A stretch of 64,000 nucleotides of DNA, from positions 248,001 through 312,000 of the IMG/VR virus record IMGVR_UViG_3300029983_000007; one strand, written 5' to 3'. Numbering within the stretch: the first letter of the stretch is position 1; each line of letters begins with the position of its first letter. The position numbers and the translations under genes are program-made. Shown piece by piece: positions 1-64,000 of the stretch. The notes beneath the pieces are model-generated. The model saw only the letters and a list, made by a program, of their open reading frames with translations. It did no database searches and was not told where the DNA came from.

Positions 1-38
1 TTTATGCTAAAAATACTAATAAAGTATTATTTTCTATA

Positions 39-272
39 ATGACTGGAAATGATGAGTATTTTGTATTAGATTCATTTAGAAATAGTAATAATATTATAGT
101 ATCAGAAATACCTGAATACTTAAAAACAATAAACGGAATTAGATTTAATAAACAAATATTAAATTCTGATGAATATGAATATTATATCACAGGTGATGTT
201 GATGATGTTATCAATCAAATAGGCAAAGATAAATTAATTATGTTTGCAAGCGCAAAAAAATTTAATGTGTAA
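39..272 (+). CDS. KFN-tailed cassette protein (family B), 5'-truncated by window edge
   Basis: Frame is open back to position 3; ends SAKKFNV; resembles 619..1041 and 40946..41353 (YL.TI.G...F.I.GDVD.II.QI). Confidence 0.8.
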   Translation: MTGNDEYFVLDSFRNSNNIIVSEIPEYLKTINGIRFNKQILNSDEYEYYITGDVDDVINQIGKDKLIMFASAKKFNV

Positions 273-622
273 TGAAGTATTTAAAAACATTTGAAAATAT
301 TAAAAAAAGTCTTAATTTAGGAGATTATGTAATATGTGAAGAGATACCATCTAATGGATTAGAAAAAAGAAATTTCAAAGATGTTATTGAATTTGAGAGA
401 TACAACATTGGTAAATATGTAAAGAGTATTAATGGAAATGGGAAATTCAAATATGCAATTTATTATGATAATATACCTCAAAAATTTAAAGATAAATTTT
501 TTATGAGAGAAGGTGATATAGATAAATATTGTAGAGTAATGTCTAGAAAAGAAATAATTTTTAATTCAAAAAATAAAGAAGAATTAGAAGCAATAATTAA
601 TGCAAATAAATTTAACATATGA
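272..622 (+). CDS. dual-tagged cassette protein, SH3/KOW-like GDYV family
   Basis: MKYLKTFE start, LGDYVIC motif, ANKFNI end. Confidence 0.85.
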   Translation: MKYLKTFENIKKSLNLGDYVICEEIPSNGLEKRNFKDVIEFERYNIGKYVKSINGNGKFKYAIYYDNIPQKFKDKFFMREGDIDKYCRVMSRKEIIFNSKNKEELEAIINANKFNI

Positions 623-1041
623 AATATTTAAAAACATTTGAAAAAAAATCTAAAAATATTAGTAATGTTGATGATATTAAAAAATTGTTAAGTCATTTAA
701 TTGAGATTTTCACATATTATGGTATTGATTATTCAAACTACTATGAAAATAGAAAATATGAAACAGAGTTTCATTCTTCTGGTACAACACTGTTTGAAGT
801 TTCAGTTGATACTGTTCTTGGTAGTCACTTATCTATTCATATATTCAATGGTGATCCATTTTATATCTTTCTGTTGTTTTATTTTAAAAACATTAAAGAG
901 TTAAAAATTGATTTTGAAAGTAACACTAAGATAGTATTTGATATAATAGGAGATGTGGATAATATTATTGAACAAATAACAAATGATGACATTGATTCTA
1001 ATTTTAAATTACATAATTCAGTAAATAAATTTAACTTATGA
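619..1041 (+). CDS. dual-tagged cassette protein (family B)
   Basis: MKYLKTFE...VNKFNL; ATGA overlaps both sides. Confidence 0.85.
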   Translation: MKYLKTFEKKSKNISNVDDIKKLLSHLIEIFTYYGIDYSNYYENRKYETEFHSSGTTLFEVSVDTVLGSHLSIHIFNGDPFYIFLLFYFKNIKELKIDFESNTKIVFDIIGDVDNIIEQITNDDIDSNFKLHNSVNKFNL

Positions 1042-1445
1042 AGTATATAAAGAAATATGAAAAAATTGTAGAATATGATGATATAGAAATATCAGAAGGA
1101 TCATATTGGATTATTTATGGAAGTGTATATGATGCAATATTAATTCTTAAAAAATTCAAAAAGTTATTTCCAAGTGATGAATATGAACTTGATATAAATA
1201 GAACAATAAATAGATTATATAAAGATAAAGGAAGAAATATTATTGGAGTGTATTGTTATTTTAGTTCATATGATTTTTCTTATTCATTATTAAAAAATGA
1301 AGAAGATAAAATTAGAATATATAATAATTGGCTAAAAGTTGATGTATATGACTTTAAAGGTGAACTAAAACTAGTTAATCATGAATTAGTATTAGATGAT
1401 TCTGAGAAAATAATGCTTGATAATATAAACAAATTTAATATATGA
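1038..1445 (+). CDS. dual-tagged cassette protein
   Basis: MKYIKKYE...INKFNI. Confidence 0.85.
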   Translation: MKYIKKYEKIVEYDDIEISEGSYWIIYGSVYDAILILKKFKKLFPSDEYELDINRTINRLYKDKGRNIIGVYCYFSSYDFSYSLLKNEEDKIRIYNNWLKVDVYDFKGELKLVNHELVLDDSEKIMLDNINKFNI

Positions 1446-1771
1446 AATACATTAAAACATTTGAAAAAGTTATTTATCCATTACTATATAAAGAAGGAGA
1501 TTATGTTTTATTAGACACGGAGAAAATAAATAAAAATAATAAATCTAATAATTATACTGATCAAAATATTAATTATGATAATAGATTTGGAATTATAAAC
1601 ACACAAGAATTTGATGATAGTTTTCCATTTCCGTATTTGGTTAAAACATATGCAGCAGGAGAAGATGAAGAAGGACTAAATACCTCAGATAGTGAAATAG
1701 TAAGATTAATGACGCCAGAAGAAATTAAAAATTTCAAAATAAAAATTGATGCAAATAAATTCAATATATGA
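1442..1771 (+). CDS. dual-tagged cassette protein, SH3/KOW-like GDYV family
   Basis: MKYIKTFE, EGDYVLL, ANKFNI. Confidence 0.85.
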   Translation: MKYIKTFEKVIYPLLYKEGDYVLLDTEKINKNNKSNNYTDQNINYDNRFGIINTQEFDDSFPFPYLVKTYAAGEDEEGLNTSDSEIVRLMTPEEIKNFKIKIDANKFNI

Positions 1772-2094
1772 AATACATTAAAACATTTGAAAATAAAAAT
1801 AAAGTATTTAAAGTAGGACAATATGTAATTGCTGAAAATATACCATATAAACCAAATCTTAAAAGTTTTTTTAATGATAATATAGGATTAATTATTAAAA
1901 AAGAAAAATATACTAATAGTATTAATGTAAAAATCACAGAATACATTGTAAAATACGAAAATATTCCAGATAATATAGAAACATATTTCATGAAAAACTC
2001 TATTCATTTTTACTCAGATGATTTAAGGTTGGCAACTGAAGAAGAAATAGAAAAACACGAATTAAATAATATAACAAATAAATTTAATATATAA
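1768..2094 (+). CDS. dual-tagged cassette protein, SH3/KOW-like family
   Basis: MKYIKTFE, KVGQYVI, TNKFNI. Confidence 0.85.
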   Translation: MKYIKTFENKNKVFKVGQYVIAENIPYKPNLKSFFNDNIGLIIKKEKYTNSINVKITEYIVKYENIPDNIETYFMKNSIHFYSDDLRLATEEEIEKHELNNITNKFNI

Positions 2095-2102
2095 AAATAA
2101 AC

Positions 2103-2447
2103 ATGAAATACCTAAAAGAATTTACTGATTATAGTACAAGAGTAAAAAATTGGGATTTTTCTAATACTGATAGAAATTTTGATGATTCATTGGGGCAAAA
2201 CGAATTTGATACTTCATTTAAATGGGTGGAGCAATTTGGAGGTAGAGAATTGTTATCAAGCAAATCTATAAGGAATGGTACATCATTTTTAAAAGCATTA
2301 GAAAATGGTGATATTACTATTGAAGAAATTGATAATGTGACAAAAGGTAAGAATGAACAAGCAGGTGATATACCATTTAGTGAAACATATGTTGCTAAAA
2401 ATATAGTGATCCCTCACATAGAAGATTATAAAATGAAAGAAAAATAA
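2103..2447 (+). CDS. hypothetical protein with MKYLK leader only
   Basis: MKYLKEF start, no KFN tail. Confidence 0.75.
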   Translation: MKYLKEFTDYSTRVKNWDFSNTDRNFDDSLGQNEFDTSFKWVEQFGGRELLSSKSIRNGTSFLKALENGDITIEEIDNVTKGKNEQAGDIPFSETYVAKNIVIPHIEDYKMKEK

Positions 2448-2465
2448 AACAAATATAACTTATAA

Positions 2466-2867
2466 ATGAAATATTTAAAAACATATGAATCAATAGATAA
2501 ATTAATAACAATTGAACTTTTTGACTTTTGTAATTTCTTTGGTATGCATAAAGCAGTTCAAAAATTAATTGATTTGAAAGATAATTCTGACTCTGTTGGA
2601 TTTATTATTTCAGATAATCCACATGAGCATATTTATAAAAAAAAGGACAATATGGAAATGAGAGAGAAAATAACATTTGATGATGAGTTCAATGTTAATG
2701 CAGGTGATGAATTTTCAATACGAATAGGAGATTATACTTTTAGCTATGGTTTTTTAAGAGCATTAAATGAACAGAATGAGCCAGGTGTTACTATGAATTT
2801 TTATAATGTTGATATCAAAGATGAAAATGTATTATATTATATTAGAACTAAAAAATTTAACATATAA
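2466..2867 (+). CDS. dual-tagged cassette protein
   Basis: MKYLKTYE...TKKFNI. Confidence 0.85.
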   Translation: MKYLKTYESIDKLITIELFDFCNFFGMHKAVQKLIDLKDNSDSVGFIISDNPHEHIYKKKDNMEMREKITFDDEFNVNAGDEFSIRIGDYTFSYGFLRALNEQNEPGVTMNFYNVDIKDENVLYYIRTKKFNI

Positions 2868-2869
2868 TA

Positions 2870-2941
2870 TATGACATAATTAAAAAAATATCAAAAATTG
2901 ATTTTGAATTAAAATACAATACAAATAAATTTAATATATGA
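2870..2941 (+). pseudogene. orphan 3' remnant of a cassette gene
   Basis: Start-less frame YDIIKKISKIDFELKYNTNKFNI* with the canonical ATGA overlap into 2938. Confidence 0.55.
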
Positions 2942-3126
2942 AAAACTTAAAAACATTTGAAGAATATGTTGGTGTTGAATATGTTCCATATAAGCCACAA
3001 CACAAATCTTATAAGAATGAAGAGAAAAAGAAGAAGAAAAAGAAAAATGGCGGAGGTACTCTTGAGCCAGTTGATGTTATGTCTAATAAAACTAAAGATA
3101 TGGTATCATTTCAGACAAAATTCTAA
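2938..3126 (+). CDS. small basic protein with MKNLKTFE leader
   Basis: Leader motif, Lys-rich run, ends QTKF. Confidence 0.7.
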   Translation: MKNLKTFEEYVGVEYVPYKPQHKSYKNEEKKKKKKKNGGGTLEPVDVMSNKTKDMVSFQTKF

Positions 3127-3129
3127 ATT

Positions 3130-3786
3130 ATGAAATATATAAAGAGATTTGAAAGTAATGATTATATTGTTTATTCATTAAATGATATTGTAATTTGTTC
3201 TACAAAACATGACAGATTTCATGACTATACTGGTATAATAACTCAGAATGGTGAATTAGAATATGATAATGAAAAAGAAATTAAATATTGTAGAGAATAT
3301 AAAGTTATACAAATATATTGGAGTGGAAGAGGTTATAGAAATGTAACAACCAATTTATTATATAATGCATATGTAGATGTTCAAGATATTGAAACTGATG
3401 AAATAATAACTATGAAAGACGCAAATATGTTTACATTGAAATCTGAATGGAAAATTCCAGATGAACCAATGATAGGAGATTATGTATTATGTGAAATAAA
3501 TAGTAATAAATATAGTGATGATAATATTTTTGATGAATATATAAATAATAACATTGGAAGAGTTACTATGCAAAACGAGAAAAATGAATATGTAATTGAA
3601 TATAGAGATATACCTGAAAAAATGATAGGAGAAATAAATCAGTTTTATAATAATACAAATCCATTTATTAAAGATTTAGGTAAACATAAATTTAAAATTA
3701 AAGATATTGAAATGTATTCTAAAAACAAAAAAGAAGTTGAAGAATATTTAAATATTAAAAAATCAACAAAAAAATTCAATTTATAA
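3130..3786 (+). CDS. dual-tagged cassette protein with two SH3/KOW-like units
   Basis: MKYIKRFE; SLNDIVIC and MIGDYVLC motifs; TKKFNL. Confidence 0.85.
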   Translation: MKYIKRFESNDYIVYSLNDIVICSTKHDRFHDYTGIITQNGELEYDNEKEIKYCREYKVIQIYWSGRGYRNVTTNLLYNAYVDVQDIETDEIITMKDANMFTLKSEWKIPDEPMIGDYVLCEINSNKYSDDNIFDEYINNNIGRVTMQNEKNEYVIEYRDIPEKMIGEINQFYNNTNPFIKDLGKHKFKIKDIEMYSKNKKEVEEYLNIKKSTKKFNL

Positions 3787-3800
3787 AAATCTATAATTAT

Positions 3801-4133
3801 TCATAGATTTTTTAATTTTAATAACTTATATTTACGATATTCATTTTTCCATTTATTATAAGATATTTCAATTCCATTTAAATGATATGTTTCAGTGATA
3901 GAATTTATACATTTTATTAATAGTATAGATGGCCCAAAATAATTATGTAATGCATTATTTTTATAATATGAAATTTCAGATTTGTTATTTAGTTCATGGA
4001 TTATTTTAACATATTTATATTTCTTAATAAAATTTTCTATTTTTTTAACATCATCTTTCTTAACTGAAGAAAATTTTAATGAATGATATTCTATATCGTT
4101 TTCTATTATTATGGTTGATTTGTGATTATTCAT
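3801..4133 (-). CDS. hypothetical protein, LHxxxGP-type repeat, RKxKL tail
   Basis: ALHNYFGPS motif; ends EYRKYKLLKLKNL. Confidence 0.75.
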   Translation of the reverse strand: MNNHKSTIIIENDIEYHSLKFSSVKKDDVKKIENFIKKYKYVKIIHELNNKSEISYYKNNALHNYFGPSILLIKCINSITETYHLNGIEISYNKWKNEYRKYKLLKLKNL

Positions 4134-4443
4134 AAATTGAATTTATTCGTGATTAAATCTAATTCATATTTCTCAATTTCATACTTACCTAATTTTCTTT
4201 CTATTCTATTATTAGTTACCCATAATGAGAAGTTATCAGGAGTTAAACAATGGTAATAAATATATTCACTATGAACAGGAGGATCAATATATATTATTTT
4301 AGTATATCTTGGTTTATTGCCAATAAATCCTTTTGCATATAACTTAACTTAACATAATCATCTATATTATATTTTTGAACTTCGTTATCTTCATTATCTT
4401 CATTTTCATTTAATGCTAGGTTGAACTTTTTTATGTATTTCAT
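4130..4443 (-). pseudogene. frameshifted dual-tagged SH3/KOW-like cassette gene
   Basis: MKYIKKFNL...IDDYVKL then a 5-bp duplication (plus strand aacttaacttaac at 4341-4353); removing one copy gives ...DYVKLYAKGFIG...LITNKFNL*. Confidence 0.75.
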
Positions 4444-4994
4444 AAGTTAAATTTTGATGCAGTAGTTTTTAGTTTATCTATAGTTATTATTTTAGAGCAC
4501 ATAGAATTTTCAAATTTTAATTCTTCAACACCATCTAATTCAACAGAAACAAGAGCACTTTCATTAACATACTGAAATTTTAATCCTTTTATTACACCAG
4601 AATATTTTATATCAGTCATAAAATCAACTGCTCCATCTGATATAAATTTGCCTATAATTTCATCCCTTAAAAATTTTGAATAGTGTTTATTCGGATTGTA
4701 TATTGACATATAAAAATCATGATACAATTTTGATATGTTTATTTTTAGTTCATCTTTAGTTTCTACAAAATTTCTTTCTTTTGTTACTATTTTGAATTTC
4801 TCATATAGTTCTTTTTCGCTAAGTTCATTGAAATCAGAATGTAAATTGTGATATACTTCATCATCTTCTGGATCTATTGTACCACTTTCAAATCCTGGTA
4901 CATCTTGTGGTATATCTTCTTCTTTTCTAGGCTCAAACATATCACCATATTCGCCTCTTAAATCATAGTTTTCAAATTTTTTCAAGTATTTCAT
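4440..4994 (-). CDS. dual-tagged cassette protein
   Basis: MKYLKKFE...ASKFNL. Confidence 0.85.
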   Translation of the reverse strand: MKYLKKFENYDLRGEYGDMFEPRKEEDIPQDVPGFESGTIDPEDDEVYHNLHSDFNELSEKELYEKFKIVTKERNFVETKDELKINISKLYHDFYMSIYNPNKHYSKFLRDEIIGKFISDGAVDFMTDIKYSGVIKGLKFQYVNESALVSVELDGVEELKFENSMCSKIITIDKLKTTASKFNL

Positions 4995-5006
4995 AATAAT
5001 ATATAT

Positions 5007-5039
5007 AAAAAAAAGTTAGTAAAAATTACTAACTTTTTT
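5007..5039. terminator. bidirectional intrinsic terminator
   Basis: aaaagttagta-aaaat-tactaactttt hairpin with A/T tracts. Confidence 0.7.
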
Positions 5040-5295
5040 ATAAATTTGACAACTGTTCTATTTTATCTTTTCTTTCTTGCTGTATTGAAGAAAAAAAATC
5101 ATAATAATAATATTCAGACATACCTATATAAGAATCAACATATTGATTAGATTGATTTAATCTAAATCTATATAACTGATTATCGCATTCAAGTGATATA
5201 AAATCATCTTTTTCAAAAACACTAAAAATGCCTATTATAGTATAATATTCATTCAGTTTAAAACAATTGAAACTTTTTTTACAATGAGCTTTCAT
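5038..5295 (-). CDS. small protein of the MKYLCKK.../RKxKL-tail family
   Basis: MKAHCKKSF start; ends QERKDKIEQLSNL. Confidence 0.75.
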   Translation of the reverse strand: MKAHCKKSFNCFKLNEYYTIIGIFSVFEKDDFISLECDNQLYRFRLNQSNQYVDSYIGMSEYYYYDFFSSIQQERKDKIEQLSNL

Positions 5296-5481
5296 TAATT
5301 TTTTCCTTTCTTAAAAAACTATTAATACCATAATTTTTATTGATATATTTTGCTGTTATTTAGTATTTAATCCAACTAGACTTAAAAATAAATAGCAACA
5401 AAGAATTATCTTAATCTACATATTTGTGAATGTTTGTTGAATCATCAACTTCATTAAAATTATATTTTAAAAATTTTTGAC

Positions 5482-5958
5482 TCATTTCTTTTTCTTTTCA
5501 TGTCTTTTTGTTTTAGATTGATTAAAATTTATACCACTAATACTTGGTTTTGATATACTAAAATCTAAACTATTTGATGATGTTTTAAAATCTTTTTTTA
5601 CATTTTCTGTTTTTTTAATTTCATAACTGTTTTCTAACATTTTAATATCATTAATAAAATCAAGTTGACTTTCATTAGGAGTTTCACATCCTTTATCAAA
5701 CATAATATATTCATCATCAATACTGATATATTTTAAATAATCACTCATATTAAAAATACATTTTGTTGTCTCTCCAAATATCAAATCATTATACTCTGTT
5801 ATTGTCCAAGATTTTGATTCATAATTTTTAAATATATTAATATCATCTTCATTTTTTATAAATATATTAATCCATTCAACATAATCAATAATCATATCTT
5901 TTTGCCTATTACTCATTCCTTTTTTTGAAACAACAAAACTGCTTGATTCAATTTTCAT
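5482..5958 (-). CDS. hypothetical protein
   Basis: 158-aa ORF in minus-strand operon. Confidence 0.7.
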   Translation of the reverse strand: MKIESSSFVVSKKGMSNRQKDMIIDYVEWINIFIKNEDDINIFKNYESKSWTITEYNDLIFGETTKCIFNMSDYLKYISIDDEYIMFDKGCETPNESQLDFINDIKMLENSYEIKKTENVKKDFKTSSNSLDFSISKPSISGINFNQSKTKRHEKKKK

Positions 5959-5999
5959 TTATTTACTATTATTTTTTTAATTTGAATGATTTAAACAAT

Positions 6000-6263
6000 T
6001 TATGATATATTCCATTCAGATTTTATTTTATCTTTTAATAAGACAACACATTTGTTTTTTGTTAGTTCCATAAACAACAATTCTTCTTCTATTTTTGCTT
6101 CTCTCACATATTTCCATTCTGAACATATTTTATATTCTCCTGACTGAGTTCGTCCATGTATGTGTTCACATACTATAGTATATTTTTCTTTATAATTTAA
6201 TGATAAGCAATAAATATCACCATCATTAACATATAGTTTTCTACCTTTTTTATATACTTTCAT
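6000..6263 (-). CDS. hypothetical protein
   Basis: 87-aa ORF abutting gmhA. Confidence 0.7.
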   Translation of the reverse strand: MKVYKKGRKLYVNDGDIYCLSLNYKEKYTIVCEHIHGRTQSGEYKICSEWKYVREAKIEEELLFMELTKNKCVVLLKDKIKSEWNIS

Positions 6264-6266
6264 TAT

Positions 6267-6851
6267 TTATTTTTTGAACATATATTCTTCAACTATTTCA
6301 CAAATGATATGTCCAATCATAATATGAGATTCTTGTATTCTTGGAGTATCTTCTGATGGTACATTAATCATCAAATCACACATTCCTTTAAGCTTACCAC
6401 CATCTTTACCTGTGAATGCAATAGTTATCATTCCTAACTTATTGGCTTCATCACATGCATTTAAAATGTTATTTGAGTTACCTGATGTTGATATTCCTAT
6501 TAATATATCATTTTCTCTACCCATTCCTTTTATTAATCTTGAGTATATATCATCAAACGAATAGTCGTTTGCAACAGCAGTTAAATATGATGTATTTACA
6601 TGTAATGCTTCAGCAAATAATGGATCTCTATCTATATAAAATCTACCAGATAATTCTGCCGCTATATGTTGAGCATCAGCAGCACTACCACCATTACCAC
6701 ACAAAAGAACTTTACCTCCATTTTTAAAGCAAGCAATCAATAAATCAGAAACATCTTTAATTATGCTAATTAAAGTATCATCAGAATATATTAGTTCTTT
6801 GGCATTTATTGATTCTCTTATTATATCTTTAATTTTTTTCATTTTTTTCAT
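6267..6851 (-). CDS. gmhA: phosphoheptose isomerase (SIS domain)
   Basis: CGNGGSAADAQHIAAEL, TAVANDY, ISTSGNS and PRIQESHIMIGH motifs. Confidence 0.95.
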   Translation of the reverse strand: MKKMKKIKDIIRESINAKELIYSDDTLISIIKDVSDLLIACFKNGGKVLLCGNGGSAADAQHIAAELSGRFYIDRDPLFAEALHVNTSYLTAVANDYSFDDIYSRLIKGMGRENDILIGISTSGNSNNILNACDEANKLGMITIAFTGKDGGKLKGMCDLMINVPSEDTPRIQESHIMIGHIICEIVEEYMFKK

Positions 6852-6881
6852 CTCTCTTTATTATCTTCTATCATAAAAATG

Positions 6882-7157
6882 TTATTTTTCTTTAATAGTC
6901 TTTTTAGTAGACTTTTTAGTAGTTGTTTTCTTTTTTACTTCTTTTTTAATAATTCCAATGTCTTTAACTAAAATATACGGTCCTTTAAATGTGTTGCTAG
7001 TGTATGCTTTACATTTATCTATTTCTAATTCAATTAAACATTTTTTGCAATAATTTGTATAGTATTCTCTATCAGGTACTAATGCAACAAAAACTTCTTT
7101 TGATGTAAATTCATTTAAGCACTCTGAACAAACATGAGCATCTTTTTTCTTTGCCAT
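6882..7157 (-). CDS. small putative zinc-finger protein with Lys-rich tail
   Basis: CSEC...YCKKC. Confidence 0.7.
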   Translation of the reverse strand: MAKKKDAHVCSECLNEFTSKEVFVALVPDREYYTNYCKKCLIELEIDKCKAYTSNTFKGPYILVKDIGIIKKEVKKKTTTKKSTKKTIKEK

Positions 7158-7181
7158 ATGTAATTTTATTTTTTAATTCGC

Positions 7182-7213
7182 CAAATATAGTAATTAAATT
7201 ACATATTGACAAA
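7182..7213 (-). promoter_or_regulatory. Bacteroidota sigma-A type promoter
   Basis: Minus strand TTTG-N20-TATATTTG just upstream of 7157. Confidence 0.7.
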
Positions 7214-7223
7214 TGATTTTATA

Positions 7224-7236
7224 TTTTTTATATATA
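7224..7236 (+). promoter_or_regulatory. putative phage late promoter motif TTTTT[AT]ATATATA
   Basis: Same motif precedes most cassette arrays (see findings). Confidence 0.5.
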
Positions 7237-7262
7237 ATAAAACAAGAAACTGAAAATTATAT

Positions 7263-8030
7263 ATGAAATATTTAAAAAGATATGAGAGAGTAATAAGTGA
7301 AAATGATACTGATTATTATGAGTTGGTTAATAAACTTCATGAATTGATACATGCGGTTCAAGTTAATAACATAAACAAAATTAAAATAATTTTAAGTCGA
7401 AATATAAATCTAATTAATCTTTCTGATGGAAATGAAGATAATCCTAAAACACCATTAATAAAATCAATCAATAATAGTATTCGTCTTGATAATGTAACAA
7501 AATTATTAATTGATTTAGGAGCAGATGTAAATATACCAGATGGTAAAGATATTACTCCATTATTTTATGCAATAAGTAAAGGTTATGTAGATGTAGTTGA
7601 ATTATTAATAAATGCTGGAGCAGATGTTAATTATATAATGAAAGACAATTATAAAAAAAGACAATTCAACATTTTTCATAATTCTCCATTATTAAAAGCA
7701 ATAGATTTATATAATATGTGGTATAATGATAAAGAAAAACGTCATGAAGGAGAATACATTAAAATTATAGAATTGTTAATAAATTCTGGAGCTGATTTAG
7801 AATATAAAATCAGAGAGATAACTCCATTATTAGTATCAATATCAACTAAAAGTAAAGACATATCATTTTTGTTAATTGAAGGTGGAGCGAATTTAAATGC
7901 AAAAAATAAAGATGGTGTTGATGCTTTTTCCTTATTGTCTAAATTAGATCAGAAATATGTCATTAAAAATTATTCAAAACAATATGAAAATTATTTATTT
8001 ATTAAAAAAACTGAAAAATTTAATTTATGA
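7263..8030 (+). CDS. dual-tagged ankyrin-repeat protein
   Basis: TPL...LLIxxGADVN repeats; MKYLKRYE...EKFNL. Confidence 0.9.
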   Translation: MKYLKRYERVISENDTDYYELVNKLHELIHAVQVNNINKIKIILSRNINLINLSDGNEDNPKTPLIKSINNSIRLDNVTKLLIDLGADVNIPDGKDITPLFYAISKGYVDVVELLINAGADVNYIMKDNYKKRQFNIFHNSPLLKAIDLYNMWYNDKEKRHEGEYIKIIELLINSGADLEYKIREITPLLVSISTKSKDISFLLIEGGANLNAKNKDGVDAFSLLSKLDQKYVIKNYSKQYENYLFIKKTEKFNL

Positions 8031-8458
8031 AATATATAAAAAAATTTGAAGATAATGACAATGATAATATATTATATCATAAATATGATATAGTAATTAA
8101 TGAGTGGTATAAAACTTTTGAAATTTTTTTAATTTTAAAAGATGTTTATAACTTAGATGAAGAATTTACTTGTATTTATATTGGCAGTATTTGTAAAATT
8201 AATGATATAAATCCATATTATAATATTAGATTTAGTGAATTTGCAGTTAATATAGAAACAAAGATATTAAATTCTGATTATATAAAAATAAATAATAAAT
8301 ATAAAGATTTGATATGTGATGAGATATTTGTTAAAAATGATAAAGCAACAAAACATTATTTAAGTTTAATAGAAATACTTTGCGGTGTTAATTTAAAAGA
8401 TTTACCAGAGTTGAAGAATCATTATTTGAAAATGTCAACTAGCAAATTTAATTTATAA
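8027..8458 (+). CDS. dual-tagged cassette protein
   Basis: MKYIKKFE...TSKFNL. Confidence 0.85.
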   Translation: MKYIKKFEDNDNDNILYHKYDIVINEWYKTFEIFLILKDVYNLDEEFTCIYIGSICKINDINPYYNIRFSEFAVNIETKILNSDYIKINNKYKDLICDEIFVKNDKATKHYLSLIEILCGVNLKDLPELKNHYLKMSTSKFNL

Positions 8459-8470
8459 AAAAACAAAATT

Positions 8471-8929
8471 ATGAAATATTTAGAGAGTTATAAAGAGATA
8501 AATCCAGATGATATTAAAGTTGGTGGATCATATGACAAATTACCAGGAGTAATTATTAGTGATAAACTGTATAATAAAATACCGTATATTATTAATTTTT
8601 TAAATTCAAAAAAAATAAAATTTCAATTGTTTACTAATAATGTATATTTTTTTATCATATTAAATTCTAGTAGTTATCTTGAATTATTACCATATAATTA
8701 CAATACTATGGAACATGTAATTCCTCTTTCAGATGACTATAATGATAAAAACACAGATAATCTGTTAAATAAATTACAATTAAATTGGTATGAAAATAGA
8801 TTCAGAACATATAATAAAGACGTTGAATTTATAGAATTTAAAATTGAAACATCTGATGATATGACAGAATTAAAAGAATATATTGACAACCTTTTAATTA
8901 AAAAAATTGCCAATAAATTTAATCTATAA
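8471..8929 (+). CDS. dual-tagged cassette protein
   Basis: MKYLESYKE...ANKFNL. Confidence 0.85.
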   Translation: MKYLESYKEINPDDIKVGGSYDKLPGVIISDKLYNKIPYIINFLNSKKIKFQLFTNNVYFFIILNSSSYLELLPYNYNTMEHVIPLSDDYNDKNTDNLLNKLQLNWYENRFRTYNKDVEFIEFKIETSDDMTELKEYIDNLLIKKIANKFNL

Positions 8930-8947
8930 AAAATTATATATATCATT

Positions 8948-10318
8948 ATGAGATACATTAAGACATATGAATATTACACACCTATTAAAATAAATAATGA
9001 AAAACCTTTCAAAATTGATGACGATATTGCAGATAAAATTGCATACATACAAGATAGTCTTAATAAACTTAGAAAAAGAGTTCAAAATGAAAAAGATAGA
9101 AAAACTCAAGCTGATTTAAATAGAGAGATAAATGATAAAGTCAAAAGGCTTAGTGATTTGACATTTAAACAAACAAAACAAGTTGCATATTTAAAAAATA
9201 ATCCAATAACAGAAAGTTCTGATATTGTTAATGATACACCAAATCTAATTGAAGTTTTATCATCAAAAAAATTTAAGCCAGAAGATATAGAAAAATATAT
9301 AGGATTTGATGAAGATGAAGCTATGATATGTATAGAAAAAGAACTCAGATATCCTTATAAATCTGATCCCGCATATGATGAACAAGGAGTAACTATAGTA
9401 ATAAACTCTAAAATTCTTGAAGATTTATTTAATATTGAGCATAATTCTTTACAATTTGCTTTGCAATTTAATCACTATAATAGTTATGAATATGATGTTG
9501 ATAGTGATGAATTAAATTACTTGGGTAGTTACACAAAAAAAGAGACAAACGATAAATTAATAAAATTAGCTAAAAAGTTTGGGTTTAAGTTTAAAATAAA
9601 TCCTAAAGAACACGGAGAAATCGTTGATTTTTTTGAATATTTAGGTTTGAATGATGATATAGAAACATTCAAAAATGAAATGAGTATGGCACACGAACGT
9701 GCTGTAGAAGAAGCAGCAAGAGAAACATTGAAAAAAATGCCATTTAATATTGATGACAATAGTAATAGTGATACTGATAGACAAAAATATAATATAGAAT
9801 TAGTATTTGAATATAAAACTATTATAAATTATATGAAAAAATATAAATTAGATGTAAAAACAATTAAAGAGTTTTTATCAAATATATCAGAATCAGATGA
9901 ATTGAGTCCTGAATCAATTGAATATGAAGATAGTTATAGTTATATTAATTATGATGATTTATCAAAATCTATTGATGATGTTGTTGATAAATATTTAGAA
10001 AATCCTGATGACATATTTAAAGTTTGGATTGAAAAAGACAATTTAAATATGTTCAAAAAATTTGAAAAAAAATATGCATTTTATGACTATACATATGATT
10101 TTTGGTTTAATAGCAACAGGCATAGAAATAATTTATTAGTAATGGCTAAATTATATAATGGTAAAATATTAGAATGGTTTAAAACTTATAATTTCCAAAA
10201 ATATTTAATTGGAGATGATATGGATAATTACAAATTATTAAAAAATGCAGAAATACTAAACACAGAAATTGAAAGTGAATTCAGTTATATTGTAAACGCA
10301 GATAAATTTAATATATAA
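8948..10318 (+). CDS. large dual-tagged acidic protein
   Basis: 456 aa; MRYIKTYE...ADKFNI; N-terminal coiled-coil-like segment ending PITE. Confidence 0.85.
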   Translation: MRYIKTYEYYTPIKINNEKPFKIDDDIADKIAYIQDSLNKLRKRVQNEKDRKTQADLNREINDKVKRLSDLTFKQTKQVAYLKNNPITESSDIVNDTPNLIEVLSSKKFKPEDIEKYIGFDEDEAMICIEKELRYPYKSDPAYDEQGVTIVINSKILEDLFNIEHNSLQFALQFNHYNSYEYDVDSDELNYLGSYTKKETNDKLIKLAKKFGFKFKINPKEHGEIVDFFEYLGLNDDIETFKNEMSMAHERAVEEAARETLKKMPFNIDDNSNSDTDRQKYNIELVFEYKTIINYMKKYKLDVKTIKEFLSNISESDELSPESIEYEDSYSYINYDDLSKSIDDVVDKYLENPDDIFKVWIEKDNLNMFKKFEKKYAFYDYTYDFWFNSNRHRNNLLVMAKLYNGKILEWFKTYNFQKYLIGDDMDNYKLLKNAEILNTEIESEFSYIVNADKFNI

Positions 10319-10322
10319 AAAT

Positions 10323-10706
10323 ATGAAACACCTAAGATTATTTGAAAATTTTGAAGATGAAGAAGATATTGATATTTCTGAAGAAGAAGATGATGATGAC
10401 GATGACGATGAAGATTTTGAACATTATACTCATTATAATGAAGGAGATTATGTAAAATTAGACAAAGATGAAAATGAGTGGGATGCTATAGGATTATTTG
10501 CTAAGATAATTGAAGTTAACAGTCATAGGTTAGATGAATACGAAAACGAGATGTTTGAACCAAGGTACAAAGTAAATTCAATTGATAAAAAAACTAACTC
10601 ATTACATGATTTTTGGGTTGGAGAGAGTGAAATTGATTGTAACTTAACACCAGAGGAAATTGAAGAATTTGATTTATTATTGAAAGCAAGTAAATTTAAC
10701 ATATAA
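10323..10706 (+). CDS. dual-tagged SH3/KOW-like protein with acidic linker
   Basis: MKHLRLFE, poly-D/E, EGDYVKL, ASKFNI. Confidence 0.85.
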   Translation: MKHLRLFENFEDEEDIDISEEEDDDDDDDEDFEHYTHYNEGDYVKLDKDENEWDAIGLFAKIIEVNSHRLDEYENEMFEPRYKVNSIDKKTNSLHDFWVGESEIDCNLTPEEIEEFDLLLKASKFNI

Positions 10707-10708
10707 AA

Positions 10709-11197
10709 ATGAAACATATAAAATTATTTGAAAATTTTGAAGATGAACATGATATAGATTTAATCGTTGATAATTATATAGAAGCATTAATTTGGACTCA
10801 AGAAGGTGTTGGAGAAGATGCTGATGGTAATGATCCAATGGATGGTAAAAATATATCAGATATTAATAAAGAATCAAAAGAAGAAATAAAAAAAGAAGTT
10901 GAATGGTTTATTAATTCAGCAGGTGATGTATTTGAAGAACTATCAGATGATCAAATTGGACATGATTTGTGGCTAACAAGAAATGGACATGGATCTGGTT
11001 TTTTTGAAAGAATCGAAGAAAAAGAAAATTTAGAAATAATAGAGGAATTGTGTGATATACTAGGAAATGCTGAAGTTTTTGTAAATGACGATGGTGAAAT
11101 ATATCATGAATCTAATGATAGATATAAAACTTTCAATTTAAAAGAGTATCGAAAGGAAAAAGAATTTGATAAAACAGTAAAGAAATTTAATTTATAA
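10709..11197 (+). CDS. dual-tagged cassette protein
   Basis: MKHIKLFE...VKKFNL; GHDLWLTRNGHGSGF motif. Confidence 0.85.
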   Translation: MKHIKLFENFEDEHDIDLIVDNYIEALIWTQEGVGEDADGNDPMDGKNISDINKESKEEIKKEVEWFINSAGDVFEELSDDQIGHDLWLTRNGHGSGFFERIEEKENLEIIEELCDILGNAEVFVNDDGEIYHESNDRYKTFNLKEYRKEKEFDKTVKKFNL

Positions 11198-11219
11198 CAT
11201 ATTTAAAAAACAATATATT

Positions 11220-11489
11220 ATGATAAGCATTAAATCAACAAAAACAAAACCTAAATATAAAATAGGTGATTATGTTAAATTAATTGATGATAATTGGGAG
11301 ATTGAAAATTTAGTACATATTTTAGATATAAATGATGATATCGAAAATCCAGATTATTATGTAGACGCAATCTATATTAAAACAAAGGAAAGAGTAAAAG
11401 TGTGGATTGATGAAGAAGAAATAGACAAGAAAACTAATGCAAAAGAAAAAATAAAATTTAAAAAAATTGAAATACATAAAAAAATATGA
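11220..11489 (+). CDS. SH3/KOW-like protein with a damaged tail
   Basis: YKIGDYVKL motif; lacks both tags and runs into the next gene. Confidence 0.65.
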   Translation: MISIKSTKTKPKYKIGDYVKLIDDNWEIENLVHILDINDDIENPDYYVDAIYIKTKERVKVWIDEEEIDKKTNAKEKIKFKKIEIHKKI

Positions 11490-11871
11490 AAGTTCTAATT
11501 TAAATGAAATTGAAAAACTAGTAAATCATTTAATTATTTTTATACGTGGAGATAATGATAATATTAATTATACATCATATAATGGAGATTATGCATTTTT
11601 ATATACTATCAGTGGTGTTCAAAATAAATATTTTATGAATGTAAGATTGTCAACTAATAAAGAATATATTTTATTTAATATTGATACTATAATTCAAAAT
11701 CCAGGGTGGATAAATAAATATATTGAAGAAATATCACAATTTATTAAATTTATAATGGATAAATACACAGAACTTGGTAGAATAAATATTTCAAATGTTG
11801 ATAATATTATAAATGATGTTACAAAAGAAAAGTATGAAATTTATTTAAATACACTAAAATACAATTTATAA
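11467..11871 (+). CDS. dual-tagged cassette protein (TTG start)
   Basis: ttg aaa tac ata aaa aaa tat gaa = (M)KYIKKYE...LKYNL. Confidence 0.75.
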   Translation: MKYIKKYESSNLNEIEKLVNHLIIFIRGDNDNINYTSYNGDYAFLYTISGVQNKYFMNVRLSTNKEYILFNIDTIIQNPGWINKYIEEISQFIKFIMDKYTELGRINISNVDNIINDVTKEKYEIYLNTLKYNL

Positions 11872-11902
11872 AAAAAAGAGAGAATCTTTGATTCTCTCTT
11901 TT
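11872..11902. terminator. bidirectional intrinsic terminator
   Basis: aagagagaatc-ttt-gattctctctt between convergent genes. Confidence 0.8.
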
Positions 11903-11936
11903 GCTATTTAGGTTCATTAAATCGCACGGTTTATCT

Positions 11937-12545
11937 TTATTTTTGAAAAAGATTATCCTTCACATTATTTTCTGCATAATAAGTAGTAGCTGCAGATATA
12001 TTTGAATATGCTACTGTTATTCCATCATTTGTTGCATCATAATTAAAAGAATTACTACTACTCATTCCCATTGATTCAGCAACAAAACAAGAATCTTGAT
12101 TTGCTCCAAGATATATAAATTCAGTATTAAATTCCTCTCTCATTTCTGTTACCATGTTTTTTATTAATTCTCTATGATACACTCTTGATGAATTTTCTTC
12201 ACCATCTGTTAATATAACAAATAATGTTTTATCACTTCTTTTGCTTTTTTTAGTTGATCCTAAGAGATCTAAATAATTATCAATACATGTACCAAGTGAA
12301 TCATATAAACTTGTTCCACCATTAGCATAATAAGTATCTTCATTAAGTTCGTCTACATCATTAATATCAACATTATTATATGGCATATAAAAACTTGTAT
12401 CAAAAAACATCAATGAAAAATTTATTTTATTTCCACTTTCTTTTTGTTCCATTAAGAATTTATTGAATCCTTCTCTTGCTTTCTCTATTATCGAACTCAT
12501 TGAGCCAGACATATCTAACATACAAACTATATCTATCTTATTCAT
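11937..12545 (-). CDS. von Willebrand factor A domain protein
   Basis: MIDAS motif LDMSGSM, GGTSLYD, ILTDGEENSS. Confidence 0.9.
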   Translation of the reverse strand: MNKIDIVCMLDMSGSMSSIIEKAREGFNKFLMEQKESGNKINFSLMFFDTSFYMPYNNVDINDVDELNEDTYYANGGTSLYDSLGTCIDNYLDLLGSTKKSKRSDKTLFVILTDGEENSSRVYHRELIKNMVTEMREEFNTEFIYLGANQDSCFVAESMGMSSSNSFNYDATNDGITVAYSNISAATTYYAENNVKDNLFQK

Positions 12546-12548
12546 ATA

Positions 12549-13436
12549 TTATATAATTTTTTCTCCACATTTTGGACAAAATTTCCAAGTAGATTTTCTC
12601 AAACGATACCCGCAATCTCCACAGTACTCTCTTATCTCATTAATACTCTGTGATTTAGAAGAATAAGGCATAAGTTTATAAGATATTGAGTGAAAAAATG
12701 TATCTGAAAACGCCACATTTACATTTTTCAATTTTTGTTCTGACAAATCTCCTTTTTCAATTCTACCAGTTTCAATAGTATTAACACTTAAAGTTGATGT
12801 AGGTGTTGAGTTAATATTTAAGCTTGATGTATATGTTGAACTAATACCAAGATTATCTGTGCTGCTAAATGACATATTACCTATGTTATTACAACTTTGT
12901 GTATAGATATTATTTATACCACTTAAATCAGAATAGCATCTTGAATTTGAATTGCTGCTATTAAATGTAGAATTTCCAGATAGTGTTATGAATGTAGAAT
13001 TACCGTAATTATTTTCATATTTAGTTGGTTTAGGTGGAAATTCATATTTCACATTGACTTCATTGCTATTATTACTTCTAAAATATTCTTTATAAAAATT
13101 AAAAGTAATTAATCCATTGTTTTCAACAGCTTCAACAGCTTCTTTATTGTTTCCATCAATGTTATAGGTTTCAAATAACATTTTACGTTGCTCATCTAAA
13201 AATCTGTCTAAGAATACATCTTGACCAGGATTTAAAATTAAATAAGAATCTCCTTTTTTTACTGAATTGAAAATTATTTCTACCCCTATTTTTTCTTTTA
13301 AAGGGTTAAATAATTTAAGTTCAAAGTTATCTCCATCATTCAAGTAAATGATGTTATCCTGATAAACTTTTAATTCGTTACGTTTACTAGTAACTTGAAC
13401 AGAAGGGTTTCTGTTCAACATTTTGTTGTTTTTCAT
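12549..13436 (-). CDS. hypothetical protein with C-terminal double zinc ribbon
   Basis: YCGDCG...FCPKCG; Ser/Asn-rich linker. Confidence 0.85.
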   Translation of the reverse strand: MKNNKMLNRNPSVQVTSKRNELKVYQDNIIYLNDGDNFELKLFNPLKEKIGVEIIFNSVKKGDSYLILNPGQDVFLDRFLDEQRKMLFETYNIDGNNKEAVEAVENNGLITFNFYKEYFRSNNSNEVNVKYEFPPKPTKYENNYGNSTFITLSGNSTFNSSNSNSRCYSDLSGINNIYTQSCNNIGNMSFSSTDNLGISSTYTSSLNINSTPTSTLSVNTIETGRIEKGDLSEQKLKNVNVAFSDTFFHSISYKLMPYSSKSQSINEIREYCGDCGYRLRKSTWKFCPKCGEKII

Positions 13437-13639
13437 TGTTTTTTATTTTTTTTATATTTTTAGTTTGCTAATTCATTCATTGCCTTTCAACAATTCCAAA
13501 GTCATAATGGCTCTAAACTAACACAACCCAAAAAAATGAACCTTGTCACTTTAAGTGCGACATTATTATATATAATTTTTCTATCACCCCCATAGTATTA
13601 AAATATATTAAAATTTAAATTATATTCAATTTTTATTTG

Positions 13640-13647
13640 TATCTTTG
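13640..13647 (+). promoter_or_regulatory. Bacteroidota -7 promoter box
   Basis: TATCTTTG about 25 nt upstream of 13672. Confidence 0.55.
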
Positions 13648-13671
13648 TAGAATAATTTAAAATAATATGTT

Positions 13672-13881
13672 ATGAAAGCAGAAAAAACAGTTTGGTCATA
13701 TTATTATGATGATTATATTATTAAATCAGATTCAATATATATTGAAAATTTAGGAATATTTAATGGTGATTATAGATATAAAGGTGATGAAACATATTGG
13801 TTTTCAGAAAAATATGATGAATTCTATGACAATGAGATAACTATTGATGAAGTTGAAAAATTTAAAAACAATACCAAATGA
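13672..13881 (+). CDS. hypothetical protein
   Basis: First gene of overlapping operon. Confidence 0.7.
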   Translation: MKAEKTVWSYYYDDYIIKSDSIYIENLGIFNGDYRYKGDETYWFSEKYDEFYDNEITIDEVEKFKNNTK

Positions 13882-14156
13882 TTAAATTTTTTAAAATTAC
13901 CAAAAAAACAATACAGGACCATATGATTATGCCAGTTAAATATCATGAGAAAAAGGTTCTTCAAAAACAAGAAGAATATGATGCTATTCAGATAAGATTA
14001 AAAAAGTTTGAGAAAGAACAAATTGAACGTAATAAATTAATATCTGAACTTGATGATATTCATATGAGATTAGAGAAAAGTAAAGTTGATAAAATTTCAT
14101 CTGAAGAATATCATGAAATTTATAAAAAATTATTAGAAATAGAAAAACAAAAATAA
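13878..14156 (+). CDS. hypothetical coiled-coil protein
   Basis: ATGA overlap; K/E-rich. Confidence 0.7.
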   Translation: MIKFFKITKKTIQDHMIMPVKYHEKKVLQKQEEYDAIQIRLKKFEKEQIERNKLISELDDIHMRLEKSKVDKISSEEYHEIYKKLLEIEKQK

Positions 14157-14158
14157 TT

Positions 14159-14350
14159 ATGAAAAATGTAACATTTTATGTCATTTGCTTTATTATTGGT
14201 ATTATAATAGGATGTATTCCTAGCTTGTTTAAAATTGAATATATATCATTTAAATGGTGGACAATAATTTTAATATCTGACATTTTATTTGTACAAATTT
14301 TAAGTTACATAGATTCAATGATAAAAAATAAAAAGTCAAAATCAAAATGA
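14159..14350 (+). CDS. small membrane protein
   Basis: Two hydrophobic segments. Confidence 0.7.
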   Translation: MKNVTFYVICFIIGIIIGCIPSLFKIEYISFKWWTIILISDILFVQILSYIDSMIKNKKSKSK

Positions 14351-14703
14351 AAGACTTAAAAAATATCACTCAAGAAGAGGTTGAAACAATATGTGAATTA
14401 CTTGAAGAACCATATATAAATCATATGGCTGGACTTTGGAATTATGGGCTGGCAGTTCAAATAATTACAACATCAACTGCAAATAATAACAGAGATGATT
14501 CTTATGTAACCATTTTTTATGATGGAAAAATTAATTTACATAGAAATAATGGTAATTGGGGTGGTATGAGAGATGAATCAATATGTTCTTTGATTATAAC
14601 TGACTACTTGAGAAGTGAAGGCTATGAATTCAAGTATGAAATACCTAAAAAATTAGAAAGAAAGTTTAAATTAAATGAATTAAATAAAATATCTAAACTA
14701 TAA
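14347..14703 (+). CDS. hypothetical protein with RKxKL tail
   Basis: Ends LERKFKLNELNKISKL. Confidence 0.75.
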   Translation: MKDLKNITQEEVETICELLEEPYINHMAGLWNYGLAVQIITTSTANNNRDDSYVTIFYDGKINLHRNNGNWGGMRDESICSLIITDYLRSEGYEFKYEIPKKLERKFKLNELNKISKL

Positions 14704-14723
14704 CTCACTAATAATATTAATTT

Positions 14724-14757
14724 AAAAAGACTACAGAAATTTCTGTAGTCTTTTTTT
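14724..14757. terminator. intrinsic terminator
   Basis: aaaaagactacagaa-at-ttctgtagtcttttt. Confidence 0.8.
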
Positions 14758-14803
14758 GTATTTTTTGACTTCATTATATTTATATATACATATAAAACAT
14801 TAT

Positions 14804-14947
14804 ATGAAAGTACAAAAAACGTTTACAATAGAAAAAGAAATATCAAAAGAATTTGATAAGATTTCAAAAGAGAAGTCAATTAATAAATCATTATTCATAG
14901 AAAATGCTATGAAAGAATTTATTCAAAAAACGATAAATCAAAAATGA
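14804..14947 (+). CDS. ribbon-helix-helix DNA-binding protein
   Basis: MKVQKTFTIEKEISKEFDKISKEKSINKSLFIENAMKEFI (start reassigned from 14756). Confidence 0.7.
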   Translation: MKVQKTFTIEKEISKEFDKISKEKSINKSLFIENAMKEFIQKTINQK

Positions 14948-15825
14948 TTATTGGTGTATATAAAATAACAAATCTAATAAATAATAAATGCTATATTGGA
15001 TCATCAATAAATGTCAAAGGAAGAATATGTGCGCATAAAAATGATTTAAAAACTAATAAACACCATTCTATTAAATTACAAAGAGCATATGATAAATATG
15101 GAATTGAAAATTTTAAATATGAAATTATAGAAGAATGTGAAATAGAAAATATAATAATTAGAGAACAATATTATATTGATTTTTTAGATTGCTGTAAAAA
15201 CGGATATAATGTATTACCAAATGCTGGTAATAATTTAGGTATGAGACATAGTGATAAGACAAAGGAAATATTAAGGCAGAAAAGTATGGGAAATAAAAGT
15301 CATTTTGGTATAAAACAAAGTGATGATACTAAAAAAAGAATATCAGAAAAATTAAAAGGAATACCTTTATCCGAACAGACTAAATTAAAAATGAGTAAAT
15401 CAAGAAAAGGTAATGTTTCAGAAAAATCAATTATTTATTTAATAAAATTTAATAAATCAAGAATAGGAATTCCGTTATCAGATGAAACAAAAGAAAAAAT
15501 AAGTATCTCAAAAAAAGGTAAACATCAAAGCAAAGAGACTATTGAAAAAAGAGTAAAAAAGAATACTGGACAGACAAGAACAGATGAAGTTAAATTAAAA
15601 ATGAGTAAAGCTATGACTGGGATAAAAAAAATACCGATGTCTGAAGAAAATAAATTATTGAGATCTAAAAAAGTTGCTCAAATATCAGAAAGTGGTGAAA
15701 TAATAAAAGAATTTGATAGTTTAACAAAATGTGCTACTTATTTTGGTACTAAAATTAATAGAATATGGGAAGTGTTATCAGGTAATAAAAAATCATACAA
15801 AAAAAATTATTTTAAATATTTATAA
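14944..15825 (+). CDS. GIY-YIG homing endonuclease with NUMOD3 repeats
   Basis: GVY...CYIGSS, conserved R and E, repeated HS.ETK.K.S motifs. Confidence 0.92.
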   Translation: MIIGVYKITNLINNKCYIGSSINVKGRICAHKNDLKTNKHHSIKLQRAYDKYGIENFKYEIIEECEIENIIIREQYYIDFLDCCKNGYNVLPNAGNNLGMRHSDKTKEILRQKSMGNKSHFGIKQSDDTKKRISEKLKGIPLSEQTKLKMSKSRKGNVSEKSIIYLIKFNKSRIGIPLSDETKEKISISKKGKHQSKETIEKRVKKNTGQTRTDEVKLKMSKAMTGIKKIPMSEENKLLRSKKVAQISESGEIIKEFDSLTKCATYFGTKINRIWEVLSGNKKSYKKNYFKYL

Positions 15826-15893
15826 ACTTATTATTTTTTTATACTATATAAGAAGTGGAAAATTATCCACTAAATATAAAAATAAATAGTTAA

Positions 15894-16094
15894 ATGATTA
15901 AATTACAAGGTGTTGTAAAATTTTACAACGAAACTAAAGGTTTTGGATTTATTAAAAATACTGAAACAAACGAAGACGTATTTGTACACGTTAGCGGATT
16001 AATTGACAAAATCTATGAAAATGATAATGTTACATATGAAACAACTCAAGGTAAAAAAGGGTTAAATGCTATTCAAGTAGAATTGGCTGATTAA
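15894..16094 (+). CDS. cold-shock domain protein
   Basis: VKFYNETKGFGFI (RNP1), VFVH (RNP2). Confidence 0.93.
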   Translation: MIKLQGVVKFYNETKGFGFIKNTETNEDVFVHVSGLIDKIYENDNVTYETTQGKKGLNAIQVELAD

Positions 16095-16114
16095 GATATA
16101 TTCTTAAAGATTTT

Positions 16115-16147
16115 AAAAAAAGACTCAATTAAATTGAGTCTTTTTTT
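16115..16147. terminator. bidirectional intrinsic terminator
   Basis: aaaaagactcaatt-a-aattgagtcttttt. Confidence 0.8.
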
Positions 16148-16640
16148 ATATATTGAATTTATCAGCAGTTTGAGATAATAAATAATCTTTATATTTTTCT
16201 GGATAATCTTTTATTATTTTTTTCTTAGTTTCTGGTTTCAAATAATCAAAAAATGTAATATTAACTGTTGTGCCTTTATCATTCCAATTAGCATTTGAAT
16301 CAATTAATAATTTCAAAATATCATAATACACCACTTCGTTCAATTCAATAATTGAGCTATAAAATCCAGCAAGTAATAATGGTGTCCAACCTTGACTTGT
16401 ATTATCTTGAAAATTTACATCAGCGCCTTTTTCAATTAAAATCTTAACAATATTTATATCAGCATCTTTATTAATAGAATATATCAAAGAAGTATATCCT
16501 TTATCATTTATATAATTAACATCAGCACCTTTATTTATTGCGCTTACTACATTTTCTATATCTGAGTCTATACAAGCCTCAATTAATTCTTCGTTTAAAT
16601 CAATCTGATTGTTTTGTTCAAAATTTTTTAAATATTTCAT
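16146..16640 (-). CDS. dual-tagged ankyrin-repeat protein
   Basis: GADVN repeats, GWTPL; ADKFNI. Confidence 0.9.
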   Translation of the reverse strand: MKYLKNFEQNNQIDLNEELIEACIDSDIENVVSAINKGADVNYINDKGYTSLIYSINKDADINIVKILIEKGADVNFQDNTSQGWTPLLLAGFYSSIIELNEVVYYDILKLLIDSNANWNDKGTTVNITFFDYLKPETKKKIIKDYPEKYKDYLLSQTADKFNI

Positions 16641-17161
16641 AAATTAAATTTGTCTGCATTTTTTTTCGTTAAATATATTTCATATTGTTTATGATATTTC
16701 TTTAATATATGGGATTTTACTTCTTCATTTTTTGATAAATACCAAAAAAAATCTTTTGAATAATCGACAGAAAAATGATGTTTAATATTCCAATCAGCTC
16801 CTGCTTTAATTAATTTTTCCATCATTGATGTGAAATAATCACTGCTTGCACCAGTAAGTCCCATAGATGATAATATCAAAGCTGTTGTTCCATTTTCATC
16901 TTGATAATCTAAATTTGCTCCTGATTTTATTAATTCATCAAAAACTTTTTCATATCTATTAATAATAGCAAATTGCAGAGCAGTTTTCTTACTTAATTGG
17001 TCTTGTAGATTTAAGTTTATTTGACCAGATTTTATCATATTAATCATTTCATTTTCTCCTCTTATATTTAAATCTTTTTGTCTTACTAGATTTAACAAAT
17101 CATAAGTATGGTATTGTTTTTCATTGAATTTTAGTTCTTCGTATAATTTAATATGTTTCAT
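16637..17161 (-). CDS. dual-tagged ankyrin-repeat protein
   Basis: TAL...GANL/GADW; MKHIKLYE...ADKFNL. Confidence 0.88.
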   Translation of the reverse strand: MKHIKLYEELKFNEKQYHTYDLLNLVRQKDLNIRGENEMINMIKSGQINLNLQDQLSKKTALQFAIINRYEKVFDELIKSGANLDYQDENGTTALILSSMGLTGASSDYFTSMMEKLIKAGADWNIKHHFSVDYSKDFFWYLSKNEEVKSHILKKYHKQYEIYLTKKNADKFNL

Positions 17162-17255
17162 AGTTTTATATATTAAAAAATAATTATTATTTTATTGAAA
17201 TCAAGTTAAAAAAATACCTCACATTTTTTATATATAGTTAAAATTAATTTTTAGT

Positions 17256-17567
17256 ATGAAAATAGAAAAATTCAATGAAAAGTCAGATAGCAGTACGGGA
17301 ATATACGCGATTGTTAGCATACCTGAGGATAAACGTCAAATTAATTTTAATGATTTGTTGAAAGATGAATATTATATAAAATATAAAAAAGTTCATGAGA
17401 ATGATGAAAAATCTTTAATTCAATATTCAATTGAGCACTATCTTTTTGAGCAAGGATTATTAAAATTTAGTTATAAATTAGTTGATGAATCTGGTACTGA
17501 GGTAAAAATTGAAGAATTAGATAAAAGGATAGAACTTAACAATAACACAAACAAATTTAATATATGA
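17256..17567 (+). CDS. dual-tagged cassette protein
   Basis: MKIEKFNE...TNKFNI. Confidence 0.8.
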   Translation: MKIEKFNEKSDSSTGIYAIVSIPEDKRQINFNDLLKDEYYIKYKKVHENDEKSLIQYSIEHYLFEQGLLKFSYKLVDESGTEVKIEELDKRIELNNNTNKFNI

Positions 17568-18052
17568 AATATATAAAAACATTTGAATCAAATAAGCAGG
17601 AAAAAAAGATTACTCTAATTAATTTAGATGATGATTCAAAAACAATAAAAGTCACTCAAGGTGAACTTGATGATTTAATAGAAGATGATTTTACTATTCT
17701 ATATGATGATGAAGAAATAGAATATGATTCAAACCATCCAGATGAATGGAGATATGATTCAGATGAAGAAGATGATATAAAAAATGCATTAAAAACATAT
17801 AGAAGTATGATAAAAATGTATTCATTAGGTAGTAAAAAAATGATAAAAGTCACAAAAGAAGAACTTGATGTGTTAATAGAAGAAGATTTTACAATTCTGT
17901 ATGATGATGAAGAAATAGGGCATGATCCAAGTCTACCAAATGAATGGAGATATGATGATGATGACGAAGAAGAAATAACTAGATGGTTGGAATTATATAG
18001 AATATTAAAAGATCCAGAAAAAGTTAATCAAACAATAAAATTCAACTTATGA
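17564..18052 (+). CDS. dual-tagged protein with internal tandem duplication
   Basis: IKVT..ELD.LIE.DFTILYDDEEI...P.EWRYD.D.E present twice. Confidence 0.85.
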   Translation: MKYIKTFESNKQEKKITLINLDDDSKTIKVTQGELDDLIEDDFTILYDDEEIEYDSNHPDEWRYDSDEEDDIKNALKTYRSMIKMYSLGSKKMIKVTKEELDVLIEEDFTILYDDEEIGHDPSLPNEWRYDDDDEEEITRWLELYRILKDPEKVNQTIKFNL

Positions 18053-18555
18053 AATATATAAAGAGATTTGAATATTTAAATCAAGATGATGCATTATTTT
18101 ATATGGAAGTAACTCCAGAAGTTGCACTTAGCTATTGTAGTGGTAATCCTCTACCTTCCAATGACCCTATTCCATTAAACTATCAAATATTAGAATATGC
18201 ATTTGGAATGCCAATTGGCGGTGCAACAGATGAAGAATACGATGAAGTTGCTCAGGAGAATTGCGATTGGTATGATGGAACATTACAATCAATAAAAGAT
18301 GGCATCAATACTGTCAACTCTTTTGATTTTGCAAGTGAAGGACCAGATTTTGTATTGGGCATAAATTATGAAGGAAACTTAGAAGATGAATCAGCAGAAT
18401 TTGGTGATCTTTATATTTTTTTTAAAGATTACAGAAAGATTGAACTGATTTTTGTTTATGATTGTAAAAAGGAGAAATATTATAGTCCACACATATTCAA
18501 AAATCTTTATCGTACTCCTGGATTATACAATAATATAGATAAATTTAACTTATGA
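18049..18555 (+). CDS. dual-tagged acidic protein
   Basis: MKYIKRFE...IDKFNL. Confidence 0.85.
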   Translation: MKYIKRFEYLNQDDALFYMEVTPEVALSYCSGNPLPSNDPIPLNYQILEYAFGMPIGGATDEEYDEVAQENCDWYDGTLQSIKDGINTVNSFDFASEGPDFVLGINYEGNLEDESAEFGDLYIFFKDYRKIELIFVYDCKKEKYYSPHIFKNLYRTPGLYNNIDKFNL

Positions 18556-18905
18556 AATATATAAAAAAATTTGAAAAATTTGAAAATATTCTAAAAATAG
18601 GAGATTATGTTTTGGCTATATCAAAGGCTAATGATGTGATTTTCACCAGTTATATTAACAATTCAATCGGTGAAGTAATTAAAATTACTCCTGTATATTC
18701 TAAAAATGAAGGAAATAAATATAAAGTATACGATGATATTGATATTAGATATTATGGTGTACCAAAAAGTGAAATTGATTTGTTTACAAAAGAAAAAAAG
18801 CATAACTCATATAAAATAAAATTTCCTTCGTATATGATTTATAAATTTTCAGAAAATAAAGAAGAATTAGAAATTGAAATAAACGCAAATAAATTTAACT
18901 TATGA
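18552..18905 (+). CDS. dual-tagged SH3/KOW-like protein
   Basis: IGDYVL...NKEELE...ANKFNL. Confidence 0.85.
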   Translation: MKYIKKFEKFENILKIGDYVLAISKANDVIFTSYINNSIGEVIKITPVYSKNEGNKYKVYDDIDIRYYGVPKSEIDLFTKEKKHNSYKIKFPSYMIYKFSENKEELEIEINANKFNL

Positions 18906-19213
18906 AATATATAAAAAAATTCGAACAGAATATAGATTTACCAGAAAGAGGTGATTATGTATTAATGAATAGTTATGGAATATCTGAAGTTGAATATTTT
19001 GTAACTCATAATTATGGAGTATATCTTAATGCTTATATTGATAAATTGACTAAAGATCCAAAAATTAGAGTTAGATATGAAAATATACCAGGCAACATAG
19101 CTTTGTTTTTTCATGATGACACAATAACATTTGATATGGAGTTATTAGTTGCTTATGGTAAAACAATAGAAGAGTTAGAAATGAAATTAAAAGCAAATAA
19201 GTTTAACTTATGA
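18902..19213 (+). CDS. dual-tagged SH3/KOW-like protein
   Basis: RGDYVL...ANKFNL. Confidence 0.85.
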   Translation: MKYIKKFEQNIDLPERGDYVLMNSYGISEVEYFVTHNYGVYLNAYIDKLTKDPKIRVRYENIPGNIALFFHDDTITFDMELLVAYGKTIEELEMKLKANKFNL

Positions 19214-19539
19214 AATATATTAAAAAATTTGAATTGAATACAAATATACCTGAGATTGGTGATTATATATTGACAGTATATGACATAAAAAATGATAGAA
19301 ATACTTCTATTAATCAGTTAAAAAAATTCATAGATAATACCATAGGAATAGTAGTAGATGACTTAGAATTTGGTGTACATAATAATTATGTTCGTGTAAA
19401 ATATGAAAACATTCCTGAAAATATAAAGAATTTTTTTATAGATGATAGAAAGAGATTTAATATTGTTAGCATAGTTGATTATGATAAAGATTTAGAAACA
19501 TTAAAATATAAAATTGAAGCAAATAAATTTAACATATGA
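19210..19539 (+). CDS. dual-tagged SH3/KOW-like protein
   Basis: IGDYIL...ANKFNI. Confidence 0.85.
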   Translation: MKYIKKFELNTNIPEIGDYILTVYDIKNDRNTSINQLKKFIDNTIGIVVDDLEFGVHNNYVRVKYENIPENIKNFFIDDRKRFNIVSIVDYDKDLETLKYKIEANKFNI

Positions 19540-19871
19540 AATATATAAGGAAGTTTGAAGAAAAAAATAGTGAACCAAAGGAAGGAGATTATGTATTAAT
19601 GAATTCTACAATGATGAATCCTAATCTAAATGAATTTATTGATAATGAAGTTGGTAAAATCGTAAAAATTGATGATAAACGTGGTTTCATATCAGTAGAA
19701 GTTGAATATGAAAATATTCCTATGGAAATTGCAAGCTTATTTGGATATAATGATTATAAAAATCATGAAAATACAGGAATAAAAGTTTTTTTAATGAGTA
19801 GTATAATTGAATTTTCTGATAACAAAACAGATTTAGAATATAAAATAAACGCAAGAAAATTTAACTTATGA
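19536..19871 (+). CDS. dual-tagged SH3/KOW-like protein
   Basis: EGDYVL...ARKFNL. Confidence 0.85.
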   Translation: MKYIRKFEEKNSEPKEGDYVLMNSTMMNPNLNEFIDNEVGKIVKIDDKRGFISVEVEYENIPMEIASLFGYNDYKNHENTGIKVFLMSSIIEFSDNKTDLEYKINARKFNL

Positions 19872-20206
19872 AACATATAAAAAAATTTGAAATATATAAA
19901 CAGTGGGATAATGAAAATAGATATTGGGAAGTGACATTGTTACGTCCATATTTTATTTTATCATTAAGAAAAATCGGAGTTCCAAATGATTTAATTGCGG
20001 AATGGGATGAACAGTACTTAAATGAAGATCATATTGTATACGTATATAAAGAAGAAATTAAAAATTATGATAGTTTGATTGATGACTATGATATTATAAC
20101 TGAATGGAGATTGCAGCTAGATAAAGATGACAGAGATAAATATATATTTGGAGGTAGAATTAAACTTAGAGAATTTGAAATAGATGCAGATAAATTTAAC
20201 TTATGA
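19868..20206 (+). CDS. dual-tagged cassette protein
   Basis: MKHIKKFE...ADKFNL; related to 55360..55677. Confidence 0.85.
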   Translation: MKHIKKFEIYKQWDNENRYWEVTLLRPYFILSLRKIGVPNDLIAEWDEQYLNEDHIVYVYKEEIKNYDSLIDDYDIITEWRLQLDKDDRDKYIFGGRIKLREFEIDADKFNL

Positions 20207-20601
20207 GATACATAAAAACTTTTGAAAGTTCTTTAAATCAAGAAGAAAAAGAAACATTACTAAATAATACTGCTTATTATTTAGAAGAAGTTATACCAAA
20301 AATAGAAGGATTTTAAGAATGCGTATGGTCAGCCACTGATTGGATTGATTATGATGTTGATAACGATGTTGAATTTACATTTTATTTTGATACTATGTAT
20401 TTTGAAGATGAGGAAGATTTTGAAAAATTTGAAGAGTTCTTAACTGAAAACAATTTAGATAATGATATAAAAGAGAGTTATTATGACATAAAAGATAATT
20501 TTATTAATAAAAGAATGTTAAGCATGTCAATAAAAATACCAATAAAAAAGGTGATTGAATTAGGAGAGTTATATAATTCTATGCATAAATTTAACATATA
20601 A
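20203..20601 (+). pseudogene. dual-tagged cassette gene with one in-frame TAA
   Basis: MRYIKTFE...KIEGF*ECVWS... continues in frame to HKFNI; TAA at 20314-20316. Confidence 0.8.
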
Positions 20602-20699
20602 AAACCAAAATAAAAAATTAATATATAATTATAACCATATCAATATTTTATCATTTTTTTATTTAAAAATGAAGATAAAATTAATATAGAGTTATAATT

Positions 20700-20912
20700 A
20701 TGAAAGTTAAAATAAACGATTTAAATCAAATCACGAAAGAAATAGCATTAGATAAACTTTCTGAATCAAACACATTAGATTTAGATCAAATCGATGAATA
20801 TCTTGATATTTTATCTGCTTTGAAGGACGGAATGATTGTTTTTAATATATCAACAACTGCAGGAGATTATATATTATTTATAACTGCGAATCAATCTAAA
20901 AATTTAATATAA
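20700..20912 (+). CDS. hypothetical protein
   Basis: 70-aa ORF. Confidence 0.7.
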   Translation: MKVKINDLNQITKEIALDKLSESNTLDLDQIDEYLDILSALKDGMIVFNISTTAGDYILFITANQSKNLI

Positions 20913-20915
20913 TTC

Positions 20916-21431
20916 ATGAAATACTTAAAAACTTTTGAGAAACAAAAAGAAAAGGAAAAAGAAGATATTATATTATATAAAAATGAGGATTTTACAATTA
21001 CAGTAAATGATAAAGGTAATATGACTTATTTTAATGATTATATGTCAAAATCTCCAATTTATGGTATAATGTTTGAAATAAAAAACAAATCTAAATATTT
21101 AAATGATACTGAATTACGAGATATTAAAATAACAGAATCAGAAAAATACTTTGCTATATTATCATTAGATCCAAAATATGAAAGTAATAGGGTTAAATAT
21201 CATTCCTCTATTATAAATAACTTCTTGATAAGAAATGGAAATAAAATAGAACTATCAGATATTTCAGATAAAGCTTACACAGCATTGAATGAAAGATATT
21301 TTCCTATGATAGAAGATATTATAAAAAAATCTGAAACAATTGGTGATTTAATTGATTATTTTAAAGTTTTATATGATGAAATAACAGAGAATTTACCTAC
21401 CTATTTGGCTACATCAAAATTTAACATATAA
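20916..21431 (+). CDS. dual-tagged cassette protein
   Basis: MKYLKTFE...TSKFNI. Confidence 0.85.
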   Translation: MKYLKTFEKQKEKEKEDIILYKNEDFTITVNDKGNMTYFNDYMSKSPIYGIMFEIKNKSKYLNDTELRDIKITESEKYFAILSLDPKYESNRVKYHSSIINNFLIRNGNKIELSDISDKAYTALNERYFPMIEDIIKKSETIGDLIDYFKVLYDEITENLPTYLATSKFNI

Positions 21432-21461
21432 AAAACTCATCAATTAAATTGATGAGTTTTT
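21430..21461. terminator. bidirectional intrinsic terminator
   Basis: aaaaactcatcaatt-a-aattgatgagttttt. Confidence 0.8.
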
Positions 21462-21463
21462 AT

Positions 21464-22156
21464 TTATTTCCATTTTTTAATAAATTCTTTTTCATTTTTT
21501 CTAAATAAAAGATCAAATCTATATCCATCACAAGTAAGAATTTTGTCCACAGAATATTTGAATTTAACTTTACCATAATGTTCATTATACTCAAACATTT
21601 TCTTACCGCAAATTTTAAATATTTTCTTACGCTTTCTTGGTAATCTCTTTCTAACCATTTCCCAACGAGAAGGATTTGGATTTTTTGGTTTTGTGTATGA
21701 ATGTTTTTTACAATAATAATTGTCTTTATAATCAGTGCTATATGATGTTGGTTTACCACATTTACAGCAAGTTGTTAGTGGTTCAAATACAGTAGCTGAA
21801 TATGAGCATTTTTTACAATATGCATATCCATCTGTTCTATCTCTACGTTCCATTTCATGTTCACACACTGAAATTTTTTGAAATTTTTGCCAAGCATTTT
21901 CTTCAGCTTCTTCAATTGTATTTCCTTCTCCTCTGATAAAACAATCTGGTTGTTTTGGAAATGCTTCAAAGAATGCTGTTTCATAACATTCTTTATTTGA
22001 AAGTTCATCAGATAATGCATCTAAAGTATTACCAGAAAAGATTTTATCTAAACTACCTGATGGTAAAACAACTCCATGTTCTCCTCCTTGACAAAAACAA
22101 TTCCATTCATACTTAGAATCATATCCTTCTTTTTTGCCTGATATTTGTACTTTCAT
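21464..22156 (-). CDS. Cys/His-rich putative zinc-binding protein
   Basis: CEH, CKKC, CCKC, CKKH motifs. Confidence 0.8.
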   Translation of the reverse strand: MKVQISGKKEGYDSKYEWNCFCQGGEHGVVLPSGSLDKIFSGNTLDALSDELSNKECYETAFFEAFPKQPDCFIRGEGNTIEEAEENAWQKFQKISVCEHEMERRDRTDGYAYCKKCSYSATVFEPLTTCCKCGKPTSYSTDYKDNYYCKKHSYTKPKNPNPSRWEMVRKRLPRKRKKIFKICGKKMFEYNEHYGKVKFKYSVDKILTCDGYRFDLLFRKNEKEFIKKWK

Positions 22157-22159
22157 GAT

Positions 22160-22375
22160 TTATTCACTTATTTCGTTTAACTGTTTTAACTTTTTTTTTC
22201 TTATTTCTTTTTCAGTATAAAAATAATTATTTATATTTGATATGAATATTTCTTCAAAATCATAAAAATAATATTCATTAATAAATATAAATCCGTTATT
22301 ATTCTCATTTTTGCCATAATACATTTTTCCTACTATAAAATTATCATTGTATGCTTTTTTACATAAATATTTCAT
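22160..22375 (-). CDS. small MKYLCKK/RKxKL paralogue
   Basis: MKYLCKKAY...FYTEKEIRKKKLKQL. Confidence 0.8.
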   Translation of the reverse strand: MKYLCKKAYNDNFIVGKMYYGKNENNNGFIFINEYYFYDFEEIFISNINNYFYTEKEIRKKKLKQLNEISE

Positions 22376-22622
22376 TTAATTTTTTCAATTTAAGTTTTCT
22401 GTTTTCTCCAATATTAATAAAATAATCTTTTAATTTTGGTTCTAAATTTCCAGACACAACAAATTTGGTATTACAAACAAAAATATATTCATATGCTAAA
22501 TATTTATTTTTCAATCTAATATTGCTTAGATTATATTTATTAAGATGAATAATATTATCACTATGATAATATTCTCCTGATTTAATATAACTAGAATAAG
22601 TTTTTATACATTTTAATCTCAT
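22359..22622 (-). CDS. small MKYLCKK/RKxKL paralogue
   Basis: MRLKCIKTY...ENRKLKLKKL. Confidence 0.8.
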   Translation of the reverse strand: MRLKCIKTYSSYIKSGEYYHSDNIIHLNKYNLSNIRLKNKYLAYEYIFVCNTKFVVSGNLEPKLKDYFINIGENRKLKLKKLNEIFM

Positions 22623-22629
22623 ATGTAAT

Positions 22630-22854
22630 CTACTGTAATTTTTTCAATTTTATTTTTCGTATTTCTTTTTCAGTATAAAAATAATCTTTTAATTTTGGTT
22701 CTGCAATTCCATCAATTACAAATTTATATCCTTTTAGATTAATATATTTAAAAAAAGAACCTGATAATAAATAATCAGAATGAATAATATCATCACAACT
22801 GCAATAATTTCCAACATTAATGTTTCTATATGTTTTTTTACATAAATATCTCAT
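22630..22854 (-). CDS. small MKYLCKK/RKxKL paralogue
   Basis: MRYLCKKTY...FYTEKEIRKIKLKKL. Confidence 0.8.
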   Translation of the reverse strand: MRYLCKKTYRNINVGNYCSCDDIIHSDYLLSGSFFKYINLKGYKFVIDGIAEPKLKDYFYTEKEIRKIKLKKLQ

Positions 22855-22889
22855 ATAATAATTTTAAGTAAAAACAAAGATACAATAAA

Positions 22890-23114
22890 TTATTTAATAT
22901 TACACAATATTTCTAATTTTATTTTTCGTATTTCTTTTTCACTATAAAAATAATCATTTATTTTTGGAGAACAATATAGATTATTATCATCTGTTAAAAA
23001 AAGTAAACTATTTATTTGAATCATTTTAGAATTAGTTAAAATAACACAATCATAAAATTTTCCAATAATAATATCTTTTGAATATGTTTTTTTGCATAGA
23101 TATTTCATTTGCAC
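22890..23114 (-). CDS. small MKYLCKK/RKxKL paralogue
   Basis: MKYLCKKTY...FYSEKEIRKIKLEIL; ATG probably 23108. Confidence 0.8.
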   Translation of the reverse strand: MQMKYLCKKTYSKDIIIGKFYDCVILTNSKMIQINSLLFLTDDNNLYCSPKINDYFYSEKEIRKIKLEILCNIK

Positions 23115-23308
23115 TTATTCATTATTGTTAATATTTCATCTTTGTCATTGATAGTATATTTTTTTAAATCATTCATTATATTTAAAGAGAATGAATCTTC
23201 AAATAATACTACATCACTTTTAAAATATTTAAAAAAATTCAAATAATCACCTGAATTTGATATATTTTTAAGTGAATCTTTTGATATAAATCTTTTGTTG
23301 AATCCCAT
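23105..23308 (-). CDS. hypothetical protein
   Basis: MGFNKRFI start; ATGA overlap. Confidence 0.7.
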   Translation of the reverse strand: MGFNKRFISKDSLKNISNSGDYLNFFKYFKSDVVLFEDSFSLNIMNDLKKYTINDKDEILTIMNKCK

Positions 23309-23403
23309 AATTTTTTATTTTTAATTTATATGATTATTAATTTGGTATGTTTTATATTTAAGAATATTTAACCACAAAATAATGATATTAATTGACATAT
23401 ATT

Positions 23404-23433
23404 TTTGTATATCAGATTTTTGTTGTACTTTTG
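23404..23433 (+). promoter_or_regulatory. Bacteroidota sigma-A type promoter
   Basis: TTTG-N18-TACTTTTG upstream of 23461. Confidence 0.65.
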
Positions 23434-23460
23434 TGTATCATTAATTAAAACACAAACAAC

Positions 23461-24222
23461 ATGAAATTAATTGGATTTGCAAATAAATTTTATACTCTGT
23501 GGAGTTATTCAGAAGAAGAGTTATATACTACAGTTAATAATCAACCATATAAATATGGAGTCAAACAGATATATTCTTATATTAAGAATATTTCTTTTGA
23601 TTTAGATAAAGTAAAAGAACTTTATCCTAATGTGAAAATTGATGATGATTTGAAAGGTAAAAGTGCAAGTTGGTCAACTGAACCAAAAATTCAATATCCT
23701 GCTGAATGTTTTCATTTTGGTAAATATGAAGGAAGTTTCATAAGTGAGTGTACAGATAAATCTTATCTGATTTGGTACTTTGAAAATGGTGTTTATGATG
23801 AGCGTCGTACAATAACAACAAACAGATTAATTGAATTAGGATGTTATTTTTATAATGATATATTATTTCAATCTATTGAATTACTTAACCAGTATACTGA
23901 TCATATCAAAAAGCAAGCTGAGATTTCAAAGATGATTATAGAAACATATGAAAAATATAAAATATCTGGTATTTTTTCATATAATTTTTATAATTCATTA
24001 AGTAGTGAAGGAAATTATAGAGATAATTCTTTTGAATTTAGATTTAATGAATTTTCTCAACAGTGTTATGCTGGATATGATTATGGCTTGCCTTTAATGA
24101 ATGGAAAATCTAAAAGAATTAAAAATAAAGTTCTTGAAATGGAAGTAATTACTGAAGAAGATAAAACTTTTGGTAATAAATATCTAAGAGTTTTAAGCAT
24201 CAAATCTATAAAAAATATTTAA
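23461..24222 (+). CDS. hypothetical protein with FGKYxG motif
   Basis: CFHFGKYEGSFISE...YLIWY, resembling small exonuclease-associated/DUF3820-like domains. Confidence 0.75.
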   Translation: MKLIGFANKFYTLWSYSEEELYTTVNNQPYKYGVKQIYSYIKNISFDLDKVKELYPNVKIDDDLKGKSASWSTEPKIQYPAECFHFGKYEGSFISECTDKSYLIWYFENGVYDERRTITTNRLIELGCYFYNDILFQSIELLNQYTDHIKKQAEISKMIIETYEKYKISGIFSYNFYNSLSSEGNYRDNSFEFRFNEFSQQCYAGYDYGLPLMNGKSKRIKNKVLEMEVITEEDKTFGNKYLRVLSIKSIKNI

Positions 24223-24223
24223 T

Positions 24224-25027
24224 ATGATCAAAGAAGAATTAATACAGGTATTTGAAGATACTAAACTACACAGTGAAGGTATATTGAAATCTGAAACAAC
24301 ATATCATTCATTTGATGACAGATTAATGTCAGATGTTAGTATTCCTTGTAGTCAAAACATACAGGTTATTAATTCTGATAGTGTATCTGCTATTACAGAA
24401 TATAGCAAATTAGGGAAAACTTGTGTTCTTAATATGGCATCATTTAAACGTCCAGGTGGTGGAGTTGCAAAAGGCTCAAAAGCACAAGAAGAATGCTTAT
24501 TTAGGTGCTCAAATTTGACTCATCTTATTAATACTGATAACTATCCATTAGGAGATGATAAAGCTTTATATACAAAGGATGCAGTATTTTTTAAGGATGT
24601 ATATTATAACTATATGGATGAGGTTAAATCTGATGTCATAACAATTGCAGCACTAAATCTTAAAAATATTGAGGTTAATAGTAATTTTGATACAATATCG
24701 AAAGATAACATATCATCAATAAATTCTGATGGAGCAAAAATATCAAGGCATGATTATGAAGAATTAACAAAGGAAAAAATAAGATTAATGTTATCACTTG
24801 CAATTAAAAATGATGTTGATATTATTGTATTAGGTTCATTCGGTTGTGGTGTTTTCCAAAATGTTCCTGAAACAATGGCTAAAATGTTTAAAAAATTATT
24901 AGTAAATGAAGGATATTCTAAATATTTTGAGAAAGTAATATTTGCAATCATCAATGATAAAAACTCAGTTGGTAATAATTATGAGATTTTCAAAAATGTT
25001 TTTAGTGATTATAATTTAATATATTAA
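24224..25027 (+). CDS. bacterial-type poly(ADP-ribose) glycohydrolase (TIGR02452/DUF2263 macrodomain)
   Basis: VLNMAS...PGGG-X6-AQEECLFRCSNL signature; LGSFGCGVFQN. Confidence 0.92.
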   Translation: MIKEELIQVFEDTKLHSEGILKSETTYHSFDDRLMSDVSIPCSQNIQVINSDSVSAITEYSKLGKTCVLNMASFKRPGGGVAKGSKAQEECLFRCSNLTHLINTDNYPLGDDKALYTKDAVFFKDVYYNYMDEVKSDVITIAALNLKNIEVNSNFDTISKDNISSINSDGAKISRHDYEELTKEKIRLMLSLAIKNDVDIIVLGSFGCGVFQNVPETMAKMFKKLLVNEGYSKYFEKVIFAIINDKNSVGNNYEIFKNVFSDYNLIY

Positions 25028-25029
25028 AA

Positions 25030-25782
25030 ATGAAAAATAAGTTAAACATATTACAAACAAGAAAATTGAGTGATATTGTAAGCAATTTATATAAAGATGG
25101 TGAATTAGAAAAAATTCTACCTGAATTATGTAAATTACATACTACTACTAATGGTCATAAAAATAATTTTTATCATACATTAGGAGTACTTAACAACGTG
25201 ATTGAATATGATAATGATAACTTAAAAATGAAGATTGTCGCTTTATTACACGACATTGGAAAGATTTCTGTTAGAACAAAAAACAATGAAGGAAATTGGA
25301 CATTTCATGATCATGAAAATGTAGGTGCAAAAATGATACATAAAATTTTAAAAAGATTCAATATAACTAATAAGAAAACTGTTGATTATATTTACAGAAT
25401 GGTAAAGTATCATGGTAGGGTAAAGATGCACAGGGATGTAACAGAATCAGCTATAAGAAGGTTAGATGTAGAAGTTGGACATGATATAGTATTAGAGTTA
25501 ATAGAGTTCTGTAAGTGTGACATAACAACTAAATATGATGATAAGCGTCAACGTATTGTTTCAGGATTAGATGAAATAAAGAATAGAATATTAGAGGTTC
25601 GTGAGAAAGACAAAGAATCTAAATGGCGTTCTCCAATCACAGGTATTATAATAATGAAAATGTTAGAAATTACTACTGGTAGAATGGTTGGAGACATAAA
25701 GAAAGTAACTGATGAAAAAATAAAATCAGGTGAATGGACTGAAGAAGATGCTATTAAATATATTAATACATTTAGAAAATAA
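25030..25782 (+). CDS. HD-domain protein equal to the C-terminal half of a Bacteroidota-type CCA-adding enzyme
   Basis: HKNNFYHTLGV, ALLHDIGK, FHDHE, VTESAIRRL, CKCDIT, PITG..IM. Confidence 0.85.
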   Translation: MKNKLNILQTRKLSDIVSNLYKDGELEKILPELCKLHTTTNGHKNNFYHTLGVLNNVIEYDNDNLKMKIVALLHDIGKISVRTKNNEGNWTFHDHENVGAKMIHKILKRFNITNKKTVDYIYRMVKYHGRVKMHRDVTESAIRRLDVEVGHDIVLELIEFCKCDITTKYDDKRQRIVSGLDEIKNRILEVREKDKESKWRSPITGIIIMKMLEITTGRMVGDIKKVTDEKIKSGEWTEEDAIKYINTFRK

Positions 25783-25939
25783 TATGTAGTGTAATTAACA
25801 CACTTGATACCCAAAAAAGGAAAACAATTATACTCAAGAGATACTGTAAAATCAGTCATATTCAGAAAAAGATAATACTTAGGTATTATCTTTTTTGTTT
25901 TATAACTCATTATATTAATATATAAATAAAAAATAAAAA

Positions 25940-26809
25940 ATGCAAAGAGTATTAGTAACAGGAGGTTCTGGATTTGTAGGAACTAATCTTATTAAATATT
26001 TAAATAAAAATTATAAAGGTATTGAAATATCATCATTAGACAATTACTTCACAGGTAAAGAAGAAAATCATGTAGATGATGTTACATATTACAATGGTAA
26101 TACATGGGATGCTCCTGAAATATTAAAAAATAAGAAATTTGATACAGTTTTTCATTTTGGAGAATACTCTAGAATTGTAAAATCATTTGATGATATTAAA
26201 TATGTCGAAAAAACAATTTTATATGGCACACCAATAATAATGGAATTGTGTAGAGAATGGAATGCAAAATTAATATATTCTGCTTCATCTTCTAAATTTG
26301 GAAATAATGGTGAAAATGAAAATTTAGCTCCTTATTCATGGATGAAAGCAAAGATTGTTGAACTTATAAAAAATTACAATAAATGGTATAATTTACAATA
26401 TGAAATTTGCTATTTTTTTAACGTGTATGGTGAAGGTCAAATAATGACAGGAGATTATGCTACTGTAATAGGCATATTTGAGCATCAATACTCAGAAGGT
26501 AACAAATGTACAGTTGTTGAGCCAGGTACTCAGAGCAGAGACTTTACCCACATTGAGGACATTGTTAGAGGTGTAGTATTATCATCTTTTACAAATATGA
26601 ATCATGAATGGTATTTACGTTCTGGAATAAATACTAGCATTATAGATGTTGCTAAAATGTTTGGAGAATTTGAATTTGTGTCTAAAAGAAGAGGAGAAAG
26701 ATATAATTCAGAAGAATTTGAAACTGATACAGAAAGAGAATTAAATTGGGTACCAGAACACAAATTAGATGATTGGATTAAATCAATAAAAAACAAAAAG
26801 AGAGATTAA
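25940..26809 (+). CDS. NAD-dependent epimerase/dehydratase (extended SDR)
   Basis: TGGSGFVG, SASS, Y(SWM)K, FFNVYG, SRDFTHIEDI. Confidence 0.92.
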   Translation: MQRVLVTGGSGFVGTNLIKYLNKNYKGIEISSLDNYFTGKEENHVDDVTYYNGNTWDAPEILKNKKFDTVFHFGEYSRIVKSFDDIKYVEKTILYGTPIIMELCREWNAKLIYSASSSKFGNNGENENLAPYSWMKAKIVELIKNYNKWYNLQYEICYFFNVYGEGQIMTGDYATVIGIFEHQYSEGNKCTVVEPGTQSRDFTHIEDIVRGVVLSSFTNMNHEWYLRSGINTSIIDVAKMFGEFEFVSKRRGERYNSEEFETDTERELNWVPEHKLDDWIKSIKNKKRD

Positions 26810-26826
26810 AAATCTCTCATTTTTTT
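26795..26826. terminator. bidirectional intrinsic terminator
   Basis: gagagatt-aaa-aatctctc with flanking A/T tracts. Confidence 0.7.
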
Positions 26827-27046
26827 ATAATGCTCCTGATGTCCTCATATCATCTTCTAATTTTAAAACTCTTTCTTCAAGAGCTTCTTTTTTATCTTTC
26901 CACATGTAAGCTACGTTATTGTAGAATTCTAACCTCCATAATCTATTTGAATATTTCCATTCTGAATGACGTTTTAATCTGTCAATTAATGAATAATATT
27001 CAGGACTATAAGTTTGTGAGACGTTTTGAGTTGAGTCGTTTCTCAT
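26825..27046 (-). CDS. hypothetical protein
   Basis: 73-aa ORF, last in operon. Confidence 0.65.
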   Translation of the reverse strand: MRNDSTQNVSQTYSPEYYSLIDRLKRHSEWKYSNRLWRLEFYNNVAYMWKDKKEALEERVLKLEDDMRTSGAL

Positions 27047-27051
27047 GATTA

Positions 27052-27357
27052 TTATTTAGTTACTCTTACAATAGTAAATTTTTCAGAAAAATCACCATTA
27101 TCATGCTTTGTTTTTTCAACTTGAAATTCTCCTTTATTTAAAGAATTTAAGTATTTAGAAAAATTTGATTCTTCTCCTTTTGAATTTTTTCCTGAATAAC
27201 CTATACAGTTAAATTCTTTTATTTCTTCTTCTGTGAGAAAATTTAATTTATCATAAAAAGATGATAAATATCCACTATTTGTTACTATGTTATGAATTTC
27301 TATAGCCATAATATTAATTAATTTCACATATTTGTAATTCTGAATTAACTTTTTCAA
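27052..27357 (-). CDS. hypothetical protein
   Basis: Probable real start 27312 (MAIEIH). Confidence 0.65.
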   Translation of the reverse strand: MKKLIQNYKYVKLINIMAIEIHNIVTNSGYLSSFYDKLNFLTEEEIKEFNCIGYSGKNSKGEESNFSKYLNSLNKGEFQVEKTKHDNGDFSEKFTIVRVTK

Positions 27358-27700
27358 CGAAAATTAATATTTTTTCTACAACTTTTTCTATTGATTTGAC
27401 TGTACATTTTCTGAATTTAGAATTTAATCTATCTCTACTTGATGAATTTTTTTGATGTAAAGAACATTCAAATACTTCTACTTCACCAGATTGTTCAATA
27501 CAAAATCTCAAATAGTTTGAATTTTGAATATAGCCATAATGCCAATTTTCTTTTTTATCAAAAGATAAAGTCAACATAATAGTATCTTTACCAATGCTAG
27601 CCTTTGATACATCAAGATACTCTACTTTGCCAGTTAGTTCATTACGTAAAAATTCAATTGCATCTACTCTTAATAAATTTTCAATATTGAAGATTCTCAT
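27314..27700 (-). CDS. hypothetical protein
   Basis: Downstream of TACTTTTG box at 27734-27741. Confidence 0.75.
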   Translation of the reverse strand: MRIFNIENLLRVDAIEFLRNELTGKVEYLDVSKASIGKDTIMLTLSFDKKENWHYGYIQNSNYLRFCIEQSGEVEVFECSLHQKNSSSRDRLNSKFRKCTVKSIEKVVEKILIFVEKVNSELQICEIN

Positions 27701-27794
27701 ATATTTATAACTTTAAATGATTAATTTATAATACAAAAGTACAAATAATTAGTCACATATGGAAAAAACATAAAAAGTTTTAATATTTTTTATA

Positions 27795-28121
27795 CTATTC
27801 TTCTATTATATTACCTAATTTATCTAACTTAGTCTTTCTTACATACTGAACACATTCATCATAATATTTTTTACAATCTCTATTATAAAAAGTTTCTACA
27901 TTCTGCCGTCCTTTCTCATTTGCTTCTTTAACAACATCTTTTAAGCATTCTTCACAACAGTATGACCACAATGTACTCATTCTAGTATCATCACCAAGAA
28001 AAACTGAAAATTCTTGTTTATGAGTTTTGCAGTTGTTACATAATATTGAACTTGTTCCTGAATATCCTACTATAACATGACTAAATAGTTTATAATATTC
28101 ATTTTTATCTGGTTTTTTCAT
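27795..28121 (-). CDS. putative zinc-finger protein with RKxKL tail
   Basis: Start reassigned to MKKPDK; CNNC...CCEEC; VRKTKLDKL. Confidence 0.7.
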   Translation of the reverse strand: MKKPDKNEYYKLFSHVIVGYSGTSSILCNNCKTHKQEFSVFLGDDTRMSTLWSYCCEECLKDVVKEANEKGRQNVETFYNRDCKKYYDECVQYVRKTKLDKLGNIIEE

Positions 28122-28122
28122 A

Positions 28123-28539
28123 TTATAATATAAATCCAAATTTGATACCAATTCCTGTGCTATTAGTATAAAATACACTAGTAATCAATGTATTTTCATA
28201 AATATATCCTATCTCTGCTCCTCCACTAAATAATTGTTTATTACTTACTAATTTAATATCATTTTGAGGTGTTGCACACATACCAGCTAACCCCATAATA
28301 TAAAAATTAGAATCAAAAACATAACCTATTCCATAATTAAAATAATCTGGTAGTCTATCATCAACTGGTAATGATATGCTTAAACATTGATAAATTGATT
28401 TTTCAGAAATATATCCAAAATCTACACCAACTGATTTGCTAGAGTATGATAATTTTGTGATTAACTTAGTCTGATCATTTTGTGAAAACATTGAAATTGA
28501 TATAAATAACAATACAATGATTAATTTAAAGTTTTTCAT
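28123..28539 (-). CDS. putative secreted/outer-membrane beta-strand protein
   Basis: Signal-peptide-like N-terminus, alternating G/aromatic strands, ends FGFIL. Confidence 0.7.
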   Translation of the reverse strand: MKNFKLIIVLLFISISMFSQNDQTKLITKLSYSSKSVGVDFGYISEKSIYQCLSISLPVDDRLPDYFNYGIGYVFDSNFYIMGLAGMCATPQNDIKLVSNKQLFSGGAEIGYIYENTLITSVFYTNSTGIGIKFGFIL

Positions 28540-28832
28540 AATTTATTTAATTTATTTAATTTTTTCCTTCTCAAAAATTGCTCAATTTTCATATCAAGAA
28601 GTTGTTTACTAACAAAATAACTACCTCTTCCTGCGGTATAATCACACTGATCAAGCCATAATTCAAATGATATTCCGTCATCTTCAATATTTTCATGAAT
28701 AATACTAGAATATTTTCCAAATTGACCAGATTTATTTAAAATTTCAGTAGCCAATTCTAAATATTGTTCTGTAATAGAATCAGCTTTAATTATTAATTTT
28801 GATCTTTTTTCAAATGTTTCGTCGTAGTTCAT
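28536..28832 (-). CDS. hypothetical protein with RKxKL tail
   Basis: Ends LRRKKLNKLNKL. Confidence 0.75.
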   Translation of the reverse strand: MNYDETFEKRSKLIIKADSITEQYLELATEILNKSGQFGKYSSIIHENIEDDGISFELWLDQCDYTAGRGSYFVSKQLLDMKIEQFLRRKKLNKLNKL

Positions 28833-29164
28833 TGAATTTCATCTTTTAACCAATTTAAAAAATCTTCTTCATTTGAAAAAGACAAAATAGAATCTTCATC
28901 ATATGGAAATTCACACATAACACTTGAACCAGATGTATTTTTTTCTATTTTTATATTATCTGATGTGAAAATAATTTTGACTTGAGTAGTTTCTCCTTCT
29001 TCATAATCAGTCCAACCATAAGTTGCTTCAATAATATTATCAAAAGTTACATCATAATCTAATATTGGTCCAGTTTCACTACCATTACTATAATGTTCAG
29101 AATTTATTTTTTCTTCTTTATCAAATAAAGCAATAGCATTTAACATTACATCTGTTACATTCAT
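28829..29164 (-). CDS. hypothetical acidic protein
   Basis: Downstream of TATCTTTG box at 29196-29203. Confidence 0.75.
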   Translation of the reverse strand: MNVTDVMLNAIALFDKEEKINSEHYSNGSETGPILDYDVTFDNIIEATYGWTDYEEGETTQVKIIFTSDNIKIEKNTSGSSVMCEFPYDEDSILSFSNEEDFLNWLKDEIQ

Positions 29165-29284
29165 AATATTTATATTATTAGAGATTATTAGAATGCAAAG
29201 ATACTAAATATAATTCGAATAAAAAAATATTATTTGTTTTTTTAAATTTTATTTTTAATGATTATATTTAATATATATAGTCAT

Positions 29285-29635
29285 ATGAAATACTTAAAAA
29301 CATTTGAATCATTATTATATAGTGATTATAAGGCTGGAGATTACGTACTACTTGATTTAATTAAAATAAAATCTAATAACAAAGATAATGATTATGAAAT
29401 GGATGAAGTTGATGAATATGGCAATTCTATACCAATTGATGAATTTGCATTAATAAAGGATAAGACTGTTGAATTAAATAATGGACTTTATTTATATAGT
29501 GTAACTTTTTATAATTATAATAATGAAAAAAATGATTCTTATGGTGTTGAGTCAGATGAAATAATAAGAAAGCTAAATACAAATGAGATAGAAGAGTTCA
29601 ACAGAAAAAAAGAAGCATTGAAATACAACATATGA
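29285..29635 (+). CDS. dual-tagged SH3/KOW-like protein
   Basis: Start reassigned to MKYLKTFE; AGDYVLL; LKYNI. Confidence 0.85.
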   Translation: MKYLKTFESLLYSDYKAGDYVLLDLIKIKSNNKDNDYEMDEVDEYGNSIPIDEFALIKDKTVELNNGLYLYSVTFYNYNNEKNDSYGVESDEIIRKLNTNEIEEFNRKKEALKYNI

Positions 29636-30066
29636 AATATTTAAAAAAATTTGAAAATAGATTAACTAACGTATTTAAATCTAAAGATGTAGATATGTGG
29701 GATGAATATATAGAAACTGAGTTAGAAACCGAATATGGATATAATAAACTCATTGGGGCTGTACATGCTGGAAATCTTAAAAGATTTGAATATTTATTAC
29801 CAATATATAAAAATAAAATAAATAATATTTATGATGGAAAGAATGTATTAATTGAGGTTATAATACGAGATATTGATTTATATGAAAAAAAGAAAATGAT
29901 TGAATTATTATTGGATAATGGAGTTAATTATAAGCTCGAGTTTGGAGGTGATACATTTTATGATTTGATTACTAATGATAAATTAAAAAAATGGTTTGAC
30001 GATAAATATCCAGATATAGTAAAAGAGCTTAATTTATATAAAAATACAAATAAATATAATTTATGA
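29632..30066 (+). CDS. dual-tagged ankyrin-like protein
   Basis: LIGAVHAGN...LLLDNGVN; TNKYNL. Confidence 0.8.
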   Translation: MKYLKKFENRLTNVFKSKDVDMWDEYIETELETEYGYNKLIGAVHAGNLKRFEYLLPIYKNKINNIYDGKNVLIEVIIRDIDLYEKKKMIELLLDNGVNYKLEFGGDTFYDLITNDKLKKWFDDKYPDIVKELNLYKNTNKYNL

Positions 30067-30377
30067 AATATATAAAAACATTTGAAAAATTAGATAGAAA
30101 AATAAAAAAAGGAGATTATGCTATAATCGATTTTAAAACAACTAATCCTGGAGTTACAGAATTTTTTCAAAATAATATTAGTAAAATTATCGAAGTAAGA
30201 GGAATATGGATTAAATTTGGTTATAAATATGTACCAGAAGAAATCAAGGAATATTTTTATAAATCTAGAGTATATTATATATATCAAATAGAGTTAAACT
30301 TAGAAGATGTTTACTCTTATGCTATCTCAAAAGAAAAATTAGAATTAGAATTATCAACAAAAAAATTCAACATATGA
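30063..30377 (+). CDS. dual-tagged SH3/KOW-like protein
   Basis: KGDYAII; TKKFNI. Confidence 0.85.
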   Translation: MKYIKTFEKLDRKIKKGDYAIIDFKTTNPGVTEFFQNNISKIIEVRGIWIKFGYKYVPEEIKEYFYKSRVYYIYQIELNLEDVYSYAISKEKLELELSTKKFNI

Positions 30378-30952
30378 AATATATAAAAACATTTGAATTA
30401 TCAACTTTTTATGATGAAAAAGATATATTTTGGTATATCCATAATATTAATTTACCTAAAATTAAAGAATTAGTATCTGAAATACCTAATATTAATCTTA
30501 ATATTAAAGATAGTACTGGTGAAACACCTTTGCTTCAGTCAGTTAGGTTTAGTTTATATAACGTGTTTAAATTTTTGATAGAATCAGGAGCAGATGTAAA
30601 TTGTACATGTACTAATGGAGTCACTCCATTGATGATAGCAGCAAGAAATAAAAAAGAAGAATTTGTTCAAGATTTAATAGATGCTCACGCAGATTTGAAT
30701 ATTAAAAATGATGACGGCGAAACTGCATTAATTATGATTTCTAGCTACACAGATAAAAAGGCTTTTAAAATAATTGAAAACTTAATTGAAAGTGGTGCAG
30801 ATTGGAATATATCTGATAATTATAATAATACTTTTTTGATGCATTTACAACCTGCATATATGAAAAAAATAATAGAAAAATATCCAGATAAATATGAAGA
30901 ATTTATTAAAGAATATAATTTTAAAAATGATATAAAAAAATTCAATTTATGA
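30374..30952 (+). CDS. dual-tagged ankyrin-repeat protein
   Basis: GETPL, GVTPLMIAA, GETAL, GADWN. Confidence 0.9.
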   Translation: MKYIKTFELSTFYDEKDIFWYIHNINLPKIKELVSEIPNINLNIKDSTGETPLLQSVRFSLYNVFKFLIESGADVNCTCTNGVTPLMIAARNKKEEFVQDLIDAHADLNIKNDDGETALIMISSYTDKKAFKIIENLIESGADWNISDNYNNTFLMHLQPAYMKKIIEKYPDKYEEFIKEYNFKNDIKKFNL

Positions 30953-31350
30953 AATATATAAAAAAATTTGAAAGTGAAATATCAGATGATGAGAAAGCTA
31001 TTTTGGATAGTCAAAAAGCGGAAGATAATTATCTTAGACAAAGATATAAAGATATGAAGAAATATTTATTTTTTAAAGATAGAACGGGTAATATAGATAA
31101 TGGAACATATTTTATATTAGAAAAAGATAGAATGGAAGCAGTATATGATCACACTAACCTTTTTATTGTGACTAACAAATTATATACATATAATTTGAAC
31201 ACAGATAAATTGAAAAATGAAAAAAGAAAAGATAAGCATTACAATTTAAATAAATATAAACTTGGTTATATAATGACAGATTCAGATAATTTACAGGATT
31301 TATTAGATTATATACCTGCTCTAAAACACACAAATAAATTTAATCTATGA
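30949..31350 (+). CDS. dual-tagged cassette protein
   Basis: MKYIKKFE...TNKFNL. Confidence 0.85.
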   Translation: MKYIKKFESEISDDEKAILDSQKAEDNYLRQRYKDMKKYLFFKDRTGNIDNGTYFILEKDRMEAVYDHTNLFIVTNKLYTYNLNTDKLKNEKRKDKHYNLNKYKLGYIMTDSDNLQDLLDYIPALKHTNKFNL

Positions 31351-31820
31351 AACACATTAAAACGTTTGAAAATGCATTCACTGACATATTTAAAAAAAGG
31401 AAGAAATTACCTCACGAAGTTATTAATTTTGGTGATGTATTAACTAAATTTATAGAGAAAAATATTGATATGGAATGGGATGTTTATTCAAATACATATG
31501 AAAGTAGTAATAAAAAATATTATGATGTTGTAAGAATTTTTATTGACCCACATGATATAGATGATGCTGCTGAAGTTTTGGAATTGCATTATAATTATGA
31601 TAGAAATTCTATTTTATATTGTTACCATCCAATAATGAATTTTATGGAAGATATTAAAGACTATTTAGGAAATATTGTAAAGAATAGTTCTATTGAAGAT
31701 GTTTCATCTGCTGGAGATAATAGATATTGGATACCACTAGATAAATTACCTGAAATAATAAATAAAATAAATAGCTCTGATTTTGATTATTATAAGTCGA
31801 CAAAAAAATTTAACATATGA
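31347..31820 (+). CDS. dual-tagged cassette protein
   Basis: MKHIKTFE...TKKFNI. Confidence 0.85.
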   Translation: MKHIKTFENAFTDIFKKRKKLPHEVINFGDVLTKFIEKNIDMEWDVYSNTYESSNKKYYDVVRIFIDPHDIDDAAEVLELHYNYDRNSILYCYHPIMNFMEDIKDYLGNIVKNSSIEDVSSAGDNRYWIPLDKLPEIINKINSSDFDYYKSTKKFNI

Positions 31821-32194
31821 AATATATAAAAAAATTTGAACGTAAAAAGAATGAATTTTATACAATTAAAAATGAATTAATTAATGCTGTATATCATGGT
31901 AATTATTCTAAAACTAAAAAATTATTAGATTCTGGCTTTGATGTTAATAGTAATATAGATGGAAGAAATTCTGCATTATTATATGCTTCTTATAAAGGAG
32001 AATGGAATATTTTATTTCTAATATTAAAATATAATCCTGATTGGTACATAAAAGATATTTCAAAATATGATTTTATTGACTATATAAATGATCATATAGA
32101 TGGAGATAAAGTAATAGAAAAAATAACAAAAAAATATCCTGTTAAATACAATGAGTATTTAATGATAAAAAAATCAGAAAAATTTAATTTATAA
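31817..32194 (+). CDS. dual-tagged ankyrin-repeat protein
   Basis: LINAVYHGN, GFDVN, SALLYAS; EKFNL. Confidence 0.85.
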   Translation: MKYIKKFERKKNEFYTIKNELINAVYHGNYSKTKKLLDSGFDVNSNIDGRNSALLYASYKGEWNILFLILKYNPDWYIKDISKYDFIDYINDHIDGDKVIEKITKKYPVKYNEYLMIKKSEKFNL

Positions 32195-32196
32195 AT

Positions 32197-32502
32197 ATGA
32201 AAGTAGAAAAATTTAATGAGCATAATTTTACAACATTTGATGATGATATTGTATATGCAGGTAAATCTAAATACCCAGTAGGCACCAAAATTAAATTTAA
32301 AGATGATGGTGAGTATTTAACTGGTACTTTGACACATCCATTTGGTTATGGTGATGTTGGTGTATTCTTAGATGAAAAAGGTAAATATAAATATGATAGG
32401 GTATCACTAAAAAACAATGAATATACAGTAATTGATGATGATGTTGATAAATTCATTAAAGATCACAATTTCAAAAAAGATATAAAAAAATTCAATTTAT
32501 AA
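32197..32502 (+). CDS. dual-tagged SH3-like protein
   Basis: MKVEKFNE; YPVGTKIKF; IKKFNL. Confidence 0.8.
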   Translation: MKVEKFNEHNFTTFDDDIVYAGKSKYPVGTKIKFKDDGEYLTGTLTHPFGYGDVGVFLDEKGKYKYDRVSLKNNEYTVIDDDVDKFIKDHNFKKDIKKFNL

Positions 32503-32548
32503 GTGAAATAGCTTATAACTTATGTTTATAAGTGAAATAGCTTATAAC
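32496..32548. repeat. two direct copies of a 24-bp palindromic unit
   Basis: TTTATAAGTGAAATAGCTTATAAC at 32496 and 32525; arms TTATAAG-N8-CTTATAA. Confidence 0.9.
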
Positions 32549-32549
32549 G

Positions 32550-32591
32550 AAAAAATCCTATCTAATTTTTCAATTAGATAGGATTTTTTTT
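32550..32591. terminator. bidirectional intrinsic terminator
   Basis: aaaaaatcctatctaatt-tttc-aattagataggatttttt. Confidence 0.85.
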
Positions 32592-32597
32592 AATATT

Positions 32598-32716
32598 GCT
32601 TGAGAATACAGCATTATAGAGAAGAACTTTAGAAACTATTATTTTTTTCTCACTAACATTTGAATTAGTATTCTTCTAATACAATCTAAGAAATAATTAA
32701 ACTTCTTTTGTTGTTA
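32598..32716 (-). repeat. degenerate duplicate of the 3' end of the GOLLD-like RNA
   Basis: Collinear with 32934-33070: tgagaa, ttata.agaagaa, tattatt.ttt, cactaa.att, attagta.ttct, cttttgttgtta. Confidence 0.6.
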
Positions 32717-32883
32717 GATAGTTCGGTAAAATGATAAAAAATAATTAAATTCATTAAATTTTAATTAATATTTTACTTTTTTTTCTTCATTCATAGAGGA
32801 TCTAATGGATTTACTCTCCTGAAGCGTTAATTTGGGTGAACTCAACCCTATTTTAATATTTTTTTATTAAAAATAAATAAATG

Positions 32884-32924
32884 AAAAAAAACACTACTTA
32901 ATATTGAATTAAGTAGTGTTTTTA
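32884..32924. terminator. intrinsic terminator downstream of the giant ncRNA
   Basis: aaaaacactacttaat-attga-attaagtagtgttttt. Confidence 0.85.
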
Positions 32925-32933
32925 TTTGTAATA

Positions 32934-33915
32934 GGCTGAGAAATATACCTTATACAGAAGAATCTTAAAAAGTTATTATTGTTTCTACTTTCTTTCCACT
33001 AATATTGGTTTCCCTAACATTAGTAATTCTCAATGACAGTCAATTAGATTAACTAATCCTTTTGTTGTTAATTACTCTCTCAGTACTTATTACCTATCTA
33101 GGTTGCCACCCAAACTCAATCTTGCTACAGATTTAAGGAATTTTTCTGAAAATCATGTCAAACTTGGGGTTCTTCACGGCTACGACGATTTTCATCTCAT
33201 AACTAGTAGTCACCTTTCATCAACAACAGTCGAACACTTTTCCTTTATTTGTTTTATTTTAATTGTGCATTAAATTTGCAATTTAAAGTTTGTTTTGTGG
33301 ATAATGAAAGTAGTGGTTCGACAACCAGCGTCTCCATCTTTTGAACGGAAATATACTAAACTACTCTCTGAGATATCCCTATCTCCATATTTTAAGTCAA
33401 CTAAGATACTCTCATAGCACTTGGTAATGCTAAGGTAACCTTAATAACAGCACCACCTGTACATTGTATTACAATCTAATATTACCTTTCGGTTTTAAGC
33501 TAACTCTCATAATGGACAACGCAATTATACAACTGGAAATCGTATTTCTTGCAATAATCCTTCAGGTTATTCTTATTGATGTTCCCATCTCACTTAGACT
33601 ACCCACATAGCCTTTGCATTAAACCACTTTCTCTACAGTGTTACCCTCGATAATTAAGGTTTAATGATATCCTGATTGTCTGCTCAAACACTAAATAATG
33701 TATTAATAACAAATTAACTAACTATTAACTATTCATATTAATGAGTATGTGAAGAATCTTACCGAAGCAAAATCAATTACACACAAAAAAATGTGTCAAA
33801 TTAATAATTGTTGTATCTGTTGATTAATAAATAATTTAATGTCGCAAATATATAGAAACAACTACATATTCACTTTATCCTACTTTCGTAGTTTATTTAA
33901 TGACTACAGACAGCC
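32934..33915 (-). ncRNA. GOLLD-like giant structured ncRNA (~980 nt)
   Basis: ORF-free, GC-enriched; 5' GGCTG pairs with 3' CAGCC; segments I recognise from GOLLD-type RNAs (GAGGGTAACACTGTAG, GGGAACATCAATAAGAATAAC, AAAACCGAAAGG, GTACAGGTGGTGCTG, GAGTAGTTTAGTA, TCAAAAGA, GAAAGGTGACTAC); terminator follows. Family call is from memory, not a covariance search. Confidence 0.78.
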
Positions 33916-34109
33916 AAATATTTTCAATTTTTACAAAGAACGCTTTTAATAAAAAACAAACATTTAGATTGTAGTAAAAATTTATACTATCACTTCTTAA
34001 CTAAAAGAAGTTAGTTCTAATAAAAGGAATTAACCTTTTAAACTTGTAAATTAACCATTTTCATAGTTATATATACTAATCAATCTAAATGTGTTGTTTC
34101 TTGTTGTTT

Positions 34110-34125
34110 CAAGTACGTTTACTTG
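34110..34125. repeat. CAAGTA-N4-TACTTG palindrome (also 34881, 35191, 36244; imperfect at 35779)
   Basis: Five copies seen in the island. Confidence 0.75.
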
Positions 34126-34251
34126 AAAAATGACACAAATCTATTTCAGTCCATTTTTTTCTTTTCAGAACTTTTTTCAGTGGAACAATAAACATTTGGT
34201 ATGTTCATTATATTTACTGTTATAATATAAATCCTTAAATTTGTATTACAT

Positions 34252-34320
34252 TTGCAACATTTACTTCTGTAATATTAATCGTACACTTTTGCAAGCTTCA
34301 AGTTGGCTTTTGCCTTTGAT
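34252..34320 (-). ncRNA. divergent copy of the 66-nt pseudoknot element
   Basis: Keeps TTGCA/TGCAA; ACTT/AAGT replaces CCTT/AAGG; GGC-AAAA-GCC hairpin. Confidence 0.5.
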
Positions 34321-34350
34321 TATTTTTATTACTTTTTCAATTTCATTAAT

Positions 34351-34416
34351 ATCTAAGTGTGTTTAGTTGCACTATCTCCTTTTGCAAGCTTCAAGGTGGT
34401 TTCTGTACCATTAGAT
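34351..34416 (-). ncRNA. 66-nt structured repeat element, copy 1
   Basis: Closing stem ATCTAA/TTAGAT, hairpin TGGT/ACCA, H-type pseudoknot CCTT/AAGG plus TTGCA/TGCAA. Confidence 0.7.
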
Positions 34417-34433
34417 TTTTCATTGCTTTTACT

Positions 34434-34499
34434 ATCTAAGTGTGTTTAATTGCACTATCTCCTTTTGCAAGCTTCAAGGTGGTTTCTATACCATTAGAT
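34434..34499 (-). ncRNA. 66-nt structured repeat element, copy 2
   Basis: Near-identical to copy 1. Confidence 0.7.
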
Positions 34500-34527
34500 T
34501 TTCAGTTTCATTTACAATTTAGTTTAT

Positions 34528-34596
34528 TTCTACATGTGTTCATTTATAGTTATACACCTATTGCAAGCTTCAAGGTGATTTCTGTATCAACATTTT
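34528..34596 (-). ncRNA. structured repeat element, divergent copy 3
   Basis: TGAT/ATCA compensates TGGT/ACCA; CACCT/AGGTG pairing. Confidence 0.55.
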
Positions 34597-34612
34597 TCAT
34601 TGTATTTGAAAT

Positions 34613-34678
34613 ATATAAGTGTGTTCATTTGCACTATCTCCTTTTGCAAGCTTCAAGGTGGTTTCTATACCATTATAT
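34613..34678 (-). ncRNA. 66-nt structured repeat element, copy 4
   Basis: Closing stem changed compensatorily to ATATAA/TTATAT. Confidence 0.7.
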
Positions 34679-34706
34679 TTCTCATTGTATAAGCAAGATA
34701 ATTAAT

Positions 34707-34773
34707 ATGTAAGTGTGTTCATTTGCACTATCTCCTTTTGCAAGCTTCAAGGTGGTATTTTATACCATTACAT
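34707..34773 (-). ncRNA. 67-nt structured repeat element, copy 5
   Basis: Closing stem changed compensatorily to ATGTAA/TTACAT. Confidence 0.7.
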
Positions 34774-34820
34774 TTTTCATTGCTTCAATCTGAAATTTGA
34801 TTTGTTTCATTATTGTAGTT

Positions 34821-34852
34821 CAAAATTACAAAAAGTTTTTTGTTTTACCAAA
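34821..34852 (-). promoter_or_regulatory. Bacteroidota sigma-A type promoter
   Basis: TTTG-N20-TAATTTTG; points into repeat copies 5 to 1. Confidence 0.8.
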
Positions 34853-35018
34853 TATTTAATGTTAAAGTTTTGAACTTTTTCAAGTACTCTTACTTGAATG
34901 AGTATTAAAAAACCAAGTCATTTATAAGTTCTGTTAGCTTCTCAGCTTAGAAAAATAAACTTTCATTTGTCATATTTATTCTTGTAACTTTACAAATCTG
35001 CGAAATGTATTATTATCA

Positions 35019-35085
35019 ATCTAAGTGTGTTCATTTGCACTATCTCCTTTTGCAAGCTTCAAGGTGGTATTTTATACCATTAGAT
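35019..35085 (-). ncRNA. 67-nt structured repeat element, copy 6
   Basis: About 40 nt downstream of promoter 35129-35160. Confidence 0.7.
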
Positions 35086-35128
35086 TATCTATTAAATCTG
35101 ATATATGTTTTGCTTTTTTATTGTAGTT

Positions 35129-35160
35129 CAAAATTACAAAAAGTTTTTTGTTTTACCAAA
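35129..35160 (-). promoter_or_regulatory. Bacteroidota sigma-A type promoter
   Basis: TTTG-N20-TAATTTTG. Confidence 0.8.
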
Positions 35161-35281
35161 TATTTAATGTTAAAGTTTGAACTATTTTTTCAAGTACTCC
35201 TACTTGTTTTTGTTATGAATAATAATCAAGGAACTTACTTCTTCTGACAAGTCAGTGTTTCAGTGTTAAAATTAATATTCA

Positions 35282-35371
35282 TAGTGAAGATAGATGGAGT
35301 TGAACCCAGTGTCAGTAACACTTGCCTTCTGCACAATTCGAATCGTGCTGCACCCTGTGTGCTTATCTTCA
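35282..35371 (-). tRNA. non-canonical tRNA-like element (class II-like; possible CGA/Ser anticodon)
   Basis: GAAGATA/TATCTTC acceptor, GCAC-ACAGG-GTGC D arm, GCACG..TTCGAAT..TGTGC arm, AGTGT/ACACT variable arm, GGTTCAACTCC T loop; T stem defective; ends ACTA rather than NCCA. Confidence 0.45.
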
Positions 35372-35714
35372 TCATTTTTATAATTTAATCAATAGTCAGT
35401 CCTTGTAGAGAAATAATAGCAGTCAGTCACTGATCATCTGACATTAGGTTCACACATCATCAAAAATTAATTTGATAGGTAATTTCCACGGTGTAGTTAC
35501 TATTTACATTTATAACAAGATAAGTTCTACAGTTCTCATATCTATTTCAATGGACTTTTCATCTTTGATAATTTTCATTATCATTAACTCACCACTATTA
35601 GCATCAAATTCATCTGGTTCATATATATTTTGTTACAAACATATACACTCTGATTTCAGATATTGCTGATATTTCTTGTTTAAATCTGATTTTTTGATTT
35701 AAATTATTGTAGTA

Positions 35715-35746
35715 CAAATATACAAAAAGTTTTTTGTTTTACCAAA
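35715..35746 (-). promoter_or_regulatory. Bacteroidota sigma-A type promoter
   Basis: TTTG-N20-TATATTTG. Confidence 0.75.
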
Positions 35747-35889
35747 TATTTTTTGATATTTTTTCTACATTTTTTACTCAAGTACGTTTACAAGAGTTTT
35801 AAAAAATCAAATCATTTTTCAGTTCTTTTTATCTTCACAGATTAGAAATAACATTTTTTCATTTGTTATATTTACTTCTGTAACATTAA

Positions 35890-35955
35890 ATTTATGTATT
35901 TTCAGTTTCACTATAATCTTGTTCAAGATTAAGGGTGGTTTCCTTACTACTAAAT
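35890..35955 (-). ncRNA. degenerate copy of the 66-nt element
   Basis: Alignable (ttca.tt.cactat, caag, gtggtttc..tac) but the pseudoknot stems are broken. Confidence 0.4.
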
Positions 35956-35968
35956 TGTGATTACTTTA

Positions 35969-36034
35969 ATCTAAGTGTGTTCATTTGCACTATCATTCTC
36001 TTGCAAGCTTTGAGAGGTTTTTATACCATTAGAT
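35969..36034 (-). ncRNA. 66-nt structured repeat element, copy 7
   Basis: Pseudoknot stem changed compensatorily to TCTC/GAGA. Confidence 0.68.
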
Positions 36035-36073
36035 TTTTTTCAATCTGAAATTTGATTTGTTTTTATTGTAGTT

Positions 36074-36105
36074 CAAAATTACAAAAAGTTTTTTGTTTTA
36101 CCAAA
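36074..36105 (-). promoter_or_regulatory. Bacteroidota sigma-A type promoter
   Basis: TTTG-N20-TAATTTTG. Confidence 0.8.
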
Positions 36106-36183
36106 TATTTAATGTTAAAGTTTTGAACTTTTTTTCAATTGAAATTTAATTTTTGTGATTATATTTCTTTTGATATTGTAGTG

Positions 36184-36215
36184 CAAAATTACAAAAAGTT
36201 TTTTGTTTTACCAAA
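36184..36215 (-). promoter_or_regulatory. Bacteroidota sigma-A type promoter
   Basis: TTTG-N20-TAATTTTG. Confidence 0.8.
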
Positions 36216-36284
36216 TATTTAATGTTAAAGTTTTGAACTTTTTCAAGTACTCTTACTTGAAGTTTTTTGTTTTTTATTGTAGTA

Positions 36285-36316
36285 CAAAATTAATAAAAGT
36301 TTTTGATACTACCAAA
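36285..36316 (-). promoter_or_regulatory. Bacteroidota sigma-A type promoter
   Basis: TTTG-N20-TAATTTTG. Confidence 0.75.
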
Positions 36317-36339
36317 TATTTAATGTTAAAGTTTCAGTT

Positions 36340-36678
36340 TTAATATACGCATTCATATCCATCTGAATTCTCAAGTGTTTCAATAATTTCCAATAAAAAA
36401 TCATTAAAGTTTTTACTTGTATAATCTTTTGAAAAGAAATAATGATATTTTTCTAAAATCTCATCTCCTCTATTATAAAACAATTTTAATTTTGTTGCAG
36501 TATCTAATGCATCATCTTTTGACATTTCATGAGCCATATCTGCATAGTGCTCATTTTGACAATATTCATTATCTTGAAATTTCGCACCAATTTCTCTACA
36601 TAAAGTTTCAATTAGATGTTCTCTATTTATGCTTGTTATAAACTTAATACCACTTTTTGTAATAATAGTTTTACTCAT
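36340..36678 (-). CDS. hypothetical protein
   Basis: 112 aa; directly under promoter 36704-36735. Confidence 0.75.
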   Translation of the reverse strand: MSKTIITKSGIKFITSINREHLIETLCREIGAKFQDNEYCQNEHYADMAHEMSKDDALDTATKLKLFYNRGDEILEKYHYFFSKDYTSKNFNDFLLEIIETLENSDGYECVY

Positions 36679-36703
36679 ATATTTATGTTTTTAAACTGAA
36701 TTA

Positions 36704-36735
36704 CAAAATTACAAAAAGATTTTCATACTACCAAA
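36704..36735 (-). promoter_or_regulatory. Bacteroidota sigma-A type promoter
   Basis: TTTG-N20-TAATTTTG. Confidence 0.75.
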
Positions 36736-36753
36736 CATTCACAAGTTAATTTT

Positions 36754-37098
36754 TCAATTATTTTTAAAATCTTCCAATGTTTTGTAATAACTACACATAT
36801 TTTCAATTGAATAGAAAACTAATATATTATTTTTTATTGCAAATTCAACTTCCTTATCTGCACCACTTGATTCTCCTGGTAATCTCAATATACAATCACA
36901 TACTGGAATCCACTCAAAATCAATTTTAAGCCAATCTTCATATGGTCTAGGATGAGCCATATGCTGAAAATGTGAATATAATGGTGTAAATGGCACAAAA
37001 CCTTTATTCATTAATTCATCTGCTGTGTCCATTTGTATTTTAACATTAACAGCAACATCACCTTTTGTATATGGTGAAGCTATATAAACTTTAATCAT
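36754..37098 (-). CDS. DUF4406/DUF1937-like (nucleoside deoxyribosyltransferase-fold) protein
   Basis: VYIASPY...PFTP...CDCILRLPGESSGADKEV. Confidence 0.8.
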   Translation of the reverse strand: MIKVYIASPYTKGDVAVNVKIQMDTADELMNKGFVPFTPLYSHFQHMAHPRPYEDWLKIDFEWIPVCDCILRLPGESSGADKEVEFAIKNNILVFYSIENMCSYYKTLEDFKNN

Positions 37099-37133
37099 AT
37101 TTTTATTTTATTTTTTAATATATATATGATATA

Positions 37134-37661
37134 ATGAAAAATATAAAAAGTTTTGATAAATACAATGAAGATGTACTAACTGATGGTTTTACTCCTGAGA
37201 ATGCAAGGTATAATGCAGGTATAAAAGCAAATAGAATAATATATCAACTTAAAAATTTATTATTACCTGTTGGTAAATTAACTGAGCAAGTTGTCACAAG
37301 GTCAATTGAATCAATAAATTCATTAAATAGAATTATTAATGATGAAATTATTGAAGATGATGCTATGATAACTCAATTAAAAAAATCAGATACTTCAAAT
37401 ACAATATTTGATGTTATAAAAAATATTGAAGTTAATCAAAATGGTATAAATAGATCTACAAATAAATACTCAGCTACAATAAATACTTTGTGGTTAGGAG
37501 GAAAAAAATATGATTTAATAGTAAAGCCATTATCATTTTGGTTGAATATGGCAAAAAAAGACAGAGAAACAGAAAATAAAATATCCAATCAACTATGTGG
37601 TTGGATAAATAGTAATATAAATTTAACTATTGAATCATTAAATAAAATAACACACAAATGA
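37134..37661 (+). CDS. hypothetical protein with leader MKNIKSFDKYNE
   Basis: Leader-like N-terminus, no KFN tail; follows TTTTTAATATATA motif. Confidence 0.8.
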   Translation: MKNIKSFDKYNEDVLTDGFTPENARYNAGIKANRIIYQLKNLLLPVGKLTEQVVTRSIESINSLNRIINDEIIEDDAMITQLKKSDTSNTIFDVIKNIEVNQNGINRSTNKYSATINTLWLGGKKYDLIVKPLSFWLNMAKKDRETENKISNQLCGWINSNINLTIESLNKITHK

Positions 37662-38203
37662 GCAAACCAATTAAAATAATAGGTATAATATTATTTAGTT
37701 TTATACTTATTTTTATAGCATATGAAATATTCATACCAACTAAAGATTATCCTTTTAGTAAAATTGAAATTGTTAATTATCATCATCTATATAACTTAAC
37801 AAATAGAACTTATCTAGATACAATTGTAGAATCAGGATTACAATCACTTAAAATTGATACTGTTACTGTTGTTATTAAAAATATTGATAAATCATCAATA
37901 GTAATTAATGGCGAAGATATTGATTTGAAAGCATATATAGTAGTTAATAACGATACATATTATATATTTATTGGTGACTATAGTAGAAATGAAAGTATTA
38001 CAATATTATCTCATGAATTAATTCATTTAAGACAATATTATGACAAAATGTTATTAATTAGTAGAACAGGAGTTTATTTATGGCTTGGTGATGTTATAGA
38101 TATATCAAATATGGATTATAATCAAAGACCTTGGGAAATAGAAGCATTTGATAATCAATCAGATAATGCAAATGCAATGAAATATATTTTATATAAATTA
38201 TAA
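37658..38203 (+). CDS. membrane-anchored zincin-like metallopeptidase
   Basis: N-terminal TM helix; SHELIHLRQY; PWEIEA. Confidence 0.8.
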   Translation: MSKPIKIIGIILFSFILIFIAYEIFIPTKDYPFSKIEIVNYHHLYNLTNRTYLDTIVESGLQSLKIDTVTVVIKNIDKSSIVINGEDIDLKAYIVVNNDTYYIFIGDYSRNESITILSHELIHLRQYYDKMLLISRTGVYLWLGDVIDISNMDYNQRPWEIEAFDNQSDNANAMKYILYKL

Positions 38204-38545
38204 GTTGAATTTTTTTGATGCATTAATTATATTATAAAACTCTTCTGTTGTAAATTTATTTGGAAAAAAGTATTTACTATCTCCGTCATCTTTATCACAA
38301 ATAATATATCCTTTTTTATCTCTAAGTGTTATTATATCTCCATCACCTATTTTATAAACATTATTATAAGATCTCTTACCATTATATTCTGAATATTTTA
38401 AAATAGAATCAATAATATATATCTCACCATATTTCAAATAATTACTCTGAAGTCCAATATATATAATTTCATCACCTATTTTTAAATCATTTAAGTAATC
38501 AGGATTATCATGTTGTACTTCATATATTTTAAAATTTGTTATCAT
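38198..38545 (-). CDS. tagged SH3/KOW-like protein (MITxFKIYE leader)
   Basis: KIGDEII; SKKFNL. Confidence 0.8.
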   Translation of the reverse strand: MITNFKIYEVQHDNPDYLNDLKIGDEIIYIGLQSNYLKYGEIYIIDSILKYSEYNGKRSYNNVYKIGDGDIITLRDKKGYIICDKDDGDSKYFFPNKFTTEEFYNIINASKKFNL

Positions 38546-38895
38546 ATATTAAATTTATTAGTTTGTGTTAAAAATTCTAATTTTGATTTATCATCAGATA
38601 TATGAATCAATTCTTCTAATGAAAAAGACATGGCATTTTTATATTTTTTGCTATAATCTATTTCGCTATGATAAATTTGATATGATTCTAAATAATCAGG
38701 AATATAATCAAATTGAACTATAAATCTATCCCAACGATATTTAATATCAATAATTTCTATTATCTGTCCTATATTACTTAATGTAAAACTATTTAGTTCA
38801 GTAAAATCAATACTTTCACATATAACATAATCTCCAATAGATGGTAGTATTGATGATTTTTTATTTTTTTCATATATTTTAAAATCTGTTATCAT
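38542..38895 (-). CDS. tagged SH3/KOW-like protein (MITxFKIYE leader)
   Basis: IGDYVIC; TNKFNI. Confidence 0.82.
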   Translation of the reverse strand: MITDFKIYEKNKKSSILPSIGDYVICESIDFTELNSFTLSNIGQIIEIIDIKYRWDRFIVQFDYIPDYLESYQIYHSEIDYSKKYKNAMSFSLEELIHISDDKSKLEFLTQTNKFNI

Positions 38896-39191
38896 ACATT
38901 AAAATTGTTGGATTTATTAATTAATTTCAGTCTATCTTCTAATATTTTTCTAACTGATGAGTATTTGTATACATCTTTTTTATCTATCCAAAAACCATCT
39001 TCATGATAATAATCTTTAAAATCAATTTTATATTGTGATTTACTTTTATTTATTATTTTAAAAATATTATTGCTTATTTTGGTTTTATATTGAATATCAT
39101 AATTTATTCCTTTAAGAACAGGTATAACATAATAATCAACAGGTATTTCTATCTGGTTATTAACAAATTCATATTTTTTTATATATTTCAT
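38892..39191 (-). CDS. dual-tagged SH3/KOW-like protein
   Basis: MKYIKKYE; SNNFNV. Confidence 0.8.
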   Translation of the reverse strand: MKYIKKYEFVNNQIEIPVDYYVIPVLKGINYDIQYKTKISNNIFKIINKSKSQYKIDFKDYYHEDGFWIDKKDVYKYSSVRKILEDRLKLINKSNNFNV

Positions 39192-39297
39192 AATTATATT
39201 TTATAATTTATATTTTTGATATACTATATATTAAAAATAAAAATAACAATCTTATTTTTTTATATATAATATAAACAATAAAACAGCACAATTATAT

Positions 39298-40941
39298 ATG
39301 TTAAAATATGATGATTATAATAAATTGAATGAGGCTTTCTTTCATCGTAGTAAAGATGAGTTAGAAAATCTCATACATTCATTTAAAAGCTTGATTATAA
39401 ATCTAAAACAATCAATAGATAAAAAATATACATTAGATTTCTATAAAACTCAAATCAAAGAGGATTTAGAATCATATAAAATAAATATATTGAATAATTA
39501 CAATAAAAATACAATTAGTAAATTTAAAGATTTGTTTAAAGAATTTTTAAATAATGTAGATAATGACATAATTAAGCATATGAAATTAGGTAAATTTGCT
39601 AATGATATATTAAAGATATATTCTATTAATAATTCTTTTGATATTAACATAAAGAATGTAAATAGTGTGTTTAAAGCTTATCTTGATAATGTTGATAGAT
39701 ATATAGACAACACATATGATTTTTTCTACAATAAGATTGAGACTGATAAATCATATGAACCATATAATAAAATTGATATTAAAATAAATAAAGTCCCTAT
39801 TGATGAATATCAAAAAACAAAATACAAATATCAAATTGAGTTATTAAAATTACAAGAATGGATTACATACAACAATAAAAAAGTATTGATTATATTTGAA
39901 GGTAGGGATGCTGCAGGAAAAGGTTCAGCGATTAGAAATATCACAAGATTTCTAGATCCAAAGCATTTTAGAGTACAGACATTTGGTATACCTACAGAAG
40001 AAGAGAGTAATAATTGGTTTGATAGATATGAAAAATCTTTACCTAAAAATGGAGAAATTGTTTTTTTTGATAGATCTTGGTATACAAGAGGTTATGTTGA
40101 ACCAGTGATGAAATATTCAACTGAAGATAAATATAATAAATTTATGAAAGAAGTCAATAACTTTGAAGATAAATTAATAGATGATGACATCATACTTATA
40201 AAAATATGGTTCTCCATATCTCAAGATGTACAAAAAATGAGATTTGAATTAAGAAAATCTAATCCATTGAAATACTGGAAGTTTAGTAAGAATGATGAGC
40301 AAACATTAGACAAATGGGATGAATTTACTAAATATATAAATGAGATTTTCAAAAAAACAAATACTAAAGATTCTCCTTGGATAATAATAGATGCTGATGA
40401 TGAAAATTATTCAAGATTAGAATCTTTCAATAGTATAATAAAATCAATAGAAAAAGATAAATCAAACATCAAAGAGGGTGGAATAAAAGTAATATTTGAA
40501 GATTTAGATGGACCATTAATTCCATATGATAAAAATTCAGATACCGACTATCATAAATTTTTTAATGATCCAGAAAAATGGAGTAAGACTGCTATGAGCA
40601 ATTTAAACAATATTATTGAAAAGACAGAAGCAAAAGTAGTATTATCTTCTTCATATAGAGATGATAAACCATTAAGCGAAATAGAAAAGATGATGAAAAC
40701 TGCTGGATTTAAATATAAAATATATGACGTTGTTCCAAATGACAAATCTAAAAAACGTGGATCTGATATAAAAGATTGGTTAAAGAATAATAAATCAGTT
40801 AGTAATTTTATTATTATTGACGATAATAAGCATGACTTATATGAAGTATTTAGCAAAAAACACATTGTTAAAACTACTCATGAATTAGGAATAACAGATG
40901 ATATTAAAGATGAAGCTATTGATAAATTAAATACTAAATGA
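39298..40941 (+). CDS. ppk2: polyphosphate kinase 2 fused to a C-terminal HAD-like domain, with N-terminal helical extension
   Basis: FEGRDAAGKG (Walker A), FDRSWY (Walker B), WKFS; then EDLDGPL, VVLSSSYR, RG..I..WL, FIIIDD. Confidence 0.9.
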   Translation: MLKYDDYNKLNEAFFHRSKDELENLIHSFKSLIINLKQSIDKKYTLDFYKTQIKEDLESYKINILNNYNKNTISKFKDLFKEFLNNVDNDIIKHMKLGKFANDILKIYSINNSFDINIKNVNSVFKAYLDNVDRYIDNTYDFFYNKIETDKSYEPYNKIDIKINKVPIDEYQKTKYKYQIELLKLQEWITYNNKKVLIIFEGRDAAGKGSAIRNITRFLDPKHFRVQTFGIPTEEESNNWFDRYEKSLPKNGEIVFFDRSWYTRGYVEPVMKYSTEDKYNKFMKEVNNFEDKLIDDDIILIKIWFSISQDVQKMRFELRKSNPLKYWKFSKNDEQTLDKWDEFTKYINEIFKKTNTKDSPWIIIDADDENYSRLESFNSIIKSIEKDKSNIKEGGIKVIFEDLDGPLIPYDKNSDTDYHKFFNDPEKWSKTAMSNLNNIIEKTEAKVVLSSSYRDDKPLSEIEKMMKTAGFKYKIYDVVPNDKSKKRGSDIKDWLKNNKSVSNFIIIDDNKHDLYEVFSKKHIVKTTHELGITDDIKDEAIDKLNTK

Positions 40942-40945
40942 TATT

Positions 40946-41353
40946 ATGAAATATTTAAAAAAATATGAAATGTTAAACAAATTAGACACATCAGATAATC
41001 CTATATTTATAGAATTTATGATTAATTTCATAACATCTTTAGATTATGACTTAACCACAAATTACAATAAAAAATACTCTAGAAATGAGATATTTTTTTA
41101 TAACAAAGATATAAATTCTGAGGGTTTAAAATTTTGTATTGAAATAACAAATGATGAATTAATTTTTAAAAAATACCATAATAATTTTAAGATTATTGAA
41201 GAATATTTAGAAACTATCAATGGATTAAATTTAATAAATATTGATCATCACATATACAACTTTAAGATATCAGGAAATACTCTAGATATCGAAGAACAGA
41301 TAACAAAAAAGAATTTTGATATGTTTAGAGAAGCAAATAAATTTAATTTATGA
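40946..41353 (+). CDS. dual-tagged cassette protein (family B)
   Basis: MKYLKKYE...ANKFNL. Confidence 0.85.
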   Translation: MKYLKKYEMLNKLDTSDNPIFIEFMINFITSLDYDLTTNYNKKYSRNEIFFYNKDINSEGLKFCIEITNDELIFKKYHNNFKIIEEYLETINGLNLINIDHHIYNFKISGNTLDIEEQITKKNFDMFREANKFNL

Positions 41354-41691
41354 AATATTTAAAAAAGTTTGAATCTAAAGAAGTAGATTTATTTAATGCT
41401 ATTGTAAATGACAACACAAAAAGAGTTGAATATTTAATTAGACTTAATGCTGATATAAACATTCAAGATGCTGAAGGTAGAACTCCATTATTTTATGCAG
41501 CAAATCATGATTTTATGAGTATTGTTAATATACTTATTGAAGCAGGAGCGGATTGGAATATTATTAACAACAAAGGATATGATTTTACATATTTATTAAG
41601 TGATAAACAATTTGATTATATTATGAAAAAATATCCTGATGAATATAAAGAATATTTAATGAAAAAAACAGCAAACAAATTTAACTTATGA
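41350..41691 (+). CDS. dual-tagged ankyrin-repeat protein
   Basis: GRTPLFYAA, GADWNI. Confidence 0.9.
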   Translation: MKYLKKFESKEVDLFNAIVNDNTKRVEYLIRLNADINIQDAEGRTPLFYAANHDFMSIVNILIEAGADWNIINNKGYDFTYLLSDKQFDYIMKKYPDEYKEYLMKKTANKFNL

Positions 41692-42119
41692 ACCATTTAA
41701 AAATATATGATAATTATAAAGATAAAATGAATTCAAAGAACAAATTCAATAATATGATAAATGAGTATATACCAGGATATTACATGATATATAAATCTAA
41801 TACTTATCATTGGAAGCAACATAGATACAATGAATATATAGTATTATGTAGAATTATAAATCCAGAAGTTTTTGATGAAGTGGATCTAAGATTAAACATA
41901 GATATTCTATCTTATTTTTGTGAATTAGAACAACATGAATTAAGGGAAGATGAAAAAATAAAGACTGGAAAACAAATAATAAATCCAAATCATTCAACGT
42001 TTGAAAGATTATTTTTGTCATCGTCATTAAAAACATCTCAAGATAAATTTGAAGAATTGAAAGAAACTACATATTATCAATGGGAATTAAATAAAGTCAC
42101 AGATAAATTTAACTTATGA
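41688..42119 (+). CDS. KFN-tailed cassette protein
   Basis: MNHLKIYD...TDKFNL. Confidence 0.8.
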   Translation: MNHLKIYDNYKDKMNSKNKFNNMINEYIPGYYMIYKSNTYHWKQHRYNEYIVLCRIINPEVFDEVDLRLNIDILSYFCELEQHELREDEKIKTGKQIINPNHSTFERLFLSSSLKTSQDKFEELKETTYYQWELNKVTDKFNL

Positions 42120-42502
42120 AAACATTCAATCAATACAATGAATCTATAAAAAATAAACATTTTCCTATATATTTTAGAAGATATTATGAATCAGGTAGAT
42201 ATAAAATATCAGATATATATTACGACATTGAACAAGCAAATAAATATAGTATTGAATATGTTCTATTTAATAATACCACTAAAGGAGATGAGTTCTTTTA
42301 CTTATATTTATTTCCATGTAATGAAAATGAATCTAAAATTATTAGTTCTGAGTTAATAGGTATGTTTAATCTATCAAGTATATTTAATGAAGACTTAACA
42401 ACAGAAGAAAATATAGAATTAATAAAAACATCAAAAAATGCGAATATTATAAATTTAGAAGATGTAAATTTAATAATAAATTCAAATAAATTTAATATAT
42501 GA
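42116..42502 (+). CDS. dual-tagged cassette protein (MKTFxQ leader family)
   Basis: MKTFNQYNE...SNKFNI. Confidence 0.85.
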   Translation: MKTFNQYNESIKNKHFPIYFRRYYESGRYKISDIYYDIEQANKYSIEYVLFNNTTKGDEFFYLYLFPCNENESKIISSELIGMFNLSSIFNEDLTTEENIELIKTSKNANIINLEDVNLIINSNKFNI

Positions 42503-42930
42503 AAACATTTATACAGTTCAATGAAACTGAAAATTATGGAGAACCAATGTACAGTAATACAAATAGAATAACTCTTAACCTTTATTCTTATAATGACGAA
42601 GAAAATGATTTTCCTCTTTTAGAACGAGATATCAAAAAATTAGAAGAAAATAATATTTATTATATTATAATTAGTACAACAGACAATTATATTAACTCTA
42701 CACAATTTCAAACAATGTTTAAAATTTATGCATTACCAAAAAATAAAGAACAGAGAGATATAACTTATTATAATATGAATTTTTCTTATAATACTAAAAT
42801 TAACATAGAATACAATGGTGAAAATTTAGATGAAGTTTTAGATGCAATTAAAAAAAGAAATAAAAATTTTTCAATCATAAATAAAGAAGACTTATATGTT
42901 ATTATAAATTCAAATAAATTTAATATATGA
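42499..42930 (+). CDS. dual-tagged cassette protein (MKTFxQ leader family)
   Basis: MKTFIQFNE...SNKFNI. Confidence 0.85.
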   Translation: MKTFIQFNETENYGEPMYSNTNRITLNLYSYNDEENDFPLLERDIKKLEENNIYYIIISTTDNYINSTQFQTMFKIYALPKNKEQRDITYYNMNFSYNTKINIEYNGENLDEVLDAIKKRNKNFSIINKEDLYVIINSNKFNI

Positions 42931-43286
42931 AAACATATCAACAATTTAATGAAATGAGCAATGTTGGATGTACTATATTTTTCAAAGTATATTTTAAATT
43001 TGAAAATGTGTATAAACAAATTGAGATATTAGATGAAAATAGAATAGATTATGATATATCTTATCATAATAAATTCATTAAAATAGATGCTTATGCTTAT
43101 TCTATAAGTGAGTATAATTTTCTTATATCAATTGAATTCAAAATAAATAAAAAATCACAAGAACTAATAAATCCAAATATGTCACTTGATAAAATTAGAA
43201 GTATTGTAAAATCAGACAAAGGTTGGACGCCAACAAGTAAAGAAGAATTACCATACATTAATGATATAAATAAATTCAACTTATGA
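42927..43286 (+). CDS. dual-tagged cassette protein (MKTYQQ leader family)
   Basis: MKTYQQFNE...INKFNL. Confidence 0.85.
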   Translation: MKTYQQFNEMSNVGCTIFFKVYFKFENVYKQIEILDENRIDYDISYHNKFIKIDAYAYSISEYNFLISIEFKINKKSQELINPNMSLDKIRSIVKSDKGWTPTSKEELPYINDINKFNL

Positions 43287-43789
43287 AATATATAAAAAGA
43301 TTTGAAAGTATAATAACAGAATTGAATTACTCAAGTAAAGGATTAACTTCTTTACCTGAGTTGCCTGATACATTAAAGAATTTGGGATGTCATCATAATA
43401 AATTAAGATATCTACCAGAATTACCAACTACATTAGAAGAATTGTTTTGTGGCGATAATGAGTTAAAAAAATTGCCAACTTTACCAAACACAATAACAAA
43501 TTTAATGATTCATCATAATGATTTGACAGAATTGCCAGATCTACCAGATTCATTGATAAATTTTTCATGTGGGCATAATAATTTAACTGAAATACCAAAA
43601 TTACCAAATAATTTAGTATATTTTTTATGTGATAATAATAATTTATCTGAATTACCAGAAATGCCAGAAACTGTAACTCAATTTAGTTGTAAGTATAATA
43701 ATTTACCATATGAAGATTTGAATGGATATTGGGATTGGTTTTATGATAGAAATCCAGAAAGAAAACAAGCAAAAAAATTCAACTTATGA
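43283..43789 (+). CDS. dual-tagged leucine-rich-repeat protein (YopM/IpaH-type LPxLP repeats)
   Basis: About six 20-aa repeats LxxLPELP.xL..L.C..N. Confidence 0.92.
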   Translation: MKYIKRFESIITELNYSSKGLTSLPELPDTLKNLGCHHNKLRYLPELPTTLEELFCGDNELKKLPTLPNTITNLMIHHNDLTELPDLPDSLINFSCGHNNLTEIPKLPNNLVYFLCDNNNLSELPEMPETVTQFSCKYNNLPYEDLNGYWDWFYDRNPERKQAKKFNL

Positions 43790-44301
43790 GATATTTAAAA
43801 AAATTTGAAAAATATAATGCATCTTTAGATTTAAATTATATTTTAGAAGATGATGTATATAGTGATTCAGATGCAATAAAATTATTAAAAAAAGTGAAAT
43901 ATGCTATTGACAATGATTGTGTTATTGATAATATTAATATACATTGGATGGAAAGAACTCCTTTAATTACATGCGCTGTTTTAGACTGTCATATAAAAAC
44001 CCAGTCTAAATATAGAAATATATTTGAGCAAATAGCAAAAGAACTAATTAATTCAGGAGCTAATATAAATCATATAGATAAAGATAACAGAAGTGCTTTA
44101 ATATGGGCTACAGATAGAGGACATTTTGATGTAATGGAACTATTAATTGAAAATGGCGCAGATTGGAATATTATGGATGTATTCCATCATGAATTTCATG
44201 AATATTTGAGTGATGAACATTTTGAAAAAATTATTCATAAATATCCAGAACAATATGAATTGTATAACATGAAAAACAACACGAACAAATTCAATTTATG
44301 A
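43786..44301 (+). CDS. dual-tagged ankyrin-repeat protein
   Basis: RTPL, GANIN, SALIWA, GADWNI. Confidence 0.9.
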   Translation: MRYLKKFEKYNASLDLNYILEDDVYSDSDAIKLLKKVKYAIDNDCVIDNINIHWMERTPLITCAVLDCHIKTQSKYRNIFEQIAKELINSGANINHIDKDNRSALIWATDRGHFDVMELLIENGADWNIMDVFHHEFHEYLSDEHFEKIIHKYPEQYELYNMKNNTNKFNL

Positions 44302-44789
44302 AACATATAAAAACATATACTCAGAAAGAATTGGATGATAATTTGTTGAAATATTCAGCAAAACAGGCATCTTTGCAAAAAGTAAGAGAATTGATAACAG
44401 ATGGAGCTAACGTTAATTGTTTTGATCGTATCAGATATAACACGCCATTAATTAACGCATCACAACAACTAAATTATAGTACAATTAAATTGTTAATAGA
44501 AAATGGTGCTGATATAAATTTAGTAAATAAAAACAATAAAAATTGTATATTTTATATTGTTAATCAAAACACATATACTTATACTAAATATAAAAATAAA
44601 ATTAATAATATAATTGATTTATTAATTTCATCTGGAATAAATTTAAACAATAAAAATAAAAGTGATGTTGATATTTTTGATAATATTCAAGAATCAAATC
44701 CTTTTATTCTTCAATATATAATAGATAATTATCCAGAAGAATACAAAGAATATTTAATGAAAAAAACTGCAAACAAATTTAACTTATGA
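44298..44789 (+). CDS. dual-tagged ankyrin-repeat protein
   Basis: GANVN, TPLINAS, GADIN. Confidence 0.9.
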   Translation: MKHIKTYTQKELDDNLLKYSAKQASLQKVRELITDGANVNCFDRIRYNTPLINASQQLNYSTIKLLIENGADINLVNKNNKNCIFYIVNQNTYTYTKYKNKINNIIDLLISSGINLNNKNKSDVDIFDNIQESNPFILQYIIDNYPEEYKEYLMKKTANKFNL

Positions 44790-45106
44790 AATATATTAAA
44801 GCATATGAAACAGTTGAAGTCTGGAACGATAATAAAAGGATAAAAACATATGATTCATCAGAATACGAATTAAGTGATTATGTGATTTTGAATAAGCTTT
44901 ATTTTCCAGATATAAGTGATAATTACACATATCTTATAGGTAAAATAATAGACATTTCAGAAAATAATAATATGTTTTATTGGGTTATTAAATTACCAGA
45001 TAAAAAAGTAGTATGGACTGGAGATTATGAAATACATAAAACTATAACAAAAGAAGAATATGAAACGCTAGAAATAAAAAATTCATCAGATAAATATAAT
45101 ATATAA
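44786..45106 (+). CDS. dual-tagged SH3/KOW-like protein
   Basis: LSDYVIL; SDKYNI. Confidence 0.82.
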   Translation: MKYIKAYETVEVWNDNKRIKTYDSSEYELSDYVILNKLYFPDISDNYTYLIGKIIDISENNNMFYWVIKLPDKKVVWTGDYEIHKTITKEEYETLEIKNSSDKYNI

Positions 45107-45110
45107 GAAT

Positions 45111-45443
45111 ATGATAAGTAAATATAATGACTTCATTTTAGAAAATAAATATGAAGATGAACGTGAAGATGTCACAGGTAAAGTTAACAGAAGTAAAAAG
45201 TTATCGAAAGAAATGAAGGAAAAAATATTACCTTTGATTATTCCTGGTAATACAAAATACAAAAATGGTAGAATTTTTGATTTACATATACCTAAAATCG
45301 AAGGTAAATCATTTAAATTAGTAAGCTTAGGTGCAGATAAAAATGGATTTTTTGTATTTACTCATAGAGCAAGATGTAAATCTAAACCAAATATTGAAGA
45401 TATTCCAAATAAAGATATTGAATTTATTGAAACAACAGGATAA
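45111..45443 (+). CDS. hypothetical protein with leader MISKYNDFILE
   Basis: HRARCKS motif; leader-like start. Confidence 0.78.
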   Translation: MISKYNDFILENKYEDEREDVTGKVNRSKKLSKEMKEKILPLIIPGNTKYKNGRIFDLHIPKIEGKSFKLVSLGADKNGFFVFTHRARCKSKPNIEDIPNKDIEFIETTG

Positions 45444-45461
45444 TAAAATAATATATAGAAT

Positions 45462-45680
45462 ATGAAAATTAAAAAATTTAAAGAATTAAATGAAGCTGAT
45501 ACTAATCAGATACCAGGTACATCATTAGATAAATATTATTCTTATTATAAAAGATGGTGTGATGAAAATGGATTTGAATATAATTTTAAAGATATATCAG
45601 AAGATGAAATTATTGAGATAGCAAAAAAATACGCTGATGATAATAATTTACCGAATATGACATATTACAGAAATGATTAA
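45462..45680 (+). CDS. hypothetical protein with leader MKIKKFKELNE
   Basis: 72 aa, followed by terminator. Confidence 0.75.
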   Translation: MKIKKFKELNEADTNQIPGTSLDKYYSYYKRWCDENGFEYNFKDISEDEIIEIAKKYADDNNLPNMTYYRND

Positions 45681-45693
45681 TATATTTAACAAT

Positions 45694-45729
45694 AAAAAAA
45701 TGAATTATTTATTATAATTCATTTTTTTT
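45694..45729. terminator. intrinsic terminator
   Basis: tgaattat/ataattca hairpin with A/T tracts. Confidence 0.65.
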
Positions 45730-45762
45730 GATTATATTCGTAGATAAAAATAAATAGATAAA

Positions 45763-45945
45763 ATGACAAAAATATTAGATATTATAAATAAATTATTCTT
45801 ATTTTTTGCTTTGCTTTGGTTAGCCTTATCATTGTGTGTAATAATTATATTATCATTAATTAAAACTTTTTTGAGAATAACATATAAATCAATTAAGAAT
45901 AAAATCAAAAGAAAAAATGAAAAAAAAATTACTATGGTTGGATGA
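45763..45945 (+). CDS. small membrane protein
   Basis: One hydrophobic helix, basic tail. Confidence 0.55.
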   Translation: MTKILDIINKLFLFFALLWLALSLCVIIILSLIKTFLRITYKSIKNKIKRKNEKKITMVG

Positions 45946-46255
45946 TTCTCGTAATCCATTAGAAAATGATTGGTTAGTTTTTAGTCCAATTGGAAAAGAT
46001 GTAGAAGTGAGTTGGGTTATGACTCAAACTGAATTTGAAGATTGTATTATGATTAATGGATTACCTGATGCAATATGTTTTGATCATGACTTGGGTACAG
46101 GTAATGGTGATGGATATGAGTGTGCCAAATGGTTATGTAGATACTGTGACAACAAAAAATTAAAACTACCTTTATATGCTATGCAATCAGCTAATACAGT
46201 AGGAAGAGAAAATATTGATTGCTATTTAAAAAATTATATGAAACACTGCTATTAA
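45917..46255 (+). CDS. cyclic-phosphate-processing receiver-like domain protein
   Basis: LWLDDSRNP, FDHDLG, GYECAKWL, QSAN.VG. Confidence 0.8.
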   Translation: MKKKLLWLDDSRNPLENDWLVFSPIGKDVEVSWVMTQTEFEDCIMINGLPDAICFDHDLGTGNGDGYECAKWLCRYCDNKKLKLPLYAMQSANTVGRENIDCYLKNYMKHCY

Positions 46256-46259
46256 TATT

Positions 46260-46457
46260 ATGAAAAACGAAAAAGAAAAAGAAATAAAGGATTTTGAAAA
46301 ATGGAGAATAAAAGAAGAATTAACTCTTCAAATTTTGATTGGATTAAATAAATCAATTGAAGATTTTAAATCTACTACAATTGAAGGATATAAACCAACA
46401 AATAAAGATATAAATTCTGTTCTAAGTACAATTTTAAGCAAAAGGTTAAATAAATAA
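46260..46457 (+). CDS. hypothetical protein
   Basis: 65 aa. Confidence 0.65.
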   Translation: MKNEKEKEIKDFEKWRIKEELTLQILIGLNKSIEDFKSTTIEGYKPTNKDINSVLSTILSKRLNK

Positions 46458-46490
46458 AAAAAGAGTTATGATTTAAATCATAACTCTTTT
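46456..46490. terminator. bidirectional intrinsic terminator
   Basis: aaaagagttatgatt-t-aaatcataactctttt. Confidence 0.8.
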
Positions 46491-46494
46491 ATTT

Positions 46495-47217
46495 TTATTT
46501 CTGAAATGATGGTTTCAGCCACATTTTTGTGTGTTTAAAAATATAATCTCTTAATTCTGGAAATTCATTCAGCATCAAAATTGTTTTTAATGTATCATAC
46601 TTAAAACACTTTGTAAGTTCATCTTGAATTCTTTCATTAGAAACTACTTTCATTTTTGATTCATAATCATAATTTTTGATAGCGATTTCAATATCATCAG
46701 TCATTCTGAATCCTTTTGTGATACAAAAACGGACGCATCTCAAAATCCGTAGGCTGTCCTCATCAAATGTAAGTTCACATGGTCTTGGAGTTCTAAGAAT
46801 TCCCATTTTTAAATCTTTCACACCATCAAACAAGTCAATCAAAGTACCATTCTCATCAACAGCCATAGCATTTAATGTGAAATCACGTCTTATTAAATCA
46901 TCTTCTAGTGTACCAAGTTCTAAAATTGGACGTCTTGTACCTTCATAATAGCCAATTTCCTTTCTTGCCATTACAAAATCTGCTGTCAATCCTTCATGCT
47001 TATGTCCTTTTGGAAATTTTGCTTTGATAGTAAAACATCTTGGTGTTGAATTGTATATAGTGTAACCATTTTTACGTAGCCATAACTCCATATCCATAAA
47101 TCCAGATTCAACTGATTGATTCATATCATCTAATACAAAAGTAAAGTCAATGTCTTTACAATCAACTCCTAAAATACGGTCACGAACCGCTCCTCCCACT
47201 TCATAAATTTTTGGCAT
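46495..47217 (-). CDS. tRNA nucleotidyltransferase/poly(A) polymerase head domain (class II CCA family), lacking HD tail
   Basis: VGGAVRD, DIDF, EDDLIRRDFTLNAMA, EDSLRILRCVRF, VSNERI. Confidence 0.92.
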   Translation of the reverse strand: MPKIYEVGGAVRDRILGVDCKDIDFTFVLDDMNQSVESGFMDMELWLRKNGYTIYNSTPRCFTIKAKFPKGHKHEGLTADFVMARKEIGYYEGTRRPILELGTLEDDLIRRDFTLNAMAVDENGTLIDLFDGVKDLKMGILRTPRPCELTFDEDSLRILRCVRFCITKGFRMTDDIEIAIKNYDYESKMKVVSNERIQDELTKCFKYDTLKTILMLNEFPELRDYIFKHTKMWLKPSFQK

Positions 47218-47241
47218 ATTTTTATTTTTATTTAATTCTCA

Positions 47242-47273
47242 CAAAGATATGGAGAATAATTGATACTAGCAAA
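47242..47273 (-). promoter_or_regulatory. Bacteroidota sigma-A type promoter
   Basis: TTTG-N20-TATCTTTG. Confidence 0.75.
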
Positions 47274-47289
47274 TCTTTAAGTTAAAAAA

Positions 47290-47853
47290 TCAATCTATAG
47301 GTAATCCACCAAAAGTCTTTTGAGCCCATACAGCTAATGAGTGTCTTTCGGAATCTGTGTAATTATTAACATGGTTGTGGTAGTAATTATAAGTTTTAAC
47401 TTCCTCAGCATATCTTCTATCTTCTATTTCCGATTTTAAAGTACTGTTAACTTCTATACCTTTTATATTATTGTGATTGAGTAACGTTTCTAGTATTGAA
47501 GTTTTAATATCTTCTAACTTGTAATCCTTAATTACAGAACCTATTACAATAGGTAACCTCTTTGTATTATCCAATACTGAATTGAGTGTGTTTGGATCAG
47601 TAAACTTTAAATATACATAAGCCCCATACATATCAATATCTAAGTTATACATGTCAAATAGTATTACGTTCTTGGAACAATAATTACCATGACAAAGAAG
47701 AGAATGTAAACTAATATGATTCTCATGAAGACAATACCTATCATCTAGTGATAACTCTTTTAATACTTTCTCAAAATATTCAGGAGTAGTTTTCTTATCT
47801 TGAACTGCCTGATGGACAATTCCTGCATTAGGGTGATATTTGTAATCTCTCAT
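47290..47853 (-). CDS. hypothetical protein
   Basis: 187 aa. Confidence 0.75.
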   Translation of the reverse strand: MRDYKYHPNAGIVHQAVQDKKTTPEYFEKVLKELSLDDRYCLHENHISLHSLLCHGNYCSKNVILFDMYNLDIDMYGAYVYLKFTDPNTLNSVLDNTKRLPIVIGSVIKDYKLEDIKTSILETLLNHNNIKGIEVNSTLKSEIEDRRYAEEVKTYNYYHNHVNNYTDSERHSLAVWAQKTFGGLPID

Positions 47854-47858
47854 GATTT

Positions 47859-48089
47859 TTATTTTTTATATTTTTTAAACCACATACTGTAAATCGAATA
47901 TATATACACACTTAGAAGAAACAAAATAAACACACCTAGTATAATACAAATACTAGTAAAATCTACATTATGATTATTTATATTTGAATTATAAATTATC
48001 ATAATAACTTTAATTGACATTGAAATAAGATACATATACATAGCTGATACTGCTATTGTACCGAAAATTTTAAAAAATTTAATGTTCAT
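47859..48089 (-). CDS. small two-TM membrane protein
   Basis: Two hydrophobic segments. Confidence 0.7.
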   Translation of the reverse strand: MNIKFFKIFGTIAVSAMYMYLISMSIKVIMIIYNSNINNHNVDFTSICIILGVFILFLLSVYIYSIYSMWFKKYKK

Positions 48090-48252
48090 ATCTTTTTTTA
48101 TTTATATGTTTATCTTCTATTTTATCAGCGAATTCATTAATATCTTCTGATAATGCTATTAATAAGAAGCCTATTAATATAACACAAGTAAAAATACCAA
48201 TGAAGCCTATTAATAAAGCTAATAATCTCAATAATGTTATTATGAATCTCAT
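48079..48252 (-). CDS. small membrane protein (not in ORF track)
   Basis: MRFIITLLRLLAFIIGFIGIFTCVILIGFLLIALSEDINEFADKIEDKHINKKRYEH*. Confidence 0.55.
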   Translation of the reverse strand: MRFIITLLRLLALLIGFIGIFTCVILIGFLLIALSEDINEFADKIEDKHINKKRYEH

Positions 48253-48263
48253 ATTATTTTTTT

Positions 48264-48497
48264 TTATTTTTTTAATATCTTATATGAAAAAATTAATATT
48301 ATAATAATTAAAAAAAGAGTGATAATTGTTCCTATTCCAAAAAAAATATAATTCTCTATACATTTATTTAATGAATAATAATTAACATCATATAGATAAT
48401 GTGTCATTTTAATTCCATCAATTATATAATATAACATGTATCCGTATCCAATCAATAACAAAAAATTAAAAACTATATTAAAAATTTTTTTCACCAT
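48264..48497 (-). CDS. small two-TM membrane protein
   Basis: Two hydrophobic segments; similar layout to 47859..48089. Confidence 0.7.
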   Translation of the reverse strand: MVKKIFNIVFNFLLLIGYGYMLYYIIDGIKMTHYLYDVNYYSLNKCIENYIFFGIGTIITLFLIIIILIFSYKILKK

Positions 48498-48505
48498 AAT
48501 ATTAT

Positions 48506-48778
48506 TTATAGTTTAAATACATAACCTTCTGGAAACTTCTTTCTACATTCTGAACCAACTCCCATAACCCATGCATTATCATAAGTTTCTTTATCATCTG
48601 CTTTATACATTCCACCACCAAATATTGAATTGATGAAATATTTTGGCTCTTTTAATATTCTACCGCAACATGGACAATGATCCATATTCATACTATCTGC
48701 TTTATCAGCATTAGAATAATATAAATCAAGATTCTCAATTGTAGGAATACTAATAATATCTTCAGGTTCTTTATTCAT
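48506..48778 (-). CDS. small putative zinc-binding protein
   Basis: HCPCCG...VGSECRKK. Confidence 0.75.
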   Translation of the reverse strand: MNKEPEDIISIPTIENLDLYYSNADKADSMNMDHCPCCGRILKEPKYFINSIFGGGMYKADDKETYDNAWVMGVGSECRKKFPEGYVFKL

Positions 48779-48815
48779 ATAGTTGATTATTTATAATTAC
48801 AATACAAAGGTATAT

Positions 48816-48848
48816 AAAAAGCCTTGAATAAAAAATATTCAAGACTTT
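48816..48848. terminator. intrinsic terminator
   Basis: cttgaata-aaaaa-tattcaag. Confidence 0.55.
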
Positions 48849-48870
48849 ATTTAATATATTTTAATACTAA

Positions 48871-49809
48871 TTAGAAAAAATTGGAAGCGTCAACATATTT
48901 GAATCCACATCTTTTAGCGAATGTTTTATCACTTGTCAAATCTCCAACCATTGTACATTGTGATGAGTCAAGTTTATATTTTTCAATAAAATCTACACCT
49001 AATCCTACACCTGGTTTTCTACAATAACAAATTATTGGAGGTACTGAATGTCCACAATATTTATAATCAATATTAACTCCTAACATTTCATTTGTTTTTT
49101 CAAAACAAGCTATTGCAGTTTCATGAGTTAATAAGCCTTTTGCTATACCGCTTTGATTTGAAACCCCTAGTAGTATATAACCTTGTTTCTGTAATTCTAA
49201 AAGTTTTTCTGTTCTACCAGGAATAATTTCTATATCATTCACATCAGTAGGGAAATGTCCTCCACTTTTAGTTACTCTTAAAGTACCGTCATAATCAAAT
49301 AAAATAGCTTTATTTGTATATTCTGATGGTTTACGTTTAAAATCAATTTTTTCTATATCATCAATTCCTTCTGATAGTTCTGGTGCTTCAAAATGTTTAT
49401 TAATTTTATAAAGTGCTGCAACAGGAAACATATGTGGATCATTAACTTTAGAATAATCACTTAAATTTGTAAACAACCTACCTTGAGTTTTTATCATTCT
49501 GGTAACAGCATTGAACATACAATCTTCAATTTTTGTTGTGAAATAAAGACACAATACATAGTAGCCATATTTTTTTGCTAATGCAATAGCATCAGCCCTA
49601 GATAACTTAGTAGAATATGTACCATCTAAGATAATATCTACTCCATCTATCATCAAGTTTTCAAGTTTTTTGTTGAGTGAACTTAATGTACCACCTTCAA
49701 TATCTCTTGAAAGTAATGTACACTTATAATCAACCCATTTTTCAACAATACTTGATTTTCCTGCTGCTGGTAATCCACAAGTTATAACTAATTTTTTATC
49801 TTTTATCAT
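48871..49809 (-). CDS. polynucleotide kinase-like P-loop domain fused to HAD-IIIA phosphatase (PNKP-like)
   Basis: CGLPAAGKSS, ILDGT; LFDYDGTL, VSNQSG, CRKP, MVGD..SD. Confidence 0.88.
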   Translation of the reverse strand: MIKDKKLVITCGLPAAGKSSIVEKWVDYKCTLLSRDIEGGTLSSLNKKLENLMIDGVDIILDGTYSTKLSRADAIALAKKYGYYVLCLYFTTKIEDCMFNAVTRMIKTQGRLFTNLSDYSKVNDPHMFPVAALYKINKHFEAPELSEGIDDIEKIDFKRKPSEYTNKAILFDYDGTLRVTKSGGHFPTDVNDIEIIPGRTEKLLELQKQGYILLGVSNQSGIAKGLLTHETAIACFEKTNEMLGVNIDYKYCGHSVPPIICYCRKPGVGLGVDFIEKYKLDSSQCTMVGDLTSDKTFAKRCGFKYVDASNFF

Positions 49810-50140
49810 TTTTTGATATTTTTTTTATAAAATCACAATATTCTAACCACATCACACTTGAAACATCAGTAGAATATCCTATATCCTTATATGACTTTAT
49901 AAATAATTCTTCAGTTATTTTGTCAGAAATTTCGTTTTTATATATAATATTAGTTGTTAATCTATCAAGATGCTCCCTGGCATATGATAATATTCTTTGT
50001 TTTACGAATTTACTTTTTTGTTCTTGTAATTCTTCTTCTGTTTCTAAAATTTCAGTCTTAGTTGTTTTTGAAGTATGGCCTTCATATGTTTTCATGTCAC
50101 CTCCCCAGTGTTCAATCAACATTTTACCAAATGCACCCAT
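49796..50140 (-). CDS. hypothetical protein
   Basis: 114 aa. Confidence 0.7.
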   Translation of the reverse strand: MGAFGKMLIEHWGGDMKTYEGHTSKTTKTEILETEEELQEQKSKFVKQRILSYAREHLDRLTTNIIYKNEISDKITEELFIKSYKDIGYSTDVSSVMWLEYCDFIKKISKNDKR

Positions 50141-50152
50141 ATTTATTACTAT

Positions 50153-51364
50153 TTAATATCTATAATTATTCCATTTATCATTTTCATCTACAATTTTTCC
50201 ATTGTTATCATAATAATAGTTATTAATAATTACATAAGTAGATAATCCTAATGATACTATAAGTATAATAATAAATAACCAAATTTGCTGTGTTCCACTT
50301 AAATCTACATCAATATAATCAAAATCTTTAAATTGCTTTCTTTGCCAGTATTTTGGTATATTGCTTTCTGTCCAATTTGCTAATTCTTCTAGATTTAATT
50401 TATCTTTACCATTATAGTAACTTCTAAAATTAACTTCAAATGTTGGTTTATCACTCCATGAGAATGCATCTACCCACTGTAGTTTTTTTGATACTGAGTC
50501 CATACCAAAACATAATATGAGTTCATTCTTATTACCACCTAACCAATAGCTTTGTTGTTCTTTTACTATTGAACGAGATTTATTATAATAAAACATTAAA
50601 AATACTCTTATCTGATTTCTTGGACCATAATAGCCATTGATATATTGCCAAGATTTCAATTCTTTTAATGTTGGTTTATAACCTAAAAAAGGAGATTGCT
50701 CAGTTGTACTGCTTCCTGAAAACATACCACTATCACCATCATTATTTGAATATAATTTTGGATAATCATATAATCCATCTATTTTTGCATCCTCTTTAGA
50801 AATTTTTGAAAATCCAAATATAGAATATGAACTATTTATTTTATTCGTGTATGTATGTTCAGTTGTTATTGTTTTTGAACTATAAATATTATTGTCCCAT
50901 TTGATATTATACATATTACCATCATGATTATAAAAATCTCTGTTCATATCTACAAATATTTTTTGAGCATTCCAAGATTTCAACAATCTATAATATTCAT
51001 TTTTTGAGATTTCTTGCTCTTTACCATTTGATAATACTTGTGACCAATGTTCAGGATGATCGTCTCTATGAGAACAATCATATGATTCACTGTGAGATTT
51101 ACCATTACCATCATCTACTGTTCTTGAACAAGTTTCTGTAATCCATTCATCCCAAAATTCATAATAATGTGCCTCAGTAACATAGTTACCAAAATACTCA
51201 GTTGCTTGTGTCTTACTATGAATCATTATAGTACTAATAAGTAAAGTTAGTAATATAGATGGTACAATAACAATGAGATATTCCCACCAAACAACTTTTG
51301 TTCTGAAAAAAATAAAAATTAAGATAGCAATTAAAATTGGAATGAAATAAATGAATGTTGTCAT
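50153..51364 (-). CDS. membrane protein with large extracytoplasmic domain
   Basis: Two N-terminal TM helices, one C-terminal TM helix; C...C pair. Confidence 0.82.
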   Translation of the reverse strand: MTTFIYFIPILIAILIFIFFRTKVVWWEYLIVIVPSILLTLLISTIMIHSKTQATEYFGNYVTEAHYYEFWDEWITETCSRTVDDGNGKSHSESYDCSHRDDHPEHWSQVLSNGKEQEISKNEYYRLLKSWNAQKIFVDMNRDFYNHDGNMYNIKWDNNIYSSKTITTEHTYTNKINSSYSIFGFSKISKEDAKIDGLYDYPKLYSNNDGDSGMFSGSSTTEQSPFLGYKPTLKELKSWQYINGYYGPRNQIRVFLMFYYNKSRSIVKEQQSYWLGGNKNELILCFGMDSVSKKLQWVDAFSWSDKPTFEVNFRSYYNGKDKLNLEELANWTESNIPKYWQRKQFKDFDYIDVDLSGTQQIWLFIIILIVSLGLSTYVIINNYYYDNNGKIVDENDKWNNYRY

Positions 51365-51388
51365 AATTTTAAAATTTTAGTTTTTAAA

Positions 51389-51808
51389 TTAAATATATTT
51401 ATTTTTATGTTCTGAATAATATTTTTTCAATTCTTCAAAAGATTTCATATCTTTGTGAATAACACATCTTTTATAAGATTGTAATTCTGATAAAGAAAAA
51501 TCGGAGAATTCATTATTTGGTATAAATTCATATTCATTATTCTCATTTAATTTCAAATACTTCTCTAAATATTCATCTCCATCCATAAACCAATGATCAA
51601 CAGATGATGAAAAACTAACACTTGAAATATTATATTTTTCTTTTTCTTCTCCATCAAATACAATTTTACAGAAATCGTACCAGTCAATCAAAGGATTACC
51701 AGTATCAAATCTCATTTCTTTCTTATCACCATAATATAGAATAAGAGCCACATATGATGATTGTAATGAATCATCATAATCTACAGTTAAAAATCCAGAG
51801 TTATCCAT
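51389..51808 (-). CDS. hypothetical protein
   Basis: Under TATCTTTG box at 51833-51840. Confidence 0.75.
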   Translation of the reverse strand: MDNSGFLTVDYDDSLQSSYVALILYYGDKKEMRFDTGNPLIDWYDFCKIVFDGEEKEKYNISSVSFSSSVDHWFMDGDEYLEKYLKLNENNEYEFIPNNEFSDFSLSELQSYKRCVIHKDMKSFEELKKYYSEHKNKYI

Positions 51809-51842
51809 ATTGATTGAGTTTTAAATTGTGTACAAAGATAAT

Positions 51843-51881
51843 AAAAAAAAGTCACTTATATACAAATAAGTGACTTTTTTT
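51843..51881. terminator. intrinsic terminator
   Basis: aaaaaagtcacttat-atacaa-ataagtgactttttt. Confidence 0.8.
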
Positions 51882-51899
51882 AAATAAATTTAATTTTTA

Positions 51900-52439
51900 T
51901 TATAGAGAAATCTCATTATCATCTACTCGAGTCTTCATTACTTCTTTTGTTACTGAGCAAGAAATTGGAACATATACAAATTGTTTAGAATTTTCTTTTG
52001 TTACAAACCATTTTGCTGGTATTTGAGTTATATATGTATCATAATCACGTTTCATATCAATCATTCTTTTTTGCTGATTAGCGAAGTTTGTACGTTGAAT
52101 TTCAATACTATTCATTAAAGTTACATAGAGAGTATTATCAAATTTAGGATTAGATTCTTGAATCCATTTCATTAATGTACCATCACCTTTTGAATAACGT
52201 CCACCAATCATATCAGTATAAATTTTATCAAAATTGTCTGCATATGCTGCAGGAACTTTTGCTTGATCTTTAAGAATTGTCCACATTTCATTATGAACTG
52301 CTTCAATGTTACCGTTCTGCGCTCCACAAGCTTTGTACTTTTGAATTGCATTGTTATTTACTGATACATAAGTAAAAAATACTGAAATTGCTAACAGTGC
52401 AACAATTCCTACAACAGTGAGAATAATAATTTTTTTCAT
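51900..52439 (-). CDS. LemA-like membrane-anchored helical protein
   Basis: N-terminal TM helix, helical bundle, ends YN/D...I..P-like (DYDTYITQIPAKWF). Confidence 0.65.
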   Translation of the reverse strand: MKKIIILTVVGIVALLAISVFFTYVSVNNNAIQKYKACGAQNGNIEAVHNEMWTILKDQAKVPAAYADNFDKIYTDMIGGRYSKGDGTLMKWIQESNPKFDNTLYVTLMNSIEIQRTNFANQQKRMIDMKRDYDTYITQIPAKWFVTKENSKQFVYVPISCSVTKEVMKTRVDDNEISL

Positions 52440-52615
52440 TTTTTTAAAAAATTTTTAATTGTTTTTATTAATATTTATTTGCATTTAGAATTAAAAAGTT
52501 CTGATATAATTATTTTATTTTACATTTTATTGTTTTTAAATTATATGCAAAGATAATTATAATTATTTATATAAAAAATTATATTTACAATATTTAACAA
52601 AAAATGTTATAATAT

Positions 52616-53293
52616 TTATTTTATAAATCCAAGTAGTTCTATTAAAAATTCATCTTTACCTTTAATTAATTGAATTGTAGATTCTTTTGCAAAATTTCCT
52701 TCATATCCTACGTTATTACGTCCAAAATTTTCATTTTCAATTAATAATGGTAGAATTTCTATTTTAGTTCCAATCCAGAATTCTTTAGTAATTTCAATTT
52801 CATTAAGATATTCTTTAGTTGGAAATTCAGTAGTAGGAATCAACATCTTTCTCAAACTTCTCATTTTAGAATCCCATGATATATCTGCTTTATTATATGT
52901 TATTTTTTTCCATTCATTATTACATTCATTACATTTATTAATTTCAACTGTATCTATACTACCACTAATTGATGAAGAAGATATGAAATTAGGTAAATTT
53001 GTTGATGATGATGAAGCTTCAATATTACCTTTCAATTGACATATTTTATCAACCACTTTATTGGATTTACATTTTGGACATGTTTCATTTTCGTGCTTGA
53101 CTCTTTTATTTTCTTGAATTTCATAATTTGTTTTTTCTTCAAATATTTTATCATTTAAACGCTCACTTTCTATTAAATAAAGTGCATGTAATCTATCATC
53201 TTCAAGTTTTTTAGAAATCTCTTCCTGTTTAACTATATCAGATTTAATTCTATCACGTTCTTTACGTGCACTACTTTTTAAAAAATTCCACAT
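52616..53293 (-). CDS. coiled-coil plus zinc-ribbon protein
   Basis: CPKC...CNEC..EW. Confidence 0.78.
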   Translation of the reverse strand: MWNFLKSSARKERDRIKSDIVKQEEISKKLEDDRLHALYLIESERLNDKIFEEKTNYEIQENKRVKHENETCPKCKSNKVVDKICQLKGNIEASSSSTNLPNFISSSSISGSIDTVEINKCNECNNEWKKITYNKADISWDSKMRSLRKMLIPTTEFPTKEYLNEIEITKEFWIGTKIEILPLLIENENFGRNNVGYEGNFAKESTIQLIKGKDEFLIELLGFIK

Positions 53294-53316
53294 AGTATTT
53301 AATTTTTAGGTTATTT

Positions 53317-53946
53317 TTATACATCAAATCCATTTATATGAGTATTATTAATCAAGAAATCATCAATTTTTTTCATATTTTTAAGTGGATAAATTACAAC
53401 ATCATATTCAACTCCAACCACGTTATTCTTTTTTCCTATTTTATATCTTTTATATTGTATTTCAAGTCCTGACATTTCTTTTTCTAAATCTTCTATTGAA
53501 TAATCAGTAGATAAAAAATGAACAACATATAATTTAGAATGATGAAAAGTATCAAATATTTTCTCAAACTTAAATAATACAATCATAACTATTAGCACAA
53601 CTAATAGAACGAATAGAGCTAATGAATAATGTTGATATCCTATGCACATACCTATTGCTGATGCCATCCAAATGATAGCGGCAGAAGTTATACCACGAAC
53701 ATTTCCTCCTTCTTTAAAAACAACCCCAGCACCAATGAAGCCAATTCCTGTTACAATATTTGAAGCTATTCTATCGCCACTAATCAAATTAACTGATAGT
53801 ATAGTAAACAAGCATGAACTAACGCAAATCAATATCATTGTTTTGAAACCTGCAGGTTTACCATGAAATCCTCTTTCTATTCCTAATATAGATCCAGCAG
53901 CTAATGATGCTAATATTTGTATTATATTTTCGTATTCTGGTAGCAT
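53317..53946 (-). CDS. MgtC/SapB family membrane protein
   Basis: GIERG...KPAGFKT, RIASNIVTGIGFIGAG, GITSAA.IW. Confidence 0.93.
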   Translation of the reverse strand: MLPEYENIIQILASLAAGSILGIERGFHGKPAGFKTMILICVSSCLFTILSVNLISGDRIASNIVTGIGFIGAGVVFKEGGNVRGITSAAIIWMASAIGMCIGYQHYSLALFVLLVVLIVMIVLFKFEKIFDTFHHSKLYVVHFLSTDYSIEDLEKEMSGLEIQYKRYKIGKKNNVVGVEYDVVIYPLKNMKKIDDFLINNTHINGFDV

Positions 53947-53949
53947 ATT

Positions 53950-54159
53950 TTATTTTTTTTCTAAAAAATTACAACATTTTTCTTTAGCATCTTTAATATT
54001 ACCTTCTCTTGAACTAAAATATCCTACTGTTGGTATAGCAAAACCGACATATCTTTTACAAAGAGCAGAATGAAAACAAACCGCACCACAATAGTACATT
54101 TTGTTTTCTTTCTTTATATCCTTTTTTTTATTACCAAACAACATTTCAAATAAGTTCAT
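53950..54159 (-). CDS. small Cys-rich protein
   Basis: YCGAVCFHSALCKRY...KCCNF. Confidence 0.65.
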   Translation of the reverse strand: MNLFEMLFGNKKKDIKKENKMYYCGAVCFHSALCKRYVGFAIPTVGYFSSREGNIKDAKEKCCNFLEKK

Positions 54160-54428
54160 ATTTTATTGAATTGAATAATACTTTTATGATTTAGGCGTAC
54201 ATATTTTATTTTCTACTTCTTTTCTTGATTGAATTGCTTTATAAATAAAATCTGTATTTATAAAATCTGTATTGAACACATCAAATACTTTTTTATAATA
54301 GTCTGATAATAATAATTTATTGTTTTTTTCTTCAGTCTTTTGCATATCATTTTTAATTATGATGCAAAACTACTATTTTTTTTACTGTGTTCCAAAAAAT
54401 AAAATACTATTTATATTTTTTTCACAAC

Positions 54429-54953
54429 TTAATTATATTTATTAATGTTTTTTTCAGATATATAATCATAAACATGTCCAATATTTTTCAATTTATATAG
54501 CCAATCATATCCATCAAAGTACATTTTTTCTATTATGACATTCTTTTTATCATAATTGAATTTAACTTCATTACTATATTTTGGATAAGTTTTTGGTTTT
54601 TCAGGTTTGATAATTTCGAAATGGGATTTGATTATTTCATCTGTGACATCATTTGTTTTATATAATTTTTTTATTTTACCTCCTAAAATTTCATAAGGAA
54701 TTTTACATTTCGCATAAAGCTCATTTATATCAAATTTTTCTCCTACAAAAACAGTTTTCCACAAACGTTTATTCCAACCAATGCTATTAGGAGCATCGCT
54801 ATAACAATTAAACTTTGAGTCAATCATTCCTTCAAAATCTTCTGCCCAAAGTTTACTTTTTAATGCATAATCATAAACTATCGCAACTTCTCTGAAATGT
54901 TCAGCAAATTTCTCAATAAAATATATCTTATAATCTACAACTTTGAATTCCAT
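54429..54953 (-). CDS. hypothetical protein
   Basis: 174 aa under TATTTTTG box at 54980-54987. Confidence 0.75.
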   Translation of the reverse strand: MEFKVVDYKIYFIEKFAEHFREVAIVYDYALKSKLWAEDFEGMIDSKFNCYSDAPNSIGWNKRLWKTVFVGEKFDINELYAKCKIPYEILGGKIKKLYKTNDVTDEIIKSHFEIIKPEKPKTYPKYSNEVKFNYDKKNVIIEKMYFDGYDWLYKLKNIGHVYDYISEKNINKYN

Positions 54954-55039
54954 AATTTTACTTTTTTAAATATTGTCCACAAAAATACAACAATTATTTC
55001 AATTGAAGAATTTAATTAAGTTTTTTTAATATATAAAGT

Positions 55040-55363
55040 ATGAAATATATAAAGAAATTTGAAAATACTGAAGATAAACCAAAAGTTGGTGATTATGTAT
55101 TGATATCAATTGATAATGATGAAGAAAATGATTTTTACTCTAATAATCCAGGACAAATTATTAAATTTTTTACTCTACAAAAATATAGGTTTACAGTTAT
55201 GATATCATATGGTAAAAACATTCCTGATAACATGAAAAATATATTATTACTTAATAAAAGATGTGGTTATTATAAAATTTTTGACTATGAAGATATCTTC
55301 ATATTTTCTAAAAATAAAGAAGATTTAAAACTAAAAATAGCATCAAATAAATTTAACTTATGA
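55040..55363 (+). CDS. dual-tagged SH3/KOW-like protein
   Basis: PKVGDYVL; close paralogue of 55674..55997. Confidence 0.85.
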   Translation: MKYIKKFENTEDKPKVGDYVLISIDNDEENDFYSNNPGQIIKFFTLQKYRFTVMISYGKNIPDNMKNILLLNKRCGYYKIFDYEDIFIFSKNKEDLKLKIASNKFNL

Positions 55364-55677
55364 AATATATAAAATCATTTGAAAAAATAAATAATACAAT
55401 TCATTATAAAATTCCAGCATATCCGTTAGAAGTATATTTTATTGCAATAACTAAAATTGGTATGACACAAGATGAAATATCTCATTGGATTAATAATAAA
55501 TACGCTCAATATTGGAATAACTCACATTTTAAATTTATATATTTAAATAACACATACAATGATTATACTAAAAAATATCAATGGAGTTGGACAAATAACA
55601 TAAATAAAGCAAATGAGACTGTAATAGAAATAACTGTTGAAGATTATGAAATTGATGCAAACAAATTTAACATATGA
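55360..55677 (+). CDS. dual-tagged cassette protein
   Basis: MKYIKSFE...ANKFNI; related to 19868..20206. Confidence 0.85.
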   Translation: MKYIKSFEKINNTIHYKIPAYPLEVYFIAITKIGMTQDEISHWINNKYAQYWNNSHFKFIYLNNTYNDYTKKYQWSWTNNINKANETVIEITVEDYEIDANKFNI

Positions 55678-55997
55678 AATACATTAAGAAATTTGAAATG
55701 ATTGAAGATAGCCCAAAAGTTGGAGATTATGTCTTAATGAATATTAGTTATGATAAAAATTCAGATTTTTATCTTAATTATCCAGGTAAAATAATTAAAT
55801 TTTTTACAATAGGAAAATATCGTCAAGGTGTAAATATATCATATGGAGATAATATTCCTGATAATATGACAGAAATATTAGGGTATACAAAAAAACATGG
55901 ATATTATAAAAATTTTCAATATAAAGAGATATATGCATTTTCAAAAAATAAAGAAGATTTAAAAATTAAAATAAGCGCAAATAAATTCAATATATGA
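55674..55997 (+). CDS. dual-tagged SH3/KOW-like protein
   Basis: PKVGDYVL; ANKFNI. Confidence 0.85.
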   Translation: MKYIKKFEMIEDSPKVGDYVLMNISYDKNSDFYLNYPGKIIKFFTIGKYRQGVNISYGDNIPDNMTEILGYTKKHGYYKNFQYKEIYAFSKNKEDLKIKISANKFNI

Positions 55998-56362
55998 AAT
56001 ACTTGAAAAAATTTGAAGATAATATAAATGAGCCTGAAGTTGGAGATTATGTATCTATAATAGGTAAAAAATTTATTAATCATTTAAGAAGATACTATGA
56101 TGATAAAGATATTGTTAATTTGAAAAAATATCTTCTTAATTTTCCTGGAAAAATTCATAGTACCTTTAATGATAAAAGAATAGGTGTGACATATGGTTTT
56201 GATGTTCCAGAAGATGTAAAAAAATTTTTACAATATGATAAACCTTATGGAGGTTACAATAAAATATTTAATTATGAAGATATAAATGCATTTGGAAAAA
56301 CAATAGAAGAATTAAAATATAAAATAGAACTTAAAAATAACATTAACAAATTTAATATATGA
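55994..56362 (+). CDS. dual-tagged SH3/KOW-like protein
   Basis: PEVGDYV; INKFNI. Confidence 0.85.
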   Translation: MKYLKKFEDNINEPEVGDYVSIIGKKFINHLRRYYDDKDIVNLKKYLLNFPGKIHSTFNDKRIGVTYGFDVPEDVKKFLQYDKPYGGYNKIFNYEDINAFGKTIEELKYKIELKNNINKFNI

Positions 56363-56670
56363 AATACATAAAATCATTCAAAAATAAAAATTTAGAATAT
56401 GAGGTAGGAGATTGTGTTAAAATAAAAATAATTCCTGATTATGTAAGTCATATAGAAAGAATTGAAGATAATTTATTTGTAAAAATAATAGAAATGAATT
56501 TTTTGACGAATCATAATAATAGTGATATTGATAATATATTTATTGTGTTTGAAACATTAATCACTAAACAAAAAATATCTGGTAATATATATTTCATTTC
56601 TAAAAAAATGACTGAATCAGAAATAGATTATTGTAAGATTAAATCAGAAACAAATAAATTCAACTTATGA
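56359..56670 (+). CDS. dual-tagged SH3/KOW-like protein
   Basis: EVGDCVK; TNKFNL. Confidence 0.85.
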   Translation: MKYIKSFKNKNLEYEVGDCVKIKIIPDYVSHIERIEDNLFVKIIEMNFLTNHNNSDIDNIFIVFETLITKQKISGNIYFISKKMTESEIDYCKIKSETNKFNL

Positions 56671-56960
56671 AATACTTAAAAAAATTTGAAGATATTGAAA
56701 ATACTCCAGAAATTGGTGATTACATTATTCCAAATGTAGAAACATTGAATCATCTTATTGACAATAAAATTAATAATCATGTATATCAAATAATAGGAAC
56801 AAAAGAAAGAAATATGGGTGGTTTTTTATATATCATTAAAGTAAAATTGAATGATAATCAATTAGATGACTGGTATTTATCCAATTATGAAATAATGCAT
56901 TTATCAAAAAACAAAGAAGATTTAGAAGTATTATTACAATCAAATAAATTTAACATATGA
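56667..56960 (+). CDS. dual-tagged SH3/KOW-like protein
   Basis: PEIGDYII; SNKFNI. Confidence 0.85.
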   Translation: MKYLKKFEDIENTPEIGDYIIPNVETLNHLIDNKINNHVYQIIGTKERNMGGFLYIIKVKLNDNQLDDWYLSNYEIMHLSKNKEDLEVLLQSNKFNI

Positions 56961-57238
56961 AATATATAAAAACATTTGAAAGAATTAATTATTATATACC
57001 AGAAAAAGGTGATTATGTTATTTGTGGTGGTAATAATACATGGGATAGTAAATTCGCAAAATTTATATCAAACAACATTGGAGTATTAATAAATCATTTA
57101 CCTAATCAATATAGAATAGATTATGATTATATTGATCCATATTCAATATATTTAACAAATAGAAAAGATATATTATATTGGTCAAGTGATAAGAAAGAAT
57201 TAGAAGAAATTCTACAAGCAAACAAATTTAATTTATGA
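56957..57238 (+). CDS. dual-tagged SH3/KOW-like protein
   Basis: EKGDYVIC; ANKFNL. Confidence 0.85.
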   Translation: MKYIKTFERINYYIPEKGDYVICGGNNTWDSKFAKFISNNIGVLINHLPNQYRIDYDYIDPYSIYLTNRKDILYWSSDKKELEEILQANKFNL

Positions 57239-57546
57239 AACACATTAAAACATTTGAAAATAATTATGAATATGCAGAAGTTGGAGATTATGTTATTATT
57301 AATGTGAATAATCTAAAATTCAGCAATGATAATATAGGTAATATTTACAAGAAAATGTTAACTGATAATGTATATAAAATAATTGACAGTAAAATAGTAT
57401 CAGGAAACAGACAAATATATCTAATTGATTTATATGACGATGAACATATTAACGGATATTATATTGATAGTAAGAATGTATTAGCATTTGATAAAGATAA
57501 AGAATTTGTTAAATGTAAAAATGATATAAACAAATATAATTTATAA
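57235..57546 (+). CDS. dual-tagged SH3/KOW-like protein
   Basis: EVGDYVII; INKYNL. Confidence 0.85.
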   Translation: MKHIKTFENNYEYAEVGDYVIINVNNLKFSNDNIGNIYKKMLTDNVYKIIDSKIVSGNRQIYLIDLYDDEHINGYYIDSKNVLAFDKDKEFVKCKNDINKYNL

Positions 57547-57876
57547 AATATTTAATTTTTCTAACTTCCTCTTTCTTTGAATTGATTTATAATCAAAATG
57601 CTCAATTATTTCTTCTTCAGTTAATAAGGCTAAATTACAATTACGATTAGAATAAATATATATTTCTGATTCTACTGTATAACATTTATATTCAAGGCAA
57701 TAATGTGCATATTTATATTTATTACCTTTTATAAATGTGTGATTTTGAAAACCTAAATCATATTTTGTCCAATCATCTAATGATATTAGAATATCTCCTA
57801 CACTTAAATCAAGCTTATTCATATCTATTAATTTTATATCAAACAAAGATACAAAATATTTTTGGTTAAATAACAT
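57541..57876 (-). CDS. hypothetical protein with RKxKL tail
   Basis: Ends IQRKRKLEKLNIL; real start may be MNKLDL. Confidence 0.7.
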   Translation of the reverse strand: MLFNQKYFVSLFDIKLIDMNKLDLSVGDILISLDDWTKYDLGFQNHTFIKGNKYKYAHYCLEYKCYTVESEIYIYSNRNCNLALLTEEEIIEHFDYKSIQRKRKLEKLNIL

Positions 57877-57922
57877 TTTAATAATAAACTTTCATATAAT
57901 TTTTGATACAATAAAATAAACT

Positions 57923-58816
57923 ATGAAAGAATTAGAATTAAAAAAATTAGTACATTCAACTATAGACAACACTATCAAGTATATTTTTTATACTGAAGAT
58001 AAATTGATAGTTGAATTTTCTTATATCAATAAGAATGATGGTAAAAATATTATTTGCTGTCCAGTTTCAACATTTTGTAATATAGGCTGCAAATTTTGTC
58101 ACACAGCAGAATATATTGGTAAAATTAAAAATAGAAACCTAACATCATTAGAGATTTCAAATGGAGTTGATTATATTTATAATGATTTGAAACTATCTGA
58201 AAACCCAAAAACTTTATTGATAAGCTCCATGGGTATTGGTGAAATTGTAACCAATGTTGATGAAGTTGTAGAATCAATGATAAATATTCAAAATACTTAT
58301 CTTAAAGATATATATGTTAGATTTGCATTTGCAACATCTTTACCTGAATCTCACAAAATCGAGTTTTTCAAATTGACAAATAAAATTGCAGAGAATAATT
58401 TACCTGTTAAGTTGCATCTATCATTACATTATACAACAGATGAATTAAGAAGTCAATGGATGCCAATGTCAATGAAAATTGAACCAACTATTGCAGCAGT
58501 TGATTACTATAAAGCAACTACAGGAAATGATGTTGAAATACATTATGCACTAATAGAGAATGTTAATGATAAATCAGAAGATGCTATGAGATTAAGCAAT
58601 CTTATTAAAGGTAAAGGTTATAATGTTAAATTTTTATTCTATAACAAGAAAGATAATATAGACGCTGAACCATCTAACATTTCTAAAATTAGAAACTTTG
58701 TTGATATATTTAGTCTTGTAGGAATAAAACATGAATACTATGTACCTCCTGGACTCACAATTGGAGCATCTTGTGGTCAACTATCTATAAATGAGTATAT
58801 TAAAATAAAAAAATAA
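57923..58816 (+). CDS. RlmN/Cfr-family radical SAM RNA methyltransferase
   Basis: CxxxCxxC (CNIGCKFC) with upstream Cys 7 residues earlier, MGIGE, LHLSLH, C-terminal ASCGQL. Confidence 0.9.
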   Translation: MKELELKKLVHSTIDNTIKYIFYTEDKLIVEFSYINKNDGKNIICCPVSTFCNIGCKFCHTAEYIGKIKNRNLTSLEISNGVDYIYNDLKLSENPKTLLISSMGIGEIVTNVDEVVESMINIQNTYLKDIYVRFAFATSLPESHKIEFFKLTNKIAENNLPVKLHLSLHYTTDELRSQWMPMSMKIEPTIAAVDYYKATTGNDVEIHYALIENVNDKSEDAMRLSNLIKGKGYNVKFLFYNKKDNIDAEPSNISKIRNFVDIFSLVGIKHEYYVPPGLTIGASCGQLSINEYIKIKK

Positions 58817-58834
58817 TAATTAAATAATAATTAA

Positions 58835-60295
58835 ATGAATAATAGAAACTTCATATTACATATAAAAGAAGATAAATACAAAAAATTATTAATTGATTAT
58901 ATTTTTAAATATCGTCAATTCGAAAACTTATATCTTATAATATTAAAAGAGAATAAGGATGATTTTAATTTTTTATCTAATTATAAAGTAATGAGAGCTA
59001 TTCTTGCGGAAACTACTGGAGGTAAAGATAAAAATGAAGTTGATTTTATTAGATATAAATATAAAGAAAATGATAAAATGAATGAATTAATTATTTTATC
59101 AAAAAGTCTTAAAATACATAATATTTCAGATTTGATTAAAAGAGTAAAATCAAATTATAAATCTTTTTTCACTAAAATAAGAAATAAAGTTAAAGCCAAC
59201 GTTCCATGTACAAAAAAGTTATCACTATTGACTAAATATTCCATTCTAGTTGATAAAATTGCATTTTCAATAAAGAAAAAGGATAAAATTGGAATCAACT
59301 TGAGTAATAAAATGTTTTATATTGATTTTAAGCATAAAATATTACCAGATAATATACAAAGTCTTAAAGTCGTTTACTCAAATAAAGAAGTTTATTTACA
59401 TTTTAATTACTTGACTGAAGATATATTAAACACAAATAATTCATTAATAAAAGAAGCAGGAATAGATGTAGGTATTAATAATTTATTAGCTATATTTATT
59501 GATGATAAAACATCTAAATCAATAATTGTTGACGGAAATATTTTTAAAACTTATAATTCAAAATTCAACAGGTTCTTGTCTAAACTTAATGAATCAATTT
59601 CTAAAGAAGTCATAGAATTTAAACTCAGTAATACTGGTACTAAATATGCAGTTAAGTGGACTAAAAGAGGAATAGAATTACGTAAATATAAGACATTTAT
59701 TTATGAAAAAAGAAATCGTTATTTTTATGATCAATTTCATAAAGTTAGTAAACGTGTGGTTGAATTATTGAAATTAAATTCTGTAAACAATCTAACAATT
59801 TCATACAATCTAGCTAGATTAAAATATAATGGTGATTGTAAATTAAATAAAAAAGTAAAACAAAATTTCATACAAATTCCTTTCATAAAACTACTAAATT
59901 ACATTCAATATAAAAGTAATGAAGTTGGAATTCAAGTAGATATAATTGATGAATCTTACACATCAAAGTGCTCATGTATTAGTGATAATGTGAATGATCC
60001 GTTAGATAAAGAACTAAATGGTGTTCGTTCTAAAAGAGATTTATTTACTGATAAACTAATAAATAAAACAATGAATGCTGATTTGAACGGTGCTGTCAAT
60101 CATATAAAAAAATCAAACAAAAATAATAATTTTTCTTGGTTGGAAAATTATATGTTTAAACTGTGTAATCCAGTTAAAATTAAATGCGACTACGATTTCT
60201 TTAAATATTTAAAGAATAGTGTGCTCTGGCAAGGAATTTCATCAAAAGAAGTTCAAACGTCACTTCATGTACAAAATTGTACAAGTTTAAGTTGA
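58835..60295 (+). CDS. tnpB: TnpB-like RNA-guided endonuclease (IS200/IS605 family)
   Basis: RuvC motifs AGIDVGINNL, DESYTSK, NADLNGA; no tnpA nearby. Confidence 0.88.
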   Translation: MNNRNFILHIKEDKYKKLLIDYIFKYRQFENLYLIILKENKDDFNFLSNYKVMRAILAETTGGKDKNEVDFIRYKYKENDKMNELIILSKSLKIHNISDLIKRVKSNYKSFFTKIRNKVKANVPCTKKLSLLTKYSILVDKIAFSIKKKDKIGINLSNKMFYIDFKHKILPDNIQSLKVVYSNKEVYLHFNYLTEDILNTNNSLIKEAGIDVGINNLLAIFIDDKTSKSIIVDGNIFKTYNSKFNRFLSKLNESISKEVIEFKLSNTGTKYAVKWTKRGIELRKYKTFIYEKRNRYFYDQFHKVSKRVVELLKLNSVNNLTISYNLARLKYNGDCKLNKKVKQNFIQIPFIKLLNYIQYKSNEVGIQVDIIDESYTSKCSCISDNVNDPLDKELNGVRSKRDLFTDKLINKTMNADLNGAVNHIKKSNKNNNFSWLENYMFKLCNPVKIKCDYDFFKYLKNSVLWQGISSKEVQTSLHVQNCTSLS

Positions 60296-60420
60296 CGAAT
60301 TTGATTACTGCTGTATATGTTAAGTAATTTTAATAAAATTAAAGATGATGAATTTCATGAATTAAGAAGACAATATATTGAAAAGTTCAAAATTATTAGA
60401 AGATTATATAAATAATAAAT

Positions 60421-60636
60421 GTGATGGAAAAATTTAAAATTGGAGATAATGTAATTAAAAATAAAGAAATCTGGATAAGTAATGATTTTGATGGTTGGGG
60501 TAGAGGAATTGGAATTGGTATTGTTATGGAACCTCCATTTGAGATGAATGACAATGAAGTTGATATTAGATGGAACGGTGGTAGATGTTTTGAATTTACA
60601 GAAGAATTAATAAATATTAGTATAGAAAATGAATGA
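60421..60636 (+). CDS. small SH3/KOW-like protein
   Basis: FKIGDNV...GIGIV...VDIRW. Confidence 0.7.
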   Translation: MMEKFKIGDNVIKNKEIWISNDFDGWGRGIGIGIVMEPPFEMNDNEVDIRWNGGRCFEFTEELINISIENE

Positions 60637-60663
60637 GTAATCACGCATTAAGTATAAAAAAAC

Positions 60664-60698
60664 AAAAGATTGAATGAGTAATCATTCAATCTTTTTTT
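60664..60698. terminator. bidirectional intrinsic terminator
   Basis: aaaagattgaatga-gtaa-tcattcaatctttt. Confidence 0.8.
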
Positions 60699-60952
60699 AT
60701 AAATTATTACAGGTATTTATTTATAAAATGGCATACTTCAGTTCTTTTTTGGATCCCTCTGTAACTTAGACCTATTAATTTTTTTAGTCCTGCGACGAAC
60801 TTGCTATCGTTTTTCAATGGCATCGTAGTTCCACTTCGTCTTACAAATATAATATCATAAAATCACCAAGACAGTATGGTATCGCTTGTTGTAATTTCAA
60901 CAAAATGAATAACATAACTTTACAATAATAATACTTTAATAATTTATATTTA

Positions 60953-61333
60953 TTAATTAAAGCTAAAGTTAAAAAATAAAAAATTTAAAATATCATCACA
61001 TTTCCTTATAGAATTAATGAACTCTAATCTATTTTGATATAATGCTTCTAAACCAATTGAAATACCATCAAACTCTTCTAATTTATACTTAGTCCTTGGT
61101 ACATTAAAATAATCATAACCACCAAAAATTTTATGAGTTATCATAGATATATTAGCAAGACAAAAGTGTGTTCTCAAATCAGGTTGTAAGTAAGTATTGT
61201 TAATCTCACTCACTTCCTTTAATGCATATTCTATAAGCTTCCTTTCAACAATATTACGAACAATACCATTAAACTCTATTTGGTGAGTATCAATTGTTAA
61301 TTCTTCTTCTGGTGGATAAACTGCTACTGACAT
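60953..61333 (-). CDS. hypothetical protein
   Basis: Under TATCTTTG box at 61372-61379. Confidence 0.75.
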   Translation of the reverse strand: MSVAVYPPEEELTIDTHQIEFNGIVRNIVERKLIEYALKEVSEINNTYLQPDLRTHFCLANISMITHKIFGGYDYFNVPRTKYKLEEFDGISIGLEALYQNRLEFINSIRKCDDILNFLFFNFSFN

Positions 61334-61426
61334 AATTATAGTGTTTTTTAATTGTTTGACTTAATTGAATACAAAGATACCACATATAATTAATATATGT
61401 GGTATCTTAAAAGTTAAATAATATTA

Positions 61427-61828
61427 TTAATAACTAATATGTATTAAAACGCTATTTCTTACTATGGCTTTTTTAAGAATATCTATAAATTCTGCATGTT
61501 CTTCATCAGTCCAATGCTTATTTTCTTTCATTAAACTTTTTATGTTTATAATATCGCTCTCTTTCATATTTACAATACAATCATTGAGTTCATTATTTTT
61601 ATAGAAAGATTCTTTATCATCTTTTATAATTCCATACTCTCCAATCAAATAAGATAGAAGAACCCAATTATTTCTAAGATAGTAAATCTCTGTTACTAAT
61701 TTCTCAAAGTCTTCAAATATGATTGAATCTTTTTTTTGTTCATCACTATATTCTACATCTTCATATATAACTGGAGTAACTTCCTTATATGAATCCTTTG
61801 TTTTATAAAATGTTATATCAAGTCCCAT
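61427..61828 (-). CDS. phage hypothetical protein (MGLD-start family)
   Basis: MGLDITF...EIYYLRNNW. Confidence 0.75.
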   Translation of the reverse strand: MGLDITFYKTKDSYKEVTPVIYEDVEYSDEQKKDSIIFEDFEKLVTEIYYLRNNWVLLSYLIGEYGIIKDDKESFYKNNELNDCIVNMKESDIINIKSLMKENKHWTDEEHAEFIDILKKAIVRNSVLIHISY

Positions 61829-61830
61829 AA

Positions 61831-62124
61831 TTATGTTGTTTTTTCTTTGTGTCTAATCATCAATCCAGTACCACTTGGAGAATTTAAGCAATAATATATT
61901 TCCAGATTATGAGTAACTAAATATCTAATTAATCCATTATATTCTTCTGCTGATACTTCTTTTGATTTTTGTGCTCTCAATTCTGTACCATCAATAAATC
62001 CTTTTGAATACCCTAACTTTCTACCATTCTCAAATGATTCAGTATCATTTTTGTATTTTAAAAGAGTAATTTTAATTCTCATCTCGCATATCATATTAAA
62101 GATATAATCAAAAAATTTTTTCAT
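61831..62124 (-). CDS. hypothetical protein
   Basis: 97 aa. Confidence 0.7.
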   Translation of the reverse strand: MKKFFDYIFNMICEMRIKITLLKYKNDTESFENGRKLGYSKGFIDGTELRAQKSKEVSAEEYNGLIRYLVTHNLEIYYCLNSPSGTGLMIRHKEKTT

Positions 62125-62332
62125 TTGATATTTTATTTAATTTACGTTTTCTATATTCTGATAATGTTATAAATTCATGATATTCAGTTATAAAAACAAC
62201 ATCTTTAAATTCAAGAAATTCAAAAGCAGTTTCATTATTACCAATACAAATAATATGTAATGGTTTAAAAAGTGGAAAATCATTATTCATAACTTTATTA
62301 TTAGTACAAATTACTATATCACCTATTTTCAT
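62108..62332 (-). CDS. SH3/KOW-like protein with RKxKL tail
   Basis: Start reassigned to MKIGDIVIC; EYRKRKLNKI. Confidence 0.72.
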   Translation of the reverse strand: MKIGDIVICTNNKVMNNDFPLFKPLHIICIGNNETAFEFLEFKDVVFITEYHEFITLSEYRKRKLNKISNEKIF

Positions 62333-62508
62333 AATCCTATTGTCCAATCAATTGGTCCTTCTTCAATATAAACACTTTCATACTTTGTTTGAAGTTCATC
62401 AAAAATGCTACTAATTAGTTCATATTCAGAAACTGTTAAATATCTCTCAATTCTCATATTATCTGTTCCAGATATTTCAAGATTATATAATTTTTTTTCG
62501 GTTTCCAT
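62329..62508 (-). CDS. small hypothetical protein (not in ORF track)
   Basis: METEKKLYNLEISG...GPIDWTIGL*; TAATG and ATGA overlaps on its two sides. Confidence 0.6.
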   Translation of the reverse strand: METEKKLYNLEISGTDNMRIERYLTVSEYELISSIFDELQTKYESVYIEEGPIDWTIGL

Positions 62509-62828
62509 TATATTTTTGGTTTTAAATTTTTAACTTTTTTTCTTCTTAAATATTTTTCAATAACATCAACACCAATTGTATCTAAAAATTTATCATCAAT
62601 TAAAGCCTTAGGATTCATATAGTATTCCCATCCGTCAGCCCACTCATGTAAATTAAAGTCATGATGAAGATCCATAAAAATTTTACTTTTAGTAAATATA
62701 ACATAGATTCTATTATTAAGTATTCCTAAAAATATCATTTCTTCTCCTAAATAAGAACCATCATCTCCATGTGATCTTTCTGTTCTAACTATGCTATCTC
62801 CTTTTTTGAATTTTAAAATTGAACTCAT
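62508..62828 (-). CDS. SH3/KOW-like protein with RRKK tail
   Basis: FKKGDSIV; YLRRKKVKNL. Confidence 0.72.
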   Translation of the reverse strand: MSSILKFKKGDSIVRTERSHGDDGSYLGEEMIFLGILNNRIYVIFTKSKIFMDLHHDFNLHEWADGWEYYMNPKALIDDKFLDTIGVDVIEKYLRRKKVKNLKPKI

Positions 62829-62836
62829 TTATTTGT

Positions 62837-63328
62837 TTAAAATTTTGTTGTCCATTTTGGATTAGGTAAATAATTAACCTCTTCATATTTTTTTAATAGT
62901 TTATAAAGTGGTTCCCAATCTGAATCTGGAAAAAACGCTGCCTTATCATCCAGGATCACGTTGAAATACATCTTCTTATCATAGAATCCGAAATTTCCAT
63001 TATTAGATGATATGTTTGGATTTTCATTTATATTATCAAAATGTATAAAATTATTATCAAACTCTTTTATATAATTACTAATTTCATTTTGATATGATGA
63101 TGTCCACATTATTATATGAATATCATTTCTATTAGTTAATATTTGAAGTACTTCTTTTGCGAAAGGATAGAACTCAATAGTTTTATCATTCAAGTTATAA
63201 CTTGGTTTAATTACAGTTGAATGCAAATCTATAACCCAATAAGTTGTATACCATTCTTTTTTAAAAGAATTGGTAAACACCTTATCAATGTATTTAGTCA
63301 TGGATGTCGTTAATAATTCTTCAAACAT
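62837..63328 (-). CDS. HAD-superfamily-like protein with atypical motif I
   Basis: VIDLHSTV, MWTS, FDNINENP, VILDDKA. Confidence 0.7.
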   Translation of the reverse strand: MFEELLTTSMTKYIDKVFTNSFKKEWYTTYWVIDLHSTVIKPSYNLNDKTIEFYPFAKEVLQILTNRNDIHIIMWTSSYQNEISNYIKEFDNNFIHFDNINENPNISSNNGNFGFYDKKMYFNVILDDKAAFFPDSDWEPLYKLLKKYEEVNYLPNPKWTTKF

Positions 63329-63331
63329 ATT

Positions 63332-63640
63332 TTACTTATTATCTATATCAAATTCCTTTTTCAACTCAAGATATCGTTCTAATCTATTTTGTTTCAACCT
63401 TTCGTCTGTTTTCACCTTTTCAATCATTCTTTGATTATATTGCTCATCAGTTTCTTCTATCATTCTACTAATTTCGACATCGAAATATCCATCATGTTCA
63501 TATTTTGTTGTACACTCAGGTTCTATATATTCACAAATGATTATATCATCATCCTGAAATTGTATATGTTTCAATTCTTTCCAAGTAATATTATTATCAG
63601 AAGTTTTAGAAAAAATTATTTTTTTAATTTTCTTTTTCAT
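63332..63640 (-). CDS. hypothetical protein
   Basis: ETDEQY...ERYLELKKEF. Confidence 0.72.
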   Translation of the reverse strand: MKKKIKKIIFSKTSDNNITWKELKHIQFQDDDIIICEYIEPECTTKYEHDGYFDVEISRMIEETDEQYNQRMIEKVKTDERLKQNRLERYLELKKEFDIDNK

Positions 63641-63644
63641 ATTA

Positions 63645-64000
63645 TTAGTCGAATGGTTCTATAATTTTCTTAATATATTTAACTGGTATATCAACTTCAC
63701 AACACAAATGATTTCTATTAGATGACATATCTTGGTTTGAGAAGTTATCATCATAAAAAGTTATACCATCTTTAATTAATTCTTGTGTATCAAGTGCAAC
63801 TATAAATGAATCATCATAATACCTAAACATATCGCCAGTTGTATGTTTAATAGGATACGAAAAGAACAACATTCCTGTATCAACAATTGATTTGTGTTGT
63901 GGTTGGTTAATTTTTAGTCCTTCTTTTTCAATATTTTCTATTCTATCTTCAGTAGTTACATGGTATAAAACATCATATTTGCTAATATCATGCTGATTAA
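63645..64000 (-). CDS. putative ADP-ribosyltransferase-fold protein, 5'-truncated by window edge
   Basis: Frame is open to the edge: LYHVTTEDRIENIEKEGLK...LFFS...IVALDT...IPVKYI. Confidence 0.62.
   Translation of the reverse strand, partial: NQHDISKYDVLYHVTTEDRIENIEKEGLKINQPQHKSIVDTGMLFFSYPIKHTTGDMFRYYDDSFIVALDTQELIKDGITFYDDNFSNQDMSSNRNHLCCEVDIPVKYIKKIIEPFD

What the first reader, a model, noticed from the sequence alone, without database searches (positions are those of the whole stretch)
3801..62828. A second, mutually exclusive C-terminal motif (R[KR]xK[LIV]xxL) on about 12 other small proteins
Seen: tails EYRKYKLLKL (3801), ERKDKIEQL (5038), ERKFKLNEL (14347), IRKKKLKQL (22160), NRKLKLKKL (22359), IRKIKLKKL (22630), IRKIKLEIL (22890), VRKTKLDKL (27795), LRRKKLNKL (28536), QRKRKLEKL (57541), YRKRKLNKI (62108), LRRKKVKNL (62508). 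None carries the KFN tail. Several lie in operons with host-type TAnnTTTG boxes upstream rather than the TATATA motif, and bodies again differ (zinc finger, SH3-like, MKYLCKK family). Inference: the phage uses two tagging codes, KFN[IL] for late/virion cargo and a basic amphipathic helix for early proteins that dock on one shared partner such as a membrane, nucleic acid or scaffold.
Basis: partly seen in the sequence, partly recalled or inferred. Interest (0 to 1): 0.62.

Follow-up and report, generated by a model that had tools for sequence, protein, structure and literature searches.

The report
Shared C-terminal helix tag in huge phage
About one in seven proteins of this huge, AT-rich phage ends in the same 12-residue helix (K-x-[IL]-R-K-x-K-L-x-K-L-N), attached to unrelated protein bodies and selected at the protein level. 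It looks like an undescribed address or docking tag, probably on early-expressed proteins, but its partner is unknown.

Summary
All 12 tails in the window translate as described. In the 330-kb record that holds the window, 73-94 of 594 ORFs carry R-[KR]-x-K-[LIV]-x-x-[LIVM] 1-9 residues before the stop. Composition predicts about 0.5 and shuffled tails give at most 4.

Conservation is at the protein level: codon use inside the motif equals the genome background. It is also stereospecific: the Arg is never Lys, and the Lys three residues later is never Arg.

The tail sits on very different bodies (63 BLAST clusters). AlphaFold2 predicts an SH3-like barrel for one family and a three-helix bundle for another, each ending in this helix. 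One body type occurs with either tail, and the DUF6794 domain lacks the tail in cellular homologues.

RK and KFN genes almost never share a transcription unit. KFN units carry a TTTWATATAW box also found at tail-fibre genes; only RK units carry full Bacteroidota-type promoters.

The tail is virus-specific: many IMG/VR contigs and 5,835 cluster representatives, a variant in huge phage LR745206, none in T4, and essentially none as a tail in prokaryote genomes. Pfam, PHROGs, PDB and the literature gave no match.

Best reading: a modular docking helix for one shared partner, which remains unidentified.

The parts
3801..4133 (-). 110-aa ORF with RK tail ...NEYRKYKLLKLKNL; motif codons at 3813-3836
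5038..5295 (-). 85-aa ORF, SH3-like body by HMM, tail ...QQERKDKIEQLSNL; motif codons at 5050-5073
14347..14703 (+). 118-aa ORF, tail ...KLERKFKLNELNKISKL; motif codons at 14659-14682
22160..22375 (-). 71-aa ORF of the MKYLCKK paralogue array, tail ...KEIRKKKLKQLNEISE; motif codons at 22178-22201; its start codon lies inside the tail region of the upstream gene (17-nt overlap)
22359..22622 (-). 87-aa ORF of the same array, tail ...GENRKLKLKKLNEIFM; motif codons at 22377-22400
22630..22854 (-). 74-aa ORF of the same array, tail ...KEIRKIKLKKLQ; motif codons at 22636-22659
22890..23114 (-). 74-aa ORF of the same array, tail ...KEIRKIKLEILCNIK; motif codons at 22905-22928
27795..28178 (-). 127-aa Cys-rich ORF (start uncertain), tail ...QYVRKTKLDKLGNIIEE; motif codons at 27816-27839
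28536..28832 (-). 98-aa ORF, tail ...QFLRRKKLNKLNKL; motif codons at 28548-28571
57541..57876 (-). 111-aa ORF, tail ...SIQRKRKLEKLNIL; motif codons at 57553-57576
62108..62347 (-). 79-aa ORF (74 aa from the ATG at 62332). AlphaFold2 predicts a five-strand SH3-like barrel plus C-terminal helix 57-72 that carries ...SEYRKRKLNKISNEKIF; motif codons at 62129-62152
62508..62828 (-). 106-aa ORF, tail ...KYLRRKKVKNLKPKI (Val at position 4); motif codons at 62523-62546

Best explanation
The RK tail is a portable, protein-level module of about 12 residues: K(-3)-x-[IL](-1)-R(0)-K-x-K(3)-L-x-K-L-N(8). It forms the last turns of a C-terminal alpha-helix and has been attached to many unrelated small proteins of a clade of AT-rich huge phages. 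Most likely it is a docking or address helix. One face, carrying R0, K3, L4, L7 and N8, fits a site on a single shared partner, so that dozens of different bodies are brought to the same place or machine. The bodies are mostly accessory ORFans in transcription units with host-type promoters, so probably early.

Shown: the motif exists; it is far above chance; it is C-terminal; it is selected as amino acids; R0 and K3 are non-interchangeable; the bodies are diverse; the tail is modular; RK and KFN genes are transcriptionally segregated; the tail is restricted to viruses.

Inferred: that it binds one partner; that the class is early; what follows binding (tethering to a compartment, scaffold, chaperone or protease, or timed removal).
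For: (1) Chance is excluded: 73-76 tails observed against 0.46 expected, and shuffles reach at most 4.
(2) Selection is on the protein. Arg codons are AGA 86%, AGG 5% and CGN 9%. Leu codons are TTA, TTG, CTT and CTA. Lys AAG is 10-14%. All match genome background. None of the 20 largest direct DNA-repeat families in the window is an RK tail.
(3) Recognition is specific. KKxK, KRxK and RKxR tails number 0, although Lys is four times commoner than Arg in this proteome.
(4) The tail sits on unrelated bodies: 63 BLAST clusters among 76 proteins, and 148 non-SH3 clusters among 310 tailed proteins. In those 148 clusters the positions not fixed by the regex are still conserved (K6 in 90/148, N8 in 73/148, K-3 in 55/148). 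The variable positions 2, 5 and 9 lie on one helical face.
(5) Two different predicted folds end in the same helix: an SH3-like barrel (pLDDT 85) and a three-helix bundle (pLDDT 90).
(6) The tail is modular. The SH3-like body also occurs with the KFN tail (window 38198-38545 and another gene). DUF6794 carries the tail in viral copies but not in the Capnocytophaga and Bacteroidales copies.
(7) In the SH3-like family only R, K and one Phe are at least 90% conserved. The helix's polar residues are therefore more conserved than any body residue they could contact.
(8) Segregation from KFN genes and the promoter contrast.
(9) The tail is virus-specific. A 27-nt pattern gives in-frame C-terminal tails in nearly all of 67 IMG/VR stretches, but in about 1 of 55 matches in 596 Gb of prokaryote genomes.
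Against: - No partner was found.
- Only about half of the phage genome is held.
- The single complex job (homodimer) gave no verdict.
- The largest tailed family is an SH3-like barrel, where a C-terminal helix can be part of the fold (weak PWWP and YorP matches). For that family, intramolecular packing cannot be excluded, because model contacts could not be inspected.
- Tandem paralogue arrays inflate the counts.
- The 'early' class rests on regex promoter proxies. 51 of 85 RK genes got no promoter call, and the -7 box alone is not significantly enriched.
- Downstream start codons cluster just after the motif, which leaves room for a translational role.
Confidence: 0.5

Rival explanations
1. 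The helix is a structural capping helix without a common partner. It began as part of an SH3/Tudor-like barrel-plus-helix fold and spread by tandem duplication, rapid divergence of the bodies and 3'-anchored recombination. Its conservation then reflects folding or stability, or its use as a recombination joint.
For: 31 of 94 tailed proteins have SH3-like bodies, and this family is very large (5,835 cluster representatives; 124 of the 150 best carry the tail). Barrel-plus-helix folds rank first in Foldseek. Many tailed genes lie in tandem arrays, with starts inside the previous tail.
Against: The best-conserved positions are polar (R0, K3, K6, N8) and stay conserved on an all-alpha fold and in 148 non-SH3 clusters. 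No body residue except one Phe is comparably conserved. The same body accepts a KFN tail instead. Codon use shows no nucleotide-level constraint, and the tails are not among the large DNA-repeat families.
Confidence: 0.2
2. The tail acts in cis during translation. Either the nascent peptide in the exit tunnel or the A-rich mRNA tunes termination and re-initiation on the overlapping downstream gene, in a host that lacks Shine-Dalgarno pairing.
For: In 73 RK genes that have a same-strand neighbour, the next start codon sits just after the motif in the +1 frame. The offset from the Arg codon is 25 nt in 14 cases, and many others fall at 28-37 nt. 33 of the 73 overlap by 8-23 nt, which is a large share of all long overlaps in the genome. 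The distance from motif to stop is narrow, 1-9 residues.
Against: 12 tailed genes have no same-strand downstream gene and about 20 have one more than 35 nt away. Codon use equals background, and CGN Arg codons and CTN Leu codons are tolerated, so an RNA signal is unlikely. The offset to the next start varies. The tail persists in fusion proteins where it is internal. A nascent-peptide effect is not excluded.
Confidence: 0.12
3. The tail is a generic basic amphipathic helix that binds membrane or nucleic acid by charge. These were two of the first reader's suggestions.
For: The tail's net charge is about +3 on slightly acidic bodies. The pattern is amphipathic, with L4, L7 and I10/11.
Against: Arg and Lys are not interchangeable at positions 0 and 3. 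The invariant Arg lies in the middle of the hydrophobic face. Only three or four aliphatic residues are present. Huge phage LR745206 and other contigs use R-[DEN]-x-K-[IL]-[DE]-x-I-L, which is near neutral.
Confidence: 0.08
4. The tails zip together, so tailed proteins form homo- or hetero-oligomers through a short coiled coil.
For: The hydrophobic spacing i, i+3, i+7 resembles a heptad.
Against: There are only about 1.5 heptads, the flanks are strongly basic and would repel, and a conserved Arg sits at a core position.
Confidence: 0.05
5. The motif is a by-product of Lys/Leu/Asn-rich composition in a 24% G+C genome.
For: K, I, N and L are the commonest residues.
Against: There is a 150-fold excess over composition and over shuffles, with strict C-terminal placement. 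The profile finds no tails in LR756501 (about 31% G+C in the stretches read) or in T4, and a regex check of about 60 kb of LR756501 found 0 in 91 genes. Prokaryote genomes hold almost no C-terminal matches.
Confidence: 0.01

Closest known systems
Encapsulin cargo-loading peptides and bacterial-microcompartment encapsulation peptides (established knowledge, recalled, not tested here)
   Same: A short terminal peptide or amphipathic helix shared by unrelated proteins, which brings them all to one protein partner; it is modular and can be added to any body.
   Different: Those tags bind a co-encoded shell protein. No shell or receptor is known here. The sequence is unrelated. There are about 90 carriers per half-genome rather than a handful, and the carriers appear to be early accessory proteins.
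Poxvirus ankyrin/PRANC (F-box-like) proteins (established knowledge, recalled)
   Same: A large viral multigene set with variable bodies and a short conserved C-terminal helical motif that docks on one hub.
   Different: PRANC binds the eukaryotic Skp1-cullin complex. Here the virus is a phage, the bodies belong to many folds, and the hub is unknown.
ClpX-tethering and ClpX-recognition tails (SspB XB peptide, MuA-type C-motif 2) (established knowledge, recalled)
   Same: Basic-plus-aliphatic C-terminal peptides that connect diverse proteins to one unfoldase.
   Different: Those act at or next to the free C-terminus. Here 1-9 variable residues follow the motif. No ClpP and no clear AAA+ gene occur in the held half of the genome. 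The host is unknown.
SH3/Tudor/PWWP-like barrel with a C-terminal helix (for example B. subtilis prophage protein YorP, PDB 2heq; PWWP 6kco)
   Same: The largest tailed family is predicted as a five-strand barrel followed by a helix. These are the best Foldseek matches.
   Different: The matches are weak (E 0.03-0.07, TM about 0.5). There is no Pfam hit. The RK helix also occurs on non-barrel folds.
Phage T4 capsid targeting sequence (established knowledge, recalled)
   Same: A short phage-encoded peptide shared by several proteins that sends them to one destination.
   Different: It is N-terminal, cleaved, carried by late proteins and used by few proteins. T4 has no RK-type tail.

Membership tests
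Any curated protein family (Pfam-A, PHROGs) | Significant profile match covering the tail or the tailed proteins | tested here: not met
   The 10 window proteins scanned (two of the MKYLCKK array were not) gave no Pfam hit at or above a gathering score and no PHROG hit at E<=0.01. Of 30 further tailed proteins scanned against Pfam, only DUF6794 (two proteins, body only) passed its cut-off; a gp32-like hit stayed below cut-off.
Solved structures carrying the tail | PDB chain matching the tail profile | tested here: not met
   Profile A2 against 177,635 PDB sequences gave one marginal hit (E 0.1), at the C-terminus of an AT-rich ciliate mitochondrial protein. It is probably chance.
SH3/Tudor/PWWP-like barrel plus C-terminal helix (body of the largest tailed family) | Five-strand barrel followed by a helix that packs on it | tested here: inconclusive
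   The AlphaFold2 model has strands 6-9, 24-30, 36-39, 46-48 and 54-56, and helix 57-72, with pLDDT 84.7. The Foldseek best matches are PWWP, YorP, SH3 and Tudor, at E 0.03-0.2. Helix-barrel contacts could not be read.
Terminal targeting or encapsulation peptide systems (encapsulin, microcompartment) | Short terminal helix shared by unrelated cargo proteins | tested here: met
Terminal targeting or encapsulation peptide systems (encapsulin, microcompartment) | Co-encoded shell or receptor that binds the peptide | not tested
   No candidate was identified, and the record is about 46% complete.
ClpX C-motif 2 / XB-type tails | Motif at the extreme C-terminus next to the free carboxylate | tested here: not met
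   1-9 variable residues, most often 3-6, follow the motif.
Membrane-targeting amphipathic helix (MinD/FtsA type) | Charge-driven binding, so Lys and Arg are interchangeable, with a broad hydrophobic face | tested here: not met
   R0 is never K and K3 is never R. Near-neutral RD variants exist. Binding itself was not assayed.
Leucine-zipper or coiled-coil oligomerisation motif | At least 3-4 heptads with an apolar core | tested here: not met
   Only L4, L7 and I10/11 are apolar, and a conserved Arg sits at a core position. The complex job gave no verdict.
Repeated DNA element at gene ends | Nucleotide-level conservation beyond what the amino acids require | tested here: not met
   Codon use equals background. 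The tails are absent from the 20 largest direct-repeat families, whereas the KFN junction is among them.

The most novel reading that the evidence does not exclude
Huge phages of this clade run a proteome-wide, two-code C-terminal address system. The RK helix marks about 15% of proteins (the early, host-promoter class) for one dedicated receptor: a phage-built compartment or scaffold, or a remodelling or degradation machine. Through it, many fast-evolving host-takeover or anti-defence bodies are delivered, or removed on schedule. A second code (KFN) marks another 15%, made from phage-type promoters. The RxxK[IL]xx[IL] variant in LR745206 would make this a general, unrecognised feature of several huge-phage lineages.
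Probability: 0.3. Interest if true: 0.85.

Novelty: new variant of a known kind. Interest (0 to 1): 0.72.

Why it matters
Most genes of huge phages are ORFans with no handle for experiments. A strict 12-residue tag shared by about 90 proteins per half-genome, and by thousands of metagenomic proteins, gives such a handle. One peptide could be used to fish out a partner, to sort unknown genes into functional or temporal classes from sequence alone, and perhaps to send foreign proteins to the same destination. If the partner is a host hub or a phage-built compartment, the tag would show how a phage of about 0.7 Mb organises its early programme. It is also a clean case of a short linear motif spreading across unrelated folds within a virus lineage.

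Tried and rejected
- **Composition artefact:** rejected.
- **DNA repeat, promoter or RNA signal as the conserved object:** rejected for the RK tail on codon usage and the repeat search. The same tests suggest a nucleotide-level component for the KFN junction.
- **Classical NLS (K-[KR]-x-[KR]) resemblance:** considered and set aside. Gene organisation is phage- and bacteria-like, with overlapping operons, tail-fibre genes and Bacteroidota-type promoters, so there is no importin context.
- **Host pathway using the same tag:** no support. The 27-nt pattern almost never forms a C-terminal tail in 185,579 prokaryote species genomes.
- **Phage-encoded Clp protease or AAA+ unfoldase as receptor:** none found in the held half of the genome. 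This is not evidence of absence.
- **Complex prediction homodimer of the SH3-like tailed protein:** no verdict (ipSAE 0.00). It counts neither way.
- **Close relatives among cultured phages:** none by megablast or tblastn.
- **Word-based protein searches:** found only near-identical metagenomic copies.
- **Literature searches for the motif or for a shared phage C-terminal tag:** nothing relevant.
- **Foldseek of the all-alpha family:** no match.
- **jackhmmer from an all-alpha member:** drifted to all tailed proteins through the tail alone, so it was not used for family assignment.
- **The look-up of sequencing runs for expression evidence:** It was not pursued by other means.

Full report
**Setting**

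The window is bases 248001-312000 of a single 330,208-bp virus record with 24% G+C. CheckV rates the record about 46% complete, and one of its proteins also occurs on a 711-kb contig. The virus is therefore probably a huge phage of about 0.7 Mb, recovered repeatedly from JGI, ENA and Logan metagenome assemblies. It encodes collagen-like tail-fibre proteins and a family-B-like DNA polymerase. Its nearest public relatives, by one protein only, are the 635-735-kb uncultured phages LR745206 and LR756501-3. Many intergenic regions carry TTG-N17-21-TAnnTTTG boxes, the Bacteroidota promoter type (promoter type from established knowledge). A DUF6794 domain in one phage protein occurs in Capnocytophaga and Bacteroidales genomes but in none of 14 control genomes. 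A Bacteroidota host is likely but not shown.

All twelve ORFs translate with the quoted tails. On 594 ORFs called by a longest-ORF rule, R[KR].K[LIV]..[LIVM] occurs 87 times against 2.2 expected. 73-76 ORFs have it within their last 20 residues. Tail composition predicts 0.46, and 500 shuffles of the tails give a mean of 0.62 and a maximum of 4. The motif ends 1-9 residues before the stop, most often 3-6. With position 1 relaxed, 94 ORFs qualify. A six-frame profile search gives 79 matches here, none in T4, none in LR756501 and two weak ones in LR745206. The KFN[IL]-stop tail is carried by 92 other proteins with no overlap.

**Protein or nucleic acid?**

- Inside the motif, Arg is AGA 86%, AGG 5% and CGN 9% (background 76, 8 and 16%).
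- Leu uses TTA, TTG, CTT and CTA at background ratios.
- Lys AAG is 10-14% at positions 1 and 3 (2% at position 6), against a background of 11.5%.
- No RK tail is among the 20 largest direct-repeat families of the window.
- The KFN end behaves differently. Its Asn codon is AAC in 52% against a 14% background. It is also part of a 40-60-nt repeat spanning the stop of one gene and the conserved MKYIKxFE start of the next, with 33 copies in the window.

The RK tail is therefore conserved as amino acids. The KFN junction is at least partly conserved as DNA.

**How specific is it?**

Lys is four times commoner than Arg in this proteome. Even so, no C-terminal tail has Lys at position 0 or Arg at position 3, and position 4 is never aromatic. 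I took one representative from each of 148 body clusters outside the SH3-like superfamily. In these, positions the regex does not fix are still conserved: K6 in 90/148, N8 in 73/148, K-3 in 55/148 and I/L-1 in 71/148. Positions 2, 5 and 9, which fall on one helical face, vary. The portable unit is thus K-x-[IL]-R-K-x-K-L-x-K-L-N. The upstream F-[IY]-[ST] belongs only to the SH3-like family.

**What carries it?**

- The bodies fall into 63 BLAST clusters among 76 proteins, and into 149 phmmer clusters among 310 tailed proteins from this genome plus IMG/VR loci.
- One superfamily (31 of the 94 tailed ORFs here by a body-only HMM) is predicted as a five-strand SH3-like barrel followed by helix 57-72, which bears the motif (pLDDT 84.7). 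Its best fold matches are weak: PWWP, YorP, SH3 and Tudor.
- A profile of this family finds 5,835 cluster representatives among 1.84 billion. 124 of the 150 best carry the strict tail.
- A second family is all-alpha, with three helices. The motif ends the last helix (pLDDT 90.4), and no PDB fold matches it.
- Other carriers reach 293 residues. They include a DUF6794 protein, a Cys-rich protein and conserved proteins of about 220 residues. All but DUF6794 lack Pfam and PHROG matches.

**Is the tail modular?**

- Two SH3-like-body proteins end in KFN instead of RK, one of them at window 38198-38545.
- Viral DUF6794 proteins from two distant contigs carry the tail after the domain. The cellular Capnocytophaga and Bacteroidales proteins do not.
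- In the SH3-like alignment only R, K and one Phe reach 90% conservation. No body residue is conserved enough to be the fixed intramolecular partner of R0 and K3.

**Genomic organisation**

I grouped genes into transcription units: same strand, gaps under 40 nt. 45 units hold only RK genes (90 genes), 26 hold only KFN genes (89 genes) and 2 hold both. TTTWATATAW lies upstream of 2/45 RK units and 16/26 KFN units (p 1.7e-7). A full host-type promoter lies upstream of 8/45 and 0/26 (p 0.023). The TATATA-type box also precedes tail-fibre-like and other large genes, so it is probably a phage-specific middle or late promoter. 'Early' for RK and 'late' for KFN are inferences from these motifs.

**Distribution**

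- A 27-nt pattern for RKxKLxKLN hits 67 IMG/VR stretches at 20-31% G+C. Nearly all matches are in-frame C-terminal tails, with up to 23-24 tailed ORFs per 12-15 kb. Several of these contigs also carry KFN tails.
- The same pattern hits 55 places in 596 Gb of prokaryote genomes. Almost all are internal or out of frame.
- LR745206 carries a variant, R-[DEN]-x-K-[IL]-x-x-[IL]-L, on 30 of 162 genes in 100 kb (shuffle mean 1.2). This sample was partly chosen for SH3-like hits. LR756501 has 0 of 91.
- A pattern for RDxKIDxIL gives 8 IMG/VR hits, all C-terminal.

The invariant core across lineages is R-x-x-K-h-x-x-h. Basic charge is not conserved.

**Mechanism**

The polar residues are conserved and non-interchangeable, they lie on one face of a terminal helix, and they recur on unrelated folds. 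This points to a common external ligand with a defined site, that is, a docking or address helix. Generic charge-driven binding is disfavoured by the R/K specificity and the neutral variants. A purely structural helix is disfavoured by conservation across folds and by the lack of conserved contacts in the bodies, though it cannot be excluded for the barrel family.

A translational role deserves mention. In 73 RK genes with a same-strand neighbour, the next start codon lies just after the motif in the +1 frame, often made from the AAT of N8 plus a following G. 33 of the 73 overlap by 8-23 nt. This may simply explain why 1-9 arbitrary residues follow the motif. Tails are kept where no downstream gene follows, and codon use shows no RNA constraint, so an RNA signal is unlikely. 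A nascent-peptide effect remains possible.

What follows docking is unknown. It could be tethering to a compartment or scaffold, hand-over to a chaperone or protease, or timed removal. No ClpP or clear AAA+ gene lies in the held half of the genome. The one complex prediction allowed (homodimer) gave no verdict.

**Comparison and novelty**

In function the tail most resembles terminal targeting peptides (encapsulin and microcompartment cargo tags), the poxvirus ANK/PRANC arrangement, and ClpX-tethering tails. These comparisons come from established knowledge, not from tests here. It is not a member of any of them: the sequence is unrelated, no receptor is known, and the strictly terminal placement required for ClpX tags is not met. 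Pfam, PHROGs, the PDB profile search and the literature searches returned nothing for the motif. I rate it a new variant of a known kind of system (shared terminal docking tag). It is unusual in its scale and in being paired with a second, mutually exclusive tail class.

**Caveats**

- Gene calls and promoter calls come from simple rules.
- Counts include paralogue arrays.
- Only half the genome is available.
- Model contacts could not be inspected.
- The host and the timing of expression are inferred.

Noticed in passing
window 32933-33368 (-), also 32598-32699 (-): Full-length match to the GOLLD RNA family (RF02032; 243 bits, E 5e-69) plus a partial second copy. Both lie in an ORF-poor stretch of about 3.8 kb (32503-36340).
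   Followed up: partly
window 34795-36768: Six or seven copies of an 87-104-nt direct repeat (63-93% identical to the reference copy) in the same ORF-poor stretch, spaced 100-590 nt apart. They could be promoters or units of further non-coding RNAs.
   Followed up: no
window, for example 595-654, 17540-17599, 55336-55395 (33 copies): The KFN[IL]-stop tail is part of a 40-60-nt DNA repeat across gene junctions: ...AAATTTAAC[AT]TATGAAATATATAAAAAMATTTGAA..., that is, NKFN[IL]-stop overlapping MKYIKxFE of the next gene. Asn is AAC in 52% there against a 14% background, and 50 of 92 junctions are ATGA overlaps. KFN proteins therefore share a conserved N-terminus as well, and the signal is partly at nucleotide level.
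   Followed up: partly
window 38198-38545 (-): 115-aa protein whose body matches the SH3-like body profile (E 5e-4) but which ends in KFNL instead of the RK helix. The same body type can carry either tail.
   Followed up: partly
window 58835-60295 (+): 486-aa gene with precomputed Pfam hits OrfB_IS605 and Cas12f1-like_TNB, so a TnpB-type transposon-associated nuclease inside the phage.
   Followed up: no
window 39298-40941 (+): 547-aa protein, 42-44% identical over half its length to proteins of the 635-735-kb uncultured phages LR745206 and LR756501-3. More distant matches are annotated polyphosphate:AMP phosphotransferase in Acinetobacter phage records.
   Followed up: no
whole record (G000), 330,208 bp: CheckV completeness is about 46%, and an identical protein lies on a 711,471-bp contig. 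The virus is probably a huge phage of about 0.7 Mb, found in many JGI, ENA and Logan metagenome assemblies.
   Followed up: partly
G000 218252-218992 (-), 225537-225881 (-), 68912-69355 (-), 208038-208799 (-): A few ORFs carry the RK motif internally. At 218252-218992 an SH3-like-plus-tail unit is followed by 83 more residues. These look like fusions of a tailed gene with its downstream neighbour.
   Followed up: no
phage record LR745206.1, for example bases 1-20000 (locus L146): This published 635-kb huge phage carries a variant C-terminal tail, R-[DEN]-x-K-[IL]-x-x-[IL]-L, on many small proteins (14 in the first 20 kb). The 735-kb LR756501.1 shows none in the 60 kb read.
   Followed up: partly

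What the first reader, a model, noticed from the sequence alone, without database searches (positions are those of the whole stretch)
34813..36735. Battery of near-identical Bacteroidota sigma-A promoters feeding a protein-free RNA island
Seen: seven minus-strand copies of TTTG-N20-TAnnTTTG (boxes at 34821, 35129, 35715, 36074, 36184, 36285, 36704), most embedded in a shared ~60-80 bp repeat (ttgtagttcaaaattacaaaaagttttttgttttaccaaatatttaatgttaaag on plus). Six have no credible ORF downstream; they point at the 66-nt elements, the tRNA-like element and the giant RNA. Established: TTTG(-33)/TAnnTTTG(-7) is the Bacteroidota housekeeping promoter consensus. Inference: the region is built for very high immediate-early RNA output and/or to capture host RNA polymerase, possibly in first-injected DNA. 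It also points to a Bacteroidota host.
Basis: partly seen in the sequence, partly recalled or inferred. Interest (0 to 1): 0.72.

Follow-up and report, generated by a model that had tools for sequence, protein, structure and literature searches.

The report
Repeated host-type promoters feeding GOLLD RNA island
A giant peat-bog phage carries seven near-identical copies of a Bacteroidota-style promoter, each joined to a hairpin. All point the same way through a 3.8-kb gene-free stretch that encodes the known GOLLD RNA, arrays of a new 66-nt structured RNA and a tRNA-shaped RNA. The layout resembles the repeated promoter/stem-loop cassettes of T4-like phages, but no transcription data could be obtained.

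Summary
All seven minus-strand TTTG-N20-TAnnTTTG sites are at the stated coordinates, inside an ~87-nt repeat. Nothing comparable exists elsewhere in the 330-kb record, which is a 46%-complete fragment of a peat megaphage.

The 'giant RNA' is GOLLD (Rfam, 243 bits). The 66-nt elements are a covarying four-helix RNA that is not in Rfam. The 'tRNA-like' element has an acceptor stem and a T-like loop but no anticodon loop.

The island recurs in two sister lineages with 10 and 6 promoter copies. A distant 634-kb megaphage has three promoters of the same class plus real tRNAs upstream of its GOLLD.

Box positions behave as measured Flavobacterium promoters do: TA and TTTG are fixed, and the two n positions vary but are never G. 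The genome lacks Shine-Dalgarno sites. Its relatives are Prevotella and Tenacibaculum phages. The extended motif occurs mainly in Bacteroidota genomes.

Best reading: these are PeSL-like hairpin-plus-strong-host-promoter cassettes, stacked with no canonical terminator before the GOLLD terminator, driving a processed non-coding RNA operon. The claims of immediate-early timing, RNA polymerase capture and first-injected DNA are untested; the read-laying run failed. I rate it a new variant of a known kind, of moderate interest.

The parts
36704..36735 (-). Promoter P7 (TTTG-N20-TAATTTTG). Predicted start site 36699. It is the only copy followed by an ORF (ATG at 36678).
36340..36678 (-). 112-aa ORFan between P7 and P6. 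It is absent from lineages B and C and has no Pfam or PHROG match.
36285..36316 (-). Promoter P6 (TAATTTTG). Predicted start site 36280. Only a hairpin follows before P5.
36184..36215 (-). Promoter P5 (TAATTTTG). Predicted start site 36179. About 100 nt of leader follow before P4.
36074..36105 (-). Promoter P4 (TAATTTTG). Predicted start site 36069. It leads into two 66-nt elements.
35715..35746 (-). Promoter P3 (TATATTTG). Predicted start site 35710. It leads into a ~340-nt RNA and then the tRNA-like element.
35129..35160 (-). Promoter P2 (TAATTTTG). Predicted start site 35124. It leads into one 66-nt element.
34821..34852 (-). Promoter P1 (TAATTTTG). Predicted start site 34816. It leads into five 66-nt elements plus one fragment, and then towards GOLLD.
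34799..36768 (-). Span of the seven 87-nt repeat units: A/T-rich upstream block GTTCAAAACTTTAACATTAAATA, -33 element, spacer with A5-C-T5, -7 element and ACTACAAT. Units lie at 34799-34885, 35107-35193, 35693-35779, 36052-36138, 36162-36248, 36263-36349 and 36682-36768.
36241..36261 (-). Hairpin TTCAAGTAAGAGTACTTGAA, 62-82 nt upstream of the P5 start site. Sister copies lie at 34878-34898 (before P1), 35191-35206 (before P2), 35777-35796 (before P3, degenerate) and 34107-34127 (after the last array). A T-run lies 5' and an A-run 3', so there is no U-tail.
   Evidence: (D6)
35969..36035 (-). 66-nt structured element, cassette A copy 1. Copy 2 lies at 35890-35956.
35019..35085 (-). 66-nt structured element, cassette B.
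34284..34773 (-). Array of five 66-nt elements (34707-34773, 34613-34679, 34530-34596, 34434-34500, 34351-34417) plus a fragment (34284-34310).
35371..35710 (-). ~340-nt non-coding unit downstream of P3. A 12-13-bp inverted repeat pairs its predicted 5' end with the sequence just before the tRNA-like element. Conserved blocks occur in all three lineages, and no ORF is conserved.
35285..35370 (-). tRNA-shaped element: 7-bp acceptor-like stem (one G-U pair in lineage B), a D-like arm, a 7-bp stem with tetraloop where the anticodon arm would be (replaced by an unrelated hairpin in lineage B), a variable-arm-like hairpin and a GGTTCAAyTCC T-like loop. Neither ARAGORN nor the Rfam tRNA model calls it.
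33968..34008 (-). Decayed promoter-cassette copy (TAAATTTT followed by tACTACAAT, with no TTTG at -33) upstream of GOLLD. It is more decayed or deleted in lineage B.
   Evidence: (D15)
32933..33368 (-). GOLLD RNA, the conserved 3' domain covered by the Rfam model. The variable 5' domain extends upstream, with three-lineage conserved blocks up to about 33945.
32887..32923 (-). First canonical intrinsic terminator of the block (16-bp stem plus T-run), directly after GOLLD.
32554..32699 (-). Duplicated GOLLD 3'-end fragment (32598-32699, 30.8 bits) with a second terminator (32554-32585). It lies downstream of a ~160-nt insert found only in the window's own lineage (lineage W).

Best explanation
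The seven sites are working promoters for the host's primary sigma factor, of the Bacteroidota -33 TTTG / -7 TAnnTTTG type. Each is part of a ~90-100-nt composite cassette. The cassette holds a palindromic hairpin, an A/T-rich upstream block, an extended -33 (ATATTTGGTA), a 20-nt spacer with an A5-C-T5 inverted repeat, the -7 box, and a conserved start region ACTACAAT. The predicted start is the A five nt after the box G.

The cassettes are stacked in one orientation along a minus-strand block that runs from the uppermost promoter (36735) down to the GOLLD terminator (32887). The first canonical terminator comes only after GOLLD. Polymerases starting at any of the seven promoters can therefore run on, and flux adds up toward the 3' end, where the longest 66-nt array and GOLLD lie.

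The long precursor would then be cut into units. Candidates for the cuts are the closing stems of the 66-nt elements, the inter-unit hairpins, and the tRNA-shaped element acting as an RNase P/Z-type cleavage signal.

In evolutionary terms the cassettes behave like the PeSL cassettes of T4-type phages. Recombination between near-identical copies would expand, contract and reshuffle the units, while selection or gene conversion keeps the promoter core intact.

Shown: the sequence features, the conservation pattern, the co-orientation, the absence of intervening canonical terminators, the copy-number differences and the Bacteroidota signals. Inferred: actual initiation, read-through, processing and timing.
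For: 1. Exact consensus and spacing in 7 of 7 copies.
2. Across 21 copies from three lineages, TA and TTT are invariant and the final G is kept in 18 of 21. The two n positions take AT, TA, AC, AA or CT and are never G. This is the TAHHTTTG rule measured in F. johnsoniae, which places G at -5 (PMC6847099; box at -12 to -5 in PMC9723704).
3. In the aligned section between P6 and the hairpin before P2, promoter cores are 88% identical across three lineages, against 68% for the rest of that section.
4. All copies are co-oriented with GOLLD in every lineage.
5. The same class (TTTGGTA...AAAA...TAnnTTTG) sits upstream of small ORFs in this genome, about 20-40 nt from the start codon. The extended motif lies 4-45 nt upstream of ORFs in most of ~12 unrelated viral contigs. 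Genome-wide, TAnnTTTG peaks 30-39 nt before start codons.
6. LR745206.1, a 634-kb megaphage of the clade predicted to infect Bacteroidetes (PMC7162821), has three tandem promoters of this class interleaved with two tRNAs upstream of its GOLLD.
7. Host signals: no Shine-Dalgarno use, Lak and Tenacibaculum phage relatives, and 7 of 9 named bacterial hits in Bacteroidota.
8. No sigma-70 region 2 or RNA polymerase beta was found in the fragment.
9. Only two canonical terminators exist in the block, both at or after GOLLD.
10. PeSL-like behaviour: 7, 10 and 6 copies in lineages W, B and C. The 112-aa ORFan is present only in W, between P7 and P6, where lineage C has one promoter whose downstream flank matches P6 and whose upstream flank leans toward P7.
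Against: - There is no transcript or 5'-end evidence. The single read-laying run was lost to a filter. The three metatranscriptome runs hold only 5-7% of the island's words, and it is not known which part.
- The spacer and flanks are conserved far more than a promoter alone needs. Recent duplication, gene conversion or an extra bound factor could explain much of the identity.
- The hairpin has no U-tail on either strand, so its role is unknown and 'no termination between units' is an assumption.
- The record is only 46% complete, so a phage sigma factor or polymerase may be encoded elsewhere.
- The strand of the 66-nt elements is not independently fixed: there are 6 G-U cells against 6 A-C cells. 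The P3 unit folds equally well on both strands.
- Only three closely related lineages carry the 66-nt element.
Confidence: 0.65

Rival explanations
1. The promoters are real, but their number has no adaptive meaning. A unit of promoter, small RNA and hairpin was tandemly duplicated recently. The 'empty' copies (P5, P6) are leftovers of deletions, and the near-identity reflects youth or gene conversion rather than selection for high output.
For: - Copies within one genome share the same nn variant, for example AC in adjacent B copies and AA in three B copies, which suggests concerted evolution.
- The copy number differs freely between lineages at 7, 10 and 6.
- The spacer and flanks are as conserved as the boxes.
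- A decayed copy exists at 33968-34008.
Against: - Promoter cores stay about 88% three-way identical while the surrounding island has diverged to 68%.
- Variation is confined to the positions the polymerase tolerates (PMC6847099).
- A distant megaphage independently shows three tandem promoters before GOLLD.
Confidence: 0.15
2. The main function is to titrate the host's sigma-A RNA polymerase (a polymerase sink or decoy). The RNA products are secondary.
For: - Two promoters in W, and up to five or six tandem promoters in lineage B, are spaced 97-158 nt apart with nothing but a leader between them.
- The sites are very close to consensus.
Against: - Seven to ten sites per genome copy is a small sink.
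- The downstream RNAs are conserved and structured.
- The phage's own genes appear to use the same promoter class, so starving that polymerase would harm the phage.
- There is no direct evidence either way.
Confidence: 0.07
3. The sites are read by a phage-encoded sigma factor or a modified polymerase as middle or late promoters. The extra conserved parts (GGTA after TTTG, A5-C-T5 in the spacer, ACTACAAT at the start) would be the true specificity elements.
For: - Conservation extends well beyond the canonical boxes.
- GOLLD expression was reported to rise late, during lysis, in a Lactobacillus prophage (bioRxiv 10.1101/2024.12.08.627333).
- More than half of the genome is missing.
Against: - No sigma-70 region 2 or RNA polymerase beta homologue was found in 330 kb.
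- The same extended motif occurs in bacterial Bacteroidota genomes, including ones with 53-56% GC, where it cannot be a phage-specific signal.
Confidence: 0.08
4. The repeats act at the DNA level and the promoter resemblance is incidental or auxiliary. Possibilities are iterons or a transcription-activated replication origin, a packaging or partition site, or operators for a phage regulator that binds the palindromes.
For: - This is the largest non-coding stretch in the record.
- It is A/T-rich and carries two palindromes per unit: TTCAAGTA...TACTTGAA and ACAAAAA-AC-TTTTTGT.
Against: - All copies share one orientation, co-directional with GOLLD.
- The variation pattern follows the polymerase-contact rule.
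- The elements between the repeats show RNA-type compensatory changes.
- There is no GC-skew turning point at the island.
Confidence: 0.05

Closest known systems
PeSL (promoter-early stem-loop) cassettes of T4-type phages (Arbiol et al. 2010, PMC2839356; Comeau et al. 2014, PMC4122927)
   Same: - Both are repeated small composite motifs made of a near-consensus host primary-sigma promoter, an A/T-rich upstream block and a stem-loop. In PeSLs the stem-loop can lie upstream of the promoter or between its two boxes, and both placements occur here.
- Both are concentrated in a plastic region.
- In both, indels between close relatives are bounded by the repeats. Here this applies to the ORFan between P7 and P6 and to the copy numbers 7, 10 and 6.
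   Different: - The sigma specificity differs: Bacteroidota -33/-7 instead of E. coli -35/-10.
- Six of the seven cassettes drive non-coding RNAs, not ORFans.
- Copies are clustered in one island, whereas PeSLs number about 50 and are dispersed.
- The upstream hairpin lacks the G/C tract and U-tail, so terminator activity is doubtful.
- The phage is a Lak-related megaphage, not a T4-type phage.
- Mini-circle formation was not examined.
GOLLD RNA loci next to tRNA islands in phages and prophages (Rfam RF02032; bioRxiv 10.1101/2024.12.08.627333 and references there)
   Same: GOLLD scores 243 bits here. It lies on the same strand as, and directly downstream of, an array of small structured RNAs, in a phage. 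The distant relative LR745206.1 has the classical version with true tRNAs.
   Different: True tRNAs are replaced by a 66-nt four-helix RNA that no tRNA model recognises, and by one anticodon-less tRNA-shaped element. The multi-promoter architecture upstream of GOLLD was not mentioned in the papers I read.
Tandem strong early promoters A1, A2 and A3 of phage T7, and tandem P1-P2 promoters of bacterial rRNA operons (from general knowledge, not tested here)
   Same: Both have several strong host-polymerase promoters in series and in one orientation, whose flux adds up on the downstream genes. The rRNA operons also give stable-RNA products that are released by processing.
   Different: T7's cluster sits at the first-entering genome end and drives mRNAs. 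Neither position nor timing can be judged here. The rRNA operons have two promoters and are not repeats of one cassette.
Bacteroidota sigma-A (sigma-AB) promoters (TTTG / TAnnTTTG; PMC6847099, PMC9723704, PMC12632263)
   Same: The -7 box, the -33 box, the 20-nt spacing, the absence of G at the two n positions, and an A/T-rich upstream region all match.
   Different: These copies add an unusually fixed GGTA after TTTG, an A5-C-T5 spacer and a conserved start region. Function was not measured.

Membership tests
Bacteroidota primary-sigma (sigma-A / sigma-AB) promoter | -7 element TAnnTTTG with T-12, A-11, T-8, T-7, T-6 and G-5 nearly invariant, and no G at the two n positions | tested here: met
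   All 7 of 7 window copies match. Across 21 copies in three lineages, TA and TTT are invariant, G is kept in 18 of 21 (A in 3 lineage-B copies), and nn is AT, TA, AC, AA or CT, never G. The rule comes from PMC6847099.
Bacteroidota primary-sigma (sigma-A / sigma-AB) promoter | -33 element TTTG about 19-21 nt upstream of the -7 element | tested here: met
   TTTG with exactly 20 nt of spacer in all seven copies.
Bacteroidota primary-sigma (sigma-A / sigma-AB) promoter | Transcription starts about 5 nt downstream of the box G | not testable with these tools
   Read laying was lost to a filter. RNA runs hold only 5-7% of the island's words. Predicted starts: 34816, 35124, 35710, 36069, 36179, 36280 and 36699.
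Bacteroidota primary-sigma (sigma-A / sigma-AB) promoter | The organism that reads it is a member of Bacteroidota | tested here: inconclusive
   All indirect signals agree. Only 6 of 422 ORFs have a Shine-Dalgarno-like motif. The best phage relatives are Prevotella Lak and Tenacibaculum phages. The extended motif is found in 10 bacterial contigs, and 7 of the 9 named are Bacteroidota. No CRISPR-spacer or cultured-host evidence exists.
PeSL regulatory cassette (T4-type phages) | Composite repeat: strong host primary-sigma promoter, A/T-rich upstream block and a stem-loop | tested here: met
   The unit holds the hairpin TTCAAGTAnnnGTACTTGAA, the block GTTCAAAACTTTAACATTAAATA and the promoter. 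There is also an inverted repeat ACAAAAA-AC-TTTTTGT between the boxes.
PeSL regulatory cassette (T4-type phages) | Indels and replacements between close relatives are bounded by the repeats | tested here: met
   Copy numbers are 7, 10 and 6. The numbers of 66-nt elements differ. ORF112 is present only in W, between P7 and P6, with a hybrid-looking single promoter in lineage C. The hybrid junction is suggestive, not proven.
PeSL regulatory cassette (T4-type phages) | The stem-loop works as a terminator or attenuator | not testable with these tools
   The sequence argues against a canonical terminator: a T-run lies 5' and an A-run 3', with no U-tail. Only the two sites at 32887-32923 and 32554-32585 pass a terminator scan.
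PeSL regulatory cassette (T4-type phages) | Dozens of dispersed copies, mostly just upstream of ORFans in hyperplastic regions of a T4-type genome | tested here: not met
   The seven strong copies are clustered in one island, and six of them precede non-coding RNA. Only about three weak relatives lie elsewhere. The phage is related to Lak megaphages. It therefore works like PeSLs but is not filed as a PeSL.
GOLLD RNA (Rfam RF02032) | Covariance-model score above the curated gathering threshold (150 bits) | tested here: met
   243.3 bits over model positions 1-416 at 32933-33368 on the minus strand. The sister lineages score 275-279 bits.
tRNA | Recognised by ARAGORN or the Rfam tRNA model; 7-nt anticodon loop | tested here: not met
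   ARAGORN finds no tRNA in the window. There is no RF00005 match at E <= 10 in 32300-37200. The arm at the anticodon position is a 7-bp stem with a tetraloop and is replaced by another hairpin in lineage B. The 66-nt elements lack D-loop and T-loop signatures.

The most novel reading that the evidence does not exclude
The 66-nt four-helix RNAs, together with the tRNA-shaped element, would be the functional stand-ins for the tRNAs that normally accompany GOLLD. They would be made from the same terminator-free, multi-promoter precursor so that their amount is set relative to GOLLD. They would then act as cargo or partners of the GOLLD RNA cage, or as decoys for host RNA-targeting defences, which might link them to the nearby RNA-repair genes. 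The promoter stack would then be a dosage device for an RNA-only phage machine.
Probability: 0.12. Interest if true: 0.8.

Novelty: new variant of a known kind. Interest (0 to 1): 0.5.

Why it matters
GOLLD is one of the largest bacterial and phage RNAs. It is now known to form a 14-mer cage, yet its function is still unknown. This locus shows GOLLD as the last member of a conserved, terminator-free, multi-promoter non-coding operon, in which the usual tRNA neighbours are replaced by a new small structured RNA. That gives concrete partners and a concrete expression model to test.

The finding also extends the 'promoter plus stem-loop cassette' mode of phage genome plasticity from T4-type coliphages to Bacteroidota megaphages, and from ORFans to RNA genes.

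It supplies sequence-level host evidence for an uncultured peat megaphage. It also defines a compact extended promoter (ATATTTGGTA-N5-AAAAACTTTTT-N-TAnnTTTG-nACTACAAT) that may be a useful strong part for Bacteroidota genetics.

Tried and rejected
The call still counted, so no 5'-end or coverage data exist.
- Rfam at E <= 10 over the island gave nothing for the 66-nt elements, the tRNA-like element, the P3 unit or the hairpins. ARAGORN found no tRNA.
- Strand of the 66-nt element from wobble pairs: 6 G-U cells against 6 A-C cells, so no decision. The P3 unit has z-scores of -1.7 (minus strand) and -2.7 (plus strand), so no decision.
- More lineages: a metagenome scan with a degenerate 66-nt pattern returned only the same three populations.
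- Base-pairing between the 66-nt element and GOLLD, or with itself through the AAGCUU loop, was not better than shuffles. There was one 7-mer match, which is at chance level.
- The 66-nt element as a small gene: it carries AAGGAG plus AUG, but both are lost in copies with compensatory changes, so I rejected this.
- A phage sigma factor, RNA polymerase beta and a T9SS sorting domain as a host marker were each sought and none was found. The record is half a genome, so this is weak.
- tblastn of the 456-aa ORF against phages found no match.
- The Lak-B1 locus around the 66-nt DNA match has no GOLLD and no promoter array.
- A literature search on U-tail-less terminators in Bacteroidota gave nothing usable.
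- The idea that the extended motif marks host stable-RNA promoters has only one clear case, between the 16S rRNA and a spacer tRNA in a MAG contig. I left it open.


Full report
**Observation.** A pattern search finds TTTG-N17-21-TAnnTTTG on the minus strand at 34821, 35129, 35715, 36074, 36184, 36285 and 36704, exactly as reported. The window holds 17 matches against 5.8 +/- 2.4 expected, and no shuffle reached 17. The seven sites sit in an 87-nt direct repeat. A profile built from them finds only these seven strong copies in the whole record, plus three weak relatives near a tRNA array at 60-61 kb.

**Where the window comes from.** The window is bases 248001-312000 of a single 330,208-bp contig with 24% G+C. 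IMG/VR holds it as a linear virus record with 46% estimated completeness. It is therefore about half of a megaphage genome. The DNA runs that hold the region are peat metagenomes. The island (genome 280503-284339) is the longest stretch without an ORF in the record.

**What the promoters point at.**
- *GOLLD.* The 'giant RNA' is GOLLD (RF02032) at 32933-33368 on the minus strand, 243 bits against a 150-bit threshold. A 16-bp-stem terminator follows at 32887-32923.
- *66-nt elements.* There are eight copies plus a fragment. An alignment of 18 copies from three lineages gives a closing stem and three hairpins. Five pairs show changes on both sides; column 9/74 alone has CG, AU, GC and UA. The covariation score beats all 500 shuffles and all slid controls. 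Rfam has nothing like them at E <= 10. They contain AAGGAG and an AUG, but both are lost in copies with compensatory changes, so they are not small genes.
- *tRNA-like element.* The element at 35285-35370 has a 7-bp acceptor-like stem, with a G-U pair in lineage B that favours the minus strand. It also has a D-like arm, a variable-arm-like hairpin and a GGTTCAAyTCC loop. The arm in the anticodon position is a 7-bp stem with a tetraloop, and lineage B has an unrelated hairpin there. ARAGORN and the tRNA model reject it.
- *P3 unit.* Between P3 and the tRNA-like element lies a ~340-nt unit with blocks conserved in all lineages and no conserved ORF. A 12-13-bp inverted repeat pairs its predicted 5' end with its 3' end.

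**Cassette anatomy.** Read on the minus strand, each unit holds:
- the hairpin TTCAAGTAnnnGTACTTGAA, with a T-run before it and an A-run after it;
- the block GTTCAAAACTTTAACATTAAATA;
- TTTG, extended to ATATTTGGTA;
- a 20-nt spacer holding ACAAAAA-AC-TTTTTGT;
- TAnnTTTG;
- nACTACAAT.

In Flavobacterium the box occupies -12 to -5 (PMC9723704, PMC6847099). The predicted start is therefore the A of ACTACAAT, at 34816, 35124, 35710, 36069, 36179, 36280 and 36699.

Three promoters head cassettes of the form promoter, leader, 66-nt elements, a ~150-nt tail and a hairpin: P4 with two elements, P2 with one, and P1 with five plus a fragment. P3 heads the 340-nt unit and the tRNA-shaped element. P6 and P5 are followed by only about 100 nt. 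P7 precedes a 112-aa ORFan. A decayed copy lies at 33968-34008, before GOLLD.

A scan that accepts A/U-rich stems finds canonical terminators only at 32887-32923 and 32554-32585. By sequence, nothing canonical stops polymerases between the uppermost promoter (36735) and the end of GOLLD.

**Comparative evidence.**
- Exact-pattern scans of IMG/VR found the same island in two sister lineages. Lineage B (for example L006) has 10 promoter copies and lineage C (L030) has 6. All are co-oriented with a GOLLD scoring 275-279 bits.
- The islands are collinear and 80-85% identical overall.
- In a three-way alignment of the section from P6 to the hairpin before P2, promoter cores are 88% identical against 68% for the rest of that section.
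- Across 21 copies, TA and TTT never change. The final G is A in three lineage-B copies. The two n positions take AT, TA, AC, AA or CT and never G. This is the TAHHTTTG rule derived from mapped F. johnsoniae promoters (PMC6847099).
- The 634-kb phage LR745206.1 shares only about 75% identity over part of GOLLD. It belongs to the set of largest genomes that were predicted to infect Bacteroidetes (PMC7162821). It carries three tandem promoters of the same class (TTTGGTr...AAAAAG...TAnnTTTG) interleaved with two tRNAs directly upstream of its GOLLD, on the same strand.

A promoter stack in front of GOLLD and its small RNAs is thus not peculiar to one genome. In the window's clade, the 66-nt and tRNA-shaped RNAs stand where tRNAs stand elsewhere.

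**Is it the host's promoter type, and is the host a Bacteroidota?**
- Only 6 of 422 ORFs have a Shine-Dalgarno-like motif, which is below background. TAnnTTTG peaks 30-39 nt upstream of start codons on the sense strand. Both are hallmarks of the phylum (PMC6847099, PMC9723704).
- The same promoter class precedes small ORFs elsewhere in the genome.
- The 22-base extended motif is expected about once or less by chance in IMG/VR (my estimate from base composition). It occurs in about 12 unrelated viral contigs, in most of them 4-45 nt upstream of an ORF.
- It also occurs in 10 bacterial contigs. Of the 9 whose titles name a taxon, 7 are Bacteroidota: Bacteroides, two Prevotellaceae, Alistipes, Muribaculaceae, Flavobacteriaceae and Chryseobacterium. 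Some of these genomes have 53-56% G+C.
- A 403-aa protein of the window has its best matches in Prevotella Lak megaphages and Tenacibaculum phages, which account for 20 of 26 records.
- No sigma-70 region 2 or polymerase beta subunit is encoded in the fragment.

The host inference is well supported but indirect.

**Evolutionary behaviour.**
- Copy numbers of promoters and of 66-nt elements differ between lineages.
- The 112-aa ORFan lies between P7 and P6 in the window's lineage only. Lineage C has one promoter there, whose downstream flank matches P6 and whose upstream flank leans toward P7.
- This is the behaviour described for PeSL cassettes of T4-type phages. Those are repeated strong sigma-70 promoters with an A/T-rich upstream block and a stem-loop, which may lie upstream or between the boxes, and they mediate modular shuffling (PMC2839356, PMC4122927).
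- The resemblance is functional. The sigma type, the RNA cargo, the clustering and the phage lineage all differ, and the hairpin here lacks a U-tail.

**What remains untested.**
- No transcript data could be obtained.
- Timing is unknown. Published work on GOLLD reports a rise during lysis, not early (bioRxiv 10.1101/2024.12.08.627333).
- Position relative to the genome ends cannot be judged on a half genome.
- Polymerase capture is possible but unsupported.
- The strand of the 66-nt elements rests on context only: promoter and GOLLD orientation, one G-U pair in the tRNA-shaped element, and the A/T skew.
- I found no base-pairing signal between the 66-nt RNA and GOLLD.

**Verdict.** The feature is real and non-random. 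It is best read as a stack of PeSL-like host-promoter cassettes driving a processed non-coding RNA operon that ends in GOLLD, in a megaphage of a Bacteroidota host. The promoter type, GOLLD and the cassette principle are all known. New here are their combination, the terminator-free stacking, the recurrence in a distant megaphage, and the 66-nt RNA family.

Noticed in passing
window 32554-32882: A ~160-nt insert (about 32717-32876) is present only in the window's lineage. It carries a 66-nt stretch 82% identical to Prevotella Lak-B megaphages. It is followed by a duplicate of the GOLLD 3' end (32598-32699) with its own terminator (32554-32585). This looks like an insertion with target duplication at the end of GOLLD.
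   Followed up: partly
window 39298-40941 (+) and 48871-49809 (-): RNA-repair-type genes lie close to the RNA island. One is a fusion of polyphosphate kinase 2 (PPK2) with the HAD domain of 'Swiss Army Knife' RNA-repair proteins. The other is a T4 Pnk-like kinase-phosphatase (AAA_33 plus PNK3P).
   Followed up: no
window 57923-60295 (+): A TnpB/Cas12f-like ORF (OrfB_IS605 plus Cas12f1-like TNB domain, 486 aa) lies directly after a weak radical-SAM match (297 aa, score below Pfam's cut-off).
   Followed up: no
L048 (genome 55500-62000), e.g. 3221-3289 and 3308-3376 (-): The phage's tRNA array contains several unusually long tRNAs (81-89 nt). It also has two identical 69-nt tandem elements that the Rfam tRNA model accepts (42.6 bits) but ARAGORN does not call. 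Promoter-plus-short-hairpin units of the same class lie just upstream, near small ORFs.
   Followed up: partly
L049 (LR745206.1) 6747-6834 (-): In the distant 634-kb megaphage, one of the two tRNAs between the tandem promoters and GOLLD is an 88-nt oddity. ARAGORN reports it with an undetermined identity and a two-base anticodon.
   Followed up: no
L038 5863-5894 (+), a 'Clostridia' MAG contig: The extended promoter motif sits between a 16S rRNA gene and a spacer tRNA, 34 nt upstream of the tRNA. This hints that the extended form may mark stable-RNA promoters, or that this rRNA contig is mis-binned.
   Followed up: partly
66-nt elements, e.g. window 35019-35085: Every standard copy carries a HindIII-type palindrome AAGCTT in its largest loop and an AAGGAG that half-pairs in a stem. 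This is striking in a genome that otherwise avoids Shine-Dalgarno motifs. Both features change in copies with compensatory substitutions.
   Followed up: partly
whole record (genome.fa): TAG ends only 11 of 422 crude ORFs (TAA 294, TGA 117). Four tRNA-Gln genes are clustered at 217.5-217.8 kb. Lak relatives are known for stop-codon reassignment, which I did not examine here.
   Followed up: no
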